Shown: positions 1-55,250 of the stretch, piece by piece
Position numbering within the stretch: the stretch's first letter is position 1
Layout of the letters: every line of letters starts with the position of its first letter
DNA from: an uncultured bacterium
GTDB taxonomy: Bacteria > JADJOY01
NCBI GenBank assembly: GCA_964447125.1
Contig: CAYUSL010000001.1
Coordinates: 1 to 55,250, forward strand
Direction of reading: 5' to 3'
DNA: 55,250 bases
Translations under genes and position numbers: made by a program
The notes under the pieces: model-generated
Databases searched by the model: none
What the model saw: the letters and a program-made list of their open reading frames with translations, nothing else
What the model was told of the DNA's origin: nothing

Positions 1-832
1 TCATCAGGCTGAGCGCGAGCATGCGCGGCAAGACCAGGAACTCGATGGGATCGAGGCCCATGGTGGTGAGGGCGTCGATCTCCTCGGTGACCTTCATGGT
101 GCCGAGCTGCGCGGCGAACGCGGCGCCGGTGCGGCCTGCCATGATGATCGCGGTCATCATCGCCGCCATCTCGCGGGCCATGGCGATCGCCACCAGGTTG
201 GCGACGTAGATCGAGGCGCCGAATAGCTCGAGCTGAACGGCGCCCACGAATGCCATGATGAGCCCGACCAAGAAGCTGATGAGGGTGACGATCGGCAGCG
301 CTTGCGCACCGCATTCCTGAACCACGAGCCAAAAGTCGGAGCTCCGGAAGCGCGCCCGAAATCGCAGAAATCGCGAGACGGCGATGGTCGCCTCGCCGAC
401 GAAGCGCACGAACACCAGTGCGCCGTCGAGAGCGCTCAGCGTGGCCATGCCGACGCGCTCGAGCCACGGCGCGCGGCGCGACGTCGCGCGTGCGCCTTGC
501 TTCTCCGGCACCGCTTCGGCGAGGGCCAGCAGGCGATTGACACCGTCGGGCAAGCCGCCGCGGTCGAGTGACAGCGTCCGTGTCCGCGCCAGCTCCTCGA
601 CGCGCGCCAGGAAGGTGAGGACGGTGGTGTCCCACGCCGCCAGTGCGCTCGAGTCGAAGGCGATGCGGCGAGTGGGAATGCGCGCCGCCTCGGCGAGCAC
701 CGATTCCGCGCTGGGGCGCGGCGCAGCGAGCTGCCAGCGACCCGTGAGCCGGACGAGCAACGTTCCGTGCTCGGGTCGCTCGAACGAGATCGCTGCGGCG
801 TCGCTAGCGGGGGGCTGCGGTTGCTCGGGCAT
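1..832 (-). CDS. mlaE: MlaE/Ttg2B-family ABC transporter permease with an N-terminal STAS-like domain (partial; C-terminus runs off the left edge)
   Basis: Hand-translated minus-strand frame, open at the window edge and therefore absent from the ORF track. ATG at 832-830 gives MPEQPQPPASD... and continues ...MAREMAAMMTAIIMAGRTGAAFAAQLGTMKVTEEIDALTTMGLDPIEFLVLPRMLALSLM. The G-R-x-G-A-x-x-A-A-x-L-G-x-M-x-V-x-E-E-I-D-A-L string is the hallmark MlaE permease motif. Confidence 0.7.
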   Translation of the reverse strand, partial: MPEQPQPPASDAAAISFERPEHGTLLVRLTGRWQLAAPRPSAESVLAEAARIPTRRIAFDSSALAAWDTTVLTFLARVEELARTRTLSLDRGGLPDGVNRLLALAEAVPEKQGARATSRRAPWLERVGMATLSALDGALVFVRFVGEATIAVSRFLRFRARFRSSDFWLVVQECGAQALPIVTLISFLVGLIMAFVGAVQLELFGASIYVANLVAIAMAREMAAMMTAIIMAGRTGAAFAAQLGTMKVTEEIDALTTMGLDPIEFLVLPRMLALSLM

Positions 833-1011
833 GGGCGCGCAAGACTAACAGGCGTGCAGCGCCCGTTCTCATCTGCGCACGAAGGGGATCGCTCAGGTCC
901 TTGGCGCTGCGTGGGTTCCGGGCACGGGCTCGCCTAGGTGACCCGGGAAATCGGTCGAGTCGATGATGCCGCTTGCCTCGCCAACCGTCCTCGATCGGTG
1001 ACGTGTCGTGG

Positions 1012-1043
1012 CGTAACTCAGTGACACGAATCACAGAGTTACG
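1012..1043. promoter_or_regulatory. Candidate CRP/FNR-family operator nested in an 8-bp perfect inverted repeat
   Basis: CGTAACTC (1012-1019) and GAGTTACG (1036-1043) are perfect inverted arms. Between them, aGTGA-cacgaa-TCACa (1020-1035) matches TGTGA-N6-TCACA at 9 of 10 positions. It lies about 210 nt upstream of actC1 in a 400-bp intergenic region. Confidence 0.35.
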
Positions 1044-1061
1044 GTTTCGTATCTCTTTTTC

Positions 1062-1090
1062 TTGACCGTGGTGCTGCCCATTGGTAATGT
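1062..1090 (+). promoter_or_regulatory. Candidate sigma70-type promoter for the actC1 operon
   Basis: TTGACC (1062-1067), a 17-nt spacer, then TAATGT (1085-1090). It sits in a locally AT-richer patch downstream of the CRP/FNR-like box. Confidence 0.35.
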
Positions 1091-1246
1091 CGCGCTGATT
1101 CCAGGCCATCTCGATGCCGAGCGCGAGCACCTCGGCGCCATTCATCCCCGATGCTTGGGGGACGGTTACGGATCGAGAGGTCGGTCGCGTCGCGGAGATC
1201 GAGCACCAACGGCGAATAGGCAGAGCGGACCACGTCGCGTGTCTGG

Positions 1247-2668
1247 TTGCGAATGAGCCACGTCATTCCACACGTTCCGACGGACAACGTCTACTTCGAC
1301 CCTGTCGATGGGCGTGCGCCGCTCATCCTCGGCACCAACGATTTTCATTCCATCACCGAAGCGGTTGCCGCGCCGATCGAGAATCGTGCGCCGTTCGGCT
1401 GGTGGGTTTGTCTGGCGGTGGCACTCGGGCTGCTGGCCGTGTTCGGCCTCTCCATTGCCTGGCTCTTCTGGGAGGGGGTGGGGATCTGGGGCGTGATGGT
1501 CCCGGTGGGTTGGGGCTTCGCGATCGTCAACTTCGTCTTCTGGGTCGGAATCGGCCACGCAGGAACCCTGATCTCGGCCGTTCTTTTCTTGTTTCGGCAG
1601 CATTGGCGGACGTCGATCAACCGCTCCGCGGAAGCCATGACGCTGTTCGCCGTCATGTGCGCGCTGGTGTTTCCGGGAATCCACGTCGGCCGCGTGTGGG
1701 TGGCGTACTGGATGTTTCCGCTGCCCAATCAGATGGGTATGTGGCCGAATTTCCGGAGCCCGCTGCTGTGGGACGTGTTCGCCGTGAGCGTCTACGGCAC
1801 CGTCTCGGCGCTCTTCTGGTACGTGGGCCTCGTCCCGGACTTGGCTACGTTTCGTGATCGCGCCACCACCAAGGTCCGCAAGATCGCGTACGGAGTGTTT
1901 GCGCTGGGCTGGCGCGGCTCGGCGCGCCATTGGCAGCACTACGAGTCTGCGTACCTGATCCTGGCCGCGCTCGCGACGCCGCTGGTGCTCTCTGTCCACT
2001 CGATCGTGTCGATGGACTTCGCCGTGTCGCAGCTCCCCGGCTGGCACACGACGATCTTCCCGCCCTACTTCGTGGCGGGTGCGATCTTCTCCGGCTTCGC
2101 GATGGTGACCACGCTGATGCTCATCACGCGCGTCGCCTTCAAGCTCGAGCACATCGTGACCATGCGTCACCTCGAGAACATGGCGAAGATCATGCTGCTG
2201 ACCGGCTCGCTGGTCGGCTACGCGTACGGCATGGAGTTTTTCATCGCCTGGTTCAGCGGCTCTCCGTACGAGCAGTTCATCTTCATCAATCGCGCCTTCG
2301 GCCCGTACAAGTGGGCCTACTGGATCATGATCTCCTGCAACGTGCTGTCGCCGCAGGTCTTCTGGTTCAAGAAGCTGCGCACCAGCGTACCGGTGCTGTT
2401 CGTCATGTCGATCACGATCAACATCGGGATGTGGTTCGAGCGTTTCGTGATCGTGGCGTCGTCGCTACACCGCGACTTCCTGCCGTCGAGCTGGGGCTAC
2501 TACACGCCCACGTTCTGGGACTTCGCGACGCTCGCGGGCAGTTTCGGGCTCTTCTTCACGATGTTCTGCCTGTTCGTACGCTTCCTGCCGATGGTCGCGA
2601 CAGCCGAGGTCAAGACCGTGATGCCGGCGGCGCACGTGCACCTCGGCGACGGCCGAGGAGGGCACTGA
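1247..2668 (+). CDS. actC: Alternative complex III subunit ActC (NrfD/PsrC-like polytopic quinol-interacting subunit), copy 1
   Basis: 473-aa ORF that aligns along its full length with the actC of the complete act operon at 31024. Shared strings include [44 protein letters not shown] and [11 protein letters not shown]. The ORF-track start at 1247 is TTG; an in-frame ATG at 1253 is an alternative. Confidence 0.85.
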
Positions 2669-2669
2669 G

Positions 2670-3233
2670 ATGGGGCTGCTCGCGCCATCGCTGCCCGAAG
2701 GCGAGCATTTCGGCGTGCTCGCCGAGCTGCGCTCGCCCCAGGCGCTGGTGGACGCATGCGAGCAAGTGCGTGATGCCGGCTACACACGCTGGGACGCGCA
2801 CACGCCGTTCCCGATCCACGGTCTCGATCGTGCCATGGGGCTGCGGCGCTCCCGGTTGCCGTTCGTGGTGCTCGCGCTCGGCCTGACCGGCGCGGCGGCC
2901 GCGCTCTTGATGCAATGGTGGATGAGCGTCGTCGACTACCCGATCGTGTACAGCGGCAAGCCCTATTTCAGTTGGCCGGCCTTCATCCCGATCGTCTTCG
3001 AGCTGGGGGTGCTTTTCGCTGCGTTCGCTGCGGTATTCGGCATGTTCGGCTTCAATCAGCTTCCCATGCTCTTCCATCCGCTCTTTCACGCCGACCGATT
3101 CGCGCGGGCGAGCGACGACGGCTTCTTCATCTCGATCGAGTCCTGGGACCCACGCTTCGATCCGCACCGCACGGCGGAGTTTCTGCGGGGGCTCGGGGCA
3201 ACGCACGTCGAGCTCGTGCCGCGCCGCGTGTGA
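2670..3233 (+). CDS. actD: ACIII subunit ActD (DUF3341-like membrane subunit), copy 1
   Basis: 187 aa, starting 1 nt after the actC1 stop. It is homologous to the ORF at 32435 (shared: ..A...GY...DA.(T/S)P(F/Y)PI..L..A.G, SWPAFIP..FE..VLFAAFAAVFGM). Position and size match actD. Confidence 0.8.
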   Translation: MGLLAPSLPEGEHFGVLAELRSPQALVDACEQVRDAGYTRWDAHTPFPIHGLDRAMGLRRSRLPFVVLALGLTGAAAALLMQWWMSVVDYPIVYSGKPYFSWPAFIPIVFELGVLFAAFAAVFGMFGFNQLPMLFHPLFHADRFARASDDGFFISIESWDPRFDPHRTAEFLRGLGATHVELVPRRV

Positions 3234-3276
3234 CGGTGCGTGGTCGAGTGGCGAGAAGCCGAGGAAACCGCAACTC

Positions 3277-4485
3277 GTGAGCACTGGAGTGCAATCCTTT
3301 CGGGCTGATCGCGTGTCGATCCCTGCCGGCAACGCCTGGGGGCGGTTGCCCGGCATCGGCCTCGGTGTGTTTCTGGTCGGTCTCGTGGCCTCGCTGGCGC
3401 TCGGACGCGGCGATCTGCGGCAGCTCCACTTCTCTTGGCTCGTCGCGTTCCTCTATTTCCTGAGCATCGCGTTGGGTGCGCTTTTCTTCGTGCTGATCCA
3501 CTACATCGCGAAGGCGGGGTGGAGCACGGCCGTGCGCCGCATCGCCGAGAACGCGATGGGCACGCTGCCGCTCTTCGCGGCACTCGTCGTGCCGGTCGTG
3601 ATCGGGATGTCCGAGCTCTTTCCATGGACGGACGCCGAGGTGGTCGCGAAGGACCCGGTACTGCTTTCCAAGCAGCCGTATCTGAACTCGCCGTTCTTCC
3701 TCGGGCGTCTCGCCTTTTATCTGGTCGTGTGGAGCGGGCTGGCGCTCTACTTCGGTCTCGCCTCGCGGCGCCAGGATTCGACCGGCGATCACGCGATCAC
3801 GCGCCGTCTGCAGATGGCCGCGGCGCCGGGGCTCTTCCTGTTCGCGGTCTCGATCACGTTCGCGGCGATCGACTGGATCATGTCGCTCGATCCGCACTGG
3901 TATTCGACGATCTTCGGCCTCTACTACTTCGCTGGTGCGGTGGTGGCGGCCCACGCGTTCATCGCCATCGTCACCGTCGGCTTGCACCGTAGCGGGCTGG
4001 TCACGGGGGTGTTCACCACCGACCACTTTCACGATCTGGGCAAGTTGCTGCACGGATTCACGGTGTTCTGGACCTACATCGGCTTTTCGCAATTCTTTCT
4101 CATTTGGTACGCGAACATCCCGGAAGAGACGATCTGGTTTCGTCACCGGCTGATGGGCTCGTGGAAGTCCGTCACCATCGCCCTCGCCTTCGGTCATTTC
4201 GTGATTCCATTCTTCGCGATCATGGCGCGCACCGTGAAGCGCAACCCCACGCTGCTTCGGCTGGGTGCGATCTGGATGCTGGCGATGCACTACCTGGATC
4301 TCTACTGGCTCGTCATGCCGAACCTGCACGAACACGGATTCGCACCGACCCTGCTCGATCTCGCCACCTGGCTCGCCGTCGGTGGTGCGTTCGTGGCGAC
4401 TTTCGGATTCAATCTGACCCGCGCGGCACTCGTTCCGATCCGAGATCCGCGTTTGCCCGAGTCTTTGAGCTACGAAAATGCGTGA
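3277..4485 (+). CDS. actF: ACIII subunit ActF (second NrfD-like membrane subunit), copy 1
   Basis: 402 aa with a GTG start. It is homologous to the actF at 33590 (shared: AA(I/V)DW(I/V)MSL(D/E)PHW(Y/F)STIFG, HFHDL(G/A)KLL, Q(F/Y)(F/L)(L/I)IW(Y/S)(A/G)N(I/L)PEE). It follows actD1 directly with a 43-nt gap and no actE between them. Confidence 0.8.
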   Translation: MSTGVQSFRADRVSIPAGNAWGRLPGIGLGVFLVGLVASLALGRGDLRQLHFSWLVAFLYFLSIALGALFFVLIHYIAKAGWSTAVRRIAENAMGTLPLFAALVVPVVIGMSELFPWTDAEVVAKDPVLLSKQPYLNSPFFLGRLAFYLVVWSGLALYFGLASRRQDSTGDHAITRRLQMAAAPGLFLFAVSITFAAIDWIMSLDPHWYSTIFGLYYFAGAVVAAHAFIAIVTVGLHRSGLVTGVFTTDHFHDLGKLLHGFTVFWTYIGFSQFFLIWYANIPEETIWFRHRLMGSWKSVTIALAFGHFVIPFFAIMARTVKRNPTLLRLGAIWMLAMHYLDLYWLVMPNLHEHGFAPTLLDLATWLAVGGAFVATFGFNLTRAALVPIRDPRLPESLSYENA

Positions 4486-4519
4486 ATCTCAACGCTCGAT
4501 CCGAGGAGGAACATCCATC

Positions 4520-5233
4520 ATGGTGCGTACGCGCGTTCTCGGCATGGTTGCAGCCGCTCAATCGTTGTGCGTCGGTGTCGCTCTCGCCGGCACCATCCAA
4601 GGATCGGTGAGCTACTCCGGAGCCGTCCCCAATCTCAAGCCGGTGTCGATGGACGCAGACCCGACCTGCGCAGCGAAGCATTCGAGCCCGGTGCCCAACG
4701 ACATTCTCGTGCTCGGTGACGCGAACGCGCTCGGCAACGTAGCCGTGAGTGTCGAGTCCGGCCTGCCCGCAGGGAAGACATACCCCGCACCCGCCGGTGC
4801 CGCGGAGATCGACCAGGACGGCTGCATGTACTCTCCCCACGTGCTGGGAATTCAGATGGGCCAAGCACTGAAGTTCAAGAATACCGATGCGATCCTTCAC
4901 AACGTTCACGCGTTGCCGCAGCTCAACAAGGAATTCAACCTGGCGATGCCGGGCAACGTGAAGGAGAAAGAAGCTAGTTTCCCCAAGGAAGAAGGCTTCT
5001 TCAAAGTGAAATGTGACGTGCATCCGTGGATGAACGCCTACGTGCGCGTTTACGCTCATCCTTATTTCAGCGTCACGGCCAAGGATGGCAAGTTCAAGAT
5101 CGAGAACGTGCCCGCCGGAACCTACGAGCTCAGCGCCTGGCACGAGAAGCTCGGCACCCAGAAGCAGTCGGTCACCATCGCCGAGGGCGAGACGAAGAAC
5201 CTCACGTTCACGTTCAGCGCGCCGGGTAAGTGA
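4520..5233 (+). CDS. Secreted type-1 copper (cupredoxin) protein with an amicyanin-like ligand loop, flanked by carboxypeptidase-regulatory-like beta-sandwich segments
   Basis: ATG at 4520 is preceded by GAGGAGGA (4503-4510). Signal-peptide-like N-terminus MVRTRVLGMVAAAQSLCVGVALAG. Copper ligand motifs are ILHNVHAL (compare amicyanin MPHNVHFV) and KCDVHPWM (compare amicyanin HCTPHPFM, C-x2-H-P-x-M). The C-terminal segment GKFKIENVPAGTYELSAWHEKLG is CarboxypepD_reg-like. Confidence 0.7.
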   Translation: MVRTRVLGMVAAAQSLCVGVALAGTIQGSVSYSGAVPNLKPVSMDADPTCAAKHSSPVPNDILVLGDANALGNVAVSVESGLPAGKTYPAPAGAAEIDQDGCMYSPHVLGIQMGQALKFKNTDAILHNVHALPQLNKEFNLAMPGNVKEKEASFPKEEGFFKVKCDVHPWMNAYVRVYAHPYFSVTAKDGKFKIENVPAGTYELSAWHEKLGTQKQSVTIAEGETKNLTFTFSAPGK

Positions 5234-5338
5234 CACGCGTCCAGGGCGGGGGCGACGCGTGACGCTCACGCGGCGCGCTGGGCTTGCTGGTCGTCGAAAC
5301 ATTCCTCGATCGCCACGTTTGAAGGGGAGAAGCGCCTG

Positions 5339-7111
5339 ATGAGCTCGTCGCATGGGCACCAAGGGAGTGCGGGCGGTGGTCACGGCGATGCCGAGCACCA
5401 CGAGCTCGGGTTCTGGCGGAAGTACGTCTTCTCCACGGACCACAAGGTGATCGGAATCCAGTACGGGCTCACGGCGCTGACGTTCCTGTTCTTCGGCTTC
5501 TGCTTGATGATGCTGATGCGGTGGCAGCTCGCCTTTCCGGGAAAGCCGCTGCCCTTCGGGCTCGGCAAGCTCTTCAGCGATGCGGTGATGCCGGGCGGGG
5601 CGATGGCGCCGGACTTCTACAACCAGCTCGGCGCCATGCACGGAACCATCATGGTGTTCCTCGGCGTGGTGCCGCTGGGTGTCGGCGCGTTCGGCAACTT
5701 CGTGCTGCCGCTGCAGATCGGCGCGCCGGACATGGCGTTCCCGCGCATCAACATGGCCAGCTACTGGGTCTATGCAATGGGCGGCATCGTCATGCTGGCG
5801 AGCTTCTTCCTCCCCGGTGGTGCGGCGCAGTCCGGCTGGACGTCGTATCCGCCGCTCTCCGACATTTCGCCGGGCCAGACGTCGTGGCTCGTGGGAATGA
5901 TCTTTCTCATCACCTCGTCCTTGCTCGGCTCGATCAACTTCATCGTCACCACGATTCAGCTCCGTGCCAAGGGCCTCACGTTCATGCGCTTGCCGTTCTT
6001 CGTGTGGGCGCAGCTCGTGACGGCCTTCCTATTGTTGCTCGCGTTTCCGCCGCTCGAGGCCGCCGGCATCCTCCAGCTCATGGACCGCGTGGCGGGAACG
6101 AGCTTCTTCCTGCCGAGCGGGCTGGTCGTGAGCGGCAAGATGCTGAACGTGAGTGGCGGTGGAAGCCCGCTGCTCTGGCAGCATCTCTTCTGGTTCTTGG
6201 CTCACCCCGAGGTTTACGTGTTGATCCTTCCGGCGATGGGGATCGTCGCGGAGGTCGTCGCGAACAACACGCGCAAGCCGCTCTGGGGCTATCGAGCGAT
6301 GGTGTATGCGGTGATCTTCCTCGGGTTCATGTCGTTCGTGGTGTGGGCGCATCACATGTTCATCACGGGCATGGGGAGCGTGATGGCGGCCTTCTTCCAG
6401 ACCACCACGATGATCATCTCGATCCCTTCGGTGATCGTGTTGACGGCCTTCTTCGTGTCGCTGTGGGGCGGCTCGATCCGCTTCACCACCCCGATGCTCT
6501 TCGCGCTCGCGTTCCTGCCGATGTTCGGAATCGGTGGGCTCACGGGATTGCCGCTGGGCTTGTCGTTTCCGGACATTCACCTGCACGACACGCTCTACGT
6601 CATCGGTCACTTTCACTACGTGGTGGCGCCGGGAACGATCTTCGCGTTGTTCGCAGGCGTCTACTACTGGTTCCCGAAGGCAACCGGCCGGCGCATGAGC
6701 GAGTCGCTCGGCAAGCTGCACTTCTGGCCGTCATTCGTGTTCATGAATGGCATCTTCTTCCCCATGTTCATCCAGGGGCTGGCCGGCATGTCCCGCCGGA
6801 TGGCGGACGGTGGCGAGACGTACGCGCACGTGGCCCACTACCTGTATCTGAACAAGGTGATGTCGTTTTCCGCCTGGGGGCTCGCGCTTTCCCAGATCCC
6901 ATTCATGATCAATCTCGCGAAGAGCATTCGCGGTGGCGAAAAGGTTTCCGACAACCCGTGGGATGCAACGACGCTCGAATGGGCGGCTCCATCGCCGCCG
7001 CCCCACGGAAACTTCTTGACCCTTCCCGAGGCGCATCGCGGCCCTTACGAGTACAGCGCGCCGGGACGCAAGACCGATTTCTTCCCGCAATTCGACCCGG
7101 CAAGGGGGTGA
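5339..7111 (+). CDS. ctaD: Heme-copper oxidase subunit I, A1-type (D-channel Glu present)
   Basis: 590 aa, with the RBS GAAGGGGAGAAG upstream. Motifs: WFLAHPEVYVLILPAMG (the HPEV glutamate marks the A1 type), VWAHHMF (CuB HH), GHFHYV (heme a/a3 His pair) and DMAFPR. Confidence 0.9.
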   Translation: MSSSHGHQGSAGGGHGDAEHHELGFWRKYVFSTDHKVIGIQYGLTALTFLFFGFCLMMLMRWQLAFPGKPLPFGLGKLFSDAVMPGGAMAPDFYNQLGAMHGTIMVFLGVVPLGVGAFGNFVLPLQIGAPDMAFPRINMASYWVYAMGGIVMLASFFLPGGAAQSGWTSYPPLSDISPGQTSWLVGMIFLITSSLLGSINFIVTTIQLRAKGLTFMRLPFFVWAQLVTAFLLLLAFPPLEAAGILQLMDRVAGTSFFLPSGLVVSGKMLNVSGGGSPLLWQHLFWFLAHPEVYVLILPAMGIVAEVVANNTRKPLWGYRAMVYAVIFLGFMSFVVWAHHMFITGMGSVMAAFFQTTTMIISIPSVIVLTAFFVSLWGGSIRFTTPMLFALAFLPMFGIGGLTGLPLGLSFPDIHLHDTLYVIGHFHYVVAPGTIFALFAGVYYWFPKATGRRMSESLGKLHFWPSFVFMNGIFFPMFIQGLAGMSRRMADGGETYAHVAHYLYLNKVMSFSAWGLALSQIPFMINLAKSIRGGEKVSDNPWDATTLEWAAPSPPPHGNFLTLPEAHRGPYEYSAPGRKTDFFPQFDPARG

Positions 7112-7117
7112 GCGAGC

Positions 7118-7708
7118 ATGCAGATCCCGTACACCGTCGAGCCCCGGCCGGATACCGGGCTGACGAATGGGAAGATCGGTATCTGGCTCTTCCTCGCGTC
7201 CGAGGTGATGCTCTTCGGCGGCCTGTTCGCGGCTTACATCATGCTGCGCGTGGGAGCCTCGGAATGGCCGGCCGGCAGGACGATCCTGAACATCAAGATG
7301 GCGTTCACCAACACGCTGGTGCTGATCAGCTCCAGCATCACGGTGGTGTTGGCCTGGGCGTCCCTGGTGCGTCGTGATCTCGGTGGTTTTCGACGCTGGA
7401 TGGGAATCACGATCCTCTGCGGTTGCATCTTCCTGGTCATCAAGTACTTCGAGTACACGACCAAGTTTCACCACGGTCTCTATCCACGCACGAATACCTT
7501 CCTCGCGATCTACTTCACGCTGACTGGCCTACACGGCTTGCACGTGATCGGGGGGATGGCGGTCAACTCGTACCTGCTGGGGCCGGGATCGAAGCTCTTC
7601 GCGACCGATCCCCAGTGGTTCACGAATCGGGTCGAGAACGCGGGGCTCTTCTGGCACCTGGTCGACTTGGTTTGGATCTTCCTGTTTCCAGTTCTCTACC
7701 TGCTCTGA
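7118..7708 (+). CDS. ctaE: Cytochrome c oxidase subunit III
   Basis: 196 aa, 6 nt after the subunit I stop. It shows FL.SEVMLFGGLFAAY, TG.HG.HV.GG and [14 protein letters not shown], all typical of subunit III. It is paralogous to the ORF at 38757. Confidence 0.85.
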   Translation: MQIPYTVEPRPDTGLTNGKIGIWLFLASEVMLFGGLFAAYIMLRVGASEWPAGRTILNIKMAFTNTLVLISSSITVVLAWASLVRRDLGGFRRWMGITILCGCIFLVIKYFEYTTKFHHGLYPRTNTFLAIYFTLTGLHGLHVIGGMAVNSYLLGPGSKLFATDPQWFTNRVENAGLFWHLVDLVWIFLFPVLYLL

Positions 7709-7724
7709 TCTCAGGGGAGGCGAC

Positions 7725-8105
7725 ATGAGCGCGAACCACGCCGTCGACCACCACGCAGCCGATCTCGACAAGCACGTTCGCGCGGCGCTGATCGTCTTCG
7801 GGACCTTGTTGGTGCTCACCATCGTGACCGTCGTCGTGGCGGAGCTCGATCTGCCGAAACGCGAAGCGATCGCGCTCGCGCTCGTGATCGCCACCGTGAA
7901 AGGCTCGTTGGTCGCCGCCTATTTCATGCACTTGCTATCCGAGCGCAAGGTCATCTTCGCCGTGCTGGGGCTGACGTTCGCGTTCTTCGCGGTCTTGCTC
8001 TTGACGCCCACAGCCACCTCCATCACGGACCACGTCGGCAAGCTGGTTCATCCGGACAAGGTCGCGCAACCGGCTGGCGAGCACGCCGCACACGCGGAAC
8101 ACTGA
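7725..8105 (+). CDS. Prokaryotic cytochrome c oxidase subunit IV family protein
   Basis: 126 aa with 3 predicted helices. The ATVKGSLVAAYFMHL motif (K-x-x-L-V-x-x-x-F-M-H) characterises the bacterial subunit IV (COX4_pro) family. It is paralogous to the ORF at 39423. Confidence 0.7.
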   Translation: MSANHAVDHHAADLDKHVRAALIVFGTLLVLTIVTVVVAELDLPKREAIALALVIATVKGSLVAAYFMHLLSERKVIFAVLGLTFAFFAVLLLTPTATSITDHVGKLVHPDKVAQPAGEHAAHAEH

Positions 8106-8113
8106 GCGTCGCC

Positions 8114-8317
8114 GTGAACCTGAAAGGCTTCCACGTGGTGTTCATCGTCGTCGCCACGCTCACCGTGCTCGGCTTCGGTGCCTGGGGCATCTCGGTGGGA
8201 CGCAGCACGAGCGACGCTGGAATGACCTTGCTCGGTGGAGTGTCCGCCGCGGCAGGTGTGGCCCTGTTGGCGTACGGTGGCTGGTTCCTGCGAAAGCTGC
8301 GAGGTGGGTTGTCGTGA
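8114..8317 (+). CDS. Small two-helix membrane protein, function unknown
   Basis: 67 aa, GTG start, two hydrophobic spans (VVFIVVATLTVLGFGAWGI and LLGGVSAAAGVALLAYGGWFL). It is packed between oxidase genes and overlaps the next ORF by 4 nt. Confidence 0.4.
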   Translation: MNLKGFHVVFIVVATLTVLGFGAWGISVGRSTSDAGMTLLGGVSAAAGVALLAYGGWFLRKLRGGLS

Positions 8318-8592
8318 ACCTCGTGCGCAGGCACCTCTCGATCGGGCTGGTCGCCGCTTTCCTGGTGGTGGCCGGTGCGACCGCGTCGTGGGCTTGCCCG
8401 GCCTGCTACGCCGAGGCCGAGGGGCCACTCATCGACGCCGCGCGGGTGGGCGCCTGGCTCCTGATCGGCGTGGTGGCGTCGATGTGGCTCGGGTTTCTCA
8501 CGTTCTTCGTCTATTTGGCGCGGCGAGCGCGGCGGTTCGCCGCTGAGCCGGTCGGGCAAGCGATGGTGGCGGCAGGCGAGGGCGCGGCCTAG
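8314..8592 (+). CDS. Small membrane protein with an exposed CPAC (CxxC) motif, function unknown
   Basis: 92 aa, GTG start. It has an N-terminal hydrophobic segment, then WACPACYAEAEG, then a second helix and a basic tail. It overlaps the preceding small ORF by 4 nt and lies 17 nt upstream of subunit II. Confidence 0.45.
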   Translation: MNLVRRHLSIGLVAAFLVVAGATASWACPACYAEAEGPLIDAARVGAWLLIGVVASMWLGFLTFFVYLARRARRFAAEPVGQAMVAAGEGAA

Positions 8593-8609
8593 ATCGCGCG
8601 GAGGATCGG

Positions 8610-9413
8610 ATGCACGAGTGGCTGTCTCTACCGGAGCTCGCGTCCGAGCATGGTGCGAAAGTCGATCAAGTCATCAGCTACGTCCACGTGCTGATGGCGA
8701 TTCTGTTCGTGGGATGGGGAGCGTTCTTCGTCTACACGCTCATCCGCTTTCGCGCCAGTGCCAATCCGAAGGCCGATTACGTCGGCGTGACGGGCCACAA
8801 GAACACGTATCTGGAAGTCGCGGTGGCGCTGGTCGAAGCCGTGTTGTTGATCGGGTTCTCGATACCCCTGTGGTCGGTGCGGGTGGACAAGTTCCCCGCG
8901 GAGAAAGAGGCCGTGGTGGTTCGCGCGGTAGCGGAGCAGTTCGCCTGGAACTTCCACTACCCTGGCGCCGACGGGGTGTTCGGCCACACCGATCCCCGTT
9001 TCGTCGATGCGCAGACCAACCCCGTCGGCCTCGACCCAGACGATCCGCACGGCAAGGACGACATCACCACGGTGAATCAGCTTCATCTGCCGGTGAACAA
9101 GCCGGCGATCGTTCGGCTCAGCAGCAAGGACGTCATCCACAGCTTCGCGCTCTGGGAGATGCGCGTGAAGCAGGATGCGGTTCCCGGGATCGAGTCTCCG
9201 CTCTGGTTCGAGCCGACGGTGACCACCGAGGAGATGCGCAAACGTACGGGCGATCCCAAGTTCACGTACGAGATCGGTTGCGCCCAGCTCTGCGGGCTCG
9301 GCCACTACCGCATGCGCGGCTTCGTCACGATCGACGACTCGGCGGGCTTCGATCACTGGCTCGCGGAGCAGGCACCAAAGCCTGGTGAAGGCGGCGACGA
9401 ATTCTGGGGTTGA
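8610..9413 (+). CDS. ctaC: Cytochrome c oxidase subunit II (CuA) without a fused cytochrome c domain
   Basis: 267 aa with a GGAGGA RBS. It has two N-terminal helices and the CuA ligands VIHSF ... CAQLCGLGHYRM (H, C-x3-C-x3-H-x2-M). No CxxCH motif is present. Confidence 0.85.
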   Translation: MHEWLSLPELASEHGAKVDQVISYVHVLMAILFVGWGAFFVYTLIRFRASANPKADYVGVTGHKNTYLEVAVALVEAVLLIGFSIPLWSVRVDKFPAEKEAVVVRAVAEQFAWNFHYPGADGVFGHTDPRFVDAQTNPVGLDPDDPHGKDDITTVNQLHLPVNKPAIVRLSSKDVIHSFALWEMRVKQDAVPGIESPLWFEPTVTTEEMRKRTGDPKFTYEIGCAQLCGLGHYRMRGFVTIDDSAGFDHWLAEQAPKPGEGGDEFWG

Positions 9414-9458
9414 GCGGAACGCGTCCGTCGGTGCTTCGCAGGGGCGTGGTTTGCCGCG

Positions 9459-10832
9459 TCACGAGCGCTCGGAGCGTCCGAACACCCGGCTCGCCGGCAT
9501 GCGTGAGCGGATGTCGGCGAGGGTGCGCTCGTCGATCACGGTGATGCCCCGCTCGCGACAGTGCGTCTCGACGTTGCGCATCACCATCCCGCGCACGAAC
9601 GCCGGTATCTGTTTCATGCGCTCGAGCGCGGCCGGCTCCCAGCGCAACGCCGGGGCGGGAAGCTCTCCGTAGCCTTCGTCCCGGCGTGCGAGCGCGGCGA
9701 CGTGACGGAAGCGTCCCACCTCGTGATCGCAGAGTGGATCTGCCGCGCGGTAGTCGCCGGTCACCCCGTACGCGCGCGCCCGGCAACCGCCACAGGCCGC
9801 AGCCAGCTCACAGTCCCCGCACCGACCTCCGAGCGCGGTCCGGACTCGAATTCCCTTGAACAGCTCGGAGCTGCGCCAGACGTCCACCAGCGCGTCGTGA
9901 CGCAGGTTTCCGGCGAACACGGGCAAGTACGGGCATGGAGTGACGTCGCCGTTGGGACGGATTCCGAGATAGTGCGTTCCGGCCGGGCAGCCGCCGGCTC
10001 CGCCGGTATAGGTGCGTGGCAAGGCTGCGTCGGGATCGTGGGCGAGGGCGGTGCGCACGTGATGAGGTGCGCATTTCGCGTTGACCAGCATCTTCCCTTC
10101 GAATCGACGCTGTAGCTGGTGGAGACGCTCGAGCACGGTGTCGTACGTCGCGGGGTCGAGATCGGACACGTATTCGCCGCGGCCCGTGGGCACGAGGAAG
10201 TAGAGGTTCCAGACCTTGGCGCCGAGTCCATCGTGAGCCAACGCCGCGATCGCTTCGAGTGAGTCGACGTTGTGGCGCGCGACGGTGGTCTGCACCAGGA
10301 ACGGCAGACCCACGGAAGCCAGGATTCGCGCTCCCTCGACGGTGTTGGCGAAAGCGCCGCGCACGTTGCGAAACGCGTCGTGGCTGGTTGCGTCGGTGGC
10401 GTCGAGTGACAGGGCGAGACCGCGCGCGCCGCTCGCGGCGAGACGTGTGGCCACGTTCTCGGTGATCCGCACGCCGTTCGTTCCGACCACGACCCAGAGC
10501 CCGCGACTTGCGGCGTGCGCCACGATCTCCAGGATGTCGCGACGCAAGAGCGGCTCGCCGCCGGTCAAGATCGTCACGCACTCGGGCGCGAGCTGGGCGA
10601 TCTGGTCGGCGACCGCGAAGCATTCCGCCGTGGTGAGCTCGCTGCGGTCCGCGAACGCTTCGCTGGCGACGAGCGGGTTCGGTCCCGCATCGAGATAGCA
10701 GTGCTCGCAGGCCAGATTGCAGCGGTACGTGAGATTCCAGGACACCACGTACGGCCGCTCGAAGGCCGCCCCCGGCTCCATGGGGAGCGCGAGCGCCATG
10801 CCGGCTTCGAGCGTGCGGTTGGACGGCATCAT
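9459..10832 (-). CDS. Radical SAM/SPASM enzyme, AhbD/NirJ-like, with a C-terminal PCP_red (BchB C-terminal-like) domain
   Basis: 457 aa. Motifs: CNLACEHC (CxxxCxxC) within SWNLTYRCNLACEHCYLD; a SPASM-like Cys cluster GCPAG..PNGDVTPCPYL...CGDCELAAACGGCRARAY; and the C-terminal LRWEPAALERMKQIPAFVRGMVMRNVETHCRERGITVIDERTL, which matches the W..EA...L..IP.FVRG..R...E..A...G pattern of PCP_red. Confidence 0.85.
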   Translation of the reverse strand: MMPSNRTLEAGMALALPMEPGAAFERPYVVSWNLTYRCNLACEHCYLDAGPNPLVASEAFADRSELTTAECFAVADQIAQLAPECVTILTGGEPLLRRDILEIVAHAASRGLWVVVGTNGVRITENVATRLAASGARGLALSLDATDATSHDAFRNVRGAFANTVEGARILASVGLPFLVQTTVARHNVDSLEAIAALAHDGLGAKVWNLYFLVPTGRGEYVSDLDPATYDTVLERLHQLQRRFEGKMLVNAKCAPHHVRTALAHDPDAALPRTYTGGAGGCPAGTHYLGIRPNGDVTPCPYLPVFAGNLRHDALVDVWRSSELFKGIRVRTALGGRCGDCELAAACGGCRARAYGVTGDYRAADPLCDHEVGRFRHVAALARRDEGYGELPAPALRWEPAALERMKQIPAFVRGMVMRNVETHCRERGITVIDERTLADIRSRMPASRVFGRSERS

Positions 10833-10839
10833 GCAGCTC

Positions 10840-11283
10840 TCACATGCCGAAGAAATCCTTGGCCTCGTCCATCACGCGCTCGTCGATGCTGGCGTAGCCG
10901 CGTTCGCGGGCGAAGCGCTCGACGCCGGTGCGCGCCATCGGTCGCGCGAACGACGGCACGTTCTCGAGCCGGCGCTCGGCCTCCGAGGTCCACGTGAGCG
11001 CACCCGATGCTTCCGCGCTCGGTGAGCGTGGTTCGCCCTCGCCGCGCGCCAGGCCTGCGATGGGACATTTCGACGCCGCCGACTGGGCCGGTGGCGCATC
11101 ACCCGCGGGAGCGACGTTCACGCCCAGCGAGCCCACGACTTGGGTTTCGAACGGGTTCGTGAGCATCGCCATCTCGTAGCCGCACGTGGGACACGCGTAG
11201 ACGAGCGTGAGCGAGCCGCGGTCGGGGGGCTTGGTCTCGATCAGCCGCATCGGCGAGTCGCAAGGAACGCACAGGAACTTCAT
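10840..11283 (-). CDS. Zinc-ribbon protein with a C-terminal PCP_red domain
   Basis: 147 aa. N-terminal CVPC...CPTC (a four-Cys ribbon). C-terminal LTWTSEAERRLENVPSFARPMARTGVERFARERGYASIDERVMDEAKDFF. ATGA overlap with the upstream Mrp gene. Confidence 0.7.
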   Translation of the reverse strand: MKFLCVPCDSPMRLIETKPPDRGSLTLVYACPTCGYEMAMLTNPFETQVVGSLGVNVAPAGDAPPAQSAASKCPIAGLARGEGEPRSPSAEASGALTWTSEAERRLENVPSFARPMARTGVERFARERGYASIDERVMDEAKDFFGM

Positions 11284-12155
11284 GGGGCCTCCTCGAGTGC
11301 AGCGACGACACGATCGACGATGGCCGTCGTGGCGACGGCGGAAGGTAGTGCCGGCGGCGCGAACACCGACTCGCCGCGATCGCAGCGCGCAGCCAGCGCG
11401 GGATCGAACGGAATGCGGCCCAGCAAGGGCGTGCCGAGCATGCCGGCATCGTCACTGGGAAAGAGCGGCTGCACCTTGTCGCACTCGCTGCAGTGGTAGC
11501 CGCTCATGTTTTCGACGTAGCCGAGGATGCGATTGGGGGTCTTCGCGAGCGCCGCCAACGATCGCGCAACCACGCCACGCGCCAACGCGCTGGGAACGGT
11601 GACCAGCACGAACTGTACGGCTGGGCCGAGAAAATCTGCGTACTGCACGGCGCGCTCCGCGCCTGGCGGGAGGTCCACCACGAGCTCGTCCAGCTCCCCC
11701 CACGCGACCGTGCCCAGCAGCTCCTCGAGCAGCGTGAACTCGCGCGTGGCGCGCCACGTGTGCATCTCGCCCCGAGCCACGGAGTCGAACTGCAGCTCTT
11801 CGCCCTCGGGCACCAGCGCCCCGATGGACACCACGCCGATCCCGCTCGCGGTCCTGGGCAACGCGACGCGACCCTCGTCGGTGGGGATGAGCGGCCGCAA
11901 GCCGAGCCCCGTGAGGCGCGCTTGGCTGGGGCCGTTGAGGTCGGCATCGAGGATGGCGACGCGACGTCCCGTGTTGCTCAGGCCCGCCGCGAGCTGGGTC
12001 GCGACGGTGCTCTTTCCCACGCCGCCCTTTCCGGATGCGATGGCGAGCACGTGCCGGACGCTGCCGAGATTGCGGGCGCGCCGCTCGCGAATCGCGCGGA
12101 CCTGTCCGAGGACGTCCGAGCCGCCGTCGCCGACGATGTCGTGATAGCTCTTCAT
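11280..12155 (-). CDS. apbC: Mrp/NBP35 (ApbC) family Fe-S cluster carrier ATPase
   Basis: 291 aa. It has the deviant Walker A IASGKGGVGKST, ILDADLNGPS, and a CxxC in ENMSGYHCSECDK, typical of Mrp/NBP35 proteins. Confidence 0.85.
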   Translation of the reverse strand: MKSYHDIVGDGGSDVLGQVRAIRERRARNLGSVRHVLAIASGKGGVGKSTVATQLAAGLSNTGRRVAILDADLNGPSQARLTGLGLRPLIPTDEGRVALPRTASGIGVVSIGALVPEGEELQFDSVARGEMHTWRATREFTLLEELLGTVAWGELDELVVDLPPGAERAVQYADFLGPAVQFVLVTVPSALARGVVARSLAALAKTPNRILGYVENMSGYHCSECDKVQPLFPSDDAGMLGTPLLGRIPFDPALAARCDRGESVFAPPALPSAVATTAIVDRVVAALEEAP

Positions 12156-12170
12156 GCGTGTGCCGCGAGG

Positions 12171-13016
12171 CTACCCGGCGCTCACGTCGAGCGAGAACCG
12201 CGTCCATTCGCGCGTCACCCGAAAACCGATTCCGGTGAGGGTTTCGATGGGGAGCTCGTCGCGTCCGAGCCGCGGAATCCGGAGCCAGCGTGCACCGAGG
12301 CTCGCGAGCGTCGCCAGCAGCGGTGTCACGGCGGCCGAATCTCCGGGTGCGCCGAGGGCCGCGATGGAGATCTCCTCGCCCGACACGCTCGTCTCGTACA
12401 GGCAGAAGGCCTCGACGCGATCGGAGTGGATCGCCAAGGCCTGAAGTTGCGGCGCGCGGCGGGCCAGTGCTTCGGGTGCTCGCATCCACGACTCCCGGGA
12501 TCCCATGCTGCACGTCCTCGAAAGCTCGTCGAAGCCGACGGGAGCGGCGAGCTCGGGGAGGTGTCCCTCTTCTGCGCGCATGGCGTCGCCATCGAGGACG
12601 AGGTCCACGAGCGTCCCAGTCGCGCCGAATCCGCAGGCGGTGAGCAGCGCCCGGGTGGCCTGGTCGCGGGAGTCGATCTCCATCGTCAGGCGCGGCGGCC
12701 CCAAAATCGCGAGCTTTCGCGCGAGCGATTCGAGAAGGTGGCGCGCGTGTCCGCGGCGTCGCTGCGCGGGGTGCACGCCCAGGGCGAGGATGCAGGTTTC
12801 CGCCGCTCGCTTGGCTGCGAGCAAGACGCCGATGGGGCCGCGCTCGTCGAAGGCCAGCATCGAGCTCGACGTCCAGAAATCGACGAGACGGCCGCGCCGC
12901 TTCAGCACTTCGGGCTCGAGGGGGGGCAGGCCTGGGATCTGCGATGCCAGGCAGTCGTTGTACGCGTGCGCGAGCGCGCCGACGTCGTCGGTCCGGCAGA
13001 ACCGGTAGCCGGGCAT
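12171..13016 (-). CDS. GNAT-family N-acetyltransferase (possibly a tandem GNAT fold)
   Basis: 281 aa. It shows the acetyl-CoA motif A-like LALGVHPAQRRRGHARHLLESL. Its size is compatible with two GNAT lobes. Confidence 0.65.
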   Translation of the reverse strand: MPGYRFCRTDDVGALAHAYNDCLASQIPGLPPLEPEVLKRRGRLVDFWTSSSMLAFDERGPIGVLLAAKRAAETCILALGVHPAQRRRGHARHLLESLARKLAILGPPRLTMEIDSRDQATRALLTACGFGATGTLVDLVLDGDAMRAEEGHLPELAAPVGFDELSRTCSMGSRESWMRAPEALARRAPQLQALAIHSDRVEAFCLYETSVSGEEISIAALGAPGDSAAVTPLLATLASLGARWLRIPRLGRDELPIETLTGIGFRVTREWTRFSLDVSAG

Positions 13017-13062
13017 CGTGGCGTGGGCTAGAGCGGGCGGCGCGCTGCGATGGCGATGCGGG

Positions 13063-15117
13063 TCAGTCGCTGGCGCCAGGGCTGCCCTGTCGCATCGCGT
13101 GCAGCGCGCCCATGATGCCCACCTCGTTGAGGGGCGCGGCTGCAGCGCCCGACAGGCCGGCTGCGGTCGACGGCGCCACCGTGGCGGCGCGACGGGCGGC
13201 CTCGGGATTCGCGGCGTAGCCCTGGATCATCTCCGCCATCGCCTGGCGGCTCGCGGCGATCGCTTCCTCGGTCAGCACCAGGTCGATCACCACGCTGTTC
13301 CGCTCTTCCGCGAGCGCCTCGATCCGTTCCTGCGTCTTGCTTCGCATGAAACCCGCAGGGACGCGGAACAGGCGCTGCACCGCGTCCTCCGTCCATTTTC
13401 GCGTCGAGAAGAGCGGGTTCTTCTTGTCGTCGCGCGCCACGAGCTTCTTGCCGTCATCGAGCGTCAGCGCCTCGTCTCGGCTCGAAGATCCGTTCGGCTC
13501 GCGATCGCCGAGCTCGATCGGCGTTCCCAGCTCGTCCTCGATGATGCTGCGCGCGAGCTCCAGCGTCACGGTATTGAGCCGCTTGAGCCGCACCGACTTC
13601 TCGATTCGGGCTTTGGTGCGGCGGCGTTGGTACGGCTCCTTGAGCGTCCACAGCGCACGTTTGGCATCCTGAGTCCAGGTGAGCGAGCGTCCGTCGTAGG
13701 TGGTCTCGCTCTCCGCACCGCCTTCCATGCGGATGATCTCGGCCACCTGTGCTGCGCTGATCCGATCGAACACGCTGGAGCCGCACACGGCACACTTCGC
13801 TGGCTCCTCTTCGGTCGCGGTCACGCCGCAGCTCCGGCAGATCGCCACCGCGTGATCCTTGGCGCGCTCGAGGACCAACGCCTCCGCGAACTTGGTGGTC
13901 GCCTCGGCGGTGGCCTTGGGCATGTACCGATCCATGGCCTCGTCGAGAAGCGAGCTGGTGATGACGCTGTGGCCCTGCTCGACGGCGAGGCGGTAGATCG
14001 CGGTGCGCGCGATGCCCTGCACGAGTGGCGGGACGTTCTTCATGCGCCCTTCCGCTTCCGGCGTCCAGCGGATGGTCTCCTCGGCCTTCACGTCGAGCTC
14101 GGGATGCTCGAGGCGCGTGGTGAGCAGCACGTTGCAAGGCGCCTGGCGCAGCATGTTTTCCGTGTTGCTGCCGAGCGCACGCTCGTCGGCGCCGCTGTGC
14201 ACGCCGATGCGGCCGAGCACCAGGAGCCACGGACGAGTCTTGCGCACGTGATCCAGCAGTTTCTGGAATGCCTTGCCGTCGAGCAGGGTGCGGGTGATCT
14301 CGAAACCCGCGGCGTGGGCCATGTGCTCGGCGACCTTGAGGTGCGACTCGTAGATCTGCGCCAGGCCGGTGTCGATGATCTCTTCGTGGAGCTGGTTCTG
14401 CTCCTCGAAACGAAACACCTTCGCCGCCTTCTCGGTGAGAACGTCGACCACGCTGGCGAAGACCGAGTAGTGCAGGTAGGGATCGTAGACGGCCACGGCT
14501 TCGACCTGCTTGCCGAGCTGCTTCGCCAGGTCGATGGCCGTCATCAGCGCCCCGAAGGATTGGGGGCTGCCGTCGATCCCCACCAGGATCGTGTCGCTCG
14601 TCTGCGCGCGGGTTCCGTCTTTCTCCGGCACGTCCTTGATGACGAGCACGTCGCGCGCCGTGCCACGCACCACGCGCTCGCACACCGACCCGATCTGGCT
14701 GTCGCGCACGCGTCCCAGGCCCAGCGCGCCGAGGACGATCAGGCCGTAGTCGTGCGCTTCGATGTCGCGCAGCAGCTCGACCGAGTGCTTGCCGTCCATC
14801 ATGCGCGGCTCGAACGGAAGCCCGGCCTCGGCGCAGACCTCGGCCATCGGAGCGAGGTAGCTGTCGGAGATGAGCTTGAGGCCCATCGTGATCAAGCTGT
14901 CGTGAATCTTGCGTTGGCGATCGAGCTCGTTCTCCTCGAGGTACTCCTCGGGAAGCGTGAACTCCATCTGTTTGAAGCGATAGTCGTGCATGCGCGCGGC
15001 ATAGACGTGGCAGCCCACCATCCTGCTCGTGAATGCCTTGCCGAGCGCGACACCGAGTGCAATCGCCTCGTTCGAGTGGGGCGAGTTGTCCACCGGTACG
15101 TAGATCGTGTCGTACAT
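13063..15117 (-). CDS. Tandem universal-stress-protein (USP) domains fused to three PCP_red domains and a zinc ribbon
   Basis: The start is trimmed from the 824-aa ORF to the ATG at 15117 (MYDTIYVPVDNSPHS), which has GGAGGG 5 nt upstream and lies downstream of the 15153 stop of the upstream gene. USP signatures appear twice (IYVPVDNS...GLIVLGALG...VLVIK and ILVGIDGS...LLVLGRIG...NVLL). PCP_red-like repeats are IRWTPEAEGRMKNVPPLVQGIARTAIYRLAVEQGHSVI, LTWTQDAKRALWTLKEPYQRRRTKARIEKSVRLKRLNTV and RKWTEDAVQRLFRVPAGFMRSKTQERIEALAEERNSVVI. The zinc ribbon is CRSCG-x12-CAVCG. Confidence 0.8.
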   Translation of the reverse strand: MYDTIYVPVDNSPHSNEAIALGVALGKAFTSRMVGCHVYAARMHDYRFKQMEFTLPEEYLEENELDRQRKIHDSLITMGLKLISDSYLAPMAEVCAEAGLPFEPRMMDGKHSVELLRDIEAHDYGLIVLGALGLGRVRDSQIGSVCERVVRGTARDVLVIKDVPEKDGTRAQTSDTILVGIDGSPQSFGALMTAIDLAKQLGKQVEAVAVYDPYLHYSVFASVVDVLTEKAAKVFRFEEQNQLHEEIIDTGLAQIYESHLKVAEHMAHAAGFEITRTLLDGKAFQKLLDHVRKTRPWLLVLGRIGVHSGADERALGSNTENMLRQAPCNVLLTTRLEHPELDVKAEETIRWTPEAEGRMKNVPPLVQGIARTAIYRLAVEQGHSVITSSLLDEAMDRYMPKATAEATTKFAEALVLERAKDHAVAICRSCGVTATEEEPAKCAVCGSSVFDRISAAQVAEIIRMEGGAESETTYDGRSLTWTQDAKRALWTLKEPYQRRRTKARIEKSVRLKRLNTVTLELARSIIEDELGTPIELGDREPNGSSSRDEALTLDDGKKLVARDDKKNPLFSTRKWTEDAVQRLFRVPAGFMRSKTQERIEALAEERNSVVIDLVLTEEAIAASRQAMAEMIQGYAANPEAARRAATVAPSTAAGLSGAAAAPLNEVGIMGALHAMRQGSPGASD

Positions 15118-15152
15118 GAACCCTCCGAACCCTTGCGCACGCACGCGCCGGT

Positions 15153-16829
15153 TCACACCGTGCTGCGGCGTCGCCGCGCCACCGCGATCACCACCAGCTC
15201 GACTGCGAGAACCGAGCCCGCCGCCTTCGCCATCGGACCAAGCGGAGACTCGTGGGCGCCCGCTTCCACGTAGAGGTAATACCAGGCTGTGAGCCCACGC
15301 TTGTTGCCGCGCTCTCGATTGAACCCGTCCCAGACGCTGAACGCGACCGGCGTGAACTTGCCTTCCTCGAGATGGGCGCCTCCGCGACTGCGCAGGGGAC
15401 GGACGAACGTCACCGTCCAGCGGCCCTTCTCGTATTGCTTCGTAACCTGCAGGTCGCCGCTGCCCTGGGGTTCCAGTGCTTCGTATCCCTTGCCCACGAA
15501 TTGCAGCGGCTTCGAGTGGGCGAGGTCTACGAACCAAAGGTCGACTGCATGCCCCGAGTCGCCGAAGATGAAATACGGGCGTCGGATGCTGGTCTCTGCG
15601 TCGAGCGGAAACTGGATCGCCACCGCATCCGAGAACTCGGTCTCGGGAGTCTGGGCCGCCGCGCTCGGCTGAGACTCGCCTTCGCCCCAGAAGTCGTCGC
15701 CGCCCGACGCCGGTTTCGTTGCCGCGGGAGCATCTGCGGCCTCGTCGCCCCAGATGTCACCAGATTCCGCGCTGCTGGCCTTGGCTTGCCCGCCGAAAGG
15801 ATCGTCCTTCCAATCCGGGACCTTCAGCGCTGGATCGTTCTTGCCGCTGGTCTCGGCGCGCATGTCGCTCCAACGCAGACGCACGGCCAGATCGGTGCCG
15901 TTGTGGACCGCCGTCACCTCGATCCCGTTGCAGGACGGATGGAACTCGCGCCCAGGTTGGGAGATCTGGCCGGCCACCGGAAAGAACGCGGGCTCGGCTG
16001 CGGCGAAGAGCTCGTCGGCCTTCGCGAGGTCGAGCTCGCCCGTGATGCGCGCGACGCGTGCCAGGTTGGAGTAGTTGGGCTGCTCGCGCCCGGAGAGCGA
16101 CGCGATGAAATCGACGAGCTGCCAACGCTGCTCTTCGCTCAACGCCTCCTGGAATGCCGGCATCGGCGTCCCGGTGAGGCCGGTGGTGATGGCGCGAAAG
16201 ATGTCGGCGCGCGTCGCGCCGCCGCGGAACGTCCAGGGCCGTTCGAGGTTGGCGGGATGGAGGTGGTTCCCCCAGTCGTCCTTGAGGGTCGGTGCGGACG
16301 GGCCGTCGCCGCGCCCCTCCACGCCGTGGCAGCGCGCACAGCCGGTGTCGGCGTAGAGCTGCTTGCCCTGCTCGGCACGCTCTTTCGAGAACGCCGGCGG
16401 CGCGGGCAACGAAACGGGATCCGAATTCGACTCGGCGTCGGCGAAGCGCGGTGAAAAACTCTTCACGTAGAAGGCGAGCGAACGAACCTCGTCCTCCTTG
16501 AAGCTCGGCCAGGCGGGCATGGTGCTGTAGGGCATCCCGTGGCGGATGATTCGCTCCAGGTCCGCTGTGGTCGGCACCGTGCCGCCGGGTGTGCTGCGGA
16601 TCTTGAACTTGCCCTTGGTGAAGTCGCGTGGCTTGGGCTTGAGATGGGCTGCGGCGACCCCTTCGCCATCTCCCTTCTCGCCGTGGCATTGGCTGCAGTA
16701 CTTGTCGTAAAGCTGCTTGCCGGCGTCCCGCTGCGCCGGCGTTCCGAGATCCGGCGTCGCGGCCGCGGCGAGGCGTAGCCCCGCAACCAGGCTGAGGCCA
16801 CAGAGTGCCGAGACACGCAGCGCTTTCAT
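15153..16829 (-). CDS. Diheme cytochrome c fused to an ethylbenzene-dehydrogenase gamma/DOMON-like (EB_dh) domain, with a C-terminal membrane anchor
   Basis: The start is trimmed to the ATG at 16829 (MKALRVSALCGLSLVAG, a signal peptide), which overlaps the upstream stop as ATGA. Heme motifs are CSQCHGEKGDGEG and CARCHGVEGRGDG. The C-terminal region ...VDLWFVDL...GRWTVTFVRPL...FSVWDG...ERGN.RGLT.WYYLYVE is typical of the EB_dh heme-b domain. The terminal hydrophobic helix is SVLAVELVVIAVARRRR. Confidence 0.75.
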   Translation of the reverse strand: MKALRVSALCGLSLVAGLRLAAAATPDLGTPAQRDAGKQLYDKYCSQCHGEKGDGEGVAAAHLKPKPRDFTKGKFKIRSTPGGTVPTTADLERIIRHGMPYSTMPAWPSFKEDEVRSLAFYVKSFSPRFADAESNSDPVSLPAPPAFSKERAEQGKQLYADTGCARCHGVEGRGDGPSAPTLKDDWGNHLHPANLERPWTFRGGATRADIFRAITTGLTGTPMPAFQEALSEEQRWQLVDFIASLSGREQPNYSNLARVARITGELDLAKADELFAAAEPAFFPVAGQISQPGREFHPSCNGIEVTAVHNGTDLAVRLRWSDMRAETSGKNDPALKVPDWKDDPFGGQAKASSAESGDIWGDEAADAPAATKPASGGDDFWGEGESQPSAAAQTPETEFSDAVAIQFPLDAETSIRRPYFIFGDSGHAVDLWFVDLAHSKPLQFVGKGYEALEPQGSGDLQVTKQYEKGRWTVTFVRPLRSRGGAHLEEGKFTPVAFSVWDGFNRERGNKRGLTAWYYLYVEAGAHESPLGPMAKAAGSVLAVELVVIAVARRRRSTV

Positions 16830-17647
16830 TCTTTGGCGCCGTGCTCTTCGAGAGCTCTGGGTTTCATGCCGGTGAAGTCGTACAGAAAGAGGAGGGCTTC
16901 CCACATCTCGTCGTTGCTCAGGAACTTCTCCCAGGGCGGCATCGCCGAGTCCCCAGGCCCGCCCTCGTCGGGCATGCCCGGACCACCCTTCGAGACGCGC
17001 CAGAAGAAAAAGGACGACTGAAAGTTGGGTAGCACGTTGGGGTCGGTGAAGTTGGTCGGGAGTGGGTTGAAGCCGTGTGCGAAGACTCCATCACCGCCCA
17101 GACCGTCCCCGTGACAATAGAAGCAGTTTTGATAGTACACGGTTCGGCCGCTGGTTAGGTGGCGCTGATACGCCTCGGGCTCCGTGTCCTTGAGGTGGCG
17201 AAAGGGGTTTTCGGTCTTGATCAGATCGACCGCAGCGTCGTGAACGGTGATGCTGGTCGGTGGCGAGGGGTGGATCGTCCGGGCGAAGAACGGTGCCTCG
17301 ACCGGCGCCGTCCGGCTTCGATACACGTCGTAGGCGACGAACGCGGGAATCGCCAGCGTCACCAGCGCCAACGCGGGTGTGTAGCGGGGCTCGGTGAGGA
17401 GCTTGCCGATCGGGCCGACCACCGCTTCGGTCCGATCGCGGGAGCTGAACGCGTAGATGAAGAGCGCGAGCGTGGTGATCGACAGGTAGATTTGGACGGC
17501 CGAGGCGGGAACCGGTGTGCTGAACGCCCAATTCACGAACACGAACACCGAGAGCCAGCAGGCCCCCAGCCAAACGAGAAGCGCGGGTTTTGCAAACCGC
17601 AGAGCGAGCAGCACCGCGACGATGCCGGCGATGACGATGAAATTCAC
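16826..17647 (-). CDS. Polytopic membrane domain fused to a class-I monoheme cytochrome c
   Basis: 273 aa, GTG start. It has 3-4 N-terminal helices, then NCFYCHGDGLGGDG (CxxCH), and SAMPPWEKFLSNDEMWEALLFLYDF (the Met ligand region). Confidence 0.75.
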   Translation of the reverse strand: MNFIVIAGIVAVLLALRFAKPALLVWLGACWLSVFVFVNWAFSTPVPASAVQIYLSITTLALFIYAFSSRDRTEAVVGPIGKLLTEPRYTPALALVTLAIPAFVAYDVYRSRTAPVEAPFFARTIHPSPPTSITVHDAAVDLIKTENPFRHLKDTEPEAYQRHLTSGRTVYYQNCFYCHGDGLGGDGVFAHGFNPLPTNFTDPNVLPNFQSSFFFWRVSKGGPGMPDEGGPGDSAMPPWEKFLSNDEMWEALLFLYDFTGMKPRALEEHGAKE

Positions 17648-17689
17648 GGGGCGTGCTCTCGGTCCTTCGTCGTTGCGACTCGCAGCTGG

Positions 17690-18181
17690 TCAGTCCGCCT
17701 TCGATCGGTGCTTGTGCGTGGTCTTGAGCGTCACGTTGGGCGTGCCGCCCTGGCTCTGAAGCCAGGCCATGACGGCGAGGATTTCTTCGTCCGTGAGGCC
17801 GATTGGCGGCTTGTTGATGGTCGGCATGCCTTTGTTGAAGCCGGGCACGATGTAGGCATCCGGCTCGTAGAGCGATTCGGAGAAGTAGTCGATGTCGCTG
17901 TAGCCCGGCTTGCGCGTCTTGGCGCGTTCGCCGACACCTTGCAGATCGGGATAGCGGAGCGCACCCGTCTTGCCGATGGTGTGACAGGTCAGGCACATGC
18001 CTTTGTCGTGGGCGATCTCGTCGCCGATCTTCACGAGATCGGCGGTGGTCATGTCCTTGGTGATCTTCACGTCCGCTGGTGGCTGAAGTTCCTTCTGCGG
18101 CACGAGCTGCCCGACGTACGTGTAGAAACCCGTCGTTGCCACCACCAAGACCAGCACGTTGACCACCGGCGGCACCTTCAC
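17690..18181 (-). CDS. Membrane-anchored monoheme cytochrome c
   Basis: 163 aa. The GTG start overlaps the cydA-like stop as GTGA. It has one N-terminal helix, CLTCH, and a downstream GMP (Met ligand candidate) ... EEILAVMAWL. Confidence 0.75.
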   Translation of the reverse strand: MKVPPVVNVLVLVVATTGFYTYVGQLVPQKELQPPADVKITKDMTTADLVKIGDEIAHDKGMCLTCHTIGKTGALRYPDLQGVGERAKTRKPGYSDIDYFSESLYEPDAYIVPGFNKGMPTINKPPIGLTDEEILAVMAWLQSQGGTPNVTLKTTHKHRSKAD

Positions 18182-20037
18182 GCGGCACCTCCGTGGGGGC
18201 CGTGCCCGGTGCCGCCCTCACGGTTTCCCCAATCGGGGGCGTGCGAGAGGCTCGCGAGCCAGAACACCATGCCGATCAGCGCAAAGAAGATCAGCACGGT
18301 GACCGATACGACCTTGGTCGCGAAACCGAGTGTCGGGGTGAAGGCGTCGACCGAGGTGTCGCGGATGACACCATAGACGTGCCAGTGCTGGCGCAGACCG
18401 GAGCGCACGTAGCCCATGAGCCCCATGAGCCACGTGAACGTGACCGCGATGAAGATCAGGATGTATTGAGAGAGCGGGGGCATGCGCCCCCAGCGCGTCT
18501 CACCCGTCGACTGCGCACCGCGATAGAGCGGCACGTCGATGACGGTGATGCTCACCATTGCCGCCAACACCGCGAGCACCTGGTACGCCGAGTAGCCGAT
18601 TCGCACCTTCGCTTCGACGAAATAGCCGTGAATGCCGAAGAAGATCACCCACGCGGCAGCGGCGAAGAAGAGCGCGAATTGGATGAGGTTTGCCGTGGTC
18701 GCCCACGGTTGCACCGAGCGCTTTCCGCTGCGCCTGTAGAGCAGGAAGCTCATGAACGTCGTCAGGATGAGGATGTTCACCGCAGTGTTCTTCGCCGACA
18801 TCACGCCGAGGAAGCCGAGCATCGGATGCGTCGATCCGCGCATCGCCTTCACTTCCGACGCCGTGGAGATGATCGAGCGGGGCGTGGCCCACACCGCGAA
18901 GCACAGCGCGATCGTGATGAGCAGGTACTTGATGAATTTCTGGAACGGCTGCGCGCCCTCGATTCGTCCCATGCCCAGCCACAGATAGGCGTTGGCTGCG
19001 AGGAACAAGTTGCCGATGAGCACCGCCTGGATGATGAAGAGCCATGAGAACGCTCCGCCCATCATCATGATGCCGAGTGCCTGGTTGAAGCCGTAGATCT
19101 CGCGCGCCAGGTAGTAACCGGCGAAGGGCAGAGGCAGGAACGCCAGGATGGCCACGAAGTTGCCGATGTAGCCCATCCAGTCGTAATGGGCGCGCTCTTC
19201 GTCGGTCTTGGCTCCCAGGTATTGGAACGCCGCATACGCCGCCGCGACCGAACCGCCGAACGCGACGTTGGCGATGAGGCGGTGAACGTTGATGGGCATC
19301 CAGGTGAAGTTCATCGCGGCTTCCATCACGTTCAACACCGCGCCGGAGTCGGAAACGCCGGCGGGCGACATCATGAACGAGACCCACGAGTTCGCGATGA
19401 ACATGATCGCGGTGCCCACCAGGTTGAGGCCCACGCCGAGGCCGATGTGCACCAGCGGATGAAACTTTCCCCAGCCGTAGTAGTAGCTGTAGAGGAAGAA
19501 CGCTTCCGCGAAGAAGAGCCCGACGTAAGGCGCGAAGGTCGGGCTGAAGACGCTCATCAAGTAAGTCGTGAACTTCGGATAGAGCGCGATCAGCAGGAAC
19601 GTCAGCATCGCGCCGAAGGTGGCGGTGATCGAGAACGACACCGACAAGAGCTTCGTGAACTCGTACGCGAGCCGGTCGTAACGTGTGTCCTTGGTGGCGT
19701 AGCCGATGATCTCGATGATGATCGCGAACATCGGCACCGCGAGCACGAACGCGGCGAAGAGCAGGTGAAGCTGCGCTGCCACCCACACGGCGACTCGGCT
19801 GCCGACCACCGGGAACTTGCGGTACTCGACTTCCTTGTAAGGCGTGGCCTTGGCGTCGGCCGCTTGCTTCTGGGCGAGGTCGTGCTCGGCTTGCTGGCGC
19901 GGCGTCGTCGCCTCGCTGAGGCCGCGCGTCGGTGGGTGGTAGGCGCGGTGCTCGAGCTGCATCCAGACGCCCACGAGCGAGCCGAGCCCGAGCACCACGG
20001 CGATCACCGCCATCGGCACGAGCACGCGAGGCTTCAC
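18178..20037 (-). CDS. Cytochrome bd superfamily subunit-I-like (CydA-like) protein, about 14 helices, no Q-loop-sized insert
   Basis: The start is trimmed to the GTG at 20037, which has GGAGAG 3 nt upstream and overlaps the actE1 stop as GTGA; the ATG at 20013 is an alternative. The segment VWVAAQLHLLFAAFVLAVPMFAIIIEIIGY...LLSVSFSITATFGAMLTF...YVGLFFAEAFFLYSYYYGWGKF...NVHRLIANVAFGGSVAAAYAAFQYL is colinear with CydA helices 1-5. It includes the helix-1 His and helix-5 His positions and a Glu aligned with E. coli E107. No hydrophilic stretch longer than about 30 aa occurs after helix 1. Confidence 0.75.
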   Translation of the reverse strand: MKPRVLVPMAVIAVVLGLGSLVGVWMQLEHRAYHPPTRGLSEATTPRQQAEHDLAQKQAADAKATPYKEVEYRKFPVVGSRVAVWVAAQLHLLFAAFVLAVPMFAIIIEIIGYATKDTRYDRLAYEFTKLLSVSFSITATFGAMLTFLLIALYPKFTTYLMSVFSPTFAPYVGLFFAEAFFLYSYYYGWGKFHPLVHIGLGVGLNLVGTAIMFIANSWVSFMMSPAGVSDSGAVLNVMEAAMNFTWMPINVHRLIANVAFGGSVAAAYAAFQYLGAKTDEERAHYDWMGYIGNFVAILAFLPLPFAGYYLAREIYGFNQALGIMMMGGAFSWLFIIQAVLIGNLFLAANAYLWLGMGRIEGAQPFQKFIKYLLITIALCFAVWATPRSIISTASEVKAMRGSTHPMLGFLGVMSAKNTAVNILILTTFMSFLLYRRSGKRSVQPWATTANLIQFALFFAAAAWVIFFGIHGYFVEAKVRIGYSAYQVLAVLAAMVSITVIDVPLYRGAQSTGETRWGRMPPLSQYILIFIAVTFTWLMGLMGYVRSGLRQHWHVYGVIRDTSVDAFTPTLGFATKVVSVTVLIFFALIGMVFWLASLSHAPDWGNREGGTGHGPHGGAA

Positions 20038-20633
20038 GGGCTCTCCTGGCGCTCGAGCTCGCGCACGAAGGCAACGATCGCCCAGCGGTCTTGGGTCGGC
20101 ACGGGCCAGCGGTAGGACGGCATCAGCCCCGAACCGTTCGTGATCACGTCGAAGAGCTGACCGTCCGGCATGTTCACGATCTTGTCGGAGTGCATGCTGG
20201 GCGTCGGCACGTTTCCGCGCTCGTAGAGAATGCCTTTGCCCGTGCCGCGGCTGTCGTGGCACGGCGCGCAGTAGATCGCGAAGCGATCGCGCCCGCGTGC
20301 AACGACCGTGGCGTCGTTGCCGATCGGGTTGGTCGCGACGAAGGCACCGCCGACGTCCTTACCCGTGTGGATCGTGGGATTCACGTGCAGCTCGCCACGG
20401 GCGATTGTCCCAGGCACGGGTGGGCGCATCGTTCCGCCGTCGTAAAAGAAGGCACTCTCGGACTGGGGGTCGTAGCGCGGCTGATAATCCATGCTGGGAT
20501 TCAGGTGGATCGGCTCCCGGCTCGAGGTGCAGCCGCGCGCGCAGCCGCTCGAGGCCAGCGCCAGCGACGCGACGCCGAGGCAGGTGGCGATCCACGCGCA
20601 CCGGCGTCGCAAGGTGAGTTGCTCTCGGCGCAT
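20034..20633 (-). CDS. actE: ACIII subunit ActE (lipoprotein monoheme cytochrome c), copy 1
   Basis: The start is trimmed to the ATG at 20633, 4 nt after the actB1 stop. It has the lipobox LASSGC and CAPCH. It aligns with the actE at 32961 (RF.IYC.PCHD..G.GKG... FDVI..G.G.MP.Y...P..DRWAI.A). Confidence 0.8.
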   Translation of the reverse strand: MRREQLTLRRRCAWIATCLGVASLALASSGCARGCTSSREPIHLNPSMDYQPRYDPQSESAFFYDGGTMRPPVPGTIARGELHVNPTIHTGKDVGGAFVATNPIGNDATVVARGRDRFAIYCAPCHDSRGTGKGILYERGNVPTPSMHSDKIVNMPDGQLFDVITNGSGLMPSYRWPVPTQDRWAIVAFVRELERQESP

Positions 20634-20637
20634 GCGC

Positions 20638-23600
20638 TCAGGCCTTGTCGAGATCCGGATTGGGATTCCGGATGCGCGCGAGGTACGAGGTGCGCGGCTT
20701 GGTGTTGAGCTCGGCGAGCAGGTCGTAGTTGCGCGGGCTGGTCTTCGCGACGGCGACGCGGCTCTTCGGGTCGCGGATGTCGCCGAACTCGATCGCGCGC
20801 GCAGGGCAAGCCTGCTGGCAGGCCGTGCGGACGTCACCGTCGGCGAGCGCCCGGTTCTCGAGCTTCGCCTGTTGCCGGCCGGCGCTGATTCGCTGCAGAC
20901 AGTACGTGCATTTTTCCATCACGCCGCGTGCCCGAACCGTGACGTTCGGATTCATCGCCATCTTCAGCGTTTCGGGCGTGTCTTTGGTGAAGTTGTAATA
21001 GTTGAAGCGCCGCACCTTGTACGGACAGTTGTTCGAGCAATAACGCGTACCGATGCAGCGGTTGTAGACCATGGCGTTGAGGCCGTGATCGTCGTGCACG
21101 GTCGCAGCCACCGGACACACCTGCTCGCAAGGCGCGTTCTCGCATTGCATGCAGGGAATGGGCTGGACGACCATCGCTTCCGGGTCGTCGGGATCGCCGC
21201 GGAAGTAGCGGTCGACGCGGATCCAATGCAGCTCGCGACCTCGGCGCACTTGGTCGCGGCCGACTGCAGGGATGTTGTTCTCCGCCTGGCACGCCGTGAC
21301 GCAGGCGTTGCAGCCGGTACAGACGTTCAAGTCGATGGTCATGCCCCATTGGGGGCCGTCCGCGTACGCGCGCTCCTGCCACAACGATTCCAGCGGCGGG
21401 TGCTCGACCATCTCCTTGGCGAACTCGGGCTCGTGCTGGAACTCCGCGAGGGTCGCCTCGCGAATCAACGTGGGGACACGTCGATCGCGTTCCTTCGCAC
21501 CGAGCTCGTCGATGATCCAATGATCCTGGGTGATGGCCAGCTCTGCGGTGCGGCTCAGTCGCTCGATTCGCGCTGAAGCCGCTCCCGCCAGGGTCTTCGT
21601 GGTTCGCAGGCGATACGCATCGGCCCCGACCATCGATCCGACCCGCCCGGCGGCCTCGCGGCCGTAACCGAGCGCGATCGTGACGGTGTGCTCGGCCTGA
21701 CCCGGGCTGATCACCACGGGGATCTCGATCTTCGCGTCGCCGACGGCGATGACCACCAGGTCTTCGTCGGTCACGCCCAATGCGCGTGCCGTTGCATAGC
21801 TCAGGAGTGCGGCGTTGCCCCAAGTGAGCTTGGTGGTCAGGTCGGGTAGCTCTTGCAGCCAAGAGATGTTGGCGAATCGGCCGTCGTAGACGGTGAACGA
21901 CGGCACGAACGTCAGCTCGATCGCTTCTGCCGTGGGCGGAGGAAGCGAGTCCGTGAGCGTTGCCGGCGCGGCGGCTCCTGCAGGAAGCGACTCGAGCTCG
22001 TTGGCAGTCGCGCTCGCTTCGAGCAGGCCGTCGTGCAGCACCCGTTCCCAGCGCGAATCGAGCTCGGAGTCGCCGAGGATGCCGCGCCAGGTTTCGCGCA
22101 CGAGGTCGTAGCCACTCGTGAGCTCCGCCTTTGCTGGGTCGGCGGCGAACGCGCCGAGCAGCTCGGCGACGGAACGGGCGCCGTGCAGCGGCAGCACGAG
22201 CGGCTGCACCACGCTGAGCGTGCCGTCGGCTGCGGCCGCGTCACCCCAGCTCTCCAGGAAATGAGCGAGCGGCAGGTGCCAGTGGGCGAGGGCTGACGTC
22301 TCGTCGACTTTCGCGCCAGCACGAATACACGTGGTCACTTTGGCGACGGCCTTCGTGAAGTCGAGGTCGCTCGGGGCGTCGTACGCGGGATTCCCGCCGA
22401 GGATCACGAGCGTGGAGACCTCACCCGACTGGATCGCCGAGACCAGCGCCGTCAGCTCGCCGAGCACCGAACGCGCGGCATGCCGGGGTGCCCTGTGGGT
22501 GAGCGTGGTTCCGAGATTGCCGAGGGCGGCGTTGATCGCGAGCACCCACGCATGGACGGCCGGTGGTAGATGGGCGCCAGCCACGACCACGCTGCGTCCG
22601 CGATTCGCCAGCAGATCTTTCGCCGCAGCAGCGATCCAACGTGCATCGACGTCTTCGCCTGAAACAGCCGGTGCCCCGAGACCAAGCTCGCGCGCCAGCA
22701 GTGCGACGACCGCAGGCATGCGACCGCGGCGCAATCGCAAGCGATGATCGGCGAGGCCGCCGGTGGCTGTGAAAGAGCTTTCGACGACGTAGAGCCGGTT
22801 GAGGTCCGGGGCGCTCGAGGTCTCGTGGTCCGTGGCGGGCAACACAGCGCGCCGGGCCGCGAAACCACCGGTGTTGCGCACCGTTTCGAGATCGGTGCCG
22901 AACGGATCGGCGTCGATGGCCACCACCACTCGGGCGCGTTGGTAATCGACGAGCGCTTCGAGCGCGCGCCCCGTGACGGCGGCGACTGCGCTCCGCTGGT
23001 GCTCGTCGCTGAGCGGCTCGTAGGTCGCCCAGCGCGCTCGCGGATAGACCTCGAGGAAGCGCGTCCGCAGGCGCGCGAGCGTCGGCGACGTGAATGGCTC
23101 GCCCAGCACTGCGAGGCCCGCGCCCTCGCTGGCACGCAGCGATGCCGCTTGGCTGCGCCAGAACCCGTCGAAATCCGTCCAGCTCGAGGGCGCACCGCTC
23201 TTGCGCACCGGACCGGCGCGATCGGGATCGTAGAGATCGTAGATTGCGGCCTGCATCCACGCGCTCGAAGCGCCGCGGGTCGCTGGATGCAGCTCGTTCC
23301 CTTCGATCTTGGTGGGCCGCCCCTCGTGGCTCTCGACGACCAGCCCGTAGGCACTCCTGCCGAACGGCATGGTGGTGGCGTAGCGGCGTGGCACGCCGGG
23401 CAGGATCTCTTCCGGCGGCTTGACGTACGGAACGATCTTTTCGAGTGGGCGGCGACACGCGGTCAGCCCCGCGATCGAGAGCGTCGCTCCCGTGAGCCCG
23501 AGCATGTGCCGTCGCGAGACGACGTCGGGCGGTGAATCAGCTCCCGCTGGAAACTCGGGCGAAGCCGCGCTCTCTGCGCCGCGTGAGGATTCGAGTGCCG

Positions 23601-23652
23601 CGACGCTGCGCCAGTAGGCGGCGCTTCGCGCGGGGCCTGGTGAGCTCGTCAT
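20638..23652 (-). CDS. actB: ACIII subunit ActB (molybdopterin-oxidoreductase-like domain plus Fe-S ferredoxin domain), copy 1
   Basis: About 1004 aa. The ATG at 23652 overlaps the actA1 stop as ATGA, the same arrangement as in copy 2. It has the Tat-like SRRHMLGLTGATLSIAGLTAC. Fe-S motifs are CTGCNACVTACQAEN, CMQCENAPCEQVCP, CIGTRYCSNNCPYKVRRFN, CTYCLQRI and ACQQACP. It is colinear with the ActB at 27970. Confidence 0.9.
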   Translation of the reverse strand: MTSSPGPARSAAYWRSVAALESSRGAESAASPEFPAGADSPPDVVSRRHMLGLTGATLSIAGLTACRRPLEKIVPYVKPPEEILPGVPRRYATTMPFGRSAYGLVVESHEGRPTKIEGNELHPATRGASSAWMQAAIYDLYDPDRAGPVRKSGAPSSWTDFDGFWRSQAASLRASEGAGLAVLGEPFTSPTLARLRTRFLEVYPRARWATYEPLSDEHQRSAVAAVTGRALEALVDYQRARVVVAIDADPFGTDLETVRNTGGFAARRAVLPATDHETSSAPDLNRLYVVESSFTATGGLADHRLRLRRGRMPAVVALLARELGLGAPAVSGEDVDARWIAAAAKDLLANRGRSVVVAGAHLPPAVHAWVLAINAALGNLGTTLTHRAPRHAARSVLGELTALVSAIQSGEVSTLVILGGNPAYDAPSDLDFTKAVAKVTTCIRAGAKVDETSALAHWHLPLAHFLESWGDAAAADGTLSVVQPLVLPLHGARSVAELLGAFAADPAKAELTSGYDLVRETWRGILGDSELDSRWERVLHDGLLEASATANELESLPAGAAAPATLTDSLPPPTAEAIELTFVPSFTVYDGRFANISWLQELPDLTTKLTWGNAALLSYATARALGVTDEDLVVIAVGDAKIEIPVVISPGQAEHTVTIALGYGREAAGRVGSMVGADAYRLRTTKTLAGAASARIERLSRTAELAITQDHWIIDELGAKERDRRVPTLIREATLAEFQHEPEFAKEMVEHPPLESLWQERAYADGPQWGMTIDLNVCTGCNACVTACQAENNIPAVGRDQVRRGRELHWIRVDRYFRGDPDDPEAMVVQPIPCMQCENAPCEQVCPVAATVHDDHGLNAMVYNRCIGTRYCSNNCPYKVRRFNYYNFTKDTPETLKMAMNPNVTVRARGVMEKCTYCLQRISAGRQQAKLENRALADGDVRTACQQACPARAIEFGDIRDPKSRVAVAKTSPRNYDLLAELNTKPRTSYLARIRNPNPDLDKA

Positions 23653-24311
23653 CGATGGCACCCCGAGCAGTCGACGGGAGGCTCTAGGTGCTTCTCGGCG
23701 ATGATCCGTTCGCCGGCGCTGCGCTGATCAGGCGGCGCCTGCCAGCGCATGTTCGTCACCTGCTCGGTAGGACGCAGGTGTGGCGCTGGATCGCGATGGC
23801 AGTCGAGGCACCAACTCATGCTGAGAGGCTCGGCTTGCGTGACGACCTCCATCTGATCGACGCGACCGTGGCATTCGACGCAGCCGACACCTGCGCGCAC
23901 GTGCATTGCGTGATGGAAGAACGCGAAGTCCGGCAGGTTGTGCACGCGCACCCACTGCATGGGCTGGCCGGATGCGTAGCTGGCACGGATGGGCGCCAGA
24001 AGCGCGCTATCGCGTTTCACCACCGCGTGGCAGTTCATGCAGACCTGCGTGGGTGGAACGTTCGCAACCGCCGATCGCTCGACCGACGCGTGACAGTACT
24101 TGCAGTCGATGCCGAGATCGCCGGCGTGCAAGCGATGACTGTACGGGACCGGCTGTCGGGGGGCGAAGCCGACGTCCGTGTAACGCGGCGAGAAGTAGTA
24201 CCAGACGACGCCGATGATCAGGGTCGTGGCGACGAGACCACCGGCCGCCAATGCCAGCGCGGCTCGATTGCTCGATTCCGGAAACACCTGCGCCAAGCGC
24301 TCGACCCCCAA
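23649..24311 (-). CDS. actA: ACIII subunit ActA (membrane-anchored pentaheme cytochrome c), copy 1
   Basis: Five CxxCH motifs (CKYCH, CMNCH, CVECH, CLDCH, CSGCH) and one N-terminal helix. The ORF-track start at 24311 is TTG. A TTG at 24296 would give MAQVF..., parallel to the MAQIF... of copy 2, so the start is uncertain. Confidence 0.85.
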   Translation of the reverse strand: MGVERLAQVFPESSNRAALALAAGGLVATTLIIGVVWYYFSPRYTDVGFAPRQPVPYSHRLHAGDLGIDCKYCHASVERSAVANVPPTQVCMNCHAVVKRDSALLAPIRASYASGQPMQWVRVHNLPDFAFFHHAMHVRAGVGCVECHGRVDQMEVVTQAEPLSMSWCLDCHRDPAPHLRPTEQVTNMRWQAPPDQRSAGERIIAEKHLEPPVDCSGCHR

Positions 24312-24402
24312 TCCAGACGATGTTCGAACGAATCGCGACCGTGCGTTGCCGGCCCTCCCGGGCCCTACTAGACTCGCGAGGTGATTCGAGGTGCGTGTTG
24401 TC

Positions 24403-24418
24403 TGTGATGAAGATCACT
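24403..24418. promoter_or_regulatory. Candidate CRP/FNR-family binding site upstream of actA1, in the divergent intergenic region
   Basis: TGTGA-tgaaga-TCACt matches TGTGA-N6-TCACA at 9 of 10 positions. Its core, GTGAT-gaag-ATCAC, is a perfect 5-4-5 palindrome that also fits the FNR core TGAT-N4-ATCA. It lies about 90-110 nt upstream of the actA1 start candidates. Confidence 0.4.
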
Positions 24419-24576
24419 CAACGACGAATGGGCCGCGAGTGTAGAGCCGCTCGGGAGCGCAGGTCAACTCTGAGTTCACCATCTCGTAACGTTCACCTGT
24501 CGACGAGCAGGCACCGAACCGTAACTGACGACAAAACGAGCGCGCACTCACGCTGCGCGCAGATGGCGAGCGTTGG

Positions 24577-24888
24577 ATGACATCTGCGTCCGTGCGCACG
24601 GGGGAAGAGGCGACGCTCGCTGCGGCGCAGGTTCGCTTCGTGCAGCGTGCATTGCGTCGAAAACAGCTCTTCTTGGCGCTGAGCGTGATCGGCGTCGTCG
24701 TCGGCGTGGGGCTCACGGTGCTCTACACGGTGCTGCGCGTGCGCAACCCGCACTTCGAGATCGGCGCCCGCGCCGTGATCGTCGTTTTGGTGTTGCTCAA
24801 CGCTCGCCAGAATCTGCGTCAGTACCGCTACGCCGAGGTCCTCGAAAAGGCGTTCGGGACGCGCCCGGACGATCTGCGCGCGGCATGA
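24577..24888 (+). CDS. Small two-helix membrane protein, function unknown
   Basis: 103 aa with hydrophobic spans LFLALSVIGVVVGVGLTVLYTVL and ARAVIVVLVLL. Its stop overlaps the SCO1 start as ATGA. Confidence 0.45.
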   Translation: MTSASVRTGEEATLAAAQVRFVQRALRRKQLFLALSVIGVVVGVGLTVLYTVLRVRNPHFEIGARAVIVVLVLLNARQNLRQYRYAEVLEKAFGTRPDDLRAA

Positions 24889-25532
24889 CGGATCCGACTC
24901 CGCGCTCGGGGGCTTTTCTCGATCGCAGGTTTTTCGTCGCGGCGTTCATCATCGGTGCCGTCTCGTTGACGGCAATTCGGCCGTTGTTGAGGCGTGCTCC
25001 CGAGCCACTGCCGGTTCTCGGCGAGGTTCCGGCGTTTCGCTTCCTCGACTCGGATGGCCAGCCCTTTGGATCTGCTGATCTCGCGGCGCAGGTCTACGTG
25101 GTCAACTTCTTCTTCACCACGTGCCCGTCGATCTGCCCCGCGCTGATGCAATCGATGGCGGAGCTCGATCGGCGTTACCAGCGCAACCACGTCGAGGGGG
25201 TCCGCCTGGTGAGCATCTCGGTGGATCCCGAACGGGACACCCCCGAAGCGCTGCGCGAGTATGCGAAGAAGATCGGTGCAGCGACGCCGCGGTGGCGGCT
25301 GCTCACCGGCGAACGGCACGCGATCGTCGATTTCGCCGAACATGGGTTGCGCGTGCCCGTGGGTGAGACACCCGTGGGAGCCAGTGAGCCGTTCGAGATT
25401 GCGCATACGGGTCGCTTCGTGCTGGTTGATTCGCGCGGCCGAGTTCGCGGCTATTACGAGCGTTCGGACGAATGGGGAATGGACGAGATTTTCGAGCGAT
25501 CTCGGCAACTTCTCGACGAACGAACGCGCTGA
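24885..25532 (+). CDS. SCO1/SenC-family copper chaperone / thiol-disulfide protein
   Basis: The start is trimmed to the ATG at 24885 (MTDPTPRS...). It has an N-terminal helix, NFFFTTCPSICP (the CxxxC of SCO proteins), ISVDPERDTP and a conserved His in IAHTGRFVLVD. Confidence 0.8.
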   Translation: MTDPTPRSGAFLDRRFFVAAFIIGAVSLTAIRPLLRRAPEPLPVLGEVPAFRFLDSDGQPFGSADLAAQVYVVNFFFTTCPSICPALMQSMAELDRRYQRNHVEGVRLVSISVDPERDTPEALREYAKKIGAATPRWRLLTGERHAIVDFAEHGLRVPVGETPVGASEPFEIAHTGRFVLVDSRGRVRGYYERSDEWGMDEIFERSRQLLDERTR

Positions 25533-25556
25533 CTCGAGGGCCGGATCCAAGCCGAG

Positions 25557-26990
25557 GTGGCCAGCGTGGGAGAAGCGCGGAGCGCGCGCCCCGCCAGCGA
25601 GGGAGGCTGTGCCGTGGACGTCGACGTCCTCATCGTCGGCGGTGGCATCAGTGGGCTCGCCGCGGCATTCGAGCTGGCTGAGGCGGAGCCCGCTCCCGAC
25701 TTCCTGGTGCTCGAAGCCGCGGATCGCATCGGCGGCCAGATCCAGTCGAAGTTGGTCGATGGATGCTTGCTCGAAGCTGGGCCCGACACGCTTCTCGCAG
25801 CGAAGCCGCACGGGGTACGGCTTTGCGAGCGCCTCGGCCTGACGGAGGAGCTTCGCTTCTTCTCACCGCCCCGCGTTCCGATCGAGATCCAGCACCGGGG
25901 GAAGCTCACGCCACTGCCGGCCGGCTTCGCGCTGTTTGCGCCCACGCGATGGGCACCGGTGATCCGCTCGCCACTTTTCTCCGTACCCGGAATCATACGG
26001 ATGGCCGTCGAGCGTTTCGTTCCACCGCGTCGAGTCGATCACGGGGACGAGAGTCTCACCTCGTTCGTCACGCGTCGCTTCGGGCGGGAGATGCACGAGC
26101 GCATCGTCGAGCCGATCGTCGCCGGGCTGCTGCTGGCGGACGCCGACCGCCTGAGCGTGAGGGCGGCATTACCTCGGTTTCTGGAGCTCGAGCGGGTGCA
26201 CGGAAGCGTCTCCCGCGGCGTGTCGCGCAACGTCGCCCCACTGGGGCGGGGCGCGTACCTGCAGGGCGGCATGAGCCGACTCGTGGAGGCGCTGGTTGAA
26301 CGGCTCGGCACCGGCCGTCTTCGGACGTCGGCCAGCGTTCAGTCCCTGGCACGCCACTCGCTCGGCGCCTACGAGGTTCGCCTGCGCGATGATTCGAGAA
26401 TTCGCGCAAGATCCATCATTCTCGCGTGCCCCGCGTACGCTGCTGCGCCGCTGGTCGCTCCGCTCGCAGGCGGTTTGCGTGACGAGCTGCAATCGCTCCG
26501 CTACGCGGCGTGTGCGACGGTGAATCTGATCTACGCAGCGGGCGTCGTTCGCAGCGTTCCACTGAGCTCGGGCTTCTTCGTCCCGCGTGCCGAACGCAGC
26601 GCGCTGCTCGGGGGTACGTTCGTCAGCACGAAGTTCGAGGGGCGTGCACCGAGTGACCGCGTGCTCGTACGTGCATTCCTCGGCGGCGCGGGGCGTCGGA
26701 GCGACGTGCTCGATGGCAACGATGCCGTGCTCGCGGGCCGCGCACACGCAGCGCTCGCCTCGTTGATCGACATCGAGGCCAACCCGTTGGCGCAGTACGT
26801 CCACCGATACCCGCATGCAATGCCTCAATTCGATGTCGGACATCTCGACTGGATCGAGCGGACGCTTCGCGCTGCGGCAGCGCTCGAGGGCGTGCATCTG
26901 GCAGGCGGCTGCGTCGGTGCAGTGGGCATTCCGGACTGCATCGCAGCTGGTGCGGCTGCTGCCCGGGGCGTCCTCGCTGCAGCAACCTGA
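25557..26990 (+). CDS. hemY: Protoporphyrinogen/coproporphyrinogen oxidase (HemY-type FAD enzyme)
   Basis: It has the dinucleotide-binding VLIVGGGISGLAAAFEL, LEA.DRIGG and GP.T motifs, and a C-terminal LAG....GVGIPDCI. A more likely start is the GTG at 25614, which has GGGAGG 7 nt upstream. Confidence 0.8.
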   Translation: MASVGEARSARPASEGGCAVDVDVLIVGGGISGLAAAFELAEAEPAPDFLVLEAADRIGGQIQSKLVDGCLLEAGPDTLLAAKPHGVRLCERLGLTEELRFFSPPRVPIEIQHRGKLTPLPAGFALFAPTRWAPVIRSPLFSVPGIIRMAVERFVPPRRVDHGDESLTSFVTRRFGREMHERIVEPIVAGLLLADADRLSVRAALPRFLELERVHGSVSRGVSRNVAPLGRGAYLQGGMSRLVEALVERLGTGRLRTSASVQSLARHSLGAYEVRLRDDSRIRARSIILACPAYAAAPLVAPLAGGLRDELQSLRYAACATVNLIYAAGVVRSVPLSSGFFVPRAERSALLGGTFVSTKFEGRAPSDRVLVRAFLGGAGRRSDVLDGNDAVLAGRAHAALASLIDIEANPLAQYVHRYPHAMPQFDVGHLDWIERTLRAAAALEGVHLAGGCVGAVGIPDCIAAGAAAARGVLAAAT

Positions 26991-27204
26991 ATCCGCGCGT
27001 GTCGTCCTCGCTGGACGGGGCGCGGAGGGGTCGATGAGGATGGGGTGGGGCGAGGCGCTCTTCACGTCCCTCGGTGGTTCCACGTGCGGCGATCGTGGCT
27101 GAGTTGACACAGCGCGTTGTTTGGCGATACACGCCTCGAAGTCAGCGACACAAGTGTGACCCACGTTACGGATTTGCCGCTGCGGCTGGGAGAAACTCAC
27201 ACAG

Positions 27205-27233
27205 TTGATTTCATCATGTGCACGATGTATACT
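27205..27233 (+). promoter_or_regulatory. Candidate sigma70-type promoter of the complete act-caa3 operon
   Basis: TTGATT (27205-27210), a 17-nt spacer, then TATACT (27228-27233). It lies in a conspicuously AT-rich patch about 90 nt upstream of actA2. Confidence 0.4.
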
Positions 27234-27248
27234 GTATACATTCGTGCA
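27219..27248. promoter_or_regulatory. Candidate operator: a 17-bp perfect palindrome with extended arms, overlapping the -10 element
   Basis: ATGTATAC-T-GTATACAT (27225-27241) is a perfect 8-1-8 palindrome. The flanking TGCACG (27219-27224) and CGTGCA (27243-27248) extend it to 30 bp with one bulged T. Confidence 0.45.
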
Positions 27249-27307
27249 TTGTGTTGGTGATTCCTTTGTAAATTCAAGTGGTTGTCGACGCTTGAAGCGT
27301 TCGACGA

Positions 27308-27973
27308 GTGTCCAAGGGACCGATGGCCCAGATTTTTCACCGGAGCACCAACACTCTCGCCCGCGCGTCGATTTTCGGCGCCGGGCTGGTCGTGGCGGGC
27401 ATCTTTGCGCTCGGTTACGCGTTTCAGCGTTCGTCCTACGTCACCGGCGTGAACATCCCGCGTCATCAGCCCGTACCGTTCAGTCACCAACACCACGTTC
27501 AAGGTGTGGGGTTGGATTGCCGGTACTGTCACACCTCGGTTGAGGAGTCCTCCTTTGCCGGGATTCCGCCAACCCAGACTTGCATGAACTGTCACTCGCA
27601 GATCTGGACCGAAGCTCCGATTCTCGAGCCCGTGCGGCAGAGTTGGAGGTCGGGGCAGCCGCTCGAGTGGGTGCGTGTCAACGACCTGGCTGATTTCGTC
27701 TACTTTCCGCACAGCGTTCACGTCGCCAAGGGTGTGGCCTGTGTGACGTGCCACGGTCGCGTCGACAAGATGGCGCTCACCTGGAAAGCCAACTCGCTCT
27801 ATATGGAGTGGTGTCTCGGCTGCCACCGGGACCCGGCGAAGTATCTGAGTCCGGCGGACGCGGTGTTCCGCATGGACGCCGAGCCGCCCGACGATCAGGA
27901 AGCGCTCGGACGCGAACTGATGAAGCGCAACCAAGTTCACACCCGAACCGACTGCTCGACGTGTCACCGATGA
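27308..27973 (+). CDS. actA: ACIII subunit ActA (pentaheme cytochrome c), copy 2
   Basis: Motifs CRYCH, CMNCH, CVTCH, CLGCH and CSTCH, plus one N-terminal helix. The GTG at 27308 is the ORF-track start. The ATG at 27323, with AAGGGA upstream, is probably the real start. Confidence 0.9.
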   Translation: MSKGPMAQIFHRSTNTLARASIFGAGLVVAGIFALGYAFQRSSYVTGVNIPRHQPVPFSHQHHVQGVGLDCRYCHTSVEESSFAGIPPTQTCMNCHSQIWTEAPILEPVRQSWRSGQPLEWVRVNDLADFVYFPHSVHVAKGVACVTCHGRVDKMALTWKANSLYMEWCLGCHRDPAKYLSPADAVFRMDAEPPDDQEALGRELMKRNQVHTRTDCSTCHR

Positions 27974-30900
27974 ACGAGATCACGGCAAGCGATCGCGCTA
28001 CGCGCTGGGAAATCGCGACGCTCCGCGAGCGTCTGCGTGGGCTCGAAGGCCGTCGCTTCTGGCGCGGGTTGGATGAGCTCGCCGAGGCGCCTGAGTTCAC
28101 CGAGATGCTCACGCGTGAGTTCCCGGATCGCGCAGACGAGTGGCTGGACCCGGTGAGTCGACGCCGATTCGTCCACATCATGGGCGCGTCTTTCGCCTTC
28201 GCCGGGCTCACGGCCTGCTCGGGTCCCAAGACCGGCAAGATTCTGCCGTACGTCAAGCAGCCCGAGCAGCTCGTCCTGGGCAAGCCTCTGTACTATGCGA
28301 CTGCGCTCACTCTCGGCGGTGTCGCCACGGGCGTGCTCGTCGAGAGCCACGAGGGGCGGCCGACCAAGGTCGAGGGCAACCCGGACCACCCGGCGAATCT
28401 CGGCTCGAGTGACGTCTTCATGCAGGCGTCGGTCCTCGAGTTGTTCGATCCGGACCGCTCGAAGACGGTCACGTTCCGCGGCGAGATCCATGGCTATTCG
28501 GATTTCGTCACCGCGATGCGCGACATGTTTGCGGTGCAGAAGGTCAAGGCTGGCGCCGGTCTGCGGATTCTCACGGGGAACGTCAGCTCGCCCACGCTCG
28601 GTGCTCAGCTCGAGGCTGTGCTCGCGGAGTTGCCGCTCGCGCGCTGGCATCAGTGGGAGGCCGTCGCGAACCGCGACGCAGCGCGCGCGGCCTCGCTCGC
28701 GGTGTTTGGTCGCGACGTTGCGCCGCTCTTCCGATTCGAGAAGGCGGATGTGGTGGTGTCGCTGGATGCCGACTTCCTCGGATCGGGCGCGAATCACATC
28801 CGTCATGCGCGGGACTTCGGCGCACGCCGCACGCCTGCCATCGGTGAAGGGCACGGACACGAGACAGCTGGCGCCCACGCGCTCAATCGGCTCTACGTGT
28901 TCGAGAGCATGCCGAGCTCGACCGGCTCGGTTGCCGATCACCGCTGGCGAGTGCGGTCTTCGGATGTCGCCGCCGTCGGGCAGGCGTTGGCCGGGGCGCT
29001 CGGTGTCGCCGGCGTGACGAGCGTCGGGCTGCCGGAGGGCGTCGCGCCTGCGCAGATCGCGGCGCTCGCTGCCGATCTTCGCAGCCACAAGGGGCGCGCG
29101 GTGGTCGTGGCGGGCGAGGCTCAGCCAGCGTACGTTCATGCGCTCGCGCACCTCATCAACGACGCCCTCGGCGCGGCGGGCAACGTCGTCGACTACATCG
29201 ACCCGCCCTCGGTGCGCTCCGAGGACCACGGTCAGTCGATCTCCGAGCTGGTGGCCGACATGCGTGCCGGCAAGGTCGACGTCGTGCTGCTTCTCGGCGG
29301 CAACCCGGTGGTCGATGCCCCGAGTGACTTGGCGTTCAAGGAAGCGCTCGACAAGGTCGCTCTTCGCGTTCATGCGGGTCTCTATCAGGACGAGACTGCG
29401 CAGCGTTGCCACTGGCACGTGCCGGCCACGCACGATCTCGAGGCGTGGAGCGATGCGCGCGCTTGGGACGGGACGATCTCGATCGTGCAGCCGCTGATCG
29501 AGCCGATCTACGGCGGCAAGAGTCTGCACGAGGTGCTGGGTGTGTTGAGCGCCAAGCCGACGCGACCGGGGCTGGAGACCGTGAAGGAGCATTGGGCCGC
29601 GCAGTTCGGCGTCGAGGTCGACTCTGCGTGGCGGCGCGCCCTTCACGACGGCTTCGTCGCGGGCTCGGCTCGCACGCCGGTCGCGGTTGCGGTTCAGGGC
29701 GGGTGGGCGGCCTCGCTTCGTGTCCCCGCGAAATCCGACGGCGTCGAGGTGGTGCTGCGGCCCGATCCGTCCGTTTTCGACGGTCGATTCGCGAACAACG
29801 GCTGGCTCCAGGAGCTGCCGCGTCCCATGACCAAGCTTGTTTGGGACAACGCCGTGCTCGTGAGCCCTGCCACCGCAGAGAAGCTCGGTGTCGAGAACGA
29901 GGTCGTCGTCGAGATCCGGGTTGCTGAGCGGTCGGTGCGCGGTCCGGTCTGGATCGTGCCGGGTCACGCGGACGGGTCGGCCACGGTTCATCTCGGCTAC
30001 GGCCGCGTGCGCGCTGGGCGCGTGGGTAGCGACGTCGGCTTCGATGCGTATCCGATCCGCACCGTTGCGGCTCCGTGGGTCGTGACCAACGCGAGCATCA
30101 GCAAGACCGGCGGGCATTACCAACTGGTGAAAACCCATGGGCATCACCAGATGGAGGGCCGCGCGCTGGTTCGCTTCGCGTCCGCCGAGGAATACGCGAA
30201 GAACCCGCACTTCGCGCACGAGGGCCACGAGGAAGAAGCGATCAGCATGTACCCGGAGCATCCCTACGACCGCTATTCGTGGGGGCTTGCGATCAACCTC
30301 TCTTCGTGCATCGGCTGCAACGCTTGCACGATCGCATGTGTTGCCGAGAACAACATCCCGGTCGTCGGTAAGGAGCAGGTCCGCCGCGGTCGCGAGATGC
30401 ACTGGATCCGCGTCGATCGCTACTTCGAGGGCGATCTCGACGATCCCGTCGTGTGGCACCAACCCGTGCCTTGCATGCAGTGCGAGAACGCACCATGCGA
30501 GCAGGTCTGCCCGGTGGCCGCGACCGCACACTCCAGCGAAGGCCTGAACGACATGGCGTACAACCGCTGCGTCGGCACTCGTTACTGCTCGAACAACTGC
30601 CCCTACAAGGTTCGTCGCTTCAACTTTCTCGCATACTCGGACTTCGCCACGGAGAGTCTCAAGCTCGCGCGCAATCCGGACGTCACCGTCCGTAGCCGTG
30701 GCGTGATGGAGAAGTGCACGTATTGCGTGCAGCGCATCAACACGGCGCGAAACGAGGCCGAACGCCAGGGACGCGCGATCCGCGATGGCGAGATCGTGAC
30801 CGCGTGCCAGCAAGCTTGCCCCACACAGGCGATCGCCTTCGGAAATCTCAACGACCGCGCGTCGCGCATCGTCCAGGCGAAAGCGGATCCACGCAACTAC

Positions 30901-30993
30901 GGCATCCTCGCCGAGCTGAACACGCGGCCGCGGACCACGTACTTGGCCGCCGTGCGCAACCCCAACCCCGCTCTCGGAAGCGAGCACGGCTGA
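27970..30993 (+). CDS. actB: ACIII subunit ActB, copy 2
   Basis: The ATG at 27970 overlaps the actA2 stop as ATGA. The longer 1081-aa ORF extension lies inside actA2 and was discarded. It has the Tat-like SRRRFVHIMGASFAFAGLTAC and the Fe-S motifs CIGCNACTIACVAEN, CMQCENAPCEQVCP, CVGTRYCSNNCPYKVRRFN, CTYCVQRI and ACQQACP. Confidence 0.9.
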   Translation: MNEITASDRATRWEIATLRERLRGLEGRRFWRGLDELAEAPEFTEMLTREFPDRADEWLDPVSRRRFVHIMGASFAFAGLTACSGPKTGKILPYVKQPEQLVLGKPLYYATALTLGGVATGVLVESHEGRPTKVEGNPDHPANLGSSDVFMQASVLELFDPDRSKTVTFRGEIHGYSDFVTAMRDMFAVQKVKAGAGLRILTGNVSSPTLGAQLEAVLAELPLARWHQWEAVANRDAARAASLAVFGRDVAPLFRFEKADVVVSLDADFLGSGANHIRHARDFGARRTPAIGEGHGHETAGAHALNRLYVFESMPSSTGSVADHRWRVRSSDVAAVGQALAGALGVAGVTSVGLPEGVAPAQIAALAADLRSHKGRAVVVAGEAQPAYVHALAHLINDALGAAGNVVDYIDPPSVRSEDHGQSISELVADMRAGKVDVVLLLGGNPVVDAPSDLAFKEALDKVALRVHAGLYQDETAQRCHWHVPATHDLEAWSDARAWDGTISIVQPLIEPIYGGKSLHEVLGVLSAKPTRPGLETVKEHWAAQFGVEVDSAWRRALHDGFVAGSARTPVAVAVQGGWAASLRVPAKSDGVEVVLRPDPSVFDGRFANNGWLQELPRPMTKLVWDNAVLVSPATAEKLGVENEVVVEIRVAERSVRGPVWIVPGHADGSATVHLGYGRVRAGRVGSDVGFDAYPIRTVAAPWVVTNASISKTGGHYQLVKTHGHHQMEGRALVRFASAEEYAKNPHFAHEGHEEEAISMYPEHPYDRYSWGLAINLSSCIGCNACTIACVAENNIPVVGKEQVRRGREMHWIRVDRYFEGDLDDPVVWHQPVPCMQCENAPCEQVCPVAATAHSSEGLNDMAYNRCVGTRYCSNNCPYKVRRFNFLAYSDFATESLKLARNPDVTVRSRGVMEKCTYCVQRINTARNEAERQGRAIRDGEIVTACQQACPTQAIAFGNLNDRASRIVQAKADPRNYGILAELNTRPRTTYLAAVRNPNPALGSEHG

Positions 30994-31023
30994 CGGGCGC
31001 ACGCCGCCGAGTGAGCACGCGAG

Positions 31024-32434
<1,411 letters not shown>

Positions 32435-32445
<11 letters not shown>

Positions 32446-32977
32446 GCAGCCGCTTCACGGGCTGATGGTGGAGTTCGCGGACCCGGCGGACGTGGTGCGC
32501 GCGGCGCACGCAGCCTACGAGGCCGGCTACCGCAAGATGGACGCGTATTCGCCGTATCCGATCGAGGAGCTGGCGGAGGCGCTGGGTCGCCACAAGCGTG
32601 GCCGCCTCCCCATTCTCGTCCTTCTCGGTGGCATCACGGGGCTCGTCGGTGGACTCGCGCTCGAGTATTACGCCTCGGTCATCTCCTACCCACTCAACAT
32701 CGGCGGTCGTCCGTTCGCGAGCTGGCCGGCGTTCATCCCGCCGGCATTCGAAACCACGGTGCTGTTCGCGGCATTCGCAGCAGTCTTCGGGATGATCGCG
32801 CTCAACGGCCTGCCCATGCCTTACCACCCGGTCTTCAACGTTCCCGAGTTCGCGCTGGCGAGTCGCGACCGCTTTTTCCTCTGCATCGAGGCTGCTGATC
32901 CGAGGTTCGAGCGTGGCTCCACTCGGCAATTCCTCGAGACTCTCGATCCCAAGGCTATCTATGAAGTCGACCAGTGA
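32435..32977 (+). CDS. actD: ACIII subunit ActD, copy 2
   Basis: 180 aa. It overlaps the actC2 end by 11 nt and is homologous to the ORF at 2670. Confidence 0.85.
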
Positions 32978-33593
32978 CCCCCGAGCGCGCGTCGCGTTGC
33001 TGGTGACGCTGGCTCTCGTCGTCGGCTGCCGTCAGCGGATGGCGGATCAACCCGCGCCGCGGCCGCTCACGCCGAGCGATTTCTTCGCCGACGGCCAAGC
33101 CAGTCGCCCCCTGGTGGAGGGGGCCGTAGCGCGCGGTGACCTCAACGAGGACGAAGCCCTCTACACGGGCAAGAGCGGCGGCCAGCTCGTGGAAGCGTTT
33201 CCCATGGTCGTCACCCGCGAGATGCTGGAGCGGGGACACGAGCGTTTCGACATCTACTGTTCGCCGTGCCACGACCGCGTAGGCGAAGGCAAAGGCGTAG
33301 TCGTCCAGCGTGGATATGCCCAGCCGCCGTCGTTCCATTCGTCTCGGCTGCGAGAGGCGCGGCCGGGCTACGTGTTCGACGTGATCAGCCACGGCTTCGG
33401 TCGAATGCCCGCGTACGGTCCACAGATTCCGGTGCACGATCGCTGGGCGATCGCTGCCTACCTCAAGGCATTGCAGCGCAGCCAGAACGCCAAGGTCGAG
33501 GACGTCCCCGCGAGTGAGCGCACCGCGCTACTCGATGCGCCCAAGGCTGCGGACACCGCGGCGGGGGCCTCCGCACACGGGGAACATCGATGA
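32961..33593 (+). CDS. actE: ACIII subunit ActE (lipoprotein monoheme cytochrome c), copy 2
   Basis: The start is trimmed to the ATG at 32961 (MKSTSDPRARVALLVTLALVVGC, with a lipobox). It has CSPCH and MPAY, and lies between actD2 and actF2 as in described act operons. Confidence 0.85.
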   Translation: MKSTSDPRARVALLVTLALVVGCRQRMADQPAPRPLTPSDFFADGQASRPLVEGAVARGDLNEDEALYTGKSGGQLVEAFPMVVTREMLERGHERFDIYCSPCHDRVGEGKGVVVQRGYAQPPSFHSSRLREARPGYVFDVISHGFGRMPAYGPQIPVHDRWAIAAYLKALQRSQNAKVEDVPASERTALLDAPKAADTAAGASAHGEHR

Positions 33594-34789
33594 GCCCGGC
33601 CGAACTGGCACGTTTGGGTGAGTTGCGCGCTCCTGCGGCATGGGCAGACAAGCGGCGATTCGCCCTCATCGTCGGCGCCGTCGCAACGGCGCTGATGGCA
33701 GTAGGCTTTTTCTTGAACCCCGAGCAGTTCTTGCGTTCGTGGTTGCTCGGCTGGGTTTTTTGGGTCGGGCTTGGCCTTGGTTGCCTCGGCCTCCTGATGC
33801 TTCAGTACCTGACCGGTGGAGCGTGGGGTGTGATGATTCGTCGGCTCCTCGAGGCCGGCACTCGCACGATCTGGTTGCTCGCAATTTTGGGGCTGCCGGT
33901 GTTCGCGGGCGTGAAGACGTTGTACGTCTGGTCCCATCCGGATCCGAACGATCAGGTGCTGATGGCGAAGGTTGGCTACCTGAACGTGCCGTTTTTCCTG
34001 GCGCGAGTGGTGCTCTATTTTGGTTTCTGGCTCGGGCTCGCCGGGCTGCTGAACAAATGGTCGACAAATCTCGACCACGCCGCTGCGGACTACGCCACCG
34101 AGAAGAAGATCAAGACGCTTTCCGGACCCGGTCTCGCGCTGTTCGTGCTTTCTATTGCATTCGCGGCGGTGGACTGGGTCATGTCGCTCGAACCGCACTG
34201 GTTCTCGACGATCTTCGGGCTGCTGTGGCTCATATGTCTGGTGCTGACGGCGCATTCGTTCACGATCGCCGTTCTCTACTTCCTCACGCAGCACGGCGGG
34301 CCACTGGGCGCGGTCGTGAATCGCCACCATTTCCACGATCTCGCGAAGTTGCTCTTCGCGTTCGTGATGGTCTGGGCTTACTTCGCGTTCTCGCAGTACC
34401 TGATCATCTGGAGCGGGAACCTGCCCGAAGAGATCACTTGGTATGTGACGCGTCTTCACCACGGTTGGCAGTGGTTCGGCCTCAGCCTCGTGGTGTTTCA
34501 GTTCGCGGTTCCGTTTCTACTGCTCATGCCCCGTAGCTTCAACTTCAACGCAGCGCTGGTATTGAAGATCGCCGGGCTGATCTTGTTCATGCGTCTGGTC
34601 GATCTGTTCTGGCTGACTGCACCCGCATTCCATCCCAAGGCGCTCTCGATTCATTGGATGGATCTCGTGGCGCCCGTGGCGGTTGGTGGCTGGTGGGTGT
34701 CGGAGTACCTGCGGCAGCTCGCCATGCGGCCGCTCTTGATGGTCGGGACCTCGGGTCTCGAGGAGGCGCTCCAGCATGGCGGGCACTGA
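33590..34789 (+). CDS. actF: ACIII subunit ActF, copy 2
   Basis: 399 aa, polytopic, with an ATGA overlap with actE2. It is homologous to the ORF at 3277. Confidence 0.85.
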   Translation: MSPAELARLGELRAPAAWADKRRFALIVGAVATALMAVGFFLNPEQFLRSWLLGWVFWVGLGLGCLGLLMLQYLTGGAWGVMIRRLLEAGTRTIWLLAILGLPVFAGVKTLYVWSHPDPNDQVLMAKVGYLNVPFFLARVVLYFGFWLGLAGLLNKWSTNLDHAAADYATEKKIKTLSGPGLALFVLSIAFAAVDWVMSLEPHWFSTIFGLLWLICLVLTAHSFTIAVLYFLTQHGGPLGAVVNRHHFHDLAKLLFAFVMVWAYFAFSQYLIIWSGNLPEEITWYVTRLHHGWQWFGLSLVVFQFAVPFLLLMPRSFNFNAALVLKIAGLILFMRLVDLFWLTAPAFHPKALSIHWMDLVAPVAVGGWWVSEYLRQLAMRPLLMVGTSGLEEALQHGGH

Positions 34790-35270
34790 GCATACGGGCG
34801 CCACTACGACGTACGAAGAGCGCGACGTAGCCGTCCGGCCCGTGGCGATCATCACGGGTGCGATTCTGGTTGCGGGCTTCCTGGTGATGATTCCGGTGAA
34901 GCTTCTGTTCAGCTATTTCCACGACCGCGAGCAGGCGCGCCAGGCGGAGCCGGTGTCGGTGACGCGCGGCGAGGCGCCGGAGGTGGTGCCGGCGCCACGT
35001 CTCGAGCCGAAGATCGGCGAGACACTCGCGGCGCTGCGTGCCCACGAGCGCGAGCAGCTCGGCTCTTACGGCTGGGTGGACAAGTCGGCGGGGGTTGTGC
35101 GCATTCCGATCGGCCGCGCGATCGAGGTCGTCGCAGCGGAAGGGCTTCCGGCGCGCCCGGAGGCGAAACCATACGTTCGTTTCGAGCTCACGAATCGCGG
35201 CTCGGACGGTGCTGGTGGATCGGACTCGCGAGCATCGGTCGCCGCTGAACAGAAGGCGGGCCACGAATGA
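34776..35270 (+). CDS. Single-helix membrane protein in the ActG position (identity uncertain)
   Basis: 164 aa with one helix (VAIITGAILVAGFLVMIPVKLLF) and a conserved-looking GVVRIPIGRAIE segment. It overlaps both neighbours. No copy-1 counterpart was seen. Confidence 0.5.
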   Translation: MAGTEHTGATTTYEERDVAVRPVAIITGAILVAGFLVMIPVKLLFSYFHDREQARQAEPVSVTRGEAPEVVPAPRLEPKIGETLAALRAHEREQLGSYGWVDKSAGVVRIPIGRAIEVVAAEGLPARPEAKPYVRFELTNRGSDGAGGSDSRASVAAEQKAGHE

Positions 35271-36121
35271 AGTCGCGATGTTCGTGGATCGCACCGTGGC
35301 TGGTAGCCGCGGTCGCTGGATCGGCCTCGGCAGCTACGGCGAGTGATCCGGTCGCCAGCCACCTGCCAAAGTCGCTCGAGGGTGTCACGTTCGAGCAGCG
35401 TCTGAGTCAGCAGTTGCCGCTGGACACCACGTTCACGGATGAATCGGGCACCGTGCGTCCACTCCGGGACTACATGCGTGGCAAGCCGGTGATCCTGACG
35501 CTCAACTACTTCGAGTGCCCGATGCTCTGTACCGTCGAGCTCAACGGCCTGGTTTCGGCGCTCAAGCCGCTCGAGCTCGCGGTGGGAAACGAGTTCGACA
35601 TCGTGACCGTGAGCTTCAATCCTGCGGAAGGGCCGGCGCTCGCGGAACAGAAGAAGGCTGAATACCTGAAGAGCTACGGGCGGCCGGAGGCGGCCGACGG
35701 CTGGCATTTTCTGACGGGTTCGGCAGAGTCGATCCGCGCGTTGACCGAGTCGGTAGGCTTCCACTACCGGTACGACGACGAGACGAAGCAGTTCGCGCAT
35801 GCAGCGGGTGTCGTGGTTCTCACCCCGGACGGCCGTGCGTCGCGCTATTTCTTCGGCGTCGAGTTCGCGCCGCGCGATCTGAAGCTCGCGTTGATCGAGT
35901 CGTCACAAGGAAAGATCGGCACTTTCGTCGATCGGGTTTTATTGTTCTGCTTCCACTATGACCCCGCCGAGGCGAAGTACGGCATCGCGGCGCTCAACCT
36001 CGTGCGTGCAGGTGGCGCGGTCACGGTGATAGGCCTCGTGGCGTTCGTCGTTCTCGGCAGCCGTGGCGACTCCTCGCGCCCGGTTCACCCGACGTCACGG
36101 GAGGTGACCCATGGGGTCTAA
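35267..36121 (+). CDS. SCO-family copper chaperone with a C-terminal membrane extension
   Basis: 284 aa with a signal peptide, LNYFECPMLCT (CxxxC), VSFNP, and a C-terminal helix VTVIGLVAFVVLG. Confidence 0.8.
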   Translation: MKSRCSWIAPWLVAAVAGSASAATASDPVASHLPKSLEGVTFEQRLSQQLPLDTTFTDESGTVRPLRDYMRGKPVILTLNYFECPMLCTVELNGLVSALKPLELAVGNEFDIVTVSFNPAEGPALAEQKKAEYLKSYGRPEAADGWHFLTGSAESIRALTESVGFHYRYDDETKQFAHAAGVVVLTPDGRASRYFFGVEFAPRDLKLALIESSQGKIGTFVDRVLLFCFHYDPAEAKYGIAALNLVRAGGAVTVIGLVAFVVLGSRGDSSRPVHPTSREVTHGV

Positions 36122-37111
36122 CGTCCCGTTGTTCCCGGAGGCGGCGTCTTCGGTCGCGCTCCGAGTCGATGCGCTCTTCTTCTTCTGGCTCGCGATCGCG
36201 CTGTTTTTCGGCGTGCTGATATTCGTGCTGGTGCCGGTTCTGGCGATCAAGTACCGACGCACGCCGGACAACATCACGCCACCGCCGTTGCACGGCTCGA
36301 CGCCGCTCGAAATCGGCTGGACGGTTGCGCCGTTCATACTCGCCCTCGTGCTCTTCGGCTGGGGGGCGGTGGTGTTCTTTCACATCTATCGCCCTCCCAA
36401 CGACACCATGAACGTGGATGTGGTGGGCAAGCGCTGGATGTGGAAGCTGCAGCACGCGAACGGAAAGCGCGAGATCAACGAGCTGCACGTTCCGCTCGGC
36501 CGCGCGGTCAAGCTGCGCATGACGTCCGAGGACGTGATCCACAGCTTCTACGTGCCAGCGTTCCGAGTGAAGACCGACGTTCTGCCCGGTCGTTACACCA
36601 CGCTTTGGTTCCGCGCCACCAAGCCCGGCCGTTATCACCTGTTCTGCGCCGAGTACTGCGGCACGGAGCACTCGAAGATGGGTGGGTGGGTCGAAGTGAT
36701 GCAGCCGGAAGACTTCCAACGTTGGCTCGCGGGCGGCGGTGGCGCGCCCGGGCAAGCGCAGGTGTCGCCGGTGGCGGCGGGCGCCGCGCTCTTCACGAAG
36801 TTCGCCTGTGCGAGCTGCCATCGACAGCCCGGGCCGGGTGAGCCGCCGGCCCTCGGACCGAATCTGAAAGGCGTGTTCGGGCATCCGGTGAAGCTGAAGA
36901 GTGGCGATACGGTGGTCGCCGACGAGGCATACATCCGCCGCTCGATCCTCGAGCCGCTCGCGGACGTCGTGGAGGGCTTCAATCCGGTGATGCCCACCTT
37001 CAAGGGCCAAGTGGACGAAGAGCAGCTCTTGGCCTTGATCGAGTACGTGAAGTCGCTGAAAGCACCGGAGGCTGATGGCGCCGGCACGGCAGCAGCGGCA
37101 GGAGCTGCGCC

Positions 37112-37115
<4 letters not shown>
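36111..37115 (+). CDS. ctaC: caa3-type cytochrome c oxidase subunit II with a fused cytochrome c domain
   Basis: 334 aa with the RBS GGGAGGTGA. CuA ligands are VIHSF ... [12 protein letters not shown]. The C-terminal domain carries CASCH and MP.F. Confidence 0.9.
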
Positions 37116-38752
<1,637 letters not shown>

Positions 38753-38756
38753 CGCG

Positions 38757-39410
38757 ATGACCACCCACGCGCCGGGCGGCCACCCCGTCGCCCATCAGTT
38801 CGCGAGCGCACGGCAGCAACGCGAGGCCGCCACCCTCGGCATGTGGTTCTTCCTGGTCCAGGAAGTGCTCTTCTTCGGTGGACTGTTCGCGACCTACGCC
38901 GTTTATCGGTTCCGCTTCCCCGAAGGGTGGGCGGAAGCGAGCCGCGAGCTCAACGTCGTCCTGGGCGGCATCAACACGGCAGTCCTCATCATGAGCTCGC
39001 TGACGATGGCGCTGGCCGTTCACGGCGCGCAGACCAGCAATCGTCGCGCACAGGTCCTATCGCTGATCGCAACCATCGTGCTGGGCTCGGCGTTCCTGGT
39101 GATCAAGGGCTTCGAGTACCACCACAAATGGGTCGAGCACCTGATCCCGGGACCGCACTTCCAGTTCCACGGTCCCGAGGCGCCGCACGCGAGGATCTTC
39201 TTTGCGGTCTACTTCGCCATGACGGGGATGCACGCGTTCCACATGGTGATCGGCATCGGTCTGCTCCTTTGGCTGCTCAAGAACGCTGCGAAGGGCGTCT
39301 ACACCGCCGCGTACAACACGCCGGTGGAAAACGTCGGGCTCTACTGGCACTTCGTCGACATCGTCTGGATCTTCCTCTTTCCCTTGCTCTATCTCGTGCA
39401 TCGTCACTGA
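38757..39410 (+). CDS. ctaE: Cytochrome c oxidase subunit III
   Basis: The ATG at 38757 lies just after the subunit I stop; the ORF-track TTG at 38745 would overlap it. Motifs: [19 protein letters not shown]...G and [18 protein letters not shown]. Confidence 0.85.
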
Positions 39411-39422
39411 CGAGGTCATCCC

Positions 39423-39755
39423 GTGTCCGAGGCGCATTACACGACGTCGCACGACGACGATCACGCGAGCGGTCACGTCGGGTCGCTCAAGGTCTACTTC
39501 GCGATCTTCGGCGCGCTACTCTTGGGCACGGCGATCACCGTCGCCGCCGCATATCACGACTTTGGTGCGCTCGGCCTGCCGATCGCGATGCTCATCGCGA
39601 TCGTGAAGGCGACGCTCGTCGTGCTCTTCTTCATGCATGTGAAATACGAGATGCCGCTGGTGAAGGCGATGGTGCCCATGGCCATCGCTTTCCTGCTCGT
39701 GCTCTTCGGTTTCGTGTTCTCGGACTACGTGGGGCGTACCTTTCCGCTCTGGTGA
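39423..39755 (+). CDS. Prokaryotic cytochrome c oxidase subunit IV family protein
   Basis: 110 aa, GTG start, 3 helices, with the IVKATLVVLFFMHV motif. Confidence 0.7.
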   Translation: MSEAHYTTSHDDDHASGHVGSLKVYFAIFGALLLGTAITVAAAYHDFGALGLPIAMLIAIVKATLVVLFFMHVKYEMPLVKAMVPMAIAFLLVLFGFVFSDYVGRTFPLW

Positions 39756-39761
39756 CCGTGC

Positions 39762-40376
39762 TCACCCGAAATCGGATCGGGTGATGGGAACGTACCGGGG
39801 CTGGGCCGCGACTCGCGATAGCCACGCGCGGATGTGAGGGTAGGGCGTGAGCTCGAAGCTGCCCTCGTCGGCGACGTGGGTGTACGCGTAGAGCGCCACG
39901 TCCGCAATCGAGTAGCGTTCGCCCACGAAGTAAGTGCGGCCGTCGAGGTGGCGCTCCATCACTCCGAGCGCGGCGTAGCCCTTCTCGAGCTTCTCCGGTA
40001 GTTGAGCACGACGCTGGTCGTCGAGCCCAAAGACGTGTAGCCACGCGCGCGCCACGGCGACGTAGGGCTCGTGGCTGTACTGCTCGAAGAACATCCACTG
40101 CAGCACTTCGGCGCGCTCGAAGGGATCGGCCGGCAGGAAGGGCGTTCCATCGGCGAAATACCAGAGGATCGCGTTCGACTCCGCGAGGCGACGGCCATCC
40201 CCGAGGTCGACTGCCGGGATTCGGCCGTTGGGATTGATCGCCAGGAAGTCGGGCGTGCGCGTCTCGCCCTTCACGATGTCTTTCTGCACCAGGCGGAACG
40301 GTATCTCGAGCTGGTGGAGCAGCAGCCTGACTTTGTAGCCGTTGCCCGAGGGGAGATAGTCGTAGAGCGTGATCAT
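39762..40376 (-). CDS. Glutathione S-transferase
   Basis: Only the C-terminal 204 aa of the 577-aa ORF look protein-like. They start at the ATG at 40376: MITLYDYLPSGNGYKVRLLL..., NPNGRIPA, ESNAIL.Y, and a C-terminal helical domain with SIADVALYAY. Confidence 0.8.
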   Translation of the reverse strand: MITLYDYLPSGNGYKVRLLLHQLEIPFRLVQKDIVKGETRTPDFLAINPNGRIPAVDLGDGRRLAESNAILWYFADGTPFLPADPFERAEVLQWMFFEQYSHEPYVAVARAWLHVFGLDDQRRAQLPEKLEKGYAALGVMERHLDGRTYFVGERYSIADVALYAYTHVADEGSFELTPYPHIRAWLSRVAAQPRYVPITRSDFG

Positions 40377-40438
40377 GTCGGGCCTTCGTCCGCGTCGCGA
40401 ATTCCGCGTCCAGTGTGAGCTGCGTGCTGCCGTTGCCG

Positions 40439-41917
40439 TCAGGTACGGGGAGTGGGGAGGCTCAGAATACAGTGCTCCCACGCACCCAGCTCGACGTGCA
40501 GGGTGGCGGTCTCGGCGATCGCACCGCGCAGGGCACCGGTGGCGAGATCGACGACGGCTTGCCGTCCGGCAGCGTGCAGGTCGTCGCGGCGCAACTCGAT
40601 CGTGGCGCTGGCGGGCTCGGCCGACCAGTTGATCACGACGGCAACCACCTCGTCGTCGGCGCGCCAGCGCCACGCGAGAATCGGTGACTCGCCTCCTGAA
40701 TGCGCCGCCTCTTCGTTGGTGACGAGCAGCGACCAGGTCCCGCTGGTGAACGCCGCACCGCGCGTGACCGCGAGCAACTCGCGCACGAAATGCCCTTCCT
40801 CCGCTGCCTCGCCTGCTTCGGAGGCGCGCGCCAGATGGATGGGTGCGCGCAAGCTGGCACCCTCGAGCTGACCGTCGTGGACGAGGGCCATACCGGGGAG
40901 CGTGAGCATCACGACGGTCGCGGCGCGGGCGCGATCGCGTCCGAACGCGGCCAGCGCCCGTTCCTCGTCGTGGTTTTCGACGAAATGCACGCCACGCGAG
41001 AGCCAGGAGCGCGCGGCGCCGAGATGGGTGCGAAGCGCGCTCAGACGATCGGCCAGGAGCAGGTCGTAGACCGTCTTGTCGTAGGCGAAATCGAACCCGA
41101 GCTCGAGCAGCTCGGGCTCGAGGCCCCAGTACGCTTCGGCGAGAAGCATCGTGCCCGAGGATCGCTTGCGAACCCGCCCAATGAGCTCGGACCAAAGCTC
41201 GGCCTGCGCTGGCGCCCCGACGGGAAGCAGCTCGCCCCAAGCGCGCGCCACGACGCGGTTGAGGCCGAGCATCGCCAGGTCCACGCGCACCCCGTCCGCC
41301 AGCTCGGCGACGTGGGTGAGATTGCTCTCCAGTGCGGCGCGTGCGTCGGCGTTCGTGTAGTCCACTTGGACGGTGTCCCGCCAGGGCGGGAAATTCGGGT
41401 CGCGCCCGTGGGCAAAGTGCGCTCCGCCGGGCCCCTCGAAGAACCAGTCGGGGTGCTCGACGACCTCCCGGTCGCTCCCGCGTAGCAGCCGCCATGGGTG
41501 CGTCGTGAGCCAGCGATGGTCCGCCCCCAGATGATTGGGGACGAAGTCGAGGACCAAGCGCAGGCCGAGGCGGTTGAGCTGAGCGCGCAGCTTCGCGATC
41601 TCACCTTCGTCGCCGAGGCCCGGTGCGATCGAGTAGTCGTGAATCGCGTAGGGCGAGCCGAGGATGTCGTCGTCGCACAGATCCGGCAGAACCTCGGCCC
41701 AGCGACGTCGGTCGGGTGAGGTGAGGGCGAGTGCTCGCGAGGCGGGACTGCGCTTCCACACGCCCATCACCCAAACCAGTCCGAAGCCCAGCGCGACGAG
41801 CTCGCTCCAGACCTCGTCGGGCACGGTGGCGAGCGTGAGGGACCGGCCGATCCTGAGCGACTGTCGGTGCAACCACGCGGGCGCGTGAAGCTCGTAGATT
41901 CTGGGCTGAGAACGCAT
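40439..41917 (-). CDS. GH13 (alpha-amylase family) glycoside hydrolase
   Basis: It has RLVLDFVPNH (alpha-amylase conserved region I) and DGVRVDLA (region II-like). The start is tentatively the ATG at 41917 (MRSQPRIYELH); the upstream part of the 525-aa ORF is Arg/Ala-rich and unconvincing. Confidence 0.65.
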   Translation of the reverse strand: MRSQPRIYELHAPAWLHRQSLRIGRSLTLATVPDEVWSELVALGFGLVWVMGVWKRSPASRALALTSPDRRRWAEVLPDLCDDDILGSPYAIHDYSIAPGLGDEGEIAKLRAQLNRLGLRLVLDFVPNHLGADHRWLTTHPWRLLRGSDREVVEHPDWFFEGPGGAHFAHGRDPNFPPWRDTVQVDYTNADARAALESNLTHVAELADGVRVDLAMLGLNRVVARAWGELLPVGAPAQAELWSELIGRVRKRSSGTMLLAEAYWGLEPELLELGFDFAYDKTVYDLLLADRLSALRTHLGAARSWLSRGVHFVENHDEERALAAFGRDRARAATVVMLTLPGMALVHDGQLEGASLRAPIHLARASEAGEAAEEGHFVRELLAVTRGAAFTSGTWSLLVTNEEAAHSGGESPILAWRWRADDEVVAVVINWSAEPASATIELRRDDLHAAGRQAVVDLATGALRGAIAETATLHVELGAWEHCILSLPTPRT

Positions 41918-42262
41918 GCTTCGCTCCGAGTTTGTCGCGCGTTCGTTTCGCGGCGCAGGTTGCCGACACCCGGCACCACGGTGGGCCGTCGCGTCGGCTG
42001 CGACCACCGCTGTCACGTGGTGGCGAGGCGCCGCTCCGAAGCGTGGCTCGCACGGCTCGACTCGTCATCCCCGGCGCCTGCGACGCCGCGTCTCACGGGT
42101 GCGAAGCGCTTCGCGGAAAGGCTCGCATCGCGAGGCATGTTCGCGCCACCTTCGCCGCGCCGACCTCGGGTGCGCCGTTGCCCGCGCTCCGCTACGAGCT
42201 GCGGCTGGAAGGCTCGCTTCAGTTGGGCGCGGTGCGAAGCGAACGGGTAGATTCGCGCGGTC

Positions 42263-42982
42263 ATGCCCGGGGTGCTCGATCTGACCGACGGCCTCGCCCA
42301 CGCAGGCCTGGACCTCGCCGCCACGTTCGTGGTGCAGCGTTACAACGACCAGGTCGCGACTCGCCATCGACTGCCCGAGTTCGGTCACGCGCGGACCCAG
42401 GGGTTGGTCGTCGGGAACTCTCGCGAGCTTTGGGCACCCTTCCTCCACTCGCTGGCGCACGATTCGCGCGGGCTTCGTTCGCTTCATCCCCTCGACCGTT
42501 ACGTCGAGGTCACGATTCGTGAGGCGCTCGCAGGGCTCGGCGTCCGCCATCAGGTCCGCTGGGCTCATGCCCGGTTGTCTCGTCCGGTGGCGATCCAGCG
42601 CGCCGCATACGTGGCCGGTCTGGCGCTGCCTGCGCCGTGCCGGTTGGCGATCCATCCGCGCTTCGGGCTTTGGATCGGTCTGCGCGCCGCCATCGCGTTC
42701 GATTGCCCGTGGGACGACGGGCTGCCAACGTCACCGCCTACCCGGGCTCACCCTTGCGACGGTTGCGACCGCCCATGCGTGGCAGCATTCGAGCATGCCG
42801 TGCTGGCGACCGAAGGGCAGAGTGGATGCGACGCTTCCGGGTGGCTCGCGGTCCGTGAGGCCTGCCCTCTCGCATCCGATCAGCGCTACGACGAGGGGCA
42901 GATCCGCTACCACTACACCAAGGATCGGGCGGTGCTGCGCGAAGCCGTAGCCTCCCTTCGTCCTTCGACATTCGTTCGTTGA
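42263..42982 (+). CDS. MMACHC (CblC)-like protein, tentative
   Basis: 239 aa. FVVQRYN, LVVGNSRELWAPFL and IHPRFGLWIGLRAAIAF resemble the MMACHC strings as I recall them (..QVGWYN.., IHPRFGGWFAIRGVVL). A Cys-rich segment CDGCDRPC follows. This assignment is from memory only. Confidence 0.4.
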   Translation: MPGVLDLTDGLAHAGLDLAATFVVQRYNDQVATRHRLPEFGHARTQGLVVGNSRELWAPFLHSLAHDSRGLRSLHPLDRYVEVTIREALAGLGVRHQVRWAHARLSRPVAIQRAAYVAGLALPAPCRLAIHPRFGLWIGLRAAIAFDCPWDDGLPTSPPTRAHPCDGCDRPCVAAFEHAVLATEGQSGCDASGWLAVREACPLASDQRYDEGQIRYHYTKDRAVLREAVASLRPSTFVR

Positions 42983-43135
42983 CGCGCTGCGGCGCGGCTC
43001 AATATCTTGGCCACTGAACGCCGTTCGCTCGTCCGCTCGGGAACGGCTCGCCTTCCGCAACCCCATCTCGATCGTTCCGGGTCCGCCGTGCACGAGCACG
43101 GCCACCGTCGCGGCCCGCACGAGAGAGGAGCCATC

Positions 43136-45556
43136 ATGAAGCGAGAGATCCGCAAGGTCGCCGTGCTGGGCTCGGGTGTCATGGGCAGCGCCATCGCTGC
43201 CCACCTGGCGAACGCCGGCATCCCGTCGCTCCTGCTCGACATCGTTCCGAAGGCGCCCGACCCGGCCGAGGAGAAGGCGGGTCTCACGCTTCAATCGAAG
43301 GCGGTGCGCAACCGCTTTGCGCGCGTCGCGCTCGAGAACGCGGCCAAGGCGAAGCCGGCGCCGTTCTTCGACAACGCTCTCGGGTCGCTGATCGAGATCG
43401 GCAACTTCGACGACGACTTCGCGCGCATCGGCGAGTGCGACTGGATCGTCGAGGTGGTGGTCGAGAACCTCGAGATCAAGAAGCAGGTGATGTCGCGGAT
43501 CGCCGAGCACCGAAAGCCCGGCTCGATCGTCAGCTCGAACACCAGCGGCATCCCCATCGGCGCGATGAGTGCCCACTGCCCGAAGGAGTTCCGCGAGAAC
43601 TTCCTCGGCACGCACTTCTTCAACCCGGTCCGCTACATGAAGCTCCTCGAGATCATCCCCGGGCCGGACACGCTGCCCGAGGTGCTCTCGTTCATGAGCG
43701 AGTTCGGCGAGCGCGTCCTCGGCAAGGGGATCGTGCGCTGCAAGGACACTCCCAACTTCGTCGCGAATCGCATCGGCGTGTTCGGCATGCTGCGCACCAT
43801 GCACCTGATGGAGGAGCTCAAGTACACGATCGACGAGGTCGACGCGATCACCGGACCGCCCATGGCGCACCCGCGCTCGGCGTCGTTCCGCACCGGCGAC
43901 CTGGCCGGCGTCGACACCCTCGTGCACGTCTGCGACAACGTGTTTGCGAGCGTGCCCAACGACGAGATGCGCGACACCTTCAAGGTGCCCGAGTTCGTGC
44001 GTGCGATGGTCGCGGCGAAGCGCCTCGGCGACAAGACCGGCGGCGGCTTCTACAAGAAGGGCAAGAGCCCCACGGGCGAGCGCCAGAACCTGACGCTCGA
44101 TCCCGCGAGCGGCGAGTACAAGCCCTCGGAGAAGATCAAGATCGACTCGCTGGGCGTCGCCAAGAACCTGGATAGCGCCGCCGATCGCCTGAAGAACACG
44201 GTCTACGCCGAGGACCGCGCAGGCGCTTTCGCGTGGCCGCTGATGCGCGACACGCTGGTGTATTCGGCGAATCGCGTCCCCGAGATCGCCGACTCGCTCT
44301 CCGAGCTCGACCGCGCGATGCGCTGGGGCTTCAACTGGGACTTGGGTCCGTTCGAGTCGTGGGACGCGATCGGTGTCGAGGAATCCGTCGCGAGGATGCA
44401 GGCCGAGAAGGTGAAGGTTCCATCGTGGGTCGAGCAGATGCTCGCCGCGGGCAAGAAGACCTTCTACGTCCGCAAGGACGGCGTGCGCTGCGTCTACGAT
44501 CCGGCGAAGAAGGACTACGTCGCCGAGACCGTGCACCCCAGGGTGATTCTGCTGCCGTCGCTCAAGGAACGCAGCAAGACCATCAAGGAGAATTCGTCGG
44601 CCTCGCTGATCGACCTCGGCGACGGGGTCGCATGCCTCGAGTTCCACTCCAAGATGAACGCGGTGGATGCCGACCTCATCGCGCTGCTCTCCGAGGGCAT
44701 CGACTACGTCGCGGCCAACGGCGAGGGGCTGGTCATCGCCAACCACGATCCGCAGGCCTTCAGCGCGGGCGCCAACCTGATGCTCATCTACATGGCGGCT
44801 CAGCAGCAGATGTGGGCCGACATCGAGAAGCTCTCGGGCGAGTTCCAGCAGGCCAACATGAAGCTCAAGACCGCGCCCAAGCCGGTGGTGGTCGCACCAG
44901 CCGGTCTGGCGCTCGGCGGCGGTGCCGAGATCGTGCTGCACGGGCCGAAGGTCCGCGCCCACGGCGAGCTCTATTGCGGTCTGGTGGAAGTGGGCGTTGG
45001 CCTGATTCCCGGGGCCGGCGGCTGCAAGGAGCTGGCGGTGCGCGCCACCCAGGGTCTGCCGCAGGGCGGCATGGTGGCCGTCGATCCGGCGCCGTTCATC
45101 GCACGCGCCTTCGAGGCGATCGCGATGGCGAAGGTATCGATGAGTGCCGTGGAGGCCCGCAACTCGGGCTTCCTGCGGGTGAGCGACGGCATCACGCTCA
45201 ATCGAGATCACCTCATCCAGGACGCGAAGGACGAGGTGCTGCACATGGCGCGCATGGGCTATTGCCCGGCGCAGCCGCGCGCCGACGTGGTGGTGGGTGG
45301 CGAGCCGGTGTGCGCCGCGCTGGTGGCGGCGGTGCAGGGTATGAAGCGCAGCGGCTTCGTGAGCGACCACGACGTGAAGATCGCCTCGAAGATCGCGTAC
45401 GTGATCACGGGCGGTCCGGTGGCCGCGGGCACCAAGGTCAGCGAGCAGTACCTTCTCGACCTCGAGCGCGAGGCGTTCCTGAGCCTGGTCGGCGAGGCCA
45501 AGTCGCAGGAGCGAATCCAGCACATGCTGCTCAAGGGAAAGCCGCTCCGGAACTGA
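43136..45556 (+). CDS. Multifunctional 3-hydroxyacyl-CoA dehydrogenase / enoyl-CoA hydratase (FadN/FadB-like)
   Basis: The start is trimmed to the ATG at 43136 (RBS GAGAGAGGAG). It has the N-terminal NAD fold VAVLGSGVMGSAIAAHLANAG, NTSG and FFNP motifs, and a C-terminal crotonase-like region with GGG.E. Confidence 0.85.
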   Translation: MKREIRKVAVLGSGVMGSAIAAHLANAGIPSLLLDIVPKAPDPAEEKAGLTLQSKAVRNRFARVALENAAKAKPAPFFDNALGSLIEIGNFDDDFARIGECDWIVEVVVENLEIKKQVMSRIAEHRKPGSIVSSNTSGIPIGAMSAHCPKEFRENFLGTHFFNPVRYMKLLEIIPGPDTLPEVLSFMSEFGERVLGKGIVRCKDTPNFVANRIGVFGMLRTMHLMEELKYTIDEVDAITGPPMAHPRSASFRTGDLAGVDTLVHVCDNVFASVPNDEMRDTFKVPEFVRAMVAAKRLGDKTGGGFYKKGKSPTGERQNLTLDPASGEYKPSEKIKIDSLGVAKNLDSAADRLKNTVYAEDRAGAFAWPLMRDTLVYSANRVPEIADSLSELDRAMRWGFNWDLGPFESWDAIGVEESVARMQAEKVKVPSWVEQMLAAGKKTFYVRKDGVRCVYDPAKKDYVAETVHPRVILLPSLKERSKTIKENSSASLIDLGDGVACLEFHSKMNAVDADLIALLSEGIDYVAANGEGLVIANHDPQAFSAGANLMLIYMAAQQQMWADIEKLSGEFQQANMKLKTAPKPVVVAPAGLALGGGAEIVLHGPKVRAHGELYCGLVEVGVGLIPGAGGCKELAVRATQGLPQGGMVAVDPAPFIARAFEAIAMAKVSMSAVEARNSGFLRVSDGITLNRDHLIQDAKDEVLHMARMGYCPAQPRADVVVGGEPVCAALVAAVQGMKRSGFVSDHDVKIASKIAYVITGGPVAAGTKVSEQYLLDLEREAFLSLVGEAKSQERIQHMLLKGKPLRN

Positions 45557-45658
45557 TCCGGTGCCGATGCTCAACGACGACGAATGAGCGAACACCGTTT
45601 GTGAACGGCTCGCGCCGGAGGCGCGACGGCGAGCAGAGCGAGCCGACTTGGGGTGGAG

Positions 45659-45708
45659 CCCCGCAAAAATCGCGCTTCTTGCGGGGCGGGGGGCTGGAAT
45701 AGCCCCCC
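45659..45708. other. Two tandem GC-rich hairpins in the fadN-like/thiolase intergenic region
   Basis: CCCCGCAA (45659-45666) pairs with TTGCGGGG (45679-45686) across a 12-nt loop. GGGGGGCT (45688-45695) pairs with AGCCCCCC (45701-45708) across a 5-nt loop. No U-tract follows either stem. Confidence 0.4.
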
Positions 45709-45742
45709 GGAGAAATCACTCGAGACGATCCAGGAGGACGCC

Positions 45743-46924
45743 ATGGAAGATGCAGTGATCGTGTCGTCGGTTCGCACCGCGGTCGGAAAGGCACCACGCG
45801 GAACGCTGCGCTACACCCGTCCGGACGACATGGGTGGCACCGCCATCAAGGCTGCGCTGGAACGCGCGCCCGGCGTCGCTGCCGAAGAGATCGGCGACGT
45901 GGTGATGGGCTGCGCCATGCCGGAAGGCGAGCAGGGCATGAACGTGGCGCGGGTCGCCGCGACCCTCGGCGGCCTGCCCAACAGCGTGCCCGCGTACACC
46001 GTGAACCGCTTCTGCAGCTCGGGGCTCCAGGCGATTGCCATCGCCGCCGAGCGCATCATGATCGGCGCGGACAGCGCCGCGATCGGTGGCGGGCTGGAGT
46101 CGATGAGCCTGGTGCCGATGGGTGGCAACAAGATCGTGCCCAACCCCAAGCTCGTCGAGACCTATCCCGACGTGTACATCGGCATGGGTCACACCGCCGA
46201 GGCGGTGGCGCAGCGTTTCGAGGTGAGCCGCCGCGAGCAGGACGAGTTCGCCGTGACCAGCCACCAGAAGGCGGCGGCGGCGATCGCGGCCGGCAAGTTC
46301 AAGGACGAGATCGTGCCTCTCGACGCGAAGGTCTACACCGTCGGCAAGGACGGCCGCCCCGCGAGCGCCACCAAGGTGTTCGATACCGACGAGGGTGTGC
46401 GGGCCGACACCAGCCTCGACGGTCTCTCCAAGCTGCGCCCGGCGTTCCACCCGGCCGGCAGCGTGACCGCCGGTAACTCCTCGCAGACCAGCGACGGCGC
46501 CGCAGCGAGCGTGCTGGTTTCGGCGAAGCGCGCCAAGCAACTCAAGCTCGCGCCGCTCGGCATCTACCGCGCGTTCGCGGTGGCGGGCTGCGACCCCGAC
46601 ATCATGGGCATCGGCCCCGCGCTCGCGATCCCCAAGCTCCTCGAGAAGGCCGGTGTGAAGCTCGAGGACATCGATCTCTTCGAGATCAACGAGGCGTTCG
46701 CGTCGCAAGCCGTGTACGTGGTGCGCAAGCTCGGCATCGATCCCGCCAAGGTGAACGTGAACGGCGGCGCCATCGCCCTCGGCCACCCGCTCGGCTGCAC
46801 CGGCGCCAAGCTCACCGCCACGCTGCTTCACGAGATGGGCCGCCGCAAGGCGCGCTACGGGATCGTGAGCATGTGCATCGGCGGCGGCATGGGCGCTGCG
46901 GGACTCTTCGAGCGTCCAGCCTGA
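45743..46924 (+). CDS. fadA: Acetyl-CoA C-acyltransferase (thiolase)
   Basis: ATG at 45743 with the RBS AGGAGGA. Motifs: VIVSSVRTAVGKA, NRFCSSGLQA (active-site Cys), NEAFA and GGAIALGHPLGCTGA. Confidence 0.9.
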   Translation: MEDAVIVSSVRTAVGKAPRGTLRYTRPDDMGGTAIKAALERAPGVAAEEIGDVVMGCAMPEGEQGMNVARVAATLGGLPNSVPAYTVNRFCSSGLQAIAIAAERIMIGADSAAIGGGLESMSLVPMGGNKIVPNPKLVETYPDVYIGMGHTAEAVAQRFEVSRREQDEFAVTSHQKAAAAIAAGKFKDEIVPLDAKVYTVGKDGRPASATKVFDTDEGVRADTSLDGLSKLRPAFHPAGSVTAGNSSQTSDGAAASVLVSAKRAKQLKLAPLGIYRAFAVAGCDPDIMGIGPALAIPKLLEKAGVKLEDIDLFEINEAFASQAVYVVRKLGIDPAKVNVNGGAIALGHPLGCTGAKLTATLLHEMGRRKARYGIVSMCIGGGMGAAGLFERPA

Positions 46925-47141
46925 TCCGCCGATCCACTGCCGGGTGAGCGTCTCGTCGCTCGCCGGCTCGCCCCTGGGCTTCATCGCCCAGGGGCGTTTT
47001 CACGTGTGTGGCCTGCGTCGGACACCTGGCGCGCGAGGTGGGCCTACATGGCCCGCTGGGCTGCGGTACGGCGATTGCTCTTCGTCGGCGGCGTCGAGAC
47101 GGATCTCGACTCCCGACACCTGCCACCTGCGAGCTTTCGAC

Positions 47142-48293
47142 ATGGACTGTGAGCGAGCTCGGATCTCGTCGTCCCTTCACCGTTTCGCCGCTTCGCCGCG
47201 CGTACTCCTCATCCTCGGATGTGTAGTGGGTACCGTTCTCGGAGCGTGCACGAGCCAAAAACCCCAATCGCCGCAGGCGATTGAGTCGCATTCGCCTGGC
47301 GCTCGCCAGGGCGAGTCGGCGCTCGAACGGCCGTCGTCTGGCGGCGTCGAAGACGCCCGTGCGCGCGTGCAGGCGTTGCTCGCGTCGCGCAGCACGCCAG
47401 TCGGCACCAGCGACTACGCCGTCGGCCCGGGTGATGTCCTCAAGATCGCCGTATTCGACGTGCCCGAGCTCGACCGCACGGCAAGAGTTGCCGAGTCGGG
47501 CGAGATCACCTTGCCCTTGATCGGCAGCGTCGAGGTTGCTGGTCTCACGGTCCAAGGCGTTCACGATCGCCTCACCGCACTGCTCGGTCACCGCTTCGTG
47601 GTGGACCCGCAGGTCGATGTCCGAGTCGAGACCTTCGCCAGCCAGCGCGTGGCCGTGATGGGGCGCGTGGAAAAGCCCGGGGTCTATTCGCTTTCGCGCT
47701 CCGCGAGTCGGATCGTCGACCTCGTCGGTCAAGCGGGAGGCGTGTCCGCACAAGCGGCTCGACGCATCGAGCTCTATCCCGTGGAAGAACGCCCGGCGGC
47801 GCGCGGCGCGACGAGCGAAGCGGTGGCCGGCAAGGATGCGACGCTGGCGGCGCTGCGAGGCCGCAAGCCGATCGTGATCGATCTCTTCGATCTGATGAAT
47901 CTCTCCGATCCCGTCTCGACGCTGGCACTGCGTGACGGAGACGTCGTGTTCGTTCCCGATCAAGGGAATTTCTTCGTCGGTGGCGAGGTCAAACGGCCCG
48001 GGAAATACGGGCTGTCGGAAACCTCCACGCTGATCACCGCCATCGCCGAAGCGGGCGGCCTCGGCGACTTCCCCATCAGCGACGACGTTCTTCTCGTGCG
48101 CCATCCGAACGGCGCCGACAAGATCACGATGTCGCTCGACTTCGACTCCATCACCACGGGCGCCAGCCCCGACGTCGCCATCGAGGAAGGCGATCAGGTG
48201 ATCGTGCAGCGCAGCATGCTGCGCGCCGGCCTGTCGAAGGTCGTCGAGACGATGGGGCGCTTCATCGGCGTGGGTCTGTCCGCTCCGCTCTGA
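47142..48293 (+). CDS. wza: Polysaccharide export outer-membrane lipoprotein (Wza-like: Poly_export plus SLBB domains)
   Basis: The start is trimmed to the ATG at 47142, with the lipobox LGAC. Motifs: Y.VGPGDVL.I.V...PEL......V...G.I.LPLIG.V.V.GLT and SLBB-like V.V.G.V..PG.Y. Confidence 0.75.
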   Translation: MDCERARISSSLHRFAASPRVLLILGCVVGTVLGACTSQKPQSPQAIESHSPGARQGESALERPSSGGVEDARARVQALLASRSTPVGTSDYAVGPGDVLKIAVFDVPELDRTARVAESGEITLPLIGSVEVAGLTVQGVHDRLTALLGHRFVVDPQVDVRVETFASQRVAVMGRVEKPGVYSLSRSASRIVDLVGQAGGVSAQAARRIELYPVEERPAARGATSEAVAGKDATLAALRGRKPIVIDLFDLMNLSDPVSTLALRDGDVVFVPDQGNFFVGGEVKRPGKYGLSETSTLITAIAEAGGLGDFPISDDVLLVRHPNGADKITMSLDFDSITTGASPDVAIEEGDQVIVQRSMLRAGLSKVVETMGRFIGVGLSAPL

Positions 48294-48822
48294 CAGGTTG
48301 CCGAAGGCTCGCGCGAGCGAGCCCCTCGAGAGCCCCCGACGTCGTTTCCTCGGGAGTCGAACCAGACGCCGCTTCTCGAAGCGCGCCGTGATCGAACGGC
48401 CGTGCGACAAGCCGCCTGTGTCGTGGGTATGCACCGCGCACGCTGCGGCTGCGCCGCGGCTGGGCTCGCGTCCCTCGAGGCGCGTTCGGAAACGCTCGCG
48501 CGCGTGGTTTCCGTTGCGCCACGCGATCCGTGACCAGGTCGTAACGACCTGCCGCATGGGTCGAATTGGCCAGGCGCCAGTGCCGCGAGGCGCGCTCGCT
48601 CGCGAGACCAGTCCGCACGTGCGCCGCCAGGCGCGCGAACGAGCAGGCGGGGCACGTGGCGATATGCCCGACTCGTCACGCGATTTGCGACGCACTCGGT
48701 GCGCGGCCAATGAATGGGATCCCAATCATCGGAGATCGGTGGTGCGTGCAGGCACGACCGTTGCACTTCGGCCAGCGCACAACCGGATCTGCTGGCTTCC
48801 ACTCGAACGAGGAGCATTACTC

Positions 48823-49431
48823 ATGACGACGCTGCGGCGCCGACAGGCCCTCTCCATCTTCATCGCTGTGGCAGCGCTTACGCAGCGCCTGGTCGCACCG
48901 TCGATCTCGCAAGCCAGTGCGGCAGCGCTCGGCATCGCGGGAACGGTGCGCGCCGACGCCGGTAGCGCCCTCGTCGGTACCGTGGTCGGACTCATCGACT
49001 CGGAGACGGGTACGCTCGCCGCGAAGACCGCCACCGGGAAGTTCGGCGAGTACCGATTCGAGTCGGTACGTCCCGGCCGCTACCGCCTCGCCGTCGCCGA
49101 GTCCTCGTTCTCTTCGGCGAGCTACGTCGCAACGCTCGCCGCGGCTCACGGCGGAGAGACGCGGGTGGACTGGACGCTCCATTCGGCGAATGCGCCTCAG
49201 CAGGATCCGCACGACTCGATCGCGCAGAGCTCGACCACGGTCGCCGGCGTCGTCGCGCACCCCGAGCCCAGCACCGCGCTAGCGCAGCCCGCGTTCGTCG
49301 CCGACGTCCCCACGTGGGTGCTCGCGACGGCTGCGACGGGCGGCGTCGCTGGCGCCACGCTCGGATCGCTCTGTCTCACGGGGACCGCGATCTGCGAGGA
49401 AGACAAGCCGGTCGCAAGCCCACAGCAATGA
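48823..49431 (+). CDS. Secreted carboxypeptidase-regulatory-like domain protein with a C-terminal hydrophobic segment
   Basis: ATG at 48823 with the RBS GAGGAG. It has a signal peptide, GIAGTVRADAGSALVGTVVGLIDSETG...GEYRFESVRPGRYRLAV, and a C-terminal VPTWVLATAATGGVAGATLGSLCL. Confidence 0.5.
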   Translation: MTTLRRRQALSIFIAVAALTQRLVAPSISQASAAALGIAGTVRADAGSALVGTVVGLIDSETGTLAAKTATGKFGEYRFESVRPGRYRLAVAESSFSSASYVATLAAAHGGETRVDWTLHSANAPQQDPHDSIAQSSTTVAGVVAHPEPSTALAQPAFVADVPTWVLATAATGGVAGATLGSLCLTGTAICEEDKPVASPQQ

Positions 49432-49506
49432 CGCTCTCACGCCGCGTCGCGCGAGCGATCGCCCGCGTCACGTGCTGCGCACCATCTCGATCGAAGGGAA
49501 TCGATC

Positions 49507-51960
49507 ATGTCCAACGCACGGCCCGAAGGCGGACGCGACGACGGCACAGCGCCGATCCAGCTCGCGCGCACCATCGTCGATGGCCAAGTCGTGAGCGTGG
49601 TGCAAGCCACGTCACCGCTCGGCTATGGAGGCTATCCCGCCGGTGTCTACGCACCCCATCCTTTCGAGCAGCCCGGCGCCGCCATCGGATTGCGCGAGCT
49701 GCTGGCGCTGTTGCGCGGCCAGCGACGATTGATCTTCGCCGTCTTCGGCGCGGTCACGCTCGCGACGGTGCTCTACGTCGTGACGCGCACGCCGCTCTAC
49801 ACCGCGGGGGTGACCGTTCAGATCGACCGCGACAACCCCAACATTCTCACGTTCGAGGACGTCGTTCCCGGCCAGAAGGGATACGTTGGCCCGTACGACG
49901 AATACTCACAGACGCAGTTTTCCATCCTGAGAAGCCGCGTGCTGGCCGCGCGCGTGATCCACAAGCTCGGCCTCGAGGACGAGCCGGCGCTCGCGAGCGC
50001 GAGCGGACGACTGTCGCTCACCCGCGCAGTGGGCAGCTTCGCGCGCGCGATGCGCTCGTGGCTCGCCGCGAGTGGCGCGCCCACCGATCCCGACTCCGTG
50101 GAATCGGTCGAGGACGCAGCCACGTCCGGTGCCGAGTCCGGCACGCTGGGAGTCGACGCGCACCTCGTCGATCGCTACCTCGATGCGCTGGAAGTGAAGC
50201 CGGTACGCAACACGCGGCTCGTGCGCATCGCGTTCACGACGCCGGTGCCGGCGCTCAGCGCCCGCGTCGCCGATGGGATCGCCGACGGCTACAAGGCCTA
50301 CTCGCTCGAGACGAAGCTCGCGCTTTCCGTGGAGGGACGCGATTTCCTCGAGCGGCAGCTTCACGATCTGGAGGAGCGTTTGCGCACGGCCGAAGCGGCG
50401 CTCGCGGCCTATCGCGAGGAGCACCAGTTGGTGTCGCTGGAAGCAGGGGAGAATCCGACCATTCAGGAGATGCAGCATCTCAACCAGTTGCTCACCGAGG
50501 CGGTGGCCGAGCGCATCCAGAAGCAATCGCAGTTCGACCTGGTCCGCACCGGCGGCAAGGACTCGCTACCGGCAGTTCTCGCGAGCCCGCTGATCGTCGA
50601 GCTCAAGCAGCGCCGCGCCGAGCTCGAGCGCGAGTACGCCCGCCTCCAGAAGAAGTACCTGCCGGACTATCCGCAGATGGTGCAGCTTCGCTCGCAGGTC
50701 GACGAGGCGCGCGCCAGCTTGGGACAAGAGATGGGCCGCATCGCGCGTGGCGTGGAGCGCGAGTTCCTCGCGGCGCAGCAACGCGAGGCCGCCTTGCGTG
50801 AGCAGGTGAAGCGGAGCGAGCAAGAGGCGCTGGCGCAGAAGTCCGACTCCGTCGAGTACTCGTTGCTCAAGCGCGAGGTCGATCTCAACCGCTCGATCCA
50901 CGATTCGCTTCTGCAGCGCATGAAGGAGATGACGGTCGCTGCGGGCCTCAAGACGGGCAACATCCGCGTGGTCGATCCGGCCGAGGTGCCGAGCGTGCCG
51001 TCGGCGCCACGCCGGCTACGGTCGCTCGCCATGGGCATGTTGCTGGGGCTGCTGCTCGGAATCACCGCGGCGCTGACCCGCGCAGCGCTCGACAACTCGA
51101 TTCGCACGCCTGCGGCGGCATCGCGGGCGCTCGGCCTGCGCACGCTGGCGCTGGTGCCGAGCATGCGCGAGCCCGATTGGGCGCCTGGGCGGGTCCGGCA
51201 GCGTGCGGCCAAAGTGCTGGGGGCGCATCGCGGCGCGCCGCACCGACCGCGCCCGGGGGAGGCGCCGGGCATCGAGCTCGTCACGCTCGCGTCCGACCCG
51301 ACACCGGGATCGGAGGCGTACCGGATCTTCCGCACCGCGCTGATGTTGCTCAAGATGGATCCCGCCCCGCGCCGGATCCTGTTCACCAGCAGCGTCGCCG
51401 GCGAAGGCAAGACCTCGACGGCGATCAACACCTGCATCTCGCTCGCACAGGCGGGCAAGACGGTGGCCTTGGTGGACGCCGACCTCCGGTGTCCGCGGGT
51501 ACATCGCGTGGCCGGGTTGTCGAGCAAGATCGGCCTCAGCACCTACCTGCAATCGGAGTCGAGTCTCGCGGTGGCCGGCGCGACGGCGCTTCACAGGAAT
51601 CTCTGGGTGATGCCGGCTGGCCCGATCCCCGCGAATCCTTCCGAGCTGCTCAGCACCGATCGCATGCACGACGCGATCGCCGAGCTCTCGCTGCGCTTCG
51701 ACTACGTGGTCGTCGATTCGGGGCCGACCTTGCCGGTGCCGGACGCGCTGGTGCTGTCGCGTCTCGTCGATGGCGTGGTGTTGGTGGTCGATTCGTCGCG
51801 CACCGCGCGCGAGCTGGTACAGGCCGCGCGCGAGCGCCTGGATCAAGCCGGCGCGAACCTGCTGGGCGTGGTGCTGAATCAGGTGGACGCGCGTTACGGC
51901 TACGGCGCGCAGGCGTATCGCGGCTACCAGGCCTACGGCGCGCGCGCGACGGCGGCTTGA
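49507..51960 (+). CDS. wzc: Polysaccharide co-polymerase / BY-type tyrosine autokinase (Wzc/GumC-like)
   Basis: 817 aa. It has an N-terminal Wzz-like region with a helix and a long coiled-coil periplasmic part. The C-terminal kinase carries the Walker A SSVAGEGKTSTAIN, VDADLR, and a Tyr-rich tail YGYGAQAYRGYQAYG. Confidence 0.85.
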   Translation: MSNARPEGGRDDGTAPIQLARTIVDGQVVSVVQATSPLGYGGYPAGVYAPHPFEQPGAAIGLRELLALLRGQRRLIFAVFGAVTLATVLYVVTRTPLYTAGVTVQIDRDNPNILTFEDVVPGQKGYVGPYDEYSQTQFSILRSRVLAARVIHKLGLEDEPALASASGRLSLTRAVGSFARAMRSWLAASGAPTDPDSVESVEDAATSGAESGTLGVDAHLVDRYLDALEVKPVRNTRLVRIAFTTPVPALSARVADGIADGYKAYSLETKLALSVEGRDFLERQLHDLEERLRTAEAALAAYREEHQLVSLEAGENPTIQEMQHLNQLLTEAVAERIQKQSQFDLVRTGGKDSLPAVLASPLIVELKQRRAELEREYARLQKKYLPDYPQMVQLRSQVDEARASLGQEMGRIARGVEREFLAAQQREAALREQVKRSEQEALAQKSDSVEYSLLKREVDLNRSIHDSLLQRMKEMTVAAGLKTGNIRVVDPAEVPSVPSAPRRLRSLAMGMLLGLLLGITAALTRAALDNSIRTPAAASRALGLRTLALVPSMREPDWAPGRVRQRAAKVLGAHRGAPHRPRPGEAPGIELVTLASDPTPGSEAYRIFRTALMLLKMDPAPRRILFTSSVAGEGKTSTAINTCISLAQAGKTVALVDADLRCPRVHRVAGLSSKIGLSTYLQSESSLAVAGATALHRNLWVMPAGPIPANPSELLSTDRMHDAIAELSLRFDYVVVDSGPTLPVPDALVLSRLVDGVVLVVDSSRTARELVQAARERLDQAGANLLGVVLNQVDARYGYGAQAYRGYQAYGARATAA

Positions 51961-51993
51961 ACCGTTCGGGGAGCGACGAGCGGAGCGTGTGCC

Positions 51994-54180
51994 ATGCGAG
52001 TCGCCGCGGCGCTACCTCTCGACGGTTCCGTCGATTGCGAGACCGCCCGCGCCCGACTCGCGGCGTGGGCGCTCGGAGTCCGCACCACGGCGCTCGTGGC
52101 GCTTCAACTCGTCGGCTACGCCGCATTCTTGGTCTTCCAGCTCGGCGCGGCATCGACCCTCGGCGCCGCGCGCTACGGCGCGCTCGCGCATGCGCTCGCG
52201 TTCGGGTCGTTCGTCGCGCTGGCGGGCGTGTTCGGCAGCGACCGCGTCCTGGTTCGTGAGCTCGCGCAGCGGCCGCTCGGTGCGGCGCGCGCGGCGTGGG
52301 TGCGCGCGGCGCTCGCGCAGCGCGCGCTGTTGGCGTTTCCCGCAGCGGTGCTCGTCGGCGGCGTGTTGGCGCGAACCGCGTCCGCAACGGGGCTGGCGCT
52401 ACCCGTGGTCGCGTTCTACGTGCTACAGGCGCTCGACCTGGCGAGCGTCTTCGACACGGGCCGATCCGCGTGGCTTCACGTCGCCGGCTTTGCGGCTCGG
52501 AACGTGCTGCTGCTGGCGCTCTTCGGCGTCGCCACGGCATCCGGGGCGATCTCGCCTGCGTCGGTCGCGTGGCTGATGGTGTTTGCCAACGCGGCGTTCT
52601 GGTCGCTCCAAGTCGTGCTGGCCGTGCGTCGCGGGTGGCTCGTGGCGGGACGCGCGGACTGGTCGCTGGTCGCGCGGCTGCTTCGGCTTTCGTGGCCGCT
52701 CGCACTCGCCGGTGCCGCCGTTCAGCTCTACCAGCAGCTTCCGATCTTGATCCTCGGTTGGGTCGAGGCGGGGGCGACGACTGGACGCTACGCGATCGCG
52801 TCTCAGCTCGTGTTCGCATTGCTCGGGCTCGTCGGGCTCGCGTACCGGCTGATTCTTCCCGAGCTGGCGGTGCTCGCTCGCGAGTCCCGAGCGGAGGCGT
52901 GGCGGCGGACTTGGAGCGTGTCGGCAGCGATGTTCGCTGCGTCGACGCTCATCGCGCTCGCGGCATGGGCACTCGGGCCGGTCGTGGTTGCGAGGGTGAA
53001 GCCCGAGTACGCGGCGGCACTCGAGTCGTTCCGGGTCTTGTTGCTGGCGGTGCCAGTGGTGGCGTGTGGCAGCGTCTTCGGGAACGCATTCCTGGCGCTC
53101 GGCGAGATCCGGAGCTTCGTGATCCCGATCGGATGCGGCGCCGGTGTGAGCCTGATCGCGTCGCTCGCGCTGATCCCGAGCTGCGGTGCGCGCGGTGCCG
53201 CCTACGCGCTGGTGCTGGCTCAAGCGGTGGTGGTGAGCGCGAGCGTGGTGGCGTTCTCTCGCTCGCGTCCGGGGGGTGTCGCGCGCGGAGCGCGAGTGCC
53301 GGCTGCAGCGAAGCGAGACGTCGCGCCGGAGCTCGGCGAGTGCAGGCTCGTCGAGCTCGACGACGCGAATCCCAATCACCGTCGTCATCTTGCACGGTAC
53401 GCGTTCGCGGGGCGGCGGCTCGGCGCCGGGCTGGTGGTCGATGCTGCCTGTGGCACCGGCTACGGCATGCGCGCGCTCGCAGATGGCGACGCAGCGCGCC
53501 GCGTAGTGGGCCTCGACCTGTCGGCTGCTGCGCTCGCTCACGCTCGCGGCGGCGCCGGGAGCGACGCGGCGCAACATCACGTGGCTGCCGACGTGGCGGC
53601 GCTGCCGCTCGCGGACCGCTCGGTGGACGCGCTGGTGAGCTTCGAGACCATCGAGCACGTCGCCGACGCGGCCTCGTTTCTCGTGGAGGTGACGCGCGTT
53701 CTCAAGGACGACGGGACCTGCGTCGTGAGCACTCCCAACCGGCGCTTCTCGAGCCCTTGGCGAGCTCGCGGCTCGCCGCGAAATCCGTTCCATGCCACCG
53801 AATGGTTCCCGGACGAGTTTTTCACGCTGCTCGAACGGCACTTCGGTCGGGTCGAGCGTCTCGGTCAGGTGCCCATTCGAGCGCTGCGATGGCACGCCGC
53901 ACGTTGTTTCGCCCGCGGCTGGCTCGACGCGACCTTTGCACGGCCCGTGCACCGGGCGATCGCGAATCCCAGCTTGCGACGCGCGTTGCGGCAGGTCTAT
54001 CGCGGCCTCGTCGGGGCTGATCCGGCGATCGTCGGTCCCGGCGGCCCGCGACTCGGGCGTGCGGTGGATCCTCGCGAGCTCGCCGTTGGCGCGCTGCCGC
54101 CGGGCTCCGAGCCGCTGGTGATGGTGGCGGTGTGCAGCGAGCCGCGTCGAAGGCCGATGGTCGGGAAGTTGGACCCGTGA
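51994..54180 (+). CDS. Fusion of a Wzx-like (PST/MOP) polysaccharide flippase with a class-I SAM-dependent methyltransferase
   Basis: 728 aa. The first ~430 aa are polytopic and include LLRLSWPLALAGAAVQLYQQLPILILGW..G...GRYAIA. The C-terminal ~270 aa carry VVDAACGTGYG (SAM motif I) and VSFETIEHV. Confidence 0.7.
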   Translation: MRVAAALPLDGSVDCETARARLAAWALGVRTTALVALQLVGYAAFLVFQLGAASTLGAARYGALAHALAFGSFVALAGVFGSDRVLVRELAQRPLGAARAAWVRAALAQRALLAFPAAVLVGGVLARTASATGLALPVVAFYVLQALDLASVFDTGRSAWLHVAGFAARNVLLLALFGVATASGAISPASVAWLMVFANAAFWSLQVVLAVRRGWLVAGRADWSLVARLLRLSWPLALAGAAVQLYQQLPILILGWVEAGATTGRYAIASQLVFALLGLVGLAYRLILPELAVLARESRAEAWRRTWSVSAAMFAASTLIALAAWALGPVVVARVKPEYAAALESFRVLLLAVPVVACGSVFGNAFLALGEIRSFVIPIGCGAGVSLIASLALIPSCGARGAAYALVLAQAVVVSASVVAFSRSRPGGVARGARVPAAAKRDVAPELGECRLVELDDANPNHRRHLARYAFAGRRLGAGLVVDAACGTGYGMRALADGDAARRVVGLDLSAAALAHARGGAGSDAAQHHVAADVAALPLADRSVDALVSFETIEHVADAASFLVEVTRVLKDDGTCVVSTPNRRFSSPWRARGSPRNPFHATEWFPDEFFTLLERHFGRVERLGQVPIRALRWHAARCFARGWLDATFARPVHRAIANPSLRRALRQVYRGLVGADPAIVGPGGPRLGRAVDPRELAVGALPPGSEPLVMVAVCSEPRRRPMVGKLDP

Positions 54181-55250
54181 AGGTGCTCTTGATGCCCGTG
54201 GCGGTGACGCAGGCACCGCTCTACCTTGCTCTCGCGGAGGCGTTGCGAGCGGCCGGGCACGACGCGGACTTGCTGCCGATCTTCCCGCGCACGGAGCGCT
54301 TCCTGGTCCGGCGTGGAGCGTCGTGTCTGGATTTTGCGAACCGCTACCGCGCGCTCTACCGCCGTGGTGCGATGGCATCGCCTCGCGAGCTCGATGCGCT
54401 GGCGAGCTTCGAGCTGCGCATCGCGCAGCCGGAGGTGCGACCACGCCTGGCTGTTGCCTGCGCGGCGGCGAGTGCCTTCTTCGCTGCGCTGCAGTCTCGC
54501 GGTGGGTACCAACGGCTCGTGCTCAACAACGGCTCCGGATTCCTGTGCGGCGCCGCCAAGCGCGAGCTCGAAGCCAGAGGGCTCGAGCAGGTGTGGCACA
54601 CGGAGGCCGGCTTCCTGCCGAACACGCTGGTGCTCGATCCCTCGGGGGTGAATCGGCGCGGATTGCTCATGGATCTCGCCACCGACGCGCTGCCTGATCC
54701 CGAGCCGGATACGGCGGCTTACTTGGAGGTGCTGCTCGCGGGACGGGTGGGTGCGCGGCCGTGGGCTTTCGTGCTGGACTCGTGGGCGAGTCACGCGAGC
54801 TCGCTGGCGATGCTTCGCGAAGAGCTGGCGATCATCAACGGCCGCACTCGCTGGCAGATCGCACGCCAGTTCGTCGTACCGAAGCTGGCGGCGCGATTTC
54901 GTGCTCGTGAGCGCGCGGAGCCGAGCGCGCTCGGCCCTTACGTGTTCCTACCGCTGCAGGTTCACGACGATACGCAGGTGCTCGTGAACAGCGAGCGCAT
55001 CCGCGACATGGCTACGCTGGTGCGCACCGTCGCAGCGGCGTTGCCCGACGGGCTGCATCTGGTCGTGAAGCCGCACCCGATGGACCGAGGCCGGAGTGAT
55101 TCGCACGCTGTGGCTCGTGCGCTGGCGGCCCTCGGCGAGCGGGCGGTGCTGGTCCACGACGTCCCCTCGATGGAGCTCGTGCGACGTGCACGCGCCGTGG
55201 TCACGCTCAACTCGACGGTCGGATTCGAGGGGCTGCTCCACGGCCGACCC
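54177..55250 (+). CDS. Capsule polysaccharide biosynthesis (KpsC/KpsS, Capsule_synth family)-like protein (partial; runs off the right edge)
   Basis: Hand-translated open frame, not in the ORF track. The GTG at 54177 overlaps the upstream stop as GTGA; the ATG at 54192 is an alternative. It contains YVFLPLQVHDDTQV, LVVKPHP and VVTLNSTVGFEGLLHGRP, typical of Capsule_synth proteins. Confidence 0.6.
   Translation, partial: MKVLLMPVAVTQAPLYLALAEALRAAGHDADLLPIFPRTERFLVRRGASCLDFANRYRALYRRGAMASPRELDALASFELRIAQPEVRPRLAVACAAASAFFAALQSRGGYQRLVLNNGSGFLCGAAKRELEARGLEQVWHTEAGFLPNTLVLDPSGVNRRGLLMDLATDALPDPEPDTAAYLEVLLAGRVGARPWAFVLDSWASHASSLAMLREELAIINGRTRWQIARQFVVPKLAARFRARERAEPSALGPYVFLPLQVHDDTQVLVNSERIRDMATLVRTVAAALPDGLHLVVKPHPMDRGRSDSHAVARALAALGERAVLVHDVPSMELVRRARAVVTLNSTVGFEGLLHGRP

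Follow-up and report, generated by a model that had tools for sequence, protein, structure and literature searches.

One of the ACIII gene sets in the 55,250-nt stretch of DNA analyzed here (the window), hereafter copy 1, is divided between two operons, with actC-D-F at 1253-4485 on the plus strand and actA-B-E at 24311-20034 on the minus strand, instead of forming the single contiguous actABCDEF cluster characteristic of ACIII. The cut follows the module boundary of the complex exactly, and each half is accompanied by a different O2-reducing enzyme: in the cryo-EM structure of R. marinus ACIII, ActA, B and E constitute the electron-transfer module and ActC, D and F the membrane module (PMC5928083). 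An earlier note on this DNA had proposed that one ACIII gene set was split in this way, and that core reading is upheld by PDB matches and distance trees. Judging from the sequences, it is somewhat probable that the products of both operons form a single ACIII, which would supply the two oxidases with electrons.

In the plus operon (1253-9413), the genes for ActC, ActD and ActF are followed by those for a putative blue-copper protein and an aa3-type oxidase:

1253..2668, plus strand: actC1, NrfD-like quinol-binding membrane subunit (alternative TTG start at 1247; Pfam NrfD, 2.9e-22)
2670..3233, plus strand: actD1 (PF11821 ActD, 6.7e-68; two hydrophobic segments)
3277..4485, plus strand: actF1, second NrfD-like membrane subunit (PDB 6f0k_F, 5.9e-95)
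4478..5233, plus strand: cupredoxin-like protein, membrane-anchored or secreted (likely start ATG 4520)
5339-7111, plus strand: coxI (PF00115, 3e-133; TIGR02891 CtaD, 1.1e-175)
7118-7708, plus strand: coxIII (PF00510)
7725-8105, plus strand: coxIV (PF03626)
8114..8592, plus strand: two small membrane proteins of 67 and 92 aa (hydrophobic segments; homologues at the same position in relatives)
8610..9413, plus strand: coxII with CuA ligands and without a cytochrome c domain (PF00116, TIGR02866)

The presence of actC, actD and actF, read earlier from the letters, is borne out by the Pfam and PDB matches; ActC1 is 66% identical to R. marinus ActC (PDB 6f0k_C, 2.6e-200), and a protein identical to it from the start at 1253 is already on record (P0121). 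Other details of the earlier description hold as well: at the expected position of actE, between actD1 and actF1, there is no such gene, only a gap of 43 nt (3234-3276); neither actA nor actB is present upstream of actC1, where an intergenic region of 414 nt (put at about 400 bp before) separates it from a divergent MlaE-like gene (832->1; PF02405, 3.2e-39); and none of the 10 products of the operon contains a CxxCH motif. The oxidase is of the A-type haem-copper (aa3) kind, with CoxI, CoxIII, CoxIV and a CoxII whose CuA motif, H...CAQLCGLGHYRM, is read from the sequence.

The ORF of the cupredoxin-like protein overlaps actF1, and its product carries a CarboxypepD_reg beta-sandwich at the C-terminal end. 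Its matches to amicyanin (TIGR02657, 6.6e-5) and PF00127 (0.0073) are weak, both being under their cut-offs, and a single-sequence AlphaFold model (pLDDT 39.6) is too low in confidence for a fold call; the H..C-x2-H-x2-M ligand motif is kept in 35/35 homologues. The gene occurs in the ActCDF-cox operons of all loci extending far enough, and no cupredoxin match was seen in the unsplit act operons, where a caa3-type CoxII is found instead.

The minus operon (24311-9459) contains the complementary actA, actB and actE, all three identified as claimed, and continues with a bd-like oxidase of the OR-N2 type, three cytochrome c proteins and a Usp/GNAT/Mrp/radical-SAM tail:

23649..24311, minus strand: actA1, pentahaem cytochrome c with an N-terminal TM helix (5 CxxCH; PDB 6f0k_A, 1.6e-72; one TM segment)
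20638..23661, minus strand: actB1, TAT-exported molybdopterin-like and four-cluster Fe-S subunit (PDB 6f0k_B, 4.6e-271; TIGR04519 TAT-variant signal)
20034..20633, minus strand: actE1, monohaem lipoprotein cytochrome c (1 CxxCH; lipobox LASSGC; PDB 6f0k_E, 3.3e-47)
18178..20037, minus strand: bd-like oxidase subunit of 619 aa, CydA homologue, OR-N2-like (PF01654, 1.6e-22)
18181-17690, minus strand: anchored monohaem cytochrome c (Pfam/NCBIfam, CxxCH counts)
17647-16826, minus strand: 4-TM monohaem cytochrome c (Pfam/NCBIfam, CxxCH counts)
16829-15153, minus strand: dihaem cytochrome c fused to an EbdC-like haem b domain (EB_dh/TIGR03477; CxxCH counts)
~15150-13063, minus strand: Usp/PCP_red protein (Pfam)
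13016-12171, minus strand: GNAT acetyltransferase (Pfam)
12155-11280, minus strand: MrpORP-like Fe-S carrier (profile matches)
11283-10840, minus strand: PCP_red protein (profile matches)
10832-9459, minus strand: radical SAM/SPASM protein, AhbD/NirJ2-like, with a PCP_red tail (profile matches)

The GTG start of the bd-like gene overlaps the actE1 stop. The bd-like subunit has thousands of homologues, of which the 120 listed are 71-79% identical, besides two near-identical entries. With its CydA-homologous core, its extra helices and the accompanying cytochromes c and EbdC-like haem b subunit, the module matches the published description of the OR-N2 family, the placement being made by description. 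Like OR-N2 (Murali et al. 2021) and the Nitrospirota TO_1 oxidase (Yu et al. 2022), it has a CydA homologue with many more helices than canonical CydA; 14 helices are reported for OR-N2, and a crude scan finds at least 11 hydrophobic segments in the subunit encoded here. The published descriptions of OR-N2 operons (Murali et al. 2021) and TO_1 (Yu et al. 2022) include no ACIII parts, whereas in the Acidobacteriota considered here the bd-like gene is separated from the promoter by an inserted actA-B-E. For TO_3/TO_4 of Ca. Manganitrophus noduliformans, a bd-like oxidase with complex III or ACIII-like components has been proposed (PMC9040806): here as there, genes for a bd-like oxidase go together with some of those for a quinol-oxidizing complex, but the NrfD-type membrane part lies here outside the bd-like operon, with the second oxidase.

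The split is old, common and recurrent in many Acidobacteriota MAGs, mostly from soil and sediment, and the actCDF/actABE partition was found in every locus of the clade examined. The possibility of a local rearrangement of this genome is thus refuted by the occurrence of the split across Acidobacteriota in several architectures, with the two operons convergent, divergent head-to-head or apart, as the synteny survey suggested in the earlier note has borne out. The constant core of the locus is the radical-SAM/PCP_red/MrpORP trio (80 genome loci kept of 386 encoding a relative), and the GNAT and Usp/PCP_red genes are kept after the bd-like module in relatives. The operons converge in the window and in 15 of the 52 assessable genome loci, as well as in L173, whose visible part of the converging operon is limited to the coxII end; in L090, they diverge from a shared intergenic region of 230 nt. 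The genes actABE precede the bd-like gene in 12 of 13 places with that DNA visible.

These arrangements bear on a rather doubtful alternative, in which the two operons would encode independent complexes: ActABE would serve the OR-N2 bd-like oxidase alone as its electron-input wire, with the ActA helix, the lipid anchors of ActB and ActE and the bd-like or 4-TM cytochrome subunits keeping it at the membrane, and ActCDF with the cupredoxin would work with the aa3 oxidase as a supercomplex that oxidizes quinol or pumps protons and has neither haem c nor Fe-S clusters, the copper protein replacing ActB above the ActC quinol pocket. Consistent with it, the modules are often apart in relatives: around the radical-SAM trio, the bd-like module stands alone in 18 loci, ActCDF-cox alone in 11, and neither is present in 8, and L006 has an ActCDF-cox operon with nothing related nearby. 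Moreover, L005 is syntenic with L174; what it lacks, from between the promoter region common to both and the bd-like gene, is exactly actA-B-E, and it retains the convergent coxII. Whether this reflects a deletion or an insertion, the bd-like module can therefore be maintained in the absence of a linked actABE, as perhaps can ActCDF-cox. The bd-like module that the earlier note placed with actABE is indeed there, with the correction that it belongs with OR-N2 by description and can occur without actABE. The tight packing of each half with its own oxidase (the overlaps actE1/bd-like gene and actF1/cupredoxin ORF), the occurrence of the cupredoxin gene in split operons with no match seen in unsplit ones, and the combinations proposed for Ca. 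Manganitrophus point in the same direction. Against it stands the recurrence of head-to-head and tail-to-tail linkage of the operons.

The residues bearing the function of the subunits speak against it further. The R. marinus structure, with which the background given in the earlier note agrees, shows that the ActB cluster near the quinol site of ActC is the first acceptor of electrons from quinol, and that ActC and ActF contain no cofactor (PMC5928083). All six copy-1 proteins, ActA to ActF, bear the motifs and the profile or PDB matches of ACIII subunits. In ActC1, the quinol pocket is kept (W82, I86, F89, P136, H139, S164, L166, D169, V250 and D253 in R. marinus numbering) together with the coupling residue S245, i.e., 11/11 positions, and in ActB1, 15/15 cluster cysteines align with those of ActB2, including the three-Cys motif C-x5-C-x3-C; in ACIII, this domain of ActB carries one 3Fe-4S and three 4Fe-4S clusters. 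If ActB had been replaced, relaxation or clade-specific change would be expected on the periplasmic face and in the quinol pocket of ActC1; the periplasmic loops are, however, 69% identical to those of unsplit type-1 ActC, equal to the helices, and clade-specific fixed changes were found at 0/89 loop positions. The ActB1 Fe-S domain (75% identical within the split clade), the ActA1 haem domain, ActD1 and ActF1 are as distant from their unsplit type-1 homologues as these are from each other, ActE1 being slightly more distant (41% vs. 45%); the homologues of ActC1 are 76-81% identical. With the quinol pocket, Fe-S cysteines, haems and ActE lipobox intact, no copy-1 subunit appears to have shifted in function. 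The earlier note had left two readings side by side, one ACIII with two terminal oxidases or a recruitment of ActABE to the bd-like subunit with another role for ActCDF; the former is favored because none of the six proteins displays accelerated or redirected divergence, and the latter retains the lower probability given above.

A second ACIII gene set lies next to copy 1 in the window:

27308..39410, plus strand: copy 2, actABCDEFG, SCO1 and caa3 oxidase (best PDB matches 8k9e/6lod)

The complete actABCDEF run at 27308-34789, reported before, is confirmed; an ActG-like gene, SCO1 and the caa3 genes follow. The best PDB matches of copy-2 ActA, B, C and F are Chloroflexi complexes, and those of copy-1 A, B, C, E and F (5/5 tested against PDB) are in R. 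marinus ACIII, so the Chloroflexi-like ACIII of the window is copy 2, not copy 1. The per-subunit phylogenies called for earlier agree: in distance trees (neighbor joining on corrected identities, without bootstrap, with B and E resolving weakly), monophyly is recovered for each of the split A, B, D, E and F clades, and all five adjoin one and the same small group of unsplit "type-1" operons. The 18 such operons, found in a metagenome sample, lie closer to copy 1 in A, C, D and F, and at about the same distance from either copy in B and E. Sequence comparison thus places the copy-1 subunits in one lineage with unsplit, Rhodothermus-like ACIII operons, and the six genes share a common ancestry. 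The idea that copy 1 is a rearranged duplicate of copy 2 is rejected: copy 2, taken earlier to show the ancestral order, belongs to a different, type-2 Chloroflexi-like lineage and is not the template of copy 1.

Copy 2 is the basis of another reading, in which only one true ACIII would exist and one half of copy 1 would either work with copy-2 subunits (e.g., ActCDF1 with ActABE2) or be a drifting remnant. A complete type-2 ACIII-caa3 cluster is indeed next door in the window, and a type-2 cluster directly adjoins one half in L004, L094, L031 and L071. Nevertheless, both halves are under strong purifying selection over wide phylogenetic distances, all cofactor ligands are intact, and copy 2 lacks nothing. 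Since the partner subunits of the two copies are only 35-55% identical, interchangeable interfaces are less likely, and the reading as a whole seems highly improbable.

The closest relative of copy 1 among the known systems is R. marinus ACIII (actABCDEF followed by caa3 genes; PDB 6F0K), which has the same six subunits, the same cofactor motifs and quinol-site residues, and likewise linked oxidase genes. Unlike its single operon, copy 1 occupies two (C-D-F and A-B-E), its linked CoxII lacks the cytochrome c domain, with a cupredoxin-like gene present instead, and a bd-like oxidase accompanies its peripheral half; among the copy-1 genes, no homologue of ActG or ActH was recognized. For the cupredoxin, a precedent is offered by Chloroflexus, whose ACIII reduces the blue-copper protein auracyanin (PMC3150298). 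In the Chloroflexus/Roseiflexus system, the copper protein is the likely acceptor for ACIII and donor for the next complex (PMC3150298), as proposed here, a likeness based on the ligand motif and sub-threshold profile matches; in contrast to auracyanin, the putative copper protein here has its gene within the operon, flanked by actF and coxI, and possesses an extra beta-sandwich domain.

The upstream regions of the two operons have a common box, one per operon, which had been noticed earlier and proved real:

1020..1035, plus strand: CRP/FNR-type palindromic box AGTGACACGAATCACA, ~230 nt upstream of actC1
24403..24418, minus strand: second AGTGA-N6-TCACA box, ~100 nt upstream of actA1

These are the only two matches to TGTGA-N6-TCACA with at most one mismatch in the 55 kb. 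Both are exact as AGTGA-N6-TCACA, each in the sense orientation of its own operon (expected 0.06; 0/100 shuffles reach two, for a variant defined after seeing the matches). In the close relatives L009 and L010, the half-sites of the actC1 box are kept at the same position with different spacers.

The reading of one ACIII assembled from both operons can be put as follows. The copy-1 genes would encode one canonical quinol:electron-acceptor oxidoreductase partitioned along its two structural modules, the membrane module ActC/ActD/ActF providing membrane attachment, quinol binding and proton conduction, and the periplasmic module ActA/ActB/ActE serving as an electron wire. Quinol would be oxidized in the ActC1 pocket, the closest of the ActB1 Fe-S clusters would take up the electrons, and the haems of ActA1/ActE1 would carry them on. 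From there, one branch would lead via the cupredoxin into the aa3 oxidase at its CuA site, by analogy with auracyanin reduction, and the other via the membrane-anchored cytochromes c to the bd-like oxidase. As a precedent, ACIII-oxidase supercomplexes are known (PMC5928083). A single CRP/FNR-type regulator probably controls both operons.

The copy-1 locus might even encode a respirasome of three enzymes, with one ACIII as the physical bridge between the two oxidases and a gene order that mirrors the order of assembly. A bolder version, which we consider unlikely, is that the halves no longer form one ACIII, ActABE having become the built-in electron-input arm of the OR-N2 oxidase and ActCDF making, with the blue-copper protein, an aa3 quinol oxidase that contains neither haem c nor Fe-S clusters. 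If the halves are separate, they would represent two new respiratory enzymes, between which the modules of a common ancestor have been shared out.

One ACIII gene set of the window, referred to as copy 1, is divided between two operons: actC1, actD1 and actF1 reside on the plus strand and the complementary genes, actA1, actB1 and actE1, on the minus strand. A complete act cluster (copy 2) is present in the same window. The earlier note had described this gene content from the sequence, and its description was correct in every particular (gene coordinates, CxxCH counts, the gap, the complete copy).

Features of the split ACIII set and of copy 2
1253-2668, plus strand: actC1 (alternative start TTG at 1247)
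2670-3233, plus strand: actD1
3277-4485, plus strand: actF1
4478-5233, plus strand: cupredoxin-like protein, 251 aa
5339-8105, plus strand: coxI, coxIII, coxIV
8114-8592, plus strand: two small membrane proteins
8610-9413, plus strand: coxII, CuA-type, without a cytochrome c domain
24311-23649, minus strand: actA1, five CxxCH
23661-20638, minus strand: actB1, TAT signal, 15 Fe-S cysteines
20633-20034, minus strand: actE1, lipobox, one CxxCH
20037-18178, minus strand: CydA homologue (bd-like), 619 aa, GTG start overlapping the actE1 stop
3' of the bd-like gene, minus strand: three cytochrome c proteins, one fused with an EbdC-like haem b domain
3' of the cytochrome c genes, minus strand: Usp/PCP_red protein, then GNAT
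ending at 9459, minus strand: MrpORP-like Fe-S carrier, small PCP_red protein, AhbD/NirJ2-like radical SAM/SPASM enzyme
27308-39410, plus strand: complete actABCDEFG-SCO1-caa3 cluster (copy 2)

The plus-strand genes from actC1 to coxII form a tightly packed operon. A spacing of 43 nt separates actD1 from actF1, CxxCH is found in none of the ten products, and 414 nt of intergenic DNA separate actC1 from a divergent MlaE-like gene. A scan for terminators and promoters between the convergent operon ends (9300-9600) detected nothing. The cupredoxin-like protein retains H..C-x2-H-x2-M in 35/35 homologues; its matches to the amicyanin and plastocyanin profiles were both sub-threshold, and its AlphaFold model from a single sequence had an unusably low pLDDT of 39.6. 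The same protein possesses extra Cys/His pairs (C64/H68 and C116/H121, conserved in at least 95% of the 35 homologues), which are candidates for a disulfide or for an additional metal site, and a CarboxypepD_reg beta-sandwich at its C terminus.

The bd-like module of the minus operon matches OR-N2 operons as described in the literature, e.g., in its several cytochromes c and EbdC homologue, and resembles TO_1 of Nitrospirota (Murali et al. 2021; Yu et al. 2022). The paper describing the OR-N2 family left its electron donor open. At the downstream end of the operon (9459-12155) lies a trio of genes for the MrpORP-like Fe-S carrier, the small PCP_red protein (147 aa) and the radical SAM/SPASM enzyme, which carries a PCP_red domain at its C terminus. 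In the window and in loci L009-L088 of relatives, this trio adjoins the bd-like module, the ActCDF-cox operon, both, or neither; our guess is that it serves the maturation of haem or cofactors for the oxidases. The small PCP_red domain, known from the C terminus of protochlorophyllide reductase subunit B, occurs in three proteins of the operon (13063-15150, 10840-11283, 9459-10832), being fused to Usp domains, nearly alone and fused to the radical SAM enzyme, respectively. Divergently from actA1, a SCO1-like protein and a HemY-type protoporphyrinogen/coproporphyrinogen oxidase are encoded (24573-26990, plus strand), and in one relative (L091:7095-8762) a ferrochelatase is added to this pair; the respiratory island is thus accompanied by genes for the handling of haem and copper.

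ACIII comprises two functional modules, one of which (ActA, B, E and others) transfers electrons; a distance of 10-12 A separates the quinol site from the first ActB cluster, and the membrane part is free of cofactors (Sousa et al., PMC5928083); the placement of the quinol site and the lack of membrane cofactors in the earlier note agree with that structure. The gene split matches the cryo-EM modules exactly. We somewhat favor the reading that the two module-wise operons assemble one ACIII, which would deliver electrons via the cupredoxin to the aa3 oxidase and via the cytochromes c to the OR-N2 bd-like oxidase. The reduction of a blue-copper protein by Chloroflexus ACIII is established (PMC3150298), as are ACIII-oxidase supercomplexes in R. 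marinus and F. johnsoniae (PMC5928083). All components belong to known families.

The supposition of a common history for the six copy-1 genes was largely borne out: PDB matches, distances and neighbor-joining (NJ) trees agree, with a weak signal for B and E in the trees, which are distance-based and carry no support values. The R. marinus complex gave the top PDB score for five copy-1 subunits (top/second bit scores: A1 247/218, B1 906/860, C1 670/570, E1 164/112, F1 322/238). For A2, B2, C2 and F2 the top score belonged to the Chloroflexi complexes 8k9e/6lod, and for E2 to R. marinus. Subunit by subunit, the two copies are 35-55% identical. The unsplit comparison set consisted of 70-odd actABCDEF(G)-caa3 operons among the matches listed in a metagenome ActB search, an arbitrary sample of mostly canonical operons that served as an outgroup set and did not amount to a census of the split clade (homologues from split operons). 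In this sample, the "type 2" operons (Chloroflexi-like) are closer to copy 2 in every subunit, and 18 "type 1" operons (Rhodothermus-like) resemble copy 1 more in A, C, D and F, with B and E approximately equidistant. The split clade is monophyletic in the NJ trees for each of A, B, D, E and F, and its sisters are the same few type-1 operons (L093, L098, L105, L135, L153-155, L097, L109); ActC was compared by distance to ActC1 in place of a midpoint-rooted NJ tree. Judged by the PDB scores, the distances to unsplit operons and the NJ sisters, copy 1 descends from a type-1 operon of the Rhodothermus kind, and copy 2 represents another lineage. A duplication of copy 2 followed by rearrangement was rejected as the origin of copy 1, since the copies fall in different ACIII lineages.

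The main rival explanation, that ActABE and ActCDF are two independent, re-purposed modules, seems unlikely to us. A swap of the partner docking on ActC, or re-docking of ActB onto the bd-like subunit, would be expected to leave some asymmetry, and none was found, either in ActC1 loops versus helices or in per-subunit divergence. ActC1 shares 66% identity with its R. marinus counterpart and retains each of the eleven pocket and coupling residues named in the structure paper (PMC5928083). Its periplasmic loops are 69% identical to those of unsplit type-1 ActC, the same as the helices, and 83% identical within the split clade, with no clade-specific fixed change at the 89 loop positions. For the ActB1 Fe-S domain (64% identity to unsplit type-1 homologues, all Fe-S cysteines conserved), the ActA1 haem domain (57%), D1 (47%) and F1 (42%), the distance to these homologues equals the distance among them; E1 is slightly further away (41% vs. 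45%).

Gene organization in relatives bears on both readings. ActC1 and the bd-like protein have thousands of homologues each; the 120 listed for each are, beyond two or three near-identical entries, 76-81% and 71-79% identical, respectively, and the organism-labelled ones among the matches listed are mostly from Acidobacteriota MAGs. Matching contigs by length across the three lists of the best 120 homologues, as a hint of co-occurrence, gave five pairings (74017, 107805, 150934, 23613, 31174), a number too small for statistics. Relatives of the radical SAM protein occurred in 386 genomes (one genome per species searched), of which 80 loci were kept for synteny counts, with both sides assessable in 52. 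The constant core of the 80 is the Mrp-PCP_red-rSAM trio; in 15 of the 52, the trio is flanked by both modules, the bd-like module preceding it and ActCDF-cox converging from the opposite side. The split layout recurs in relatives and is widespread rather than local; most of its carriers are MAGs of Vicinamibacteria, Thermoanaerobaculia and Holophagales. On the 7-Mb contig L090, the two operons stand head-to-head, approximately 230 nt apart (91aa-SCO1-actC-D-F-cupredoxin-cox vs. actA-B-E-bd-like-cytochromes), so the halves are linked in two or more ways, convergent and head-to-head among them. Wherever upstream DNA is visible (the window, L004, L010, L016, L036, L044, L082, L090, L091, L172, L173, L174), actE lies 5' of the bd-like gene, accompanied by actB and actA if the locus extends far enough, with the sole exception of L005. 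On three unrelated contigs (L006, L007, L008), the genes that precede actC-D-F-cupredoxin-coxI-III-IV-(small)-coxII are unrelated and include neither actA nor actB.

Against a single complex count the frequent non-adjacency of the modules (18 loci with the bd-like module only and 11 with ActCDF-cox only, the remaining 8 having neither) and the lack of actA-B-E at L005. This locus is syntenic with L174 (70-79% nucleotide identity) and retains the convergent coxII; what is missing between the bd-like gene and the upstream region common to both loci is exactly actA-B-E (L005:9667-10250 vs. L174:5620-10213). Such a clean presence/absence indicates that actABE behaves as a cassette.

Other arrangements were also encountered. 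A type-2 ACIII-caa3 cluster runs directly into actA1-B1-E1-bd-like in L004 (1-9987) and L094 and into actC1-D1-F1-cox in L031 and L071, forming larger respiratory islands like that of the window; in L012 and L013, actC-D-F follows rSAM on the same strand, not convergently. Fused actC and actD (640-710 aa) occur inside the split operons of several relatives (L089:10001-12136, P0202, P0204, P0229 and others). An apparent ActE-bd-like fusion (P0109) was rejected: its contig, L172, has ActB in several ORFs, typical of frameshift errors.

A related box had been proposed before both operons. Indeed, TGTGA-N6-TCACA at no more than one mismatch has two sites in the window, approximately 230 nt 5' of actC1 and 100 nt 5' of actA1, both reading AGTGA-N6-TCACA on the sense strand of their operon. 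The two close relatives whose DNA upstream of actC1 is available share the half-sites and differ in the spacers; more distant relatives gave no box match. A weaker box, TGTGACCCACGTTACG (27155-27170, 138 nt 5' of actA2), places a related motif at all three act operon starts, at two mismatches, a level at which the total of matches in the window is not above chance.

No prior description of the split was found in the searchable literature, which leaves out most subscription-journal papers. Its parts are annotated in the source records as polysulfide reductase NrfD, hydrogenase subunit and cytochrome bd quinol oxidase, and pipelines seeking a contiguous act cluster may label such genomes "incomplete ACIII". 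The two modules known from the cryo-EM structure of ACIII thus double as units of gene organization and of gain or loss, as the actABE cassette of L174 vs. L005 illustrates. An ACIII electron wire encoded directly before the oxidase gene provides a concrete candidate donor for the bd-like family, and electron branching between a haem-copper and a bd-like oxidase would bear on respiration across O2 gradients in soil MAGs.

What the first reader, a model, noticed from the sequence alone, without database searches (positions are those of the whole stretch)
4520..5233. An amicyanin-like cupredoxin sits between actF1 and an aa3-type oxidase, in an operon with no c-type heme
**Observed.**
- The copper ligand set is H (ILHNVHAL) plus C-x2-H-P-x-M (KCDVHPWM), the short amicyanin-type loop.
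- A signal peptide is present.
- The cupredoxin core is flanked by carboxypeptidase-regulatory-like beta-strand segments.
- The operon's subunit II (8610-9413) lacks the fused cytochrome c domain present in the paralogous caa3 subunit II (36111-37115).

**Inferred.**
- A blue-copper protein may replace cytochrome c as the carrier between the ACIII hemes and CuA in this branch.
- ACIII-oxidase systems described so far, to my knowledge, use c-type hemes for this step.
Basis: partly seen in the sequence, partly recalled or inferred. Interest (0 to 1): 0.6.

Follow-up and report, generated by a model that had tools for sequence, protein, structure and literature searches.

The report
Oxidase-linked blue-copper electron carrier
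This gene encodes a secreted blue-copper protein from a large, unstudied family that most likely hands electrons to a cytochrome oxidase lacking a built-in cytochrome c; copper carriers of this general kind are already known.

Summary
Window 4520-5233 encodes a 237-aa secreted protein with an amicyanin-type copper ligand set (H127, C165-x2-H168-x2-M171). Its cupredoxin domain is nested inside a CarboxypepD_reg beta-sandwich. It lies between actF1 and ctaD1. No product of this operon has a CxxCH motif. Subunit II (8610-9413) has a CuA site and no cytochrome c domain.

The carrier idea is well supported:
- The copper ligands are kept in 59 of 60 homologues.
- 52 of 80 homologous genes sit directly upstream of this oxidase type, across several phyla.
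- All linked subunit II genes lack heme c.
- Natural fusions join the module to subunit II, subunit IV and multiheme cytochromes c.

- ACIII reducing a blue-copper protein (auracyanin) is already established.
- The branch is not heme-free. ActA1, ActB1 and ActE1 lie in the convergent neighbouring operon, and ActB and ActC copy numbers match in every genome checked. This ACIII is therefore split, not reduced.

The cupredoxin follows the oxidase, not ACIII, because genomes without ActB also carry the cupredoxin-oxidase pair. I found no paper on this family. I rate it a new variant of a known kind, of moderate interest.

The parts
1247..2668 (+). actC1: NrfD-type quinol-interacting membrane subunit of ACIII. 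It is the first gene of the operon; the upstream neighbour at 2-832(-) is an unrelated permease-like ORF.
   Evidence: PF03916 NrfD at 80 bits. 56% identical to ActC2 of the canonical ACIII at 31024-32445. No ActA or ActB gene lies upstream.
2670..3233 (+). actD1
   Evidence: PF11821 ActD at 228 bits.
3277..4485 (+). actF1: second NrfD-like membrane subunit.
   Evidence: No Pfam hit. 35% identical to ActF2 at 33590-34789 and 49-63% identical to the gene at this position in related loci.
4520..5233 (+). The cupredoxin gene (237 aa). Signal peptide: residues 1-23 (nt 4520-4588). CarboxypepD_reg strands: residues 24-38, 70-81 and 182-235. Cys/His-bearing loop: 39-69, with C50. Nested cupredoxin: about 82-181, with C102 and type-1 copper ligands H127 (4898-4900), C165 (5012-5014), H168 (5021-5023) and M171 (5030-5032).
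5339..7111 (+). ctaD1: A1-type heme-copper oxidase subunit I (LAHPEVY, HHMF).
   Evidence: PF00115 at 445 bits and TIGR02891 at 585 bits. Motifs confirmed.
7118..7708 (+). ctaE1: subunit III.
   Evidence: PF00510.
7725..8105 (+). ctaF1: subunit IV. In some relatives this subunit carries a fused copy of the cupredoxin module.
   Evidence: PF03626 at 50.8 bits. Fusions P0141, P0159 and P0233.
8114..8592 (+). Two small overlapping hydrophobic ORFs (67 and 92 aa; the second has a CPAC motif). Small ORFs occupy this position in related operons.
   Evidence: Small ORFs at the same position in L001, L003 and L088.
8610..9413 (+). ctaC1: subunit II with a CuA site (CAQLCGLGHYRM) and no cytochrome c domain. 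It is the presumed electron acceptor of the cupredoxin.
20034..24311 (-). actA1 (23649-24311), actB1 (20638-23661) and an actE1-like monoheme gene (20034-20837), in the convergent operon. They are the likely peripheral half of the same ACIII and the heme donors to the cupredoxin.
   Evidence: Pfam multiheme, Fe-S/molybdopterin-like and cytochrome c hits. The genome has exactly two ActB and two ActC.

Best explanation
The gene encodes a Sec-exported periplasmic type-1 (blue) copper protein. Its cupredoxin domain is inserted into a transthyretin-like CarboxypepD_reg beta-sandwich. It is the dedicated electron donor to the CuA centre of the co-transcribed A1-type aa3 oxidase (CtaD1/E1/F1/C1). In that role it replaces the cytochrome c domain fused to subunit II in caa3 enzymes. 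Whether it diffuses freely or stays docked on the oxidase is open.

In this organism it is reduced by c-type hemes, most likely ActA1 and ActE1 of an alternative complex III. The membrane half of that complex (ActC1-D1-F1) is co-transcribed with the cupredoxin and the oxidase. The peripheral half (ActA1-B1-E1) is transcribed from the convergent neighbouring operon.

Shown here: gene anatomy, ligand set, predicted fold, synteny, fusions and copy-number matching. Inferred: copper binding, the direction and partners of electron transfer, and physical assembly of the split ACIII.
For: (1) Site and fold.
- The H/C/H/M ligands have amicyanin spacing.
- The AlphaFold2 model has mean pLDDT 91.9. Its top PDB fold matches are amicyanin, pseudoazurin, plastocyanin and the type-1 copper domain of NirK.

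(2) Selection on the site.
- All four ligands are kept in 59 of 60 homologues at 41-75% identity.
- The one exception, L072 (record labelled Flavobacteriales), lost both Cys and Met. It has no oxidase within 10 kb.

(3) Synteny (91 homologous genes in 80 species-representative loci whose record titles name at least eight phyla).
- 52 of 80 genes with enough flank have a CtaD1-type subunit I directly downstream on the same strand. 60 of 80 have a subunit I within 3 kb.
- All 32 ActF-adjacent copies with both flanks held are also oxidase-adjacent.

(4) The need for a donor.
- All 58 CtaC1-type subunit II genes in these loci whose CuA region was read have a CuA motif (55 of them CxQxCGxxHxxM).
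- None of the 61 has a CxxCH. The only heme-bearing subunit II found is a caa3 paralogue.

(5) Natural fusions.
- COX2 + module: P0246.
- COX4_pro + module: P0141, P0159 and P0233. P0141 lies in the subunit IV slot of an I-III-IV-small-small-II operon and was read on 21 contigs, with three places from different records shown.
- Multiheme cytochrome c + module: P0185 and P0187, with Cytochrom_C Pfam hits. P0209, P0220 and P0225 carry homologous N-terminal sequence, with CxxCH in P0209 and P0220 but no Pfam cytochrome hit for either; P0225 was not scanned against Pfam.

(6) In about ten loci the gene lies next to a 700-1030-aa cytochrome c with seven or eight CxxCH motifs.

(7) Genome-level co-occurrence.
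- In an even sample of 121 genomes drawn from the phylum of G057, all 33 with a CtaC1-type subunit II have the cupredoxin, against 26 of 88 without it (Fisher p = 8e-14).
- In the window's own six-genome phylum the two genes are present together in four genomes and absent together in two.

(8) Five relatives have a lipobox followed by an Ala/Pro-rich linker, which suggests membrane tethering. From my own knowledge, not checked here, some established copper carriers such as auracyanin are tethered in a similar way.

(9) Split ACIII.
- ActB and ActC counts match in the 18 genomes examined, at 1:1 or 2:2.
- In the complete chromosome G057 the only ActA-B-E set lies 715 kb from the only ActC-D-F set.

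(10) No terminator-like or promoter-like site lies between actF1, the cupredoxin gene and ctaD1.
Against: - There is no biochemical evidence at all: copper binding, colour, redox potential and kinetics are untested.
- PF00127 and TIGR02657 both score below their cutoffs.
- Adjacency is not universal. In the 121-genome sample only 12 of 26 CtaC1-type subunit II genes have the cupredoxin within 6 kb. The family is also wider than the oxidase clade, since 26 of 88 genomes without the oxidase still have a hit.
- Three soluble or anchored cytochromes c encoded next door could reduce CuA directly, leaving the cupredoxin an accessory role.
- The single CoxII fusion (P0246) rests on one 2-kb metagenome contig.
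- The function of the CarboxypepD_reg scaffold is unexplained.
Confidence: 0.66

Rival explanations
1. AcoP-like accessory. The protein binds the oxidase and stabilises or tunes it. It may be redox-active, but the obligatory donor to CuA is one of the c-type cytochromes encoded in the neighbouring operon.
For: - AcoP of Acidithiobacillus is a cupredoxin that binds tightly to the oxidase, interacts with cytochrome c, and maintains optimal oxidase activity at physiological pH (PMC4059628).
- Fusions to subunit IV show that the module can be a fixed part of the enzyme.
- Three cytochromes c are encoded next door.
Against: - The subunit II fusion and the C-terminal fusions to multiheme cytochromes look like an in-line wire, not a stabiliser.
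- Strict conservation of the full type-1 ligand set points to selection on redox function.
- All seven sampled genomes without any ActB still carry the gene, most beside the oxidase and one beside heme a/o synthase genes.
- No sequence similarity to AcoP was detected in the PDB search at E <= 10.
Confidence: 0.15
2. Self-contained quinol oxidase. ActC1-D1-F1, the cupredoxin and aa3 form a complex that needs no ActA, ActB or ActE. The cupredoxin docks on ActC through its beta-sandwich and takes electrons directly from the quinol site. ActA1-B1-E1 serve the bd-like protein of the other operon.
For: - ActC-D-F are co-transcribed with the cupredoxin and oxidase without any Fe-S or heme subunit, here and in 34 other loci.
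- ActA-B-E are consistently co-transcribed with a bd-like membrane protein and cytochromes c instead, even 715 kb away.
- The scaffold domain has no assigned role.
Against: - ActB and ActC copy numbers match exactly in 18 genomes, and no genome was found with ActC1-D1-F1 but no ActB.
- In the published ACIII structures, electrons from the quinol site in ActC pass through the Fe-S clusters of ActB and then along the ActA/ActE heme wire (PMC7439408). That the quinol site abuts ActB is my own recollection and was not checked here.
- The cupredoxin-oxidase pair exists widely without ActCDF, and elsewhere the gene sits beside, or is fused to, multiheme cytochromes. Hemes therefore look like its usual donors.
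Confidence: 0.08
3. Copper chaperone or metallation factor for CuA or CuB, not an electron carrier.
For: - This operon has no recognisable Sco or PCuAC gene, whereas the caa3 operon has two extra ORFs before ctaC2.
- One relative lies next to a CusF/SCO1 fusion gene.
- The invariant extra Cys pair C50/C102 and the near-invariant H54 and H130 could form another site.
Against: - An H/C/H/M set in a cupredoxin loop is the signature of a redox type-1 site, not of the known CuA chaperones.
- H54, H107, H130 and H208 are each replaced in some homologues, and only the type-1 ligands and the Cys pair are invariant.
- Fusions to cytochromes c make no sense for a chaperone.
- Related operons carry their own SCO1 gene in addition.
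Confidence: 0.06

Closest known systems
Amicyanin (Paracoccus and Methylobacterium; TIGR02657; PDB 1aac, 1mda)
   Same: Cupredoxin fold. Ligand His in a PHNVH-like strand. Short C-x2-H-x2-M ligand loop with Pro after the His. Amicyanin is among the top sequence and fold matches.
   Different: - Scores 23 bits against the equivalog cutoff of 110.
- It is 237 aa and nested in a CarboxypepD_reg domain, not a 105-aa single domain.
- No methylamine dehydrogenase light chain was found in the genome (but with no positive control). MADH was not searched for in the 80 loci, where the partner genes found are oxidases and cytochromes c.
Auracyanin with ACIII of Chloroflexus and Roseiflexus
   Same: A periplasmic blue-copper protein that accepts electrons from the ActA/ActE heme wire of ACIII (PMC7439408). 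This is the same position in the chain as proposed here.
   Different: - Auracyanin is azurin-like with a longer ligand loop (from my own knowledge, not tested here).
- It mainly returns electrons to a photosynthetic reaction centre.
- It has no nested scaffold domain.
- Its ACIII is described as a single six-subunit complex. The ACIII here is split over two operons and is found in non-phototrophs.
AcoP, the cytochrome c oxidase partner cupredoxin of Acidithiobacillus ferrooxidans
   Same: A cupredoxin that is physically associated with an aa3-type oxidase and interacts with cytochrome c (PMC4059628).
   Different: - AcoP has a transmembrane anchor, a green copper site and an unusually long spacing between its second and fourth ligands.
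- No detectable sequence similarity in the PDB search.
- Acidophile-specific, whereas this family is widespread.
Cytochrome c domain of caa3 subunit II (for example window 36111-37115)
   Same: The same functional slot: a one-electron carrier delivering to CuA, sometimes fused to an oxidase subunit. Here P0246 is fused to subunit II and P0141 to subunit IV.
   Different: The cofactor is copper, not heme c. In this window the carrier is a separate polypeptide.
Nmar_1307 purple cupredoxin of Nitrosopumilus maritimus (PDB 5fc9)
   Same: The best solved-structure sequence match (E = 6.6e-6), sharing the C-x2-HPW loop.
   Different: In the alignment 5fc9 has Arg where this protein has the axial Met171. 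It is a 95-aa single domain from an archaeon.

Membership tests
Type-1 copper cupredoxins (plastocyanin/azurin superfamily, PF00127) | Greek-key cupredoxin beta-sandwich | tested here: met
   AlphaFold2 mean pLDDT 91.9. Foldseek probability 1.00 to amicyanin, pseudoazurin and plastocyanin, with TM-score on the target of 0.55-0.76.
Type-1 copper cupredoxins (plastocyanin/azurin superfamily, PF00127) | His...Cys-xn-His-xn-Met ligand set | tested here: met
   H127, C165, H168 and M171 align to the amicyanin ligands. They are kept in 59 of 60 homologues.
Type-1 copper cupredoxins (plastocyanin/azurin superfamily, PF00127) | Score above the Pfam gathering threshold | tested here: not met
   19.0 bits against 21.2. 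One homologue, P0159, passes at 23.4 bits.
Type-1 copper cupredoxins (plastocyanin/azurin superfamily, PF00127) | Binds one copper with a band near 600 nm and small A-parallel in EPR | not testable with these tools
   Needs expressed protein.
Amicyanin (TIGR02657 equivalog) | Score above the curated cutoff | tested here: not met
   23.2 bits against 110.2.
Amicyanin (TIGR02657 equivalog) | Genomic and functional link to methylamine dehydrogenase | tested here: inconclusive
   PF02975 was not found in the genome, but the control genomes did not ring either. The loci were scanned only with window ACIII and oxidase proteins, so MADH was not sought there; the neighbours found are oxidase, ActCDF and cytochrome c genes.
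CarboxypepD_reg (PF13620) | Score above the gathering threshold; seven-strand transthyretin-like sandwich | tested here: met
   39.5 bits against 32.3. The full profile (positions 1-81 of 82) is recovered at 47.2 bits once the two inserts are spliced out.
Auracyanin | Azurin-type long ligand loop and membrane tether | tested here: not met
   The loop is C-x2-H-x2-M. The window protein has a Sec signal peptide without a lipobox. Some relatives do have a lipobox and linker. The auracyanin loop length comes from my own knowledge.
AcoP | Sequence relatedness and a transmembrane anchor | tested here: not met
   No AcoP chain appears among the PDB sequence hits at E <= 10. There is no transmembrane segment beyond the signal peptide.
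Alternative complex III (ActABCDEF), for the surrounding operon | ActC (NrfD), ActD (PF11821) and ActF present | tested here: met
Alternative complex III (ActABCDEF), for the surrounding operon | ActA, ActB and ActE encoded with them | tested here: not met
   Absent from the 1247-9413 operon. Present in the convergent operon at 20034-24311(-). Copy numbers match across genomes.
A1-type heme-copper O2 reductase with CuA (cytochrome c oxidase type) | HPEVY, HH and the CuA motif | tested here: met
   LAHPEVY and HHMF in CtaD1, and CAQLCGLGHYRM in CtaC1. Gln replaces the usual Glu in 55 of 58 subunit II genes of the clade.

The most novel reading that the evidence does not exclude
ActC1-D1-F1, the nested cupredoxin and the aa3 oxidase form a self-contained quinol oxidase with no heme c and no Fe-S cluster. 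The type-1 copper, held on ActC by the CarboxypepD_reg scaffold, would take electrons straight from the quinol site. ActA-B-E would then belong to a separate complex built on the bd-like protein.
Probability: 0.07. Interest if true: 0.85.

Novelty: new variant of a known kind. Interest (0 to 1): 0.55.

Why it matters
Most of the carrier records found here are uncultured Acidobacteriota, Omnitrophota, Planctomycetota, Fidelibacterota/Marinimicrobia and similar lineages. If the reading is right, they run an aerobic chain whose last soluble step is a copper protein, not a cytochrome c. The family has 1,405 clusters at 50% identity with E <= 1e-30.

Consequences:
- It would change how respiratory potential is read from metagenomes. 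These genes are currently labelled 'carboxypeptidase regulatory-like domain protein' or 'plastocyanin'.
- It would link oxygen respiration in these groups to copper supply.
- It would add a fold variant, a cupredoxin nested in a transthyretin-like domain, with natural fusions that mark its partners.
- The split ACIII, with its membrane half transcribed with aa3 and its peripheral half with a bd-like oxidase, raises a testable question about how one quinol-oxidising complex is shared between two terminal oxidases.

Tried and rejected
- Second metal site formed by C50, H54, C102, H107, H130 and W207-H208-E209. Only C50 and C102 are invariant; each His is replaced in some homologues. A disulfide is more likely. 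I could not measure distances because model coordinates are not exposed.
- Naive splice of the N-terminal strand onto the C-terminal part. This did not improve the PF13620 match. Adding the second strand (residues 70-81) did.
- Hairpin after the cupredoxin stop codon (5234-5261) as an attenuator or stabiliser. The fold of 5228-5345 is no better than shuffled sequence (z = 0.29).
- Internal terminators or promoters. None were found between the genes, and the hits inside genes are at the background rate.
- Methylamine pathway. PF02975 is absent from the genome, but the search had no positive control, so this is weak.
- 'Orphan' ActCDF. Rejected in favour of a split ACIII because ActB and ActC counts match.
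- Literature. Searches pairing ACIII with cupredoxin or plastocyanin, pairing ActC/ActD/ActF with heme-copper, and for 'carboxypeptidase regulatory-like' with cupredoxin terms found no description of this family. Subscription journals are not covered.
Full report
**What is there.**

Operon 1 (+ strand) is:
- actC1, 1247-2668 (NrfD)
- actD1, 2670-3233 (PF11821)
- actF1, 3277-4485
- the cupredoxin gene, 4520-5233
- ctaD1, 5339-7111
- ctaE1, 7118-7708
- ctaF1, 7725-8105
- two small hydrophobic ORFs, 8114-8592
- ctaC1, 8610-9413

The gene upstream, at 2-832 on the minus strand, is an unrelated permease-like ORF, so the operon starts with actC1. None of the ten products has a CxxCH motif. No terminator-like or promoter-like site separates actF1, the cupredoxin gene and ctaD1. 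A canonical actABCDEF-caa3 cluster lies at about 27.3-39.8 kb of the same window.

**The protein.**

The start at 4520 has a GAGGAGG 8 nt upstream. It also matches the 237-aa gene call in a 75%-identical relative. Residues 1-23 look like a Sec signal peptide: MVRTR, a hydrophobic core, then ALA|G. There is no lipobox.

- *Copper site.* H127 lies in ILHNVHAL, and C165-D-V-H168-P-W-M171 forms the ligand loop. HMMER aligns these to the amicyanin ligands H53, C92, H95 and M98.
- *Closest solved sequence.* This is the Nitrosopumilus cupredoxin 5fc9 (E = 6.6e-6). In the alignment it has Arg where this protein has the axial Met.
- *Predicted fold.* An AlphaFold2 model built on 60 homologues is confident, with mean pLDDT 91.9 and pTM 0.86. 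Its PDB fold matches are amicyanin, pseudoazurin, plastocyanin and the type-1 copper domain of NirK.
- *Scaffold.* PF13620 (CarboxypepD_reg) matches the C-terminal 60 residues above its threshold. When residues 24-38, 70-81 and 182-235 are spliced together, the match extends to the whole profile (positions 1-81 of 82) and rises from 40.6 to 47.2 bits. The beta-sandwich is therefore interrupted twice: by a loop at 39-69 that carries C50, and by the cupredoxin at about 82-181 that carries C102.
- *Other conserved residues.* C50 and C102 are invariant and probably form a disulfide. The other conserved His residues are each replaced somewhere in the family.
- *Family thresholds.* The protein fails the curated cutoffs of PF00127 (19.0 against 21.2) and of the amicyanin equivalog (23.2 against 110.2). 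It is amicyanin-like in site and fold, but it is not an amicyanin.

**The family and its neighbours.**

The family is large. More than 7,000 of the 8,000 scored candidates match at E <= 0.001 in the 90%-clustered collection, named 'plastocyanin' by JGI and 'carboxypeptidase regulatory-like domain-containing protein' by NCBI. At 50% clustering there are 1,405 representatives at E <= 1e-30.

A scan of species-representative genomes gave at least 594 loci. The 80 best come almost entirely from metagenome-assembled genomes. Their record titles name Acidobacteriota (Vicinamibacteria, Thermoanaerobaculia), Omnitrophota, Planctomycetales, Marinimicrobia/Fidelibacterota, Verrucomicrobiia, Binatia, Latescibacterota, Hydrogenedentota and others.

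I scanned these loci with the window's own proteins:
- 52 of 80 genes with enough flank have a CtaD1-type subunit I directly downstream on the same strand.
- 60 of 80 have a subunit I within 3 kb.
- 67 of 80 loci contain the oxidase somewhere.
- ActF1 is directly upstream in 34 of 87.
- Every ActF-adjacent copy with both flanks held is also oxidase-adjacent (32 of 32).
- 18 oxidase-adjacent copies have no ActF upstream.

All four type-1 ligands are kept in 59 of 60 homologues. The exception, in a record labelled Flavobacteriales, lost both Cys and Met and has no oxidase within 10 kb. All 58 CtaC1-type subunit II genes whose CuA region was read have a CuA motif, almost always CAQLCG, and none of the 61 has a CxxCH. 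Where no oxidase is adjacent, the neighbours sampled are mostly redox or copper genes: a 940-1003-aa multiheme cytochrome c, heme a and heme o synthases, a diheme cytochrome c, and a CusF/SCO1 protein.

A maximum-likelihood tree shows three things:
- Copies that lie next to large multiheme cytochromes make up most of a basal clade.
- The bare cupredoxin-oxidase arrangement dominates in records labelled Omnitrophota and Planctomycetales.
- The ActCDF-preceded arrangement is confined to a clade centred on Acidobacteriota, which contains the window gene.

**Reverse test.**

In an even sample of 121 genomes from the phylum of G057, all 33 with a CtaC1-type subunit II also have the cupredoxin. Only 26 of the 88 without it do (Fisher p = 8e-14). 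However, only 12 of 26 close CtaC1 genes have the cupredoxin within 6 kb. The window's own phylum holds only six species genomes. The two genes are present together in four of these and absent together in two.

**Natural fusions.**

Among the 50%-identity representatives, the module occurs fused to other proteins:
- *Subunit II.* P0246 has an N-terminal COX2 domain with a CuA motif, an acidic linker, and then the module. It rests on a single 2-kb contig.
- *Subunit IV.* P0141, P0159 and P0233 have an N-terminal COX4_pro domain. P0141 was read on 21 contigs, and the three places shown come from different records. It occupies the subunit IV slot of an operon ordered: multiheme cytochrome c, two ORFs, a free lipoprotein cupredoxin, CoxI, CoxIII, CoxIV::cupredoxin, two small ORFs, CoxII, SCO1.
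- *Multiheme cytochrome c.* P0185 and P0187 carry the module at the C-terminus of large proteins with Cytochrom_C Pfam hits. P0209, P0220 and P0225 are fragments with homologous N-terminal sequence; P0209 and P0220 have CxxCH, neither gave a Pfam cytochrome hit, and P0225 was not scanned.

These fusions name the partners. Hemes c lie on one side and the CuA-bearing oxidase on the other. Five relatives also have a lipobox followed by an Ala/Pro-rich linker, which suggests a membrane tether.

**The ACIII context.**

The statement 'no c-type heme' is correct for operon 1 but misleading for the branch. The convergent operon at 9459-24311 (minus strand) encodes:
- ActA1, 23649-24311
- ActB1, 20638-23661
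- an ActE1-like monoheme protein, 20034-20837
- a bd-like protein
- three further cytochromes c

The genome is about 90% complete, and it has exactly two ActB and two ActC genes, all on this contig. In the 18 carrier genomes examined, ActB and ActC counts match at 1:1 or 2:2.

In the complete chromosome G057, the sole ActA-ActB-ActE set lies in the same bd-like/cytochrome c operon type, 715 kb from the sole ActC-D-F-cupredoxin-oxidase cluster. Six further complete chromosomes show the same counts and the same separation of ActB from ActC. The simplest reading is one ACIII whose membrane and peripheral halves are transcribed separately. A rival reading, in which the two halves are independent complexes, is not excluded.

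All seven sampled cupredoxin-carrying genomes from loci labelled Omnitrophota, Planctomycetales or Neomarinimicrobiota have no ActB at all. The cupredoxin therefore belongs to the oxidase, not to ACIII.

**Comparison with what is known.**

ACIII reducing a blue-copper protein is established. Chloroflexus and Roseiflexus ACIII is a menaquinol:auracyanin oxidoreductase, with electrons leaving through the ActA/ActE heme wire (PMC7439408). A cupredoxin that partners an aa3 oxidase is also known: AcoP binds both the oxidase and cytochrome c (PMC4059628). From my own knowledge, plastocyanin reduces the cyanobacterial aa3 oxidase, and sulfocyanin and halocyanin serve archaeal oxidases.

What appears undescribed in the library searched is:
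- this family itself
- its nested architecture
- its fusions
- its wide distribution in uncultured phyla
- its co-transcription with only the ActCDF half of ACIII

**Relation to earlier notes of this scan.**

Earlier AI notes reached the same reading for relatives in three other genomes, and described the split ACIII in this genome. I treated them as leads and re-derived each point. The fusion evidence, the reverse co-occurrence test, the ActB/ActC counting in complete chromosomes and the spliced-domain test did not appear in the summaries I was shown.

**Verdict.**

- Observation: confirmed.
- Most likely function: a periplasmic type-1 copper donor to CuA, fed by c-type hemes (confidence about 0.66).
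- Novelty: new variant of a known kind.
- Interest: 0.55.

Noticed in passing
window 9459-24311 (-) and L091, L092, L093: The operon ActA-ActB-ActE, bd-like protein, three cytochromes c, USP/PCP_red protein and the radical-SAM cassette is conserved as a unit. It lies convergent to the cupredoxin operon here and in G043, and 715 kb away from it in the complete chromosome G057.
   Followed up: partly
window 8114-8592 (+): Two overlapping small hydrophobic ORFs (67 and 92 aa; the second has WACPACYAEAEG) lie between subunit IV and subunit II. Small ORFs occupy the same position in L001, L003 and L088.
   Followed up: partly
window 8610-9413 and 55 of 58 related subunit II genes: This oxidase clade has CAQLCG in the CuA loop. 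Gln replaces the Glu that, from my own knowledge, binds the Mg/Mn site at the subunit I/II interface.
   Followed up: no
G000 contigs C486:2667-3125(-) and C25:21675-22061(-): Two shorter, distant paralogues (about 30% identity). They have type-1 motifs (THNAF...CSIHKSM and FHNVF...CNIHPRM) and a CarboxypepD_reg-like tail, but lack the N-terminal Cys/His loop. Their context was not examined.
   Followed up: no
L058, L060, L063, L064, L065, L067, L073, L074, L075, L080, L088: A cytochrome c of about 700-1065 aa lies next to the cupredoxin gene in loci from several phyla. It has seven or eight CxxCH motifs in the ten loci counted and FixO-like and cytochrome c domains where Pfam was run. In P0185 and P0187 a related cytochrome is fused to the module. 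It is a candidate donor module in genomes that lack ACIII.
   Followed up: partly
L048, L050, L054-L056, L061, L062, L069, L077: In records labelled Candidatus Multivorans/Multivoraceae, Thermoanaerobaculia or Holophagales, a second cupredoxin paralogue lies divergently upstream of actC. The two copies therefore bracket ActCDF. They form separate, well-supported clades.
   Followed up: partly
whole genome G000: The genome belongs to a phylum with only six species-level genomes in the collection, in one family and two genera. It is a 7.3-Mb assembly in 992 contigs.
   Followed up: no
P0124, P0133, P0135, P0158, P0164, P0180: Proteins of 540-600 aa with two or three matched stretches of the module. 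P0124, the only one read, carries two full modules behind an anti-sigma-like N-terminus.
   Followed up: no
L088:9691-10914: Subunit II of the operon carrying the CoxIV::cupredoxin fusion is 407 aa. It has an insertion of about 100 residues inside the CuA domain, ahead of the CAQLCGIGHYLM motif.
   Followed up: no

What the first reader, a model, noticed from the sequence alone, without database searches (positions are those of the whole stretch)
9459..24311. A 15-kb, 12-gene co-directional operon joins ActA-ActB-ActE to a CydB-less cytochrome bd-like subunit, three c-type cytochromes and a cofactor-maturation cassette
**Observed.**
- All twelve minus-strand genes from actA1 (24311) to the radical SAM gene (9459) are packed tightly.
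- Five junctions are 4-nt start/stop overlaps: actA1/actB1, actE1/cydA-like, cydA-like/cyt c, membrane cyt c/diheme cyt c, and mrp/Zn-ribbon.
- All other gaps are at most 46 nt.
- The order is pentaheme ActA, Fe-S ActB, monoheme ActE, CydA-like, monoheme cyt c, membrane-domain cyt c, diheme cyt c-EB_dh, USP-PCP_red, GNAT, Mrp/NBP35, Zn-ribbon-PCP_red, radical SAM-PCP_red.
- The operon contains no NrfD-like ActC or ActF and no CydB.

**Established.**
- In characterised ACIII, the ActAB(E) electron-transfer module sits on the ActC/ActF membrane subunits.
- Canonical bd oxidases are CydAB quinol oxidases.

**Inferred.**
- This locus may encode a respiratory complex in which the ACIII peripheral wire and extra c-type hemes feed, or are fed by, a bd-like membrane subunit.
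- The complex would have its own dedicated maturation genes.
- I know of no described complex with this composition, but I could not search databases.
Basis: partly seen in the sequence, partly recalled or inferred. Interest (0 to 1): 0.9.

Follow-up and report, generated by a model that had tools for sequence, protein, structure and literature searches.

The report
Split ACIII joined to bd-like oxidase
The 12-gene operon is real and conserved in many uncultured soil and sediment bacteria, but its "missing" membrane partners are encoded in the neighbouring convergent operon, so it is best read as half of a split alternative complex III co-transcribed with an uncharacterised bd-like (OR-N2) oxidase module and a haem-synthesis cassette.

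Summary

- **CydA-like core.** The CydA-like protein and its three c-type cytochromes match the predicted but uncharacterised OR-N2 bd-like family (Murali et al. 2021).
- **Conservation.** The order ActA-ActB-ActE-CydA-like recurs in about 45 species-level genomes, by record title mostly Acidobacteriota.
- **Correction.** The operon is not ActC/ActF-less in practice. The convergent operon (1247-9413), starting 46 nt past the radical-SAM stop, opens with ActC-ActD-ActF and carries no ActA/B/E. It continues with a cupredoxin and an aa3-type haem-copper oxidase.
- **Co-variation.** ActABE and ActCDF are both present in 4 lineages and both absent in 5, with one discordant locus. One ACIII is therefore split over two operons.
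- **Link to the oxidase.** In Bacteroidota the same oxidase genes and the CydA-like genes form a single operon.
- **Cassette.** It is conserved across phyla. Its radical-SAM enzyme is AhbD-like (haem b synthase motifs), and HemY or ferrochelatase genes lie nearby.

This is a new variant of known kinds. Function is untested.

The parts
23649..24311 (-). ActA1, pentahaem cytochrome c with one N-terminal membrane helix
   Evidence: Five CxxCH motifs and a helix at 18-36. Cytochrome_C7 and c3 Pfam hits. 46% identical to ActA2.
20638..23652 (-). ActB1, Fe-S / molybdopterin-like subunit with a twin-arginine signal (SRRHML)
   Evidence: E = 7.4e-271 to Rhodothermus marinus ACIII ActB, 6f0k_B. Fer4 domains. 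Signal sequence read. 48% identical to ActB2.
20034..20633 (-). ActE1, monohaem cytochrome c lipoprotein (LASSGC lipobox)
   Evidence: One CAPCH motif. Cytochrome_CBB3 2.2e-11. Lipobox read.
18178..20037 (-). CydA-like OR-N2-type membrane protein, 619 aa, about 13-14 helices, no Q-loop
   Evidence: Pfam Cyt_bd_oxida_I covers only profile 2-237 of 418. H91, Y171, E178, Y185, Y187, H197 and H252 fit the OR-N2 signature. Foldseek finds only CydA, then CydB weakly, and nothing NrfD-like.
17690..18181 (-). Membrane-anchored monohaem cytochrome c
   Evidence: CLTCH motif and an N-terminal helix. Cytochrom_C 1.3e-06. Present in all loci.
16826..17647 (-). Four-helix membrane domain fused to a monohaem cytochrome c
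   Evidence: Four predicted helices and a CFYCH motif. Cytochrome_CBB3 4.5e-09. Present in all loci.
15153..16829 (-). Dihaem cytochrome c fused to an EB_dh (EbdC/NxrC-like) domain, with a C-terminal membrane helix
   Evidence: Two CxxCH motifs. EB_dh 2e-18. Dihaem part matches 6h5l_B at 4.8e-53. The EbdC haem-b ligands Met108/Lys201 align to F422 and K/R510 and are not conserved.
13063..15117 (-). Tandem USP protein with two PCP_red domains and a Zn ribbon
   Evidence: Usp 3.9e-35, PCP_red 1.7e-22. Conserved in Acidobacteriota and Rhodothermales loci.
12171..13016 (-). GNAT-family acetyltransferase-like protein; the least conserved member
   Evidence: Acetyltransf_1 1e-06. Only 33-44% identity in most orthologues, and no tblastn hit in the Rhodothermales-type loci.
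11280..12155 (-). Mrp/NBP35-type P-loop Fe-S cluster carrier
   Evidence: ParA/NUBPL 1.2e-53. Hits MrpORP and ApbC models below their cut-offs.
10840..11283 (-). Zn-ribbon protein with a C-terminal PCP_red domain
   Evidence: PCP_red 4.8e-17. CxxC...CxxC read from the sequence.
9459..10832 (-). AhbD-like radical SAM/SPASM enzyme with a C-terminal PCP_red domain
   Evidence: Best NCBIfam hit is AhbD haem b synthase, 293.6 bits against a cut-off of 500; NirJ2 275 bits. Motifs CX3CX2C and CX2CX5CX2CX17C are present, in 25 of 26 sequences including the window's own (motif from PMC10114771).
24438..24467 (-). Promoter-like site upstream of actA1
   Evidence: Consensus match, 9 of 12. Weak evidence only.
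1247..2668 (+). ActC1, NrfD-like membrane subunit; first gene of the convergent operon
   Evidence: NrfD 2.9e-22. 56% identical to ActC2. No ActA/ActB upstream: 2-844 is a minus-strand MlaE gene.
2670..3233 (+). ActD1
   Evidence: Pfam ActD 6.7e-68.
3277..4485 (+). ActF1, second NrfD-like membrane subunit
   Evidence: E = 5.9e-95 to 6f0k_F, ActF.
4478..5233 (+). Periplasmic cupredoxin-like protein with a CarboxypepD_reg domain ('p251')
   Evidence: CDVHPWM type-1 copper-like motif. Copper-bind 0.002, CarboxypepD_reg 7.5e-10. Travels with COX1b in other phyla.
5339..9413 (+). aa3-type haem-copper oxidase: COX1b 5339-7111, COX3b 7118-7708, COX4b 7725-8105, small membrane ORF 8314-8592, COX2b 8610-9413 (CuA site, no cytochrome c domain)
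   Evidence: Pfam COX1 3e-133, COX3, COX4_pro, COX2. HPEVY and CAQLCGLGHYRM motifs. Convergent with the rSAM gene, 46 nt apart.
24577..26990 (+). Divergent unit: conserved 103-aa membrane ORF (24577-24888), SCO1/SenC copper chaperone (24876-25532), HemY-type (copro/proto)porphyrinogen oxidase (25557-26990)
   Evidence: SCO1-SenC 6.2e-29 and Amino_oxidase 1.5e-54. TIGR00562 at 228.6 bits, above its cut-off. Homologues lie next to the cluster in many loci.
27308..39755 (+). Context: complete canonical ACIII (ActA2-B2-C2-D2-E2-F2) followed by SCO1 and a caa3-type oxidase
   Evidence: Translations. NrfD, ActD and cytochrome c hits. YSHPAVY motif in CoxI.

Best explanation
The 12-gene operon is one half of a two-operon respiratory module.

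**(1) A split ACIII.** ActA1-ActB1-ActE1 are the periplasmic electron wire of a second alternative complex III. Its membrane subunits ActC1-ActD1-ActF1 head the convergent operon at 1247-9413. Quinol would be oxidised at ActC1. Electrons would pass through the ActB1 Fe-S clusters and the ActA1 haems to ActE1. This step is inferred from solved ACIII structures.

**(2) Two acceptors, one per half.**
- ActCDF is co-transcribed with a cupredoxin and an aa3-type haem-copper oxidase.
- ActABE is co-transcribed with an OR-N2-type bd-like module: a CydA-like protein with b-type haem sites, plus three membrane-anchored c-type cytochromes.

I infer that the bd-like module takes electrons from ActE1/ActA1 through its four c haems and most likely reduces O2. 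This follows what has been proposed for the Nitrospira homologue Nide0901.

**(3) A haem-supply cassette.** The last five genes probably supply or insert haem rather than build a new cofactor. They comprise an AhbD-like, oxygen-independent coprohaem decarboxylase fused to a PCP_red domain, two further PCP_red proteins, an Mrp/NBP35 Fe-S carrier and a GNAT.

**Shown:** gene content, conservation, co-variation and motifs.
**Inferred:** assembly, direction of electron flow, O2 reduction and the cassette's substrate.
For: **Split ACIII**
- ActC1 hits NrfD, ActD1 hits ActD at 6.7e-68, and ActF1 matches 6f0k_F at 5.9e-95. No ActA/B/E lies in that operon.
- ActB1 matches 6f0k_B at 7.4e-271.
- The window holds exactly two copies of each of ActA to ActF. 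Set 2 is complete within one operon.

**Co-variation**
- Both halves present: window, L051/L083, L068/L088, L163.
- Both halves absent: L019/L086, L058, L066, L067, L077.
- The operon ActC-ActD-ActF-cupredoxin-COX1-3-4-2, lacking ActABE, recurs convergent to the cassette in L083-L085, L087 and L088.

**OR-N2 identity**
- Signature residues and the truncated Pfam match fit OR-N2.
- The operon content, several cytochromes c plus an EbdC homologue, matches the published description.

**Coupling of ActABE to OR-N2**
- actE1 and the cydA-like gene overlap by 4 nt.
- The adjacency is kept at 48-55% ActB identity across Vicinamibacterales, Thermoanaerobaculia and Polarisedimenticolia.

**Oxidase reading**
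- The literature treats Nide0901-type proteins as the cytochrome c-oxidising terminal oxidase of Nitrospirales (PMC10579370).

**Cassette**
- AhbD is the top NCBIfam hit, and both AhbD cluster motifs are present.
- HemY and ferrochelatase genes lie in the island.
- The cassette is conserved with the CydA-like genes in Acidobacteriota and Rhodothermales.
Against: - There are no expression, protein or activity data for any member of this family.
- L014 has ActABE but shows no ActCDF next to its cupredoxin-oxidase operon. Only four lineages show both halves directly.
- ActABE status could not be read in L084, L085, L087, L114 or L164.
- In Bacteroidota the aa3-type oxidase and the CydA-like genes share one operon with a 3-nt gap. 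That is unusual for two independent terminal oxidases and fits an accessory or electron-entry role for the bd-like module just as well.
- E99 is Tyr, and the canonical EbdC haem-b ligands are not conserved.
- In L085 the Mrp/PCP_red/rSAM trio sits beside the haem-copper oxidase with no CydA-like gene within 10 kb. The cassette may therefore serve the oxidase island as a whole.
- The rSAM scores below the AhbD equivalog cut-off.
Confidence: 0.55

Rival explanations
1. ActA1-ActB1-ActE1 dock directly on the CydA-like protein (and the 4-helix cytochrome c) in place of NrfD-like subunits. This would give a new complex in which the ACIII wire feeds, or is fed by, the bd-like subunit without ActC/ActF.
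For: - ActABE and the CydA-like gene are always contiguous, and actE1/cydA overlap by 4 nt.
- L014 has ActABE with no ActCDF visible next to the oxidase operon.
- ActB is homologous to the alpha/beta subunits of type II DMSO-reductase enzymes, and the operon encodes an EbdC-like (gamma-like) domain.
Against: - A matching ActC-ActD-ActF set without ActABE lies 5 kb beyond the operon's end and co-varies with ActABE in other genomes.
- Foldseek of the CydA-like model finds only CydA/CydB and nothing NrfD-like, although the model is of low confidence at pLDDT 61.7.
- The OR-N2 core exists without ActABE in Rhodothermales, Bacteroidota, Calditrichia and some Acidobacteriota. It therefore does not need ActABE.
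Confidence: 0.12
2. The bd-like module is not an oxygen reductase. It is a haem b/c electron-entry or distribution module that serves the neighbouring aa3-type oxidase. It would act either as a complex III-like quinol:cytochrome c/cupredoxin oxidoreductase or as a membrane anchor for the c-type cytochromes.
For: - In Bacteroidota, cupredoxin-COX1-COX3-COX4-COX2 and CydA-like-cyt c-cyt c-dihaem c form one operon with a 3-nt gap.
- The same oxidase lies convergent to or divergent from the cluster in at least 20 Acidobacteriota-type loci.
- COX2b has CuA but no cytochrome c domain, so it needs external donors.
- A complex III-like role for 14-helix bd-like proteins was proposed for Nitrospina, and a homologue sits in the NXR cluster of the anaerobe Kuenenia (PMC3578206).
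- E99 is replaced by Tyr.
Against: - All residues for quinol binding are missing and no alternative site is known (PMC3578206).
- H19, E107, H126 and H186 equivalents of the O2-reducing four-helix core are invariant in 74 sequences.
- Nitrospirales that lack haem-copper oxidases are thought to respire O2 with this family (PMC10579370).
- In Acidobacteriota an ACIII is added to the same island, which would make a second complex III analogue redundant.
Confidence: 0.2
3. The genes are a co-located regulon of independent enzymes: an ACIII, a haem-copper oxidase, a bd-like oxidase and haem biosynthesis. They cluster in a respiratory island and are co-regulated, for example by O2, but have no physical or dedicated functional link.
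For: - The window is a 38-kb respiratory island with three operons, two ACIII sets and two haem-copper oxidases.
- Members move relative to each other. The cassette is absent within 10 kb in L025/L026, the oxidase is not near the rSAM in L162, and other genes are inserted in L001, L083 and L088.
Against: - Splitting one complex's subunits over two operons forces co-expression of both.
- There are 4-nt overlaps at module boundaries.
- The order of cassette and core is kept at about 40-65% identity between phyla.
Confidence: 0.1

Closest known systems
OR-N2 subfamily of cytochrome bd-like proteins (Nide0901-type; Murali, Gennis & Hemp 2021, bioRxiv 10.1101/2021.01.16.426971)
   Same: - About 14 helices, no quinol-binding Q-loop and no second CydA/CydB.
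- Signature pattern H19 / E99->Y / E107 / Y,Y / H126 / H186.
- An operon with several cytochromes c and an EbdC homologue.
   Different: - Here it is preceded by ActA-ActB-ActE.
- It is followed by an AhbD-like/PCP_red/Mrp cassette.
- It is linked to a specific aa3-type oxidase with a cupredoxin.

None of these is mentioned in the description I could read. The canonical EbdC Met/Lys haem ligands are not conserved. No member of the subfamily has been purified.
Alternative complex III (ActABCDEF; structures 6f0k, 6btm, 6lod)
   Same: All six subunit types are present, with strong matches to the solved subunits: ActB 7.4e-271, ActF 5.9e-95, ActD 6.7e-68. ActA is pentahaem and ActE is a monohaem lipoprotein.
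   Different: - The genes are split into ActABE and ActCDF on convergent operons, each fused to a different oxidase-type module.
- A second, unsplit ACIII-caa3 operon lies 3 kb away in the same window.
ACIII-like genes followed by bd-like oxidases in Nitrospirales (actABCDE + OR-N5) and the Manganitrophus terminal-oxidase clusters TO_3/TO_4
   Same: Genomic coupling of ACIII-type subunits to a Q-loop-less bd-like protein (PMC12342949, PMC9040806).
   Different: - Those clusters keep the NrfD-like ActC in the same cluster.
- In Nitrospirales the partner is OR-N5 (two 10-helix CydA-like proteins), not a single OR-N2.
- No split, no haem-copper oxidase partner and no AhbD-like cassette were reported.
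NXR gene clusters of Nitrospina, Nitrospira and Kuenenia with a 14-helix bd-like protein
   Same: A 14-helix bd-like protein next to mono- and dihaem cytochromes c, an NxrC/EbdC-type domain, a zinc-finger protein and cupredoxin-like proteins (PMC3578206).
   Different: The partner there is a catalytic molybdoenzyme (NxrAB). Here it is cofactor-less ActB, together with an aa3-type oxidase.
AhbD (radical SAM haem b synthase) and NirJ2
   Same: It is the top NCBIfam hit, and both Fe-S cluster motifs are present, including CX2CX5CX2CX17C (PMC10114771).
   Different: - It scores below the equivalog cut-off (293.6 against 500 bits).
- It carries an extra C-terminal PCP_red domain.
- It sits in a respiratory operon alongside two other PCP_red proteins, not in an ahb operon.

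Membership tests
Alternative complex III | ActA: pentahaem cytochrome c with an N-terminal membrane helix | tested here: met
   Five CxxCH motifs and a helix at 18-36.
Alternative complex III | ActB: Tat-exported Fe-S / molybdopterin-like subunit | tested here: met
   7.4e-271 to 6f0k_B. SRRHML signal.
Alternative complex III | Two NrfD-like membrane subunits (ActC, ActF) plus ActD | tested here: met
   They are not in the 12-gene operon. They are present at 1247-4485 on the convergent strand: NrfD 2.9e-22, ActD 6.7e-68, ActF 5.9e-95.
Alternative complex III | All subunits encoded in one act gene cluster | tested here: not met
   ActABE and ActCDF lie in two convergent operons about 15 kb apart at their starts. 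The same split occurs in L083/L051, L088/L068 and L163.
Alternative complex III | Quinol:cytochrome c (or HiPIP) oxidoreductase activity; the subunits assemble into one complex | not testable with these tools
   Needs biochemistry or complexome profiling.
Canonical cytochrome bd quinol oxidase (CydAB) | CydA N-terminal four-helix core with H19, E107, H126 and the haem b558 ligand H186 | tested here: met
   H91, E178, H197 and H252 align to these residues and are conserved in at least 95% of 74 sequences.
Canonical cytochrome bd quinol oxidase (CydAB) | Proton-channel E99 | tested here: not met
   The position is Y171, conserved in at least 95% of 74 sequences.
Canonical cytochrome bd quinol oxidase (CydAB) | Q-loop / quinol-binding region | tested here: not met
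   The Pfam match stops at profile position 237 of 418. PDB sequence alignments end near residue 316.
Canonical cytochrome bd quinol oxidase (CydAB) | CydB partner subunit | tested here: not met
   Every multi-helix ORF in the window is otherwise assigned. No CydB appears in the related loci that carry Pfam annotation.
OR-N2 bd-like subfamily | About 14 transmembrane helices | tested here: met
   Hydropathy gives 12-13 segments, and the AF2 model gives about 14 long helices, at low confidence.
OR-N2 bd-like subfamily | Residue signature H19 / E99->Y / E107 kept / F114,F116->Y,Y / H126 / H186 (Supplementary Table 6) | tested here: met
   H91 / Y171 / E178 / Y185, Y187 / H197 / H252. OR-N1 has Gly at the E107 position, so OR-N1 is excluded.
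OR-N2 bd-like subfamily | Operon with several cytochromes c and an EbdC homologue, and no second cydA-like gene | tested here: met
OR-N2 bd-like subfamily | Clusters with reference OR-N2 sequences in a phylogeny | not tested
   The reference sequences (e.g. TKS59798.1) could not be fetched.
OR-N2 bd-like subfamily | Oxygen reductase activity and haem content | not testable with these tools
   No member has been characterised.
Type II DMSO-reductase gamma subunit (EbdC/NxrC, haem b) | EB_dh fold | tested here: met
   PF09459 2e-18. TIGR03477 scores 85 bits, below its cut-off of 170. 2ivf_C 6.2e-13.
Type II DMSO-reductase gamma subunit (EbdC/NxrC, haem b) | Met and Lys axial ligands of haem b (EbdC Met108, Lys201; ligand identities recalled from memory, not checked here) | tested here: not met
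   These align to F422 (F in 53 of 64) and K510 (K 32, R 28) / R511. No Met, Lys or His in the EB_dh domain is conserved at 95% or more. The alignment is short, so confidence is moderate.
AhbD haem b synthase | Radical SAM CX3CX2C plus auxiliary-cluster motif CX2CX5CX2CX17C | tested here: met
   C38-C45 and C338-C368. Both motifs are in 25 of 26 sequences, with the final spacer allowed 15-22 residues in orthologues. Motif from PMC10114771.
AhbD haem b synthase | Scores above the NCBIfam equivalog cut-off | tested here: not met
   293.6 bits against a cut-off of 500.
AhbD haem b synthase | Decarboxylates coprohaem to haem b | not testable with these tools
   Needs an enzyme assay.

The most novel reading that the evidence does not exclude
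The OR-N2 bd-like module, a particular aa3-type haem-copper oxidase with its cupredoxin, and the AhbD-like/PCP_red cassette form one conserved respiratory super-module found across phyla. It is a single operon in Bacteroidota.

Acidobacteriota would then have wired a dedicated ACIII into it by inserting ActCDF ahead of the oxidase genes and ActABE ahead of the bd-like genes. The products would assemble into one ACIII-oxidase-bd-like megacomplex.

Two further features are possible:
- The bd-like subunit has a role not yet described, such as a second O2 site, a branch point or a copper-dependent site. A SCO1 gene is adjacent, and His284, His404 and His553 are invariant or nearly so.
- The PCP_red proteins act as a new kind of haem-handling system.
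Probability: 0.25. Interest if true: 0.8.

Novelty: new variant of a known kind. Interest (0 to 1): 0.6.

Why it matters
- **Reach.** Relatives of the CydA-like protein occur in at least 593 species-level genomes, many from Acidobacteriota. No member of the OR-N2 family has been purified.
- **New leads.** The locus ties OR-N2 genetically to three things not previously linked to it in the literature I could search: a dedicated, split ACIII; a specific aa3-type oxidase with a cupredoxin; and an AhbD-like haem-synthesis cassette with PCP_red proteins.
- **Testable consequences.** These links give concrete predictions about the electron donor, the partners and the cofactor supply of a putative major terminal oxidase.
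- **Annotation.** The split shows that 'incomplete' act clusters should be checked against neighbouring operons before being called new complexes.
- **Haem biosynthesis.** If the AhbD-like enzyme completes a coproporphyrin-dependent pathway (HemY, HemH, AhbD-like), it would be an oxygen-independent last step for that pathway.

Tried and rejected
- **Ordinary CydA with CydB elsewhere in the window.** Rejected. There is no CydB candidate, no Q-loop, and E99 is Tyr.
- **C-terminal half of the CydA-like protein as a hidden NrfD-like or CydB-like domain.** Foldseek of the AF2 model found only CydA chains (E down to 9e-08), CydB weakly, and nothing NrfD-like. The model is poor (pLDDT 61.7, TM 0.33-0.39), so this is weak evidence.
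- **ActE::CydA fusion (P0109, 824 aa) as Rosetta-stone evidence.** Rejected. It comes from a single contig and has an Arg-rich linker typical of read-through. A periplasmic ActE fused to a probably cytoplasmic N-terminus is also topologically implausible.
- **ActB1 as a catalytic molybdoenzyme.** Not supported. There is no Molybdopterin Pfam hit, and the best matches are the cofactor-less ActB and QrcB.
- **Literature.** Searches for the PCP_red + radical SAM combination and for ActABE + bd-like in Acidobacteria found nothing.
- **Source organism.** It could not be named. The nearest record is 'MAG: bacterium isolate STL-UNK1'.
- **Extending L002 past its COX2 gene.** A relative, L019/L086, served instead.

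Full report
**1. The observation**

ORF listing, translation and start-codon inspection give twelve minus-strand genes between 24311 and 9459, at the coordinates in the parts list. Five junctions are 4-nt ATGA/GTGA overlaps: actA1/actB1, actE1/cydA-like, cydA-like/cyt c, membrane cyt c/dihaem c, and mrp/Zn-ribbon. The remaining gaps are 4, 42, 35, 46, 15 and 7 nt.

- a multihaem ActA with five CxxCH motifs;
- an Fe-S ActB;
- a monohaem ActE;
- Cyt_bd_oxida_I, covering only profile positions 2-237 of 418;
- two monohaem cytochromes c, one of them behind four membrane helices;
- a dihaem cytochrome c fused to EB_dh;
- Usp plus two PCP_red stretches;
- GNAT;
- ParA/NUBPL (Mrp);
- PCP_red behind a Zn ribbon;
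- Radical_SAM + SPASM + PCP_red.

The operon holds ten c-type haem motifs. No product hits NrfD or a CydB family. Terminator-like sites are no more frequent than in shuffled sequence, and one promoter-like site lies upstream of actA1.

**2. What the CydA-like core is**

By sequence the protein resembles solved CydA only over its first five helices. Those alignments place H91, E178, H197 and H252 on the canonical H19, E107, H126 and H186. Y171 falls on E99, and Y185/Y187 fall on F114/F116.

That pattern is the one tabulated for the OR-N2 subfamily by Murali, Gennis and Hemp. They describe OR-N2 as 14-helix proteins without a quinol site. Their operons 'typically' contain multiple cytochromes c and an EbdC homologue, often with no second CydA-like gene. 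In Nitrospirales that family (Nide0901) is thought to be the cytochrome c-oxidising terminal oxidase.

Two details differ from expectation:
- The EbdC haem-b ligands Met108 and Lys201 (ligand identities are from memory, not checked here) align to F422 and K/R510. No Met, Lys or His in the EB_dh domain is conserved at 95% or more.
- The dihaem part is a close relative (4.8e-53) of the dihaem partner chain in the Kuenenia HAO entry 6h5l.

An AlphaFold2 model was of low confidence (pLDDT 61.7). Its Foldseek matches were only CydA, then CydB weakly, with nothing NrfD-like.

**3. Conservation**

The family is large:
- more than 7,600 90%-identity clusters scored E <= 1e-10;
- at least 593 species-level genomes hold a relative. 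By record title most of the best 80 are Acidobacteriota (Vicinamibacterales, Thermoanaerobaculia, Polarisedimenticolia). The rest include Rhodothermales/Bacteroidota, Calditrichia, Myxococcota and Fibrobacteria.

A tblastn matrix of the twelve window proteins against 80 loci shows three patterns:
- The four-gene core is present wherever enough sequence is available.
- ActA-ActB-ActE lies directly upstream of the CydA-like gene in about 45 loci, all of Acidobacteriota type.
- ActABE is absent in about 18 loci that have enough upstream DNA. These include five Acidobacteriota and every Rhodothermales, Bacteroidota, Calditrichia and Myxococcota locus.

USP-PCP_red, Mrp, Zn-ribbon-PCP_red and the rSAM follow the core in most loci, including other phyla. 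There the rSAM moves to directly after the dihaem gene, and no GNAT hit was found. Metagenome contigs repeat the picture.

**4. The correction: ActC, ActD and ActF are next door**

Reading the other strand shows an operon at 1247-9413 that converges on the rSAM gene, with 46 nt between the two stops. It encodes:
- ActC1 (NrfD 2.9e-22; 56% identical to ActC2);
- ActD1 (Pfam ActD 6.7e-68);
- ActF1 (5.9e-95 to ActF of the Rhodothermus structure);
- a cupredoxin-like protein (CDVHPWM);
- COX1 (HPEVY), COX3, COX4 and a small membrane ORF;
- a COX2 with a CuA site but no cytochrome c domain.

No ActA, ActB or ActE lies in that operon or upstream of it. A third operon (24577-39755) encodes a small membrane ORF, SCO1, HemY, a complete ActA2-B2-C2-D2-E2-F2, a second SCO1 and a caa3-type oxidase. 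The window thus contains exactly two copies of each Act subunit. One set is intact. The other is split into ABE and CDF.

**5. Test of the split-complex reading in other genomes**

| Status | Lineages |
|---|---|
| ActABE next to cydA and ActCDF heading the cupredoxin-oxidase operon | window; L051/L083; L068/L088; L163 |
| Both absent | L019/L086; L058; L066, L067, L077 |
| ABE-less ActCDF-oxidase operon beside the cassette; ActABE status not visible | L084, L085, L087, L114, L164 |
| Discordant: ActABE present, cupredoxin-oxidase operon directly divergent, no ActCDF between | L014 |

The sample is small but points one way. ActABE and ActCDF are gained and lost together, as expected for subunits of one complex. 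I put about 0.8 on this sub-claim.

**6.

The aa3-type oxidase of the convergent operon is itself a faithful companion of the bd-like genes. Its COX1 is 71-78% identical across phyla.
- In Bacteroidota locus L066 the order is cupredoxin-COX1-COX3-COX4-COX2-CydA-like-cyt c-cyt c-dihaem c-rSAM-...-USP-Mrp-Zn ribbon, on one strand. Only 3 nt separate COX2 from the CydA-like gene. L067 and L077 show the same oxidase-to-core order within the sequence available.
- In Acidobacteriota-type loci the same oxidase is convergent to or divergent from the cluster in at least 20 cases. L162 is an exception.

This keeps open a rival reading in which the bd-like module serves the haem-copper oxidase rather than being an oxidase itself. 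A complex III-like role was proposed earlier for Nitrospina.

**7. The cassette**

- The rSAM's best NCBIfam matches are AhbD haem b synthase (293.6 bits against a cut-off of 500) and NirJ2.
- It has the radical SAM motif and exactly the auxiliary-cluster motif CX2CX5CX2CX17C reported for AhbD. With a looser final spacer for orthologues, both motifs are found in 25 of 26 sequences.
- PCP_red is the C-terminal domain of the protochlorophyllide reductase subunit BchB. A tetrapyrrole-handling role is my inference from knowledge of that enzyme, not something tested here.
- A HemY-type oxidase passing its NCBIfam cut-off lies in the island. HemY or ferrochelatase genes lie beside the cluster in at least eight other loci.

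The conservative reading is an oxygen-independent last step of coproporphyrin-dependent haem b synthesis, plus haem and Fe-S delivery for this haem-rich island. A dedicated modified haem is possible but not indicated. In L085 the Mrp/PCP_red/rSAM trio sits by the haem-copper oxidase with no bd-like gene within 10 kb. The cassette may therefore serve the island rather than the bd-like protein alone.

**8. Comparison with what is known, and novelty**

Already known:
- the OR-N2 family and its cytochrome c/EbdC operon;
- ACIII and its variable gene clusters;
- ACIII-like genes next to bd-like proteins in Nitrospirales (OR-N5) and in Manganitrophus TO_3/TO_4;
- bd-like proteins with cupredoxins, cytochromes c and a zinc-finger protein in NXR clusters.

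Not found in nine literature searches:
- an ACIII split into ABE and CDF operons;
- OR-N2 coupled to ActABE;
- OR-N2 coupled to this aa3-type oxidase and cupredoxin;
- the AhbD-like/PCP_red cassette.

The library is incomplete, so absence from it is not proof. I rate the finding a new variant of known kinds.

**9. Verdict**

The operon is conserved and probably marks a real functional coupling between ACIII and an OR-N2 module with its own haem-supply genes. However, it is not an ActC/F-less complex, and 'CydB-less bd-like with cytochromes c' is not new.

Interest is 0.6. It stays substantial because the locus gives testable partners, donors and cofactor genes for a widespread, uncharacterised respiratory enzyme family.

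Noticed in passing
window 1247-39755: The first 40 kb form a respiratory island of three operons. Together they hold two complete ACIII gene sets, an aa3-type (HPEVY) and a caa3-type (YSHPAVY) haem-copper oxidase, two SCO1 genes, HemY and the bd-like module.
   Followed up: yes
L066 4743-21644 (also L067, L077): In Bacteroidota-type MAGs the cupredoxin, COX1-3-4-2, the CydA-like core and the cassette lie on one strand as a single operon. Only 3 nt separate COX2 from the CydA-like gene. Three ORFs without Pfam hits (L066 16161-18281) sit between the rSAM and USP genes.
   Followed up: partly
window 24577-24888 (+): A 103-aa two-helix ORF with no Pfam hit lies between actA1 and SCO1. It is conserved (45-78% identity) beside the cluster in L003, L005, L011, L013, L015, L029 and L047.
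   Followed up: partly
window 24876-25532 (+); L035, L047 and many Thermoanaerobaculia loci: A SCO1/SenC copper-chaperone gene sits immediately upstream of actA1. It is divergent in most loci and on the same strand in L035 and L047, although the caa3 operon has its own SCO1. In the CydA-like protein, His404 and His553 are invariant and His284 is nearly so (72 of 74 sequences). A copper requirement of the bd-like module is conceivable but untested.
   Followed up: partly
window 15153-16829 (-), residues 399-520: The EB_dh domain lacks the Met/Lys haem-b ligands of EbdC. Its conserved residues include Y419, D424, W432, E506 and R511. Whether it binds haem at all is open.
   Followed up: partly
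L087 2665-4704: ActC and ActD are fused into one 679-aa product (NrfD + ActD Pfam hits) in a 4.6-Mb MAG chromosome.
   Followed up: no
P0109 (ENA contig, 12.6 kb): An 824-aa ActE::CydA-like fusion call with an Arg-rich 28-aa linker. It is probably read-through or a sequencing error, not a true fusion.
   Followed up: partly
window 18178-20037 (-), residues 1-76: Before the canonical first helix, the CydA-like protein has an extra N-terminal membrane helix and a loop of about 45 residues with conserved Tyr and Pro.
   Followed up: no
L025, L026, L074, L075: These loci have the CydA-like core (L025 and L026 also ActABE) but essentially no cassette genes within 10 kb downstream. L075 has only a weak Zn-ribbon/PCP_red hit. 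The cassette may be elsewhere or dispensable in those genomes.
   Followed up: no
L001, L030, L041, L064; L111, L115, L124: In some genomes a caa3-type oxidase operon runs directly into ActA-ActB-ActE-CydA-like. In L111, L115 and L124 it runs directly into the CydA-like gene with no ActABE.
   Followed up: no
window 40439-55250: Genes unrelated to the island: alpha-amylase-like, FadB-like and thiolase fatty-acid oxidation genes, a Wzz/GNVR tyrosine-kinase exopolysaccharide gene, and an 11-helix protein fused to a methyltransferase (51961-54180). An MlaE permease lies at 2-844 (-).
   Followed up: partly

What the first reader, a model, noticed from the sequence alone, without database searches (positions are those of the whole stretch)
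9459..15117. Five PCP_red (BchB C-terminal-like) domains in three proteins, with an AhbD/NirJ-like radical SAM enzyme, an Mrp Fe-S carrier and a GNAT: a candidate tetrapyrrole-handling cassette
**Observed.**
- The W-x-x-E/D-A-x-x-R/L-x-x-V/I-P-x-F/L-V/A-R/Q-G... pattern occurs once at the C-terminus of the radical SAM protein.
- It occurs once in the 147-aa Zn-ribbon protein.
- It occurs three times in the USP protein.
- The organism shows no sign here of (bacterio)chlorophyll genes.

**Established.**
- PCP_red is defined from the C-terminal region of the B subunit of dark protochlorophyllide reductase. As I recall the published structure, that region contributes to enclosing the tetrapyrrole substrate.
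- AhbD- and NirJ-type radical SAM/SPASM enzymes act on heme-pathway tetrapyrroles.
- The enzymology of heme d formation for bd oxidases is not well established.

**Inferred.**
- The cassette could modify or deliver a heme-type cofactor, such as a d-type or other modified heme, for the adjacent bd-like protein or the EB_dh domain.
- Mrp would supply Fe-S clusters to the radical SAM enzyme and/or ActB.
- This is speculative, but the domain repetition is striking.
Basis: partly seen in the sequence, partly recalled or inferred. Interest (0 to 1): 0.8.

Follow-up and report, generated by a model that had tools for sequence, protein, structure and literature searches.

The report
AhbD-like heme enzyme with PCP_red partners
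A widespread, unstudied gene set, built around a radical-SAM enzyme that resembles the oxygen-independent heme synthase AhbD and three proteins that share a small domain otherwise known from chlorophyll synthesis, sits next to respiratory cytochrome genes in several bacterial phyla and most likely completes or handles heme for them.

Summary
Pfam finds PCP_red (PF08369) once in the radical SAM/SPASM protein, once in the 147-aa Zn-ribbon protein and twice above threshold in the tandem-USP protein. A third, degenerate USP copy scores 17 bits (E 0.0055).

The gene set is a real unit:
- Mrp, Zn-ribbon-PCP_red and rSAM-PCP_red stay together in 72 of 73 genome loci.
- USP-PCP_red follows the cytochrome c/EB_dh gene of an ActAB plus cytochrome bd-like (OR-N) operon within 400 nt in 34 of 36 loci.
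- Relatives only 35-46% identical (Nitrospinota, Binatia, Nitrosomonadales, metagenomes) keep the USP-PCP_red/rSAM-PCP_red pair.
- Those relatives often sit beside a bd-like gene (11 of 35 loci) or a HemY/CgoX-type porphyrinogen oxidase (8 of 35).
- 48 control loci with AhbD-like enzymes lacking PCP_red show none of these neighbours except one HemY.

The enzyme has the exact AhbD cysteine spacing. Its nearest models are AhbD and NirJ2, but it scores below their cut-offs.

Best reading: an oxygen-independent, AhbD-type enzyme acting on coproheme or heme, with its own Fe-S supplier and PCP_red partner proteins. A special heme made for the bd-like oxidase is possible but untested. GNAT is not part of the core.

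The parts
9459..10832 (-). Radical SAM / full-SPASM enzyme of the AhbD/NirJ2 clade with a C-terminal PCP_red domain (457 aa). CX3CX2C starts at Cys38. Eight SPASM cysteines: 254, 282, 300, 338, 341, 347, 350, 368.
   Evidence: Pfam Radical_SAM, SPASM and PCP_red. NCBIfam AhbD 293.6 bits, NirJ2 275, TIGR04053 265, all below their cut-offs. Cysteine spacing equals the published AhbD full SPASM motif (PMC10452713). More than 6000 homologues; the top 120 have the same architecture.
9516..9641 (-). PCP_red domain of the radical SAM protein (aa 398-439)
   Evidence: PF08369, 42.9 bits. Aligns to ChlB 459-500 of 2XDQ_B. W398, A402, P410, F412, R414 and E422 are conserved even in relatives of 35-46% identity.
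10840..11283 (-). Small protein (147 aa): N-terminal four-Cys Zn-ribbon/rubredoxin-like domain, disordered linker with an invariant Cys73-Pro74, C-terminal PCP_red domain
   Evidence: PF08369, 62.2 bits. C5, C8, C31, C34, C73 and P74 are invariant in 30 homologues. AlphaFold gives two folded domains and a linker with pLDDT below 50. Foldseek TM 0.78 to 2KRU. More than 5000 homologues.
10858..10992 (-). PCP_red domain of the Zn-ribbon protein (aa 98-142)
11062..11067 (-). Cys73-Pro74 (K-C-P-I here, K-C-P-F in most homologues), resembling a heme-regulatory CP motif
   Evidence: Invariant in 30 of 30 close homologues. Present in L101 and L110; absent in L087, L109, L117, L119 and L126. CP motifs bind ferric heme in flexible loops (PMC10377097). 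The assignment here is inference.
11280..12155 (-). Mrp/NBP35/NUBPL-type P-loop ATPase (291 aa) with Walker A GKGGVGKS and a conserved CxxC. Its stop overlaps the start of the next gene by 4 nt.
   Evidence: PF10609, 182.5 bits. MrpORP 171.8 and ApbC 113.4 bits, both below cut-offs. Conserved residues in 57 orthologues. Kept with the two downstream genes in 72 of 73 loci.
12171..13016 (-). GNAT-family acetyltransferase (281 aa). A lineage-specific member of the cassette, not part of the core.
   Evidence: PF00583, 29.5 bits. Follows USP-PCP_red in Acidobacteriota-type loci. Absent from 35 distant loci.
13063..15117 (-). Tandem USP protein (684 aa): two Usp domains with ATP-type motifs, PCP_red copy 1, a four-Cys Zn-ribbon, degenerate PCP_red copy 2, PCP_red copy 3
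   Evidence: Usp 121.9 bits and PCP_red 79.6 bits. Separate copies scored. G-x2-G-x9/10-G-S at aa 130 and 302. Conserved in 38 orthologues. Lies within 400 nt after the EB_dh gene in 34 of 36 loci.
13936..14067 (-). USP protein, PCP_red copy 1 (aa 351-394)
   Evidence: 49 bits.
13555..13677 (-). USP protein, PCP_red copy 2 (aa 481-521), degenerate
   Evidence: 17.2 bits, E 0.0055, below the gathering score.
13261..13395 (-). USP protein, PCP_red copy 3 (aa 575-619)
   Evidence: 35.6 bits.
15153..16904 (-). Context: di-heme cytochrome c fused to an EB_dh (heme b) domain. Last redox gene of the upstream operon.
   Evidence: Pfam. Neighbour of the cassette.
18178..20037 (-). Context: cytochrome bd subunit I-like membrane protein without a quinol-site region (OR-N type); 619 aa as called in public records
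   Evidence: PF01654, 80 bits over aa 155-388 of the long ORF. Aligns to CydA helices 1-5 with the His and Glu positions kept. Public gene call is 619 aa. Family description in 10.1101/2021.01.16.426971.
20638..24311 (-). Context: ActB-like (Fe-S/molybdopterin-fold) and ActA-like (multiheme) genes that start the operon
   Evidence: Pfam. Same order in L084-L086.
25557..26990 (+). HemY-type porphyrinogen oxidase (477 aa), closer to B. subtilis CgoX than to M. xanthus PgoX. Divergent from the operon start, 1.2 kb away.
   Evidence: TIGR00562, 228.6 bits against a cut-off of 97.85. 3I6D 203 bits versus 2IVD 162 bits. Homologues lie directly beside rSAM-PCP_red in L089, L091-L094, L097, L101 and L120, and inside the cassette in L015.

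Best explanation
The region encodes an oxygen-independent heme-completion module. Its catalytic part is a radical SAM/SPASM enzyme that belongs to a distinct sister clade of AhbD (heme b synthase).

Shown:
- Its closest profile matches are AhbD and NirJ2.
- It always carries at least one C-terminal PCP_red domain.
- It travels through evolution with a tandem-USP protein that carries several PCP_red domains, and often with an Mrp-type ATPase and a Zn-ribbon-PCP_red protein.
- The module sits next to heme-rich respiratory operons (an ActAB plus cytochrome bd-like plus cytochrome c/EB_dh operon, or aa3 oxidase with alternative complex III).
- In several lineages it sits directly next to a HemY/CgoX-type porphyrinogen oxidase.

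Inferred:
- The enzyme takes iron-coproporphyrin III from the coproporphyrin-dependent pathway (CgoX, then ferrochelatase). It converts two propionates to vinyls by 5'-deoxyadenosyl radical chemistry and yields heme b without O2 or H2O2. A closely related reaction on the same kind of substrate is also possible.
- Mrp loads the three [4Fe-4S] clusters.
- The PCP_red three-helix bundles are the shared handle. They either hold the tetrapyrrole or dock the USP and Zn-ribbon partners onto the enzyme.
- The four-Cys knuckles of the partners may shuttle the electron that the oxidative decarboxylation releases.
- The Cys-Pro motif in the linker of the small protein may bind the heme product.
- The ATP-binding USP domains may gate the activity with energy or oxygen status.

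Co-location with a putative low-oxygen oxidase would fit a heme supply route for conditions in which the peroxide-dependent enzyme ChdC cannot work.
For: Similarity to AhbD:
- Profile scores: AhbD 293.6, NirJ2 275, TIGR04053 265 bits, against at most 158 bits for NirJ and at most 149 bits for peptide maturases. The same ranking holds for distant members L087, L088 and L089.
- C254-x27-C282-x17-C300-x37-C338-x2-C341-x5-C347-x2-C350-x17-C368 matches the AhbD full SPASM motif CX20-33CX17CX36-37CX2CX5CX2CX17-35C (PMC10452713).
- Of the 68 nearest PCP_red-less relatives, 25 match the AhbD model at E <= 1e-115 (best 1.5e-149), 11 match TIGR04053 and 3 match NirJ2.
- In a neighbour-joining tree of the catalytic cores, the PCP_red-bearing enzymes form one clade: 25 tips plus 2 without a detected PCP_red domain.

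Synteny in 80 genome loci:
- The trio is kept in 72 of 73 loci. USP-PCP_red lies within 10 kb in 35 of 56, and Cox genes in 31 of 56.
- Gaps between Mrp, the Zn-ribbon gene and the rSAM gene are always under 260 nt (n = 77). The gap from EB_dh to USP is at most 400 nt in 34 of 36 loci.

Distant lineages:
- 24 of 24 representatives at 34-45% identity have Radical_SAM + SPASM + PCP_red.
- Contexts in Nitrospinota, Binatia, Nitrosomonadales and an unnamed MAG keep USP-PCP_red next to the enzyme.
- In 35 loci with a PCP_red-bearing enzyme: USP-PCP_red 23 (21 adjacent), Mrp 12, bd-like 11, HemY 8 (7 adjacent).
- In 48 loci of similar length whose AhbD-like enzyme lacks PCP_red: 0, 0, 0 and 1. Fisher p = 5e-12, 9e-6, 3e-5 and 4e-3. 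The loci are not phylogenetically independent, so these values are only indicative.

HemY:
- Every neighbour tested exceeds the TIGR00562 cut-off.
- The window copy is closer to B. subtilis CgoX than to M. xanthus PgoX.

Literature:
- AhbD occurs in organisms that have the coproporphyrin pathway and lack the other Ahb enzymes, as an O2-independent alternative to ChdC (PMC13564367).
- Acidobacteria and Nitrospirota carry coproporphyrin-pathway genes (PMC10740692, PMC10991733).
Against: - The enzyme fails the curated AhbD cut-off by a wide margin (293.6 against 500 bits). It forms its own clade, so a different reaction is quite possible.
- A characterised AhbD relative of similar distance, Gms (36% identical to M. 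barkeri AhbD), acts on lipids and not on heme (PMC11214058).
- Canonical AhbD needs no PCP_red, USP or Zn-ribbon partners. If the reaction were plain AhbD chemistry, the elaborate and strictly conserved partner set would be unexplained.
- No ferrochelatase or other heme-pathway gene apart from HemY was seen in about 170 loci.
- HemY adjacency is found in a minority of loci (8 of 35 distant ones, 1 of the Acidobacteriota-type loci, plus the window).
- Whether these genomes also have ChdC could not be checked.
- Tetrapyrrole binding by PCP_red has not been shown for any protein.
- The enzyme model has only moderate confidence (pLDDT 70) and its structural matches are generic.
Confidence: 0.5

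Rival explanations
1. The module makes or delivers a non-canonical heme, for example a d-type chlorin or another side-chain-modified heme, specifically for the OR-N cytochrome bd-like protein and/or the periplasmic EB_dh heme domain. The AhbD-like enzyme performs a new radical modification, and the multi-PCP_red USP protein acts as the carrier.
For: - USP-PCP_red is effectively the last gene of the bd-like operon: within 400 nt of the EB_dh gene in 34 of 36 loci, and in 3 of 3 operons reached from the bd-like side.
- bd-like and EB_dh genes are next to the enzyme again in lineages only 37-41% identical: L088, L109-L111, L116-L119 and L126. That is 11 of 35 loci against 0 of 48 controls.
- The enzyme is a separate clade that fails the AhbD cut-off.
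- The partner set is unnecessary for canonical AhbD.
- bd-like OR-N proteins keep the ligand of the active-site heme (10.1101/2021.01.16.426971).
Against: - The module also occurs with no bd-like gene within 8-10 kb, beside aa3 oxidase genes (L012-L014, L099, L102) or neither (L087, L018, L033 and others).
- Adjacency to HemY points to a step inside heme synthesis and not to a late tailoring step.
- Nothing is known about which hemes OR-N proteins bind.
- No chemistry is suggested by the sequence beyond the AhbD pattern.
Confidence: 0.2
2. The radical SAM/SPASM enzyme modifies a protein and not a tetrapyrrole. The substrate would be one of its PCP_red partners or a subunit of the neighbouring respiratory complex. 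PCP_red would serve as the recognition or docking domain, as the PqqD-like element does in peptide maturases, and the small Zn-ribbon protein would be substrate or chaperone.
For: - Most characterised SPASM enzymes act on peptides or proteins. Structural neighbours of the model are SkfB, PqqE, anSME and SuiB.
- The same small domain occurs in the enzyme and in both partners. Gene order is very tight, with overlapping stop and start codons.
- The small protein has a long disordered linker with invariant residues.
Against: - Profile scores for peptide maturases are half those for AhbD and NirJ2.
- The cysteine spacing is the AhbD one.
- HemY adjacency is unexplained under this reading.
- The Foldseek hits only reflect the shared radical SAM/SPASM fold, since no AhbD structure is in the PDB.
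- The invariant Cys-Pro is absent from several distant small-protein homologues.
Confidence: 0.12
3. The enzyme is a lipid-modifying relative of AhbD, like the tetraether cross-linking enzyme Gms. The link to respiratory genes would then be incidental or concern membrane adaptation.
For: - Gms is 36% identical to M. barkeri AhbD, and homologues exist in Acidobacteria (PMC11214058).
- TIGR04053 scores nearly as high as AhbD (265 against 294 bits).
Against: - There is no N-terminal extension: the radical SAM motif starts at residue 38, whereas Gms has a 100-aa COG4001 domain.
- No tes or mss-like second radical SAM gene lies in the neighbourhoods, with one unrelated exception at the edge of L088.
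- The conserved neighbours are cytochromes, HemY and an Fe-S carrier.
Confidence: 0.03

Closest known systems
AhbD / NirJ2 (radical SAM heme b synthase, TIGR04545 / TIGR04055), including its reported use as an O2-independent substitute for ChdC in coproporphyrin-pathway organisms
   Same: - Radical SAM CX3CX2C motif plus a full eight-Cys SPASM motif with identical spacing.
- Best profile matches.
- About 36-44% identity to PCP_red-less relatives, many of which score as AhbD.
- Occurs without ahbA/B/C. In some lineages it lies next to a CgoX-type gene, as expected for an AhbD working in the coproporphyrin pathway (PMC13564367).
   Different: - Scores about 200 bits below the equivalog cut-off.
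- Forms its own clade.
- Always carries one to four C-terminal PCP_red domains.
- Is accompanied by USP-PCP_red, and often by Mrp and Zn-ribbon-PCP_red.
- Is embedded in respiratory gene clusters and not in heme-biosynthesis clusters.
C-terminal PCP_red domain of BchB/ChlB of dark-operative protochlorophyllide oxidoreductase (PF08369; PDB 2KRU, 2YNM_D) and the stand-alone cyanobacterial protein Asr4154 (2L09)
   Same: - Same three-helix fold and sequence signature (W-x2-[ED]-A ... P-x-F-[VA]-R ... E ... G).
- 37-38% identity; TM 0.68-0.78.
- The host enzyme is again an Fe-S enzyme that acts, or probably acts, on a tetrapyrrole, and it is paired with a SIMIBI-class P-loop ATPase (BchL there, Mrp here).
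   Different: - No nitrogenase-like domain and no chlorophyll pathway.
- The domain is repeated up to four times per protein and spread over three proteins.
- Its role is unknown in both settings.
OR-N family cytochrome bd-like proteins with ACIII-like electron-donor modules (Murali, Gennis and Hemp, bioRxiv 10.1101/2021.01.16.426971)
   Same: The neighbouring operon fits the description: a CydA-like protein that lacks the quinol site, found in operons with alternative electron donors.
   Different: The main text of that paper contains no occurrence of 'radical'; its supplement was not read. No paper was found that links OR-N operons to these accessory genes.
Mrp/NBP35/ApbC Fe-S carrier ATPases (MrpORP, ApbC)
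   Same: Walker A, the conserved CxxC and the NUBPL Pfam family.
   Different: - Core domain only (291 aa).
- Below both equivalog cut-offs.
- A dedicated, syntenic partner of one radical SAM enzyme.
Gms, the AhbD-like GMGT synthase (PMC11214058)
   Same: An AhbD-like SPASM enzyme that acquired an extra domain and, in the Gms case, a new substrate.
   Different: The extra domain is N-terminal COG4001 in Gms and C-terminal PCP_red here. Gms clusters with lipid genes; this enzyme clusters with cytochrome and HemY genes.

Membership tests
AhbD heme b synthase (TIGR04545) | Radical SAM CX3CX2C cluster motif | tested here: met
   C38-x3-C42-x2-C45, invariant or nearly so in alignments A1 and A2.
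AhbD heme b synthase (TIGR04545) | Full SPASM motif CX20-33CX17CX36-37CX2CX5CX2CX17-35C (two auxiliary 4Fe-4S clusters), as in methanogen and sulfate-reducer AhbD | tested here: met
   The regular expression matches residues 254-368 exactly. The motif is taken from PMC10452713.
AhbD heme b synthase (TIGR04545) | Whole-protein score at or above the curated equivalog cut-off (500 bits) | tested here: not met
   293.6 bits. Distant members score 244-324 bits.
AhbD heme b synthase (TIGR04545) | Conversion of Fe-coproporphyrin III to heme b | not testable with these tools
   Needs an enzyme assay.
AhbD heme b synthase (TIGR04545) | Genomic link to heme biosynthesis (ahbABC, or coproporphyrin-pathway genes) | tested here: inconclusive
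   No ahbA/B/C-like neighbours. HemY/CgoX-type gene adjacent in 8 of 35 distant loci, in L015 and near the operon in the window.
PCP_red domain (PF08369) | HMM score above the gathering threshold (32.5 bits) | tested here: met
   42.9, 62.2, 49 and 35.6 bits for four copies; the fifth scores 17.2 bits.
PCP_red domain (PF08369) | Three-helix fold of the BchB C-terminal domain | tested here: met
   Model of the small protein against 2KRU: TM 0.78, rmsd 1.0 A.
Dark-operative protochlorophyllide reductase subunit B (TIGR01278) | Nitrogenase-like Oxidored_nitro body and a whole-protein score above cut-off | tested here: not met
   Only the last 50-60 residues match: 36-43 bits against a cut-off of 490.
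Radical SAM/SPASM peptide maturases (PqqE, MftC, sactipeptide and related) | Score above the family cut-off; a peptide-recognition (PqqD-like) domain or an adjacent precursor peptide | tested here: not met
   PqqE 133.6 bits against 381; MftC 149.4 against 265; others lower. No other Pfam domain was found.
Gms GMGT synthase | N-terminal COG4001 extension of about 100 aa and clustering with tes/mss | tested here: not met
   The radical SAM motif begins at residue 38. Neighbours are cytochrome, Mrp, USP and HemY genes. Criteria from PMC11214058.
Mrp/NBP35/ApbC Fe-S carrier | Deviant Walker A and a conserved CxxC that bridges a 4Fe-4S cluster | tested here: met
   GKGGVGKS and C-S-E-C are conserved in 57 orthologues. 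PF10609, 182.5 bits. Equivalog cut-offs are not reached.
Universal stress protein, ATP-binding type | Usp domain with G-x2-G-x9-G-[ST] | tested here: met
   PF00582, 121.9 bits, two domains. Motifs at aa 130 and 302; the second has x10.
Heme regulatory (Cys-Pro) motif | Cys-Pro in a flexible region that binds ferric heme | tested here: inconclusive
   C73-P74 is invariant in 30 of 30 close homologues, in a linker with pLDDT below 50. It is absent from five distant homologues. Binding is untested.

The most novel reading that the evidence does not exclude
PCP_red is a general tetrapyrrole-carrier or hand-over domain. On this reading, the module is a dedicated cytoplasmic assembly line made of the AhbD-like enzyme with one to four PCP_red domains, the multi-PCP_red USP protein and, often, Mrp and the Zn-ribbon-PCP_red protein. 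It would make a heme species other than plain heme b, or would load heme in a chaperoned, ATP-gated way, for the OR-N cytochrome bd-like/EB_dh respiratory complexes. That would identify the missing enzymology for the active-site heme of a whole branch of the bd superfamily.
Probability: 0.17. Interest if true: 0.85.

Novelty: new variant of a known kind. Interest (0 to 1): 0.62.

Why it matters
- The family is large: more than 6000 enzyme homologues and more than 5000 small-protein homologues in public data. It is abundant in soil and sediment Acidobacteriota and present in Nitrospinota, Binatia and Nitrosomonadales. Public records give only generic or automatically assigned names ("radical SAM protein", "AdoMet-dependent heme synthase", "PCP reductase family protein").
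- If the enzyme is an oxygen-independent heme synthase with its own partner proteins, it fills the gap of how these coproporphyrin-pathway bacteria finish heme when O2 or H2O2 is scarce.
- It would also give the first functional setting for PCP_red outside chlorophyll synthesis.
- It offers a genetic handle on the uncharacterised OR-N cytochrome bd-like oxidases.
- Practical point: PF08369 is used as a phototrophy marker in a genome trait screen (PMC12815261). These proteins show that the domain is common in non-phototrophs.

Tried and rejected
- Structure search with the enzyme model (pLDDT 70) returned only generic radical SAM/SPASM enzymes (SkfB, PqqE, anSME, viperin). No AhbD structure is in the PDB, so this did not discriminate.
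- Promoter and terminator scans over 9300-25000 gave no more sites than shuffled sequence. Operon structure therefore rests on gene spacing only.
- Literature searches for PCP_red/PF08369 and for bd-like plus ACIII plus radical SAM found no description of this cassette.
- I tried to verify that the PF08369 stretch itself covers protochlorophyllide in DPOR. The papers held say only that a BchB C-terminal helix covers the cavity and name Leu426, which lies upstream of the domain. The primary structure papers were not available. The claim stays unverified.
- De novo clustering of all neighbours in 80 loci found no further conserved gene. The genes inserted between GNAT and Mrp (MFS transporter, beta-propeller, amidohydrolase, kinase) are lineage-specific and unrelated.
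- The idea that Mrp is an ATP-driven reductase analogous to BchL was considered. It rests only on the shared ATPase class and on weak hits (E about 1e-4) to BchL, NifH and CfbC. I kept it as a footnote and not as an explanation.

Full report
**Anatomy**

The window has about 66% G+C. Positions 9459-24311 of the minus strand carry one tightly packed run of genes, in this order:
- ActA-like multiheme cytochrome
- ActB-like Fe-S protein
- cytochrome c
- a cytochrome bd subunit I-like membrane protein
- two cytochromes c
- a di-heme cytochrome c fused to an EB_dh domain
- the five genes of the finding

Gaps between the five genes and their upstream neighbour are 35, 46, 15, -4 and 7 nt. The last gene ends 45 nt from the convergent Cox2 gene of an ACIII plus aa3-oxidase cluster (1247-9413, plus strand). 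A second ACIII plus oxidase cluster lies at 27308-39755.

**Check of the observation**

Pfam results:
- Radical_SAM + SPASM + PCP_red in the 457-aa protein
- PCP_red in the 147-aa protein
- NUBPL/Mrp ATPase
- GNAT
- two Usp domains plus PCP_red in the 684-aa protein

Scanned separately, the three USP repeats score 49, 17.2 and 35.6 bits against a gathering score of 32.5. Four of the five copies are therefore formally significant. The fifth is a degenerate copy whose position is conserved in orthologues.

The AlphaFold model of the small protein has three parts: a folded beta-rich four-Cys domain, a disordered linker, and a three-helix domain. The helical domain superposes on the NMR structure of the BchB PCP_red domain (2KRU, TM 0.78, rmsd 1.0 A).

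**The enzyme**

- NCBIfam ranks AhbD (293.6 bits), NirJ2 (275) and TIGR04053 (265) first. NirJ, AhbC and all peptide maturases score at or below 158. Every score is below its family's curated cut-off.
- The eight SPASM cysteines are spaced exactly as in the full SPASM motif published for AhbD enzymes with two auxiliary clusters (PMC10452713).
- A search of 1.84 billion cluster representatives shows that the Radical_SAM + SPASM + PCP_red architecture persists down to 34-45% identity. All 24 representatives tested have it, some with several PCP_red copies.
- In a neighbour-joining tree of catalytic cores, these proteins form one clade. The clade is separate from the PCP_red-less relatives.
- Of 68 such PCP_red-less relatives, 25 match the AhbD model at E <= 1e-115.
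- The enzyme is therefore a distinct sister family of AhbD, defined by one ancestral domain fusion. It is not an AhbD equivalog.

**Conservation of the gene set**

In 80 loci from the species-level genome collection, nearly all Acidobacteriota MAGs (Vicinamibacteria, Thermoanaerobaculia, Holophagae):
- The trio Mrp, Zn-ribbon-PCP_red and rSAM-PCP_red is present in 72 of 73 loci with enough flank. Gaps are always under 260 nt.
- USP-PCP_red and GNAT lie upstream in 35 of 56 loci, always in the order bd-like, cyt c, cyt c, cyt c/EB_dh, USP-PCP_red, GNAT.
- The USP gene lies within 400 nt of the EB_dh gene in 34 of 36 loci.
- Unrelated lineage-specific genes are often inserted between GNAT and Mrp.
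- A convergent aa3 oxidase/ACIII cluster follows in 31 of 56 loci.
- Of 47 loci with both flanks, 41 have one or both neighbours.
- Starting from the bd-like protein, three further operons all end with USP-PCP_red and GNAT.

**Other phyla**

Contexts of distant members:
- Nitrospinota: cyt c, DUF420, Mrp, Zn-ribbon-PCP_red, USP-PCP_red, rSAM-PCP_red.
- An unnamed MAG: rSAM-PCP_red and USP-PCP_red divergent from cyt c, cyt c/EB_dh and bd-like.
- Nitrosomonadales: cyt c, USP-PCP_red, rSAM-PCP_red, HemY.
- Binatia: cyt c/EB_dh, cupredoxin protein, cyt c, USP-PCP_red, rSAM-PCP_red.

A metagenome scan gave 80 more loci, which I annotated with the window proteins and a PCP_red HMM. Counts for 35 loci whose enzyme bears PCP_red, against 48 loci of similar length whose AhbD-like enzyme lacks it:

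| Neighbour | With PCP_red (n = 35) | Without PCP_red (n = 48) |
|---|---|---|
| USP-PCP_red | 23 (21 adjacent) | 0 |
| Mrp | 12 | 0 |
| Zn-ribbon-PCP_red | 7 | 0 |
| bd-like | 11 | 0 |
| EB_dh | 6 | 0 |
| HemY | 8 (7 adjacent) | 1 |

Fisher tests give p from 5e-12 to 4e-3. The loci are not independent, so these numbers only indicate direction. The pair USP-PCP_red plus rSAM-PCP_red is the cross-phylum core. Mrp and the small protein are frequent additions. GNAT is confined to the Acidobacteriota type.

**The heme link**

- All HemY-type neighbours tested pass the TIGR00562 cut-off.
- The window has its own copy at 25557-26990, 1.2 kb beyond the operon start. It is closer to B. subtilis CgoX (3I6D, 203 bits) than to M. 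xanthus PgoX (2IVD, 162 bits).
- In L015 a HemY gene sits inside the cassette, between EB_dh and USP-PCP_red.
- Reviews state that Acidobacteria and Nitrospirota carry coproporphyrin-pathway genes (PMC10740692, PMC10991733).
- They also state that AhbD occurs in coproporphyrin-pathway organisms that lack the other Ahb enzymes, as an O2-independent substitute for ChdC (PMC13564367).
- This makes coproheme to heme b the most economical reaction for the enzyme.

**Partner proteins**

- Both USP domains carry the ATP-type glycine motif.
- Both partner proteins have a four-Cys knuckle pair. The one in the USP protein gives a weak match to the rubredoxin-like domain of rubrerythrin (E 8e-4).
- The small protein has an invariant Lys-Cys-Pro-Phe/Ile in its disordered linker in 30 of 30 close homologues. 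The motif recurs in two distant homologues but is missing in five others. Cys-Pro motifs in flexible loops bind ferric heme (PMC10377097). Here that is only a lead.
- Mrp keeps its Walker A and CxxC.

**What remains open**

- The enzyme is as far from AhbD as Gms is, and Gms is a lipid enzyme (PMC11214058). Similarity alone therefore does not fix the substrate. Context does most of the work.
- Canonical AhbD needs none of these partners.
- The evidence against that as the only role is twofold: the module occurs without a bd-like gene nearby, and it is adjacent to a biosynthetic gene (HemY).
- A role of PF08369 in holding tetrapyrroles could not be verified from the literature held.

**Verdict**

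This is a real, conserved and uncharacterised module. It is best filed as a new variant of the AhbD-type heme synthase system, and it gives a plausible first non-chlorophyll role for PCP_red.

Noticed in passing
window 25557-26990 (+): HemY-type porphyrinogen oxidase (TIGR00562, 228.6 bits). It is closer to B. subtilis CgoX than to M. xanthus PgoX, and lies divergent from the start of the ActAB/bd-like operon. Homologues lie directly next to rSAM-PCP_red in other phyla.
   Followed up: yes
window 4478-5233 (+): The protein between ActF and Cox1 combines an amicyanin-like type-1 copper (cupredoxin) domain (aa 105-189; 5FC9, E 7e-6) with a CarboxypepD_reg domain. It is a candidate electron carrier between ACIII and the oxidase. 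Homologues recur beside USP-PCP_red in 9 of 35 distant loci.
   Followed up: partly
window 1247-9413, 20638-24311 and 27308-39755: The window holds three ActAB-type modules: two complete ACIII plus aa3-oxidase clusters (the second with an SCO1 gene at 35267-36121), and one in which a cytochrome bd-like protein takes the place of ActC.
   Followed up: partly
window 11062-11067 (-), Cys73-Pro74 of the Zn-ribbon protein: An invariant K-C-P-F/I motif in a disordered linker resembles a heme regulatory motif. It is conserved in 30 of 30 close homologues and in L101 and L110, but absent from five distant homologues.
   Followed up: partly
window 18178-20262 (-): The longest ORF of the bd-like gene (694 aa) overlaps the upstream cytochrome c gene. 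Public gene calls give 619 aa, so the true start is probably near 20037.
   Followed up: no
L092 2450-15866: In this lineage the module is preceded by a large HEAT/PBS-lyase-like repeat protein and the cupredoxin protein. It is followed by HemY, a PAS histidine kinase and a sigma-54 response regulator. The USP protein has four PCP_red copies and the enzyme has three.
   Followed up: partly
L087 6377-7057: A DUF420 membrane protein and a cytochrome c precede Mrp in the Nitrospinota version of the module. As I recall, DUF420 is the family of CtaM, an aa3-oxidase assembly factor.
   Followed up: no
L121-L170 (metagenome loci): AhbD-like enzymes without PCP_red often sit next to a second radical SAM gene, as in AhbC/AhbD-type pairs. 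One of them (L166) has a HemY gene 1.4 kb downstream, which fits the reported use of AhbD in coproporphyrin-pathway organisms.
   Followed up: no
PF08369 in general: A trait-mapping study uses PF08369 among its marker families to pre-screen genomes for phototrophy (PMC12815261). The thousands of PCP_red proteins in non-phototrophic Acidobacteriota and other phyla would count as hits in such a pre-screen.
   Followed up: no
window 24573-25532 (+): An ORF between the operon start and HemY has a weak TlpA-like thiol:disulfide interchange match (E 9e-4). It may be a cytochrome or copper maturation factor. A shorter 103-aa ORF in the same frame region has a predicted membrane helix.
   Followed up: no
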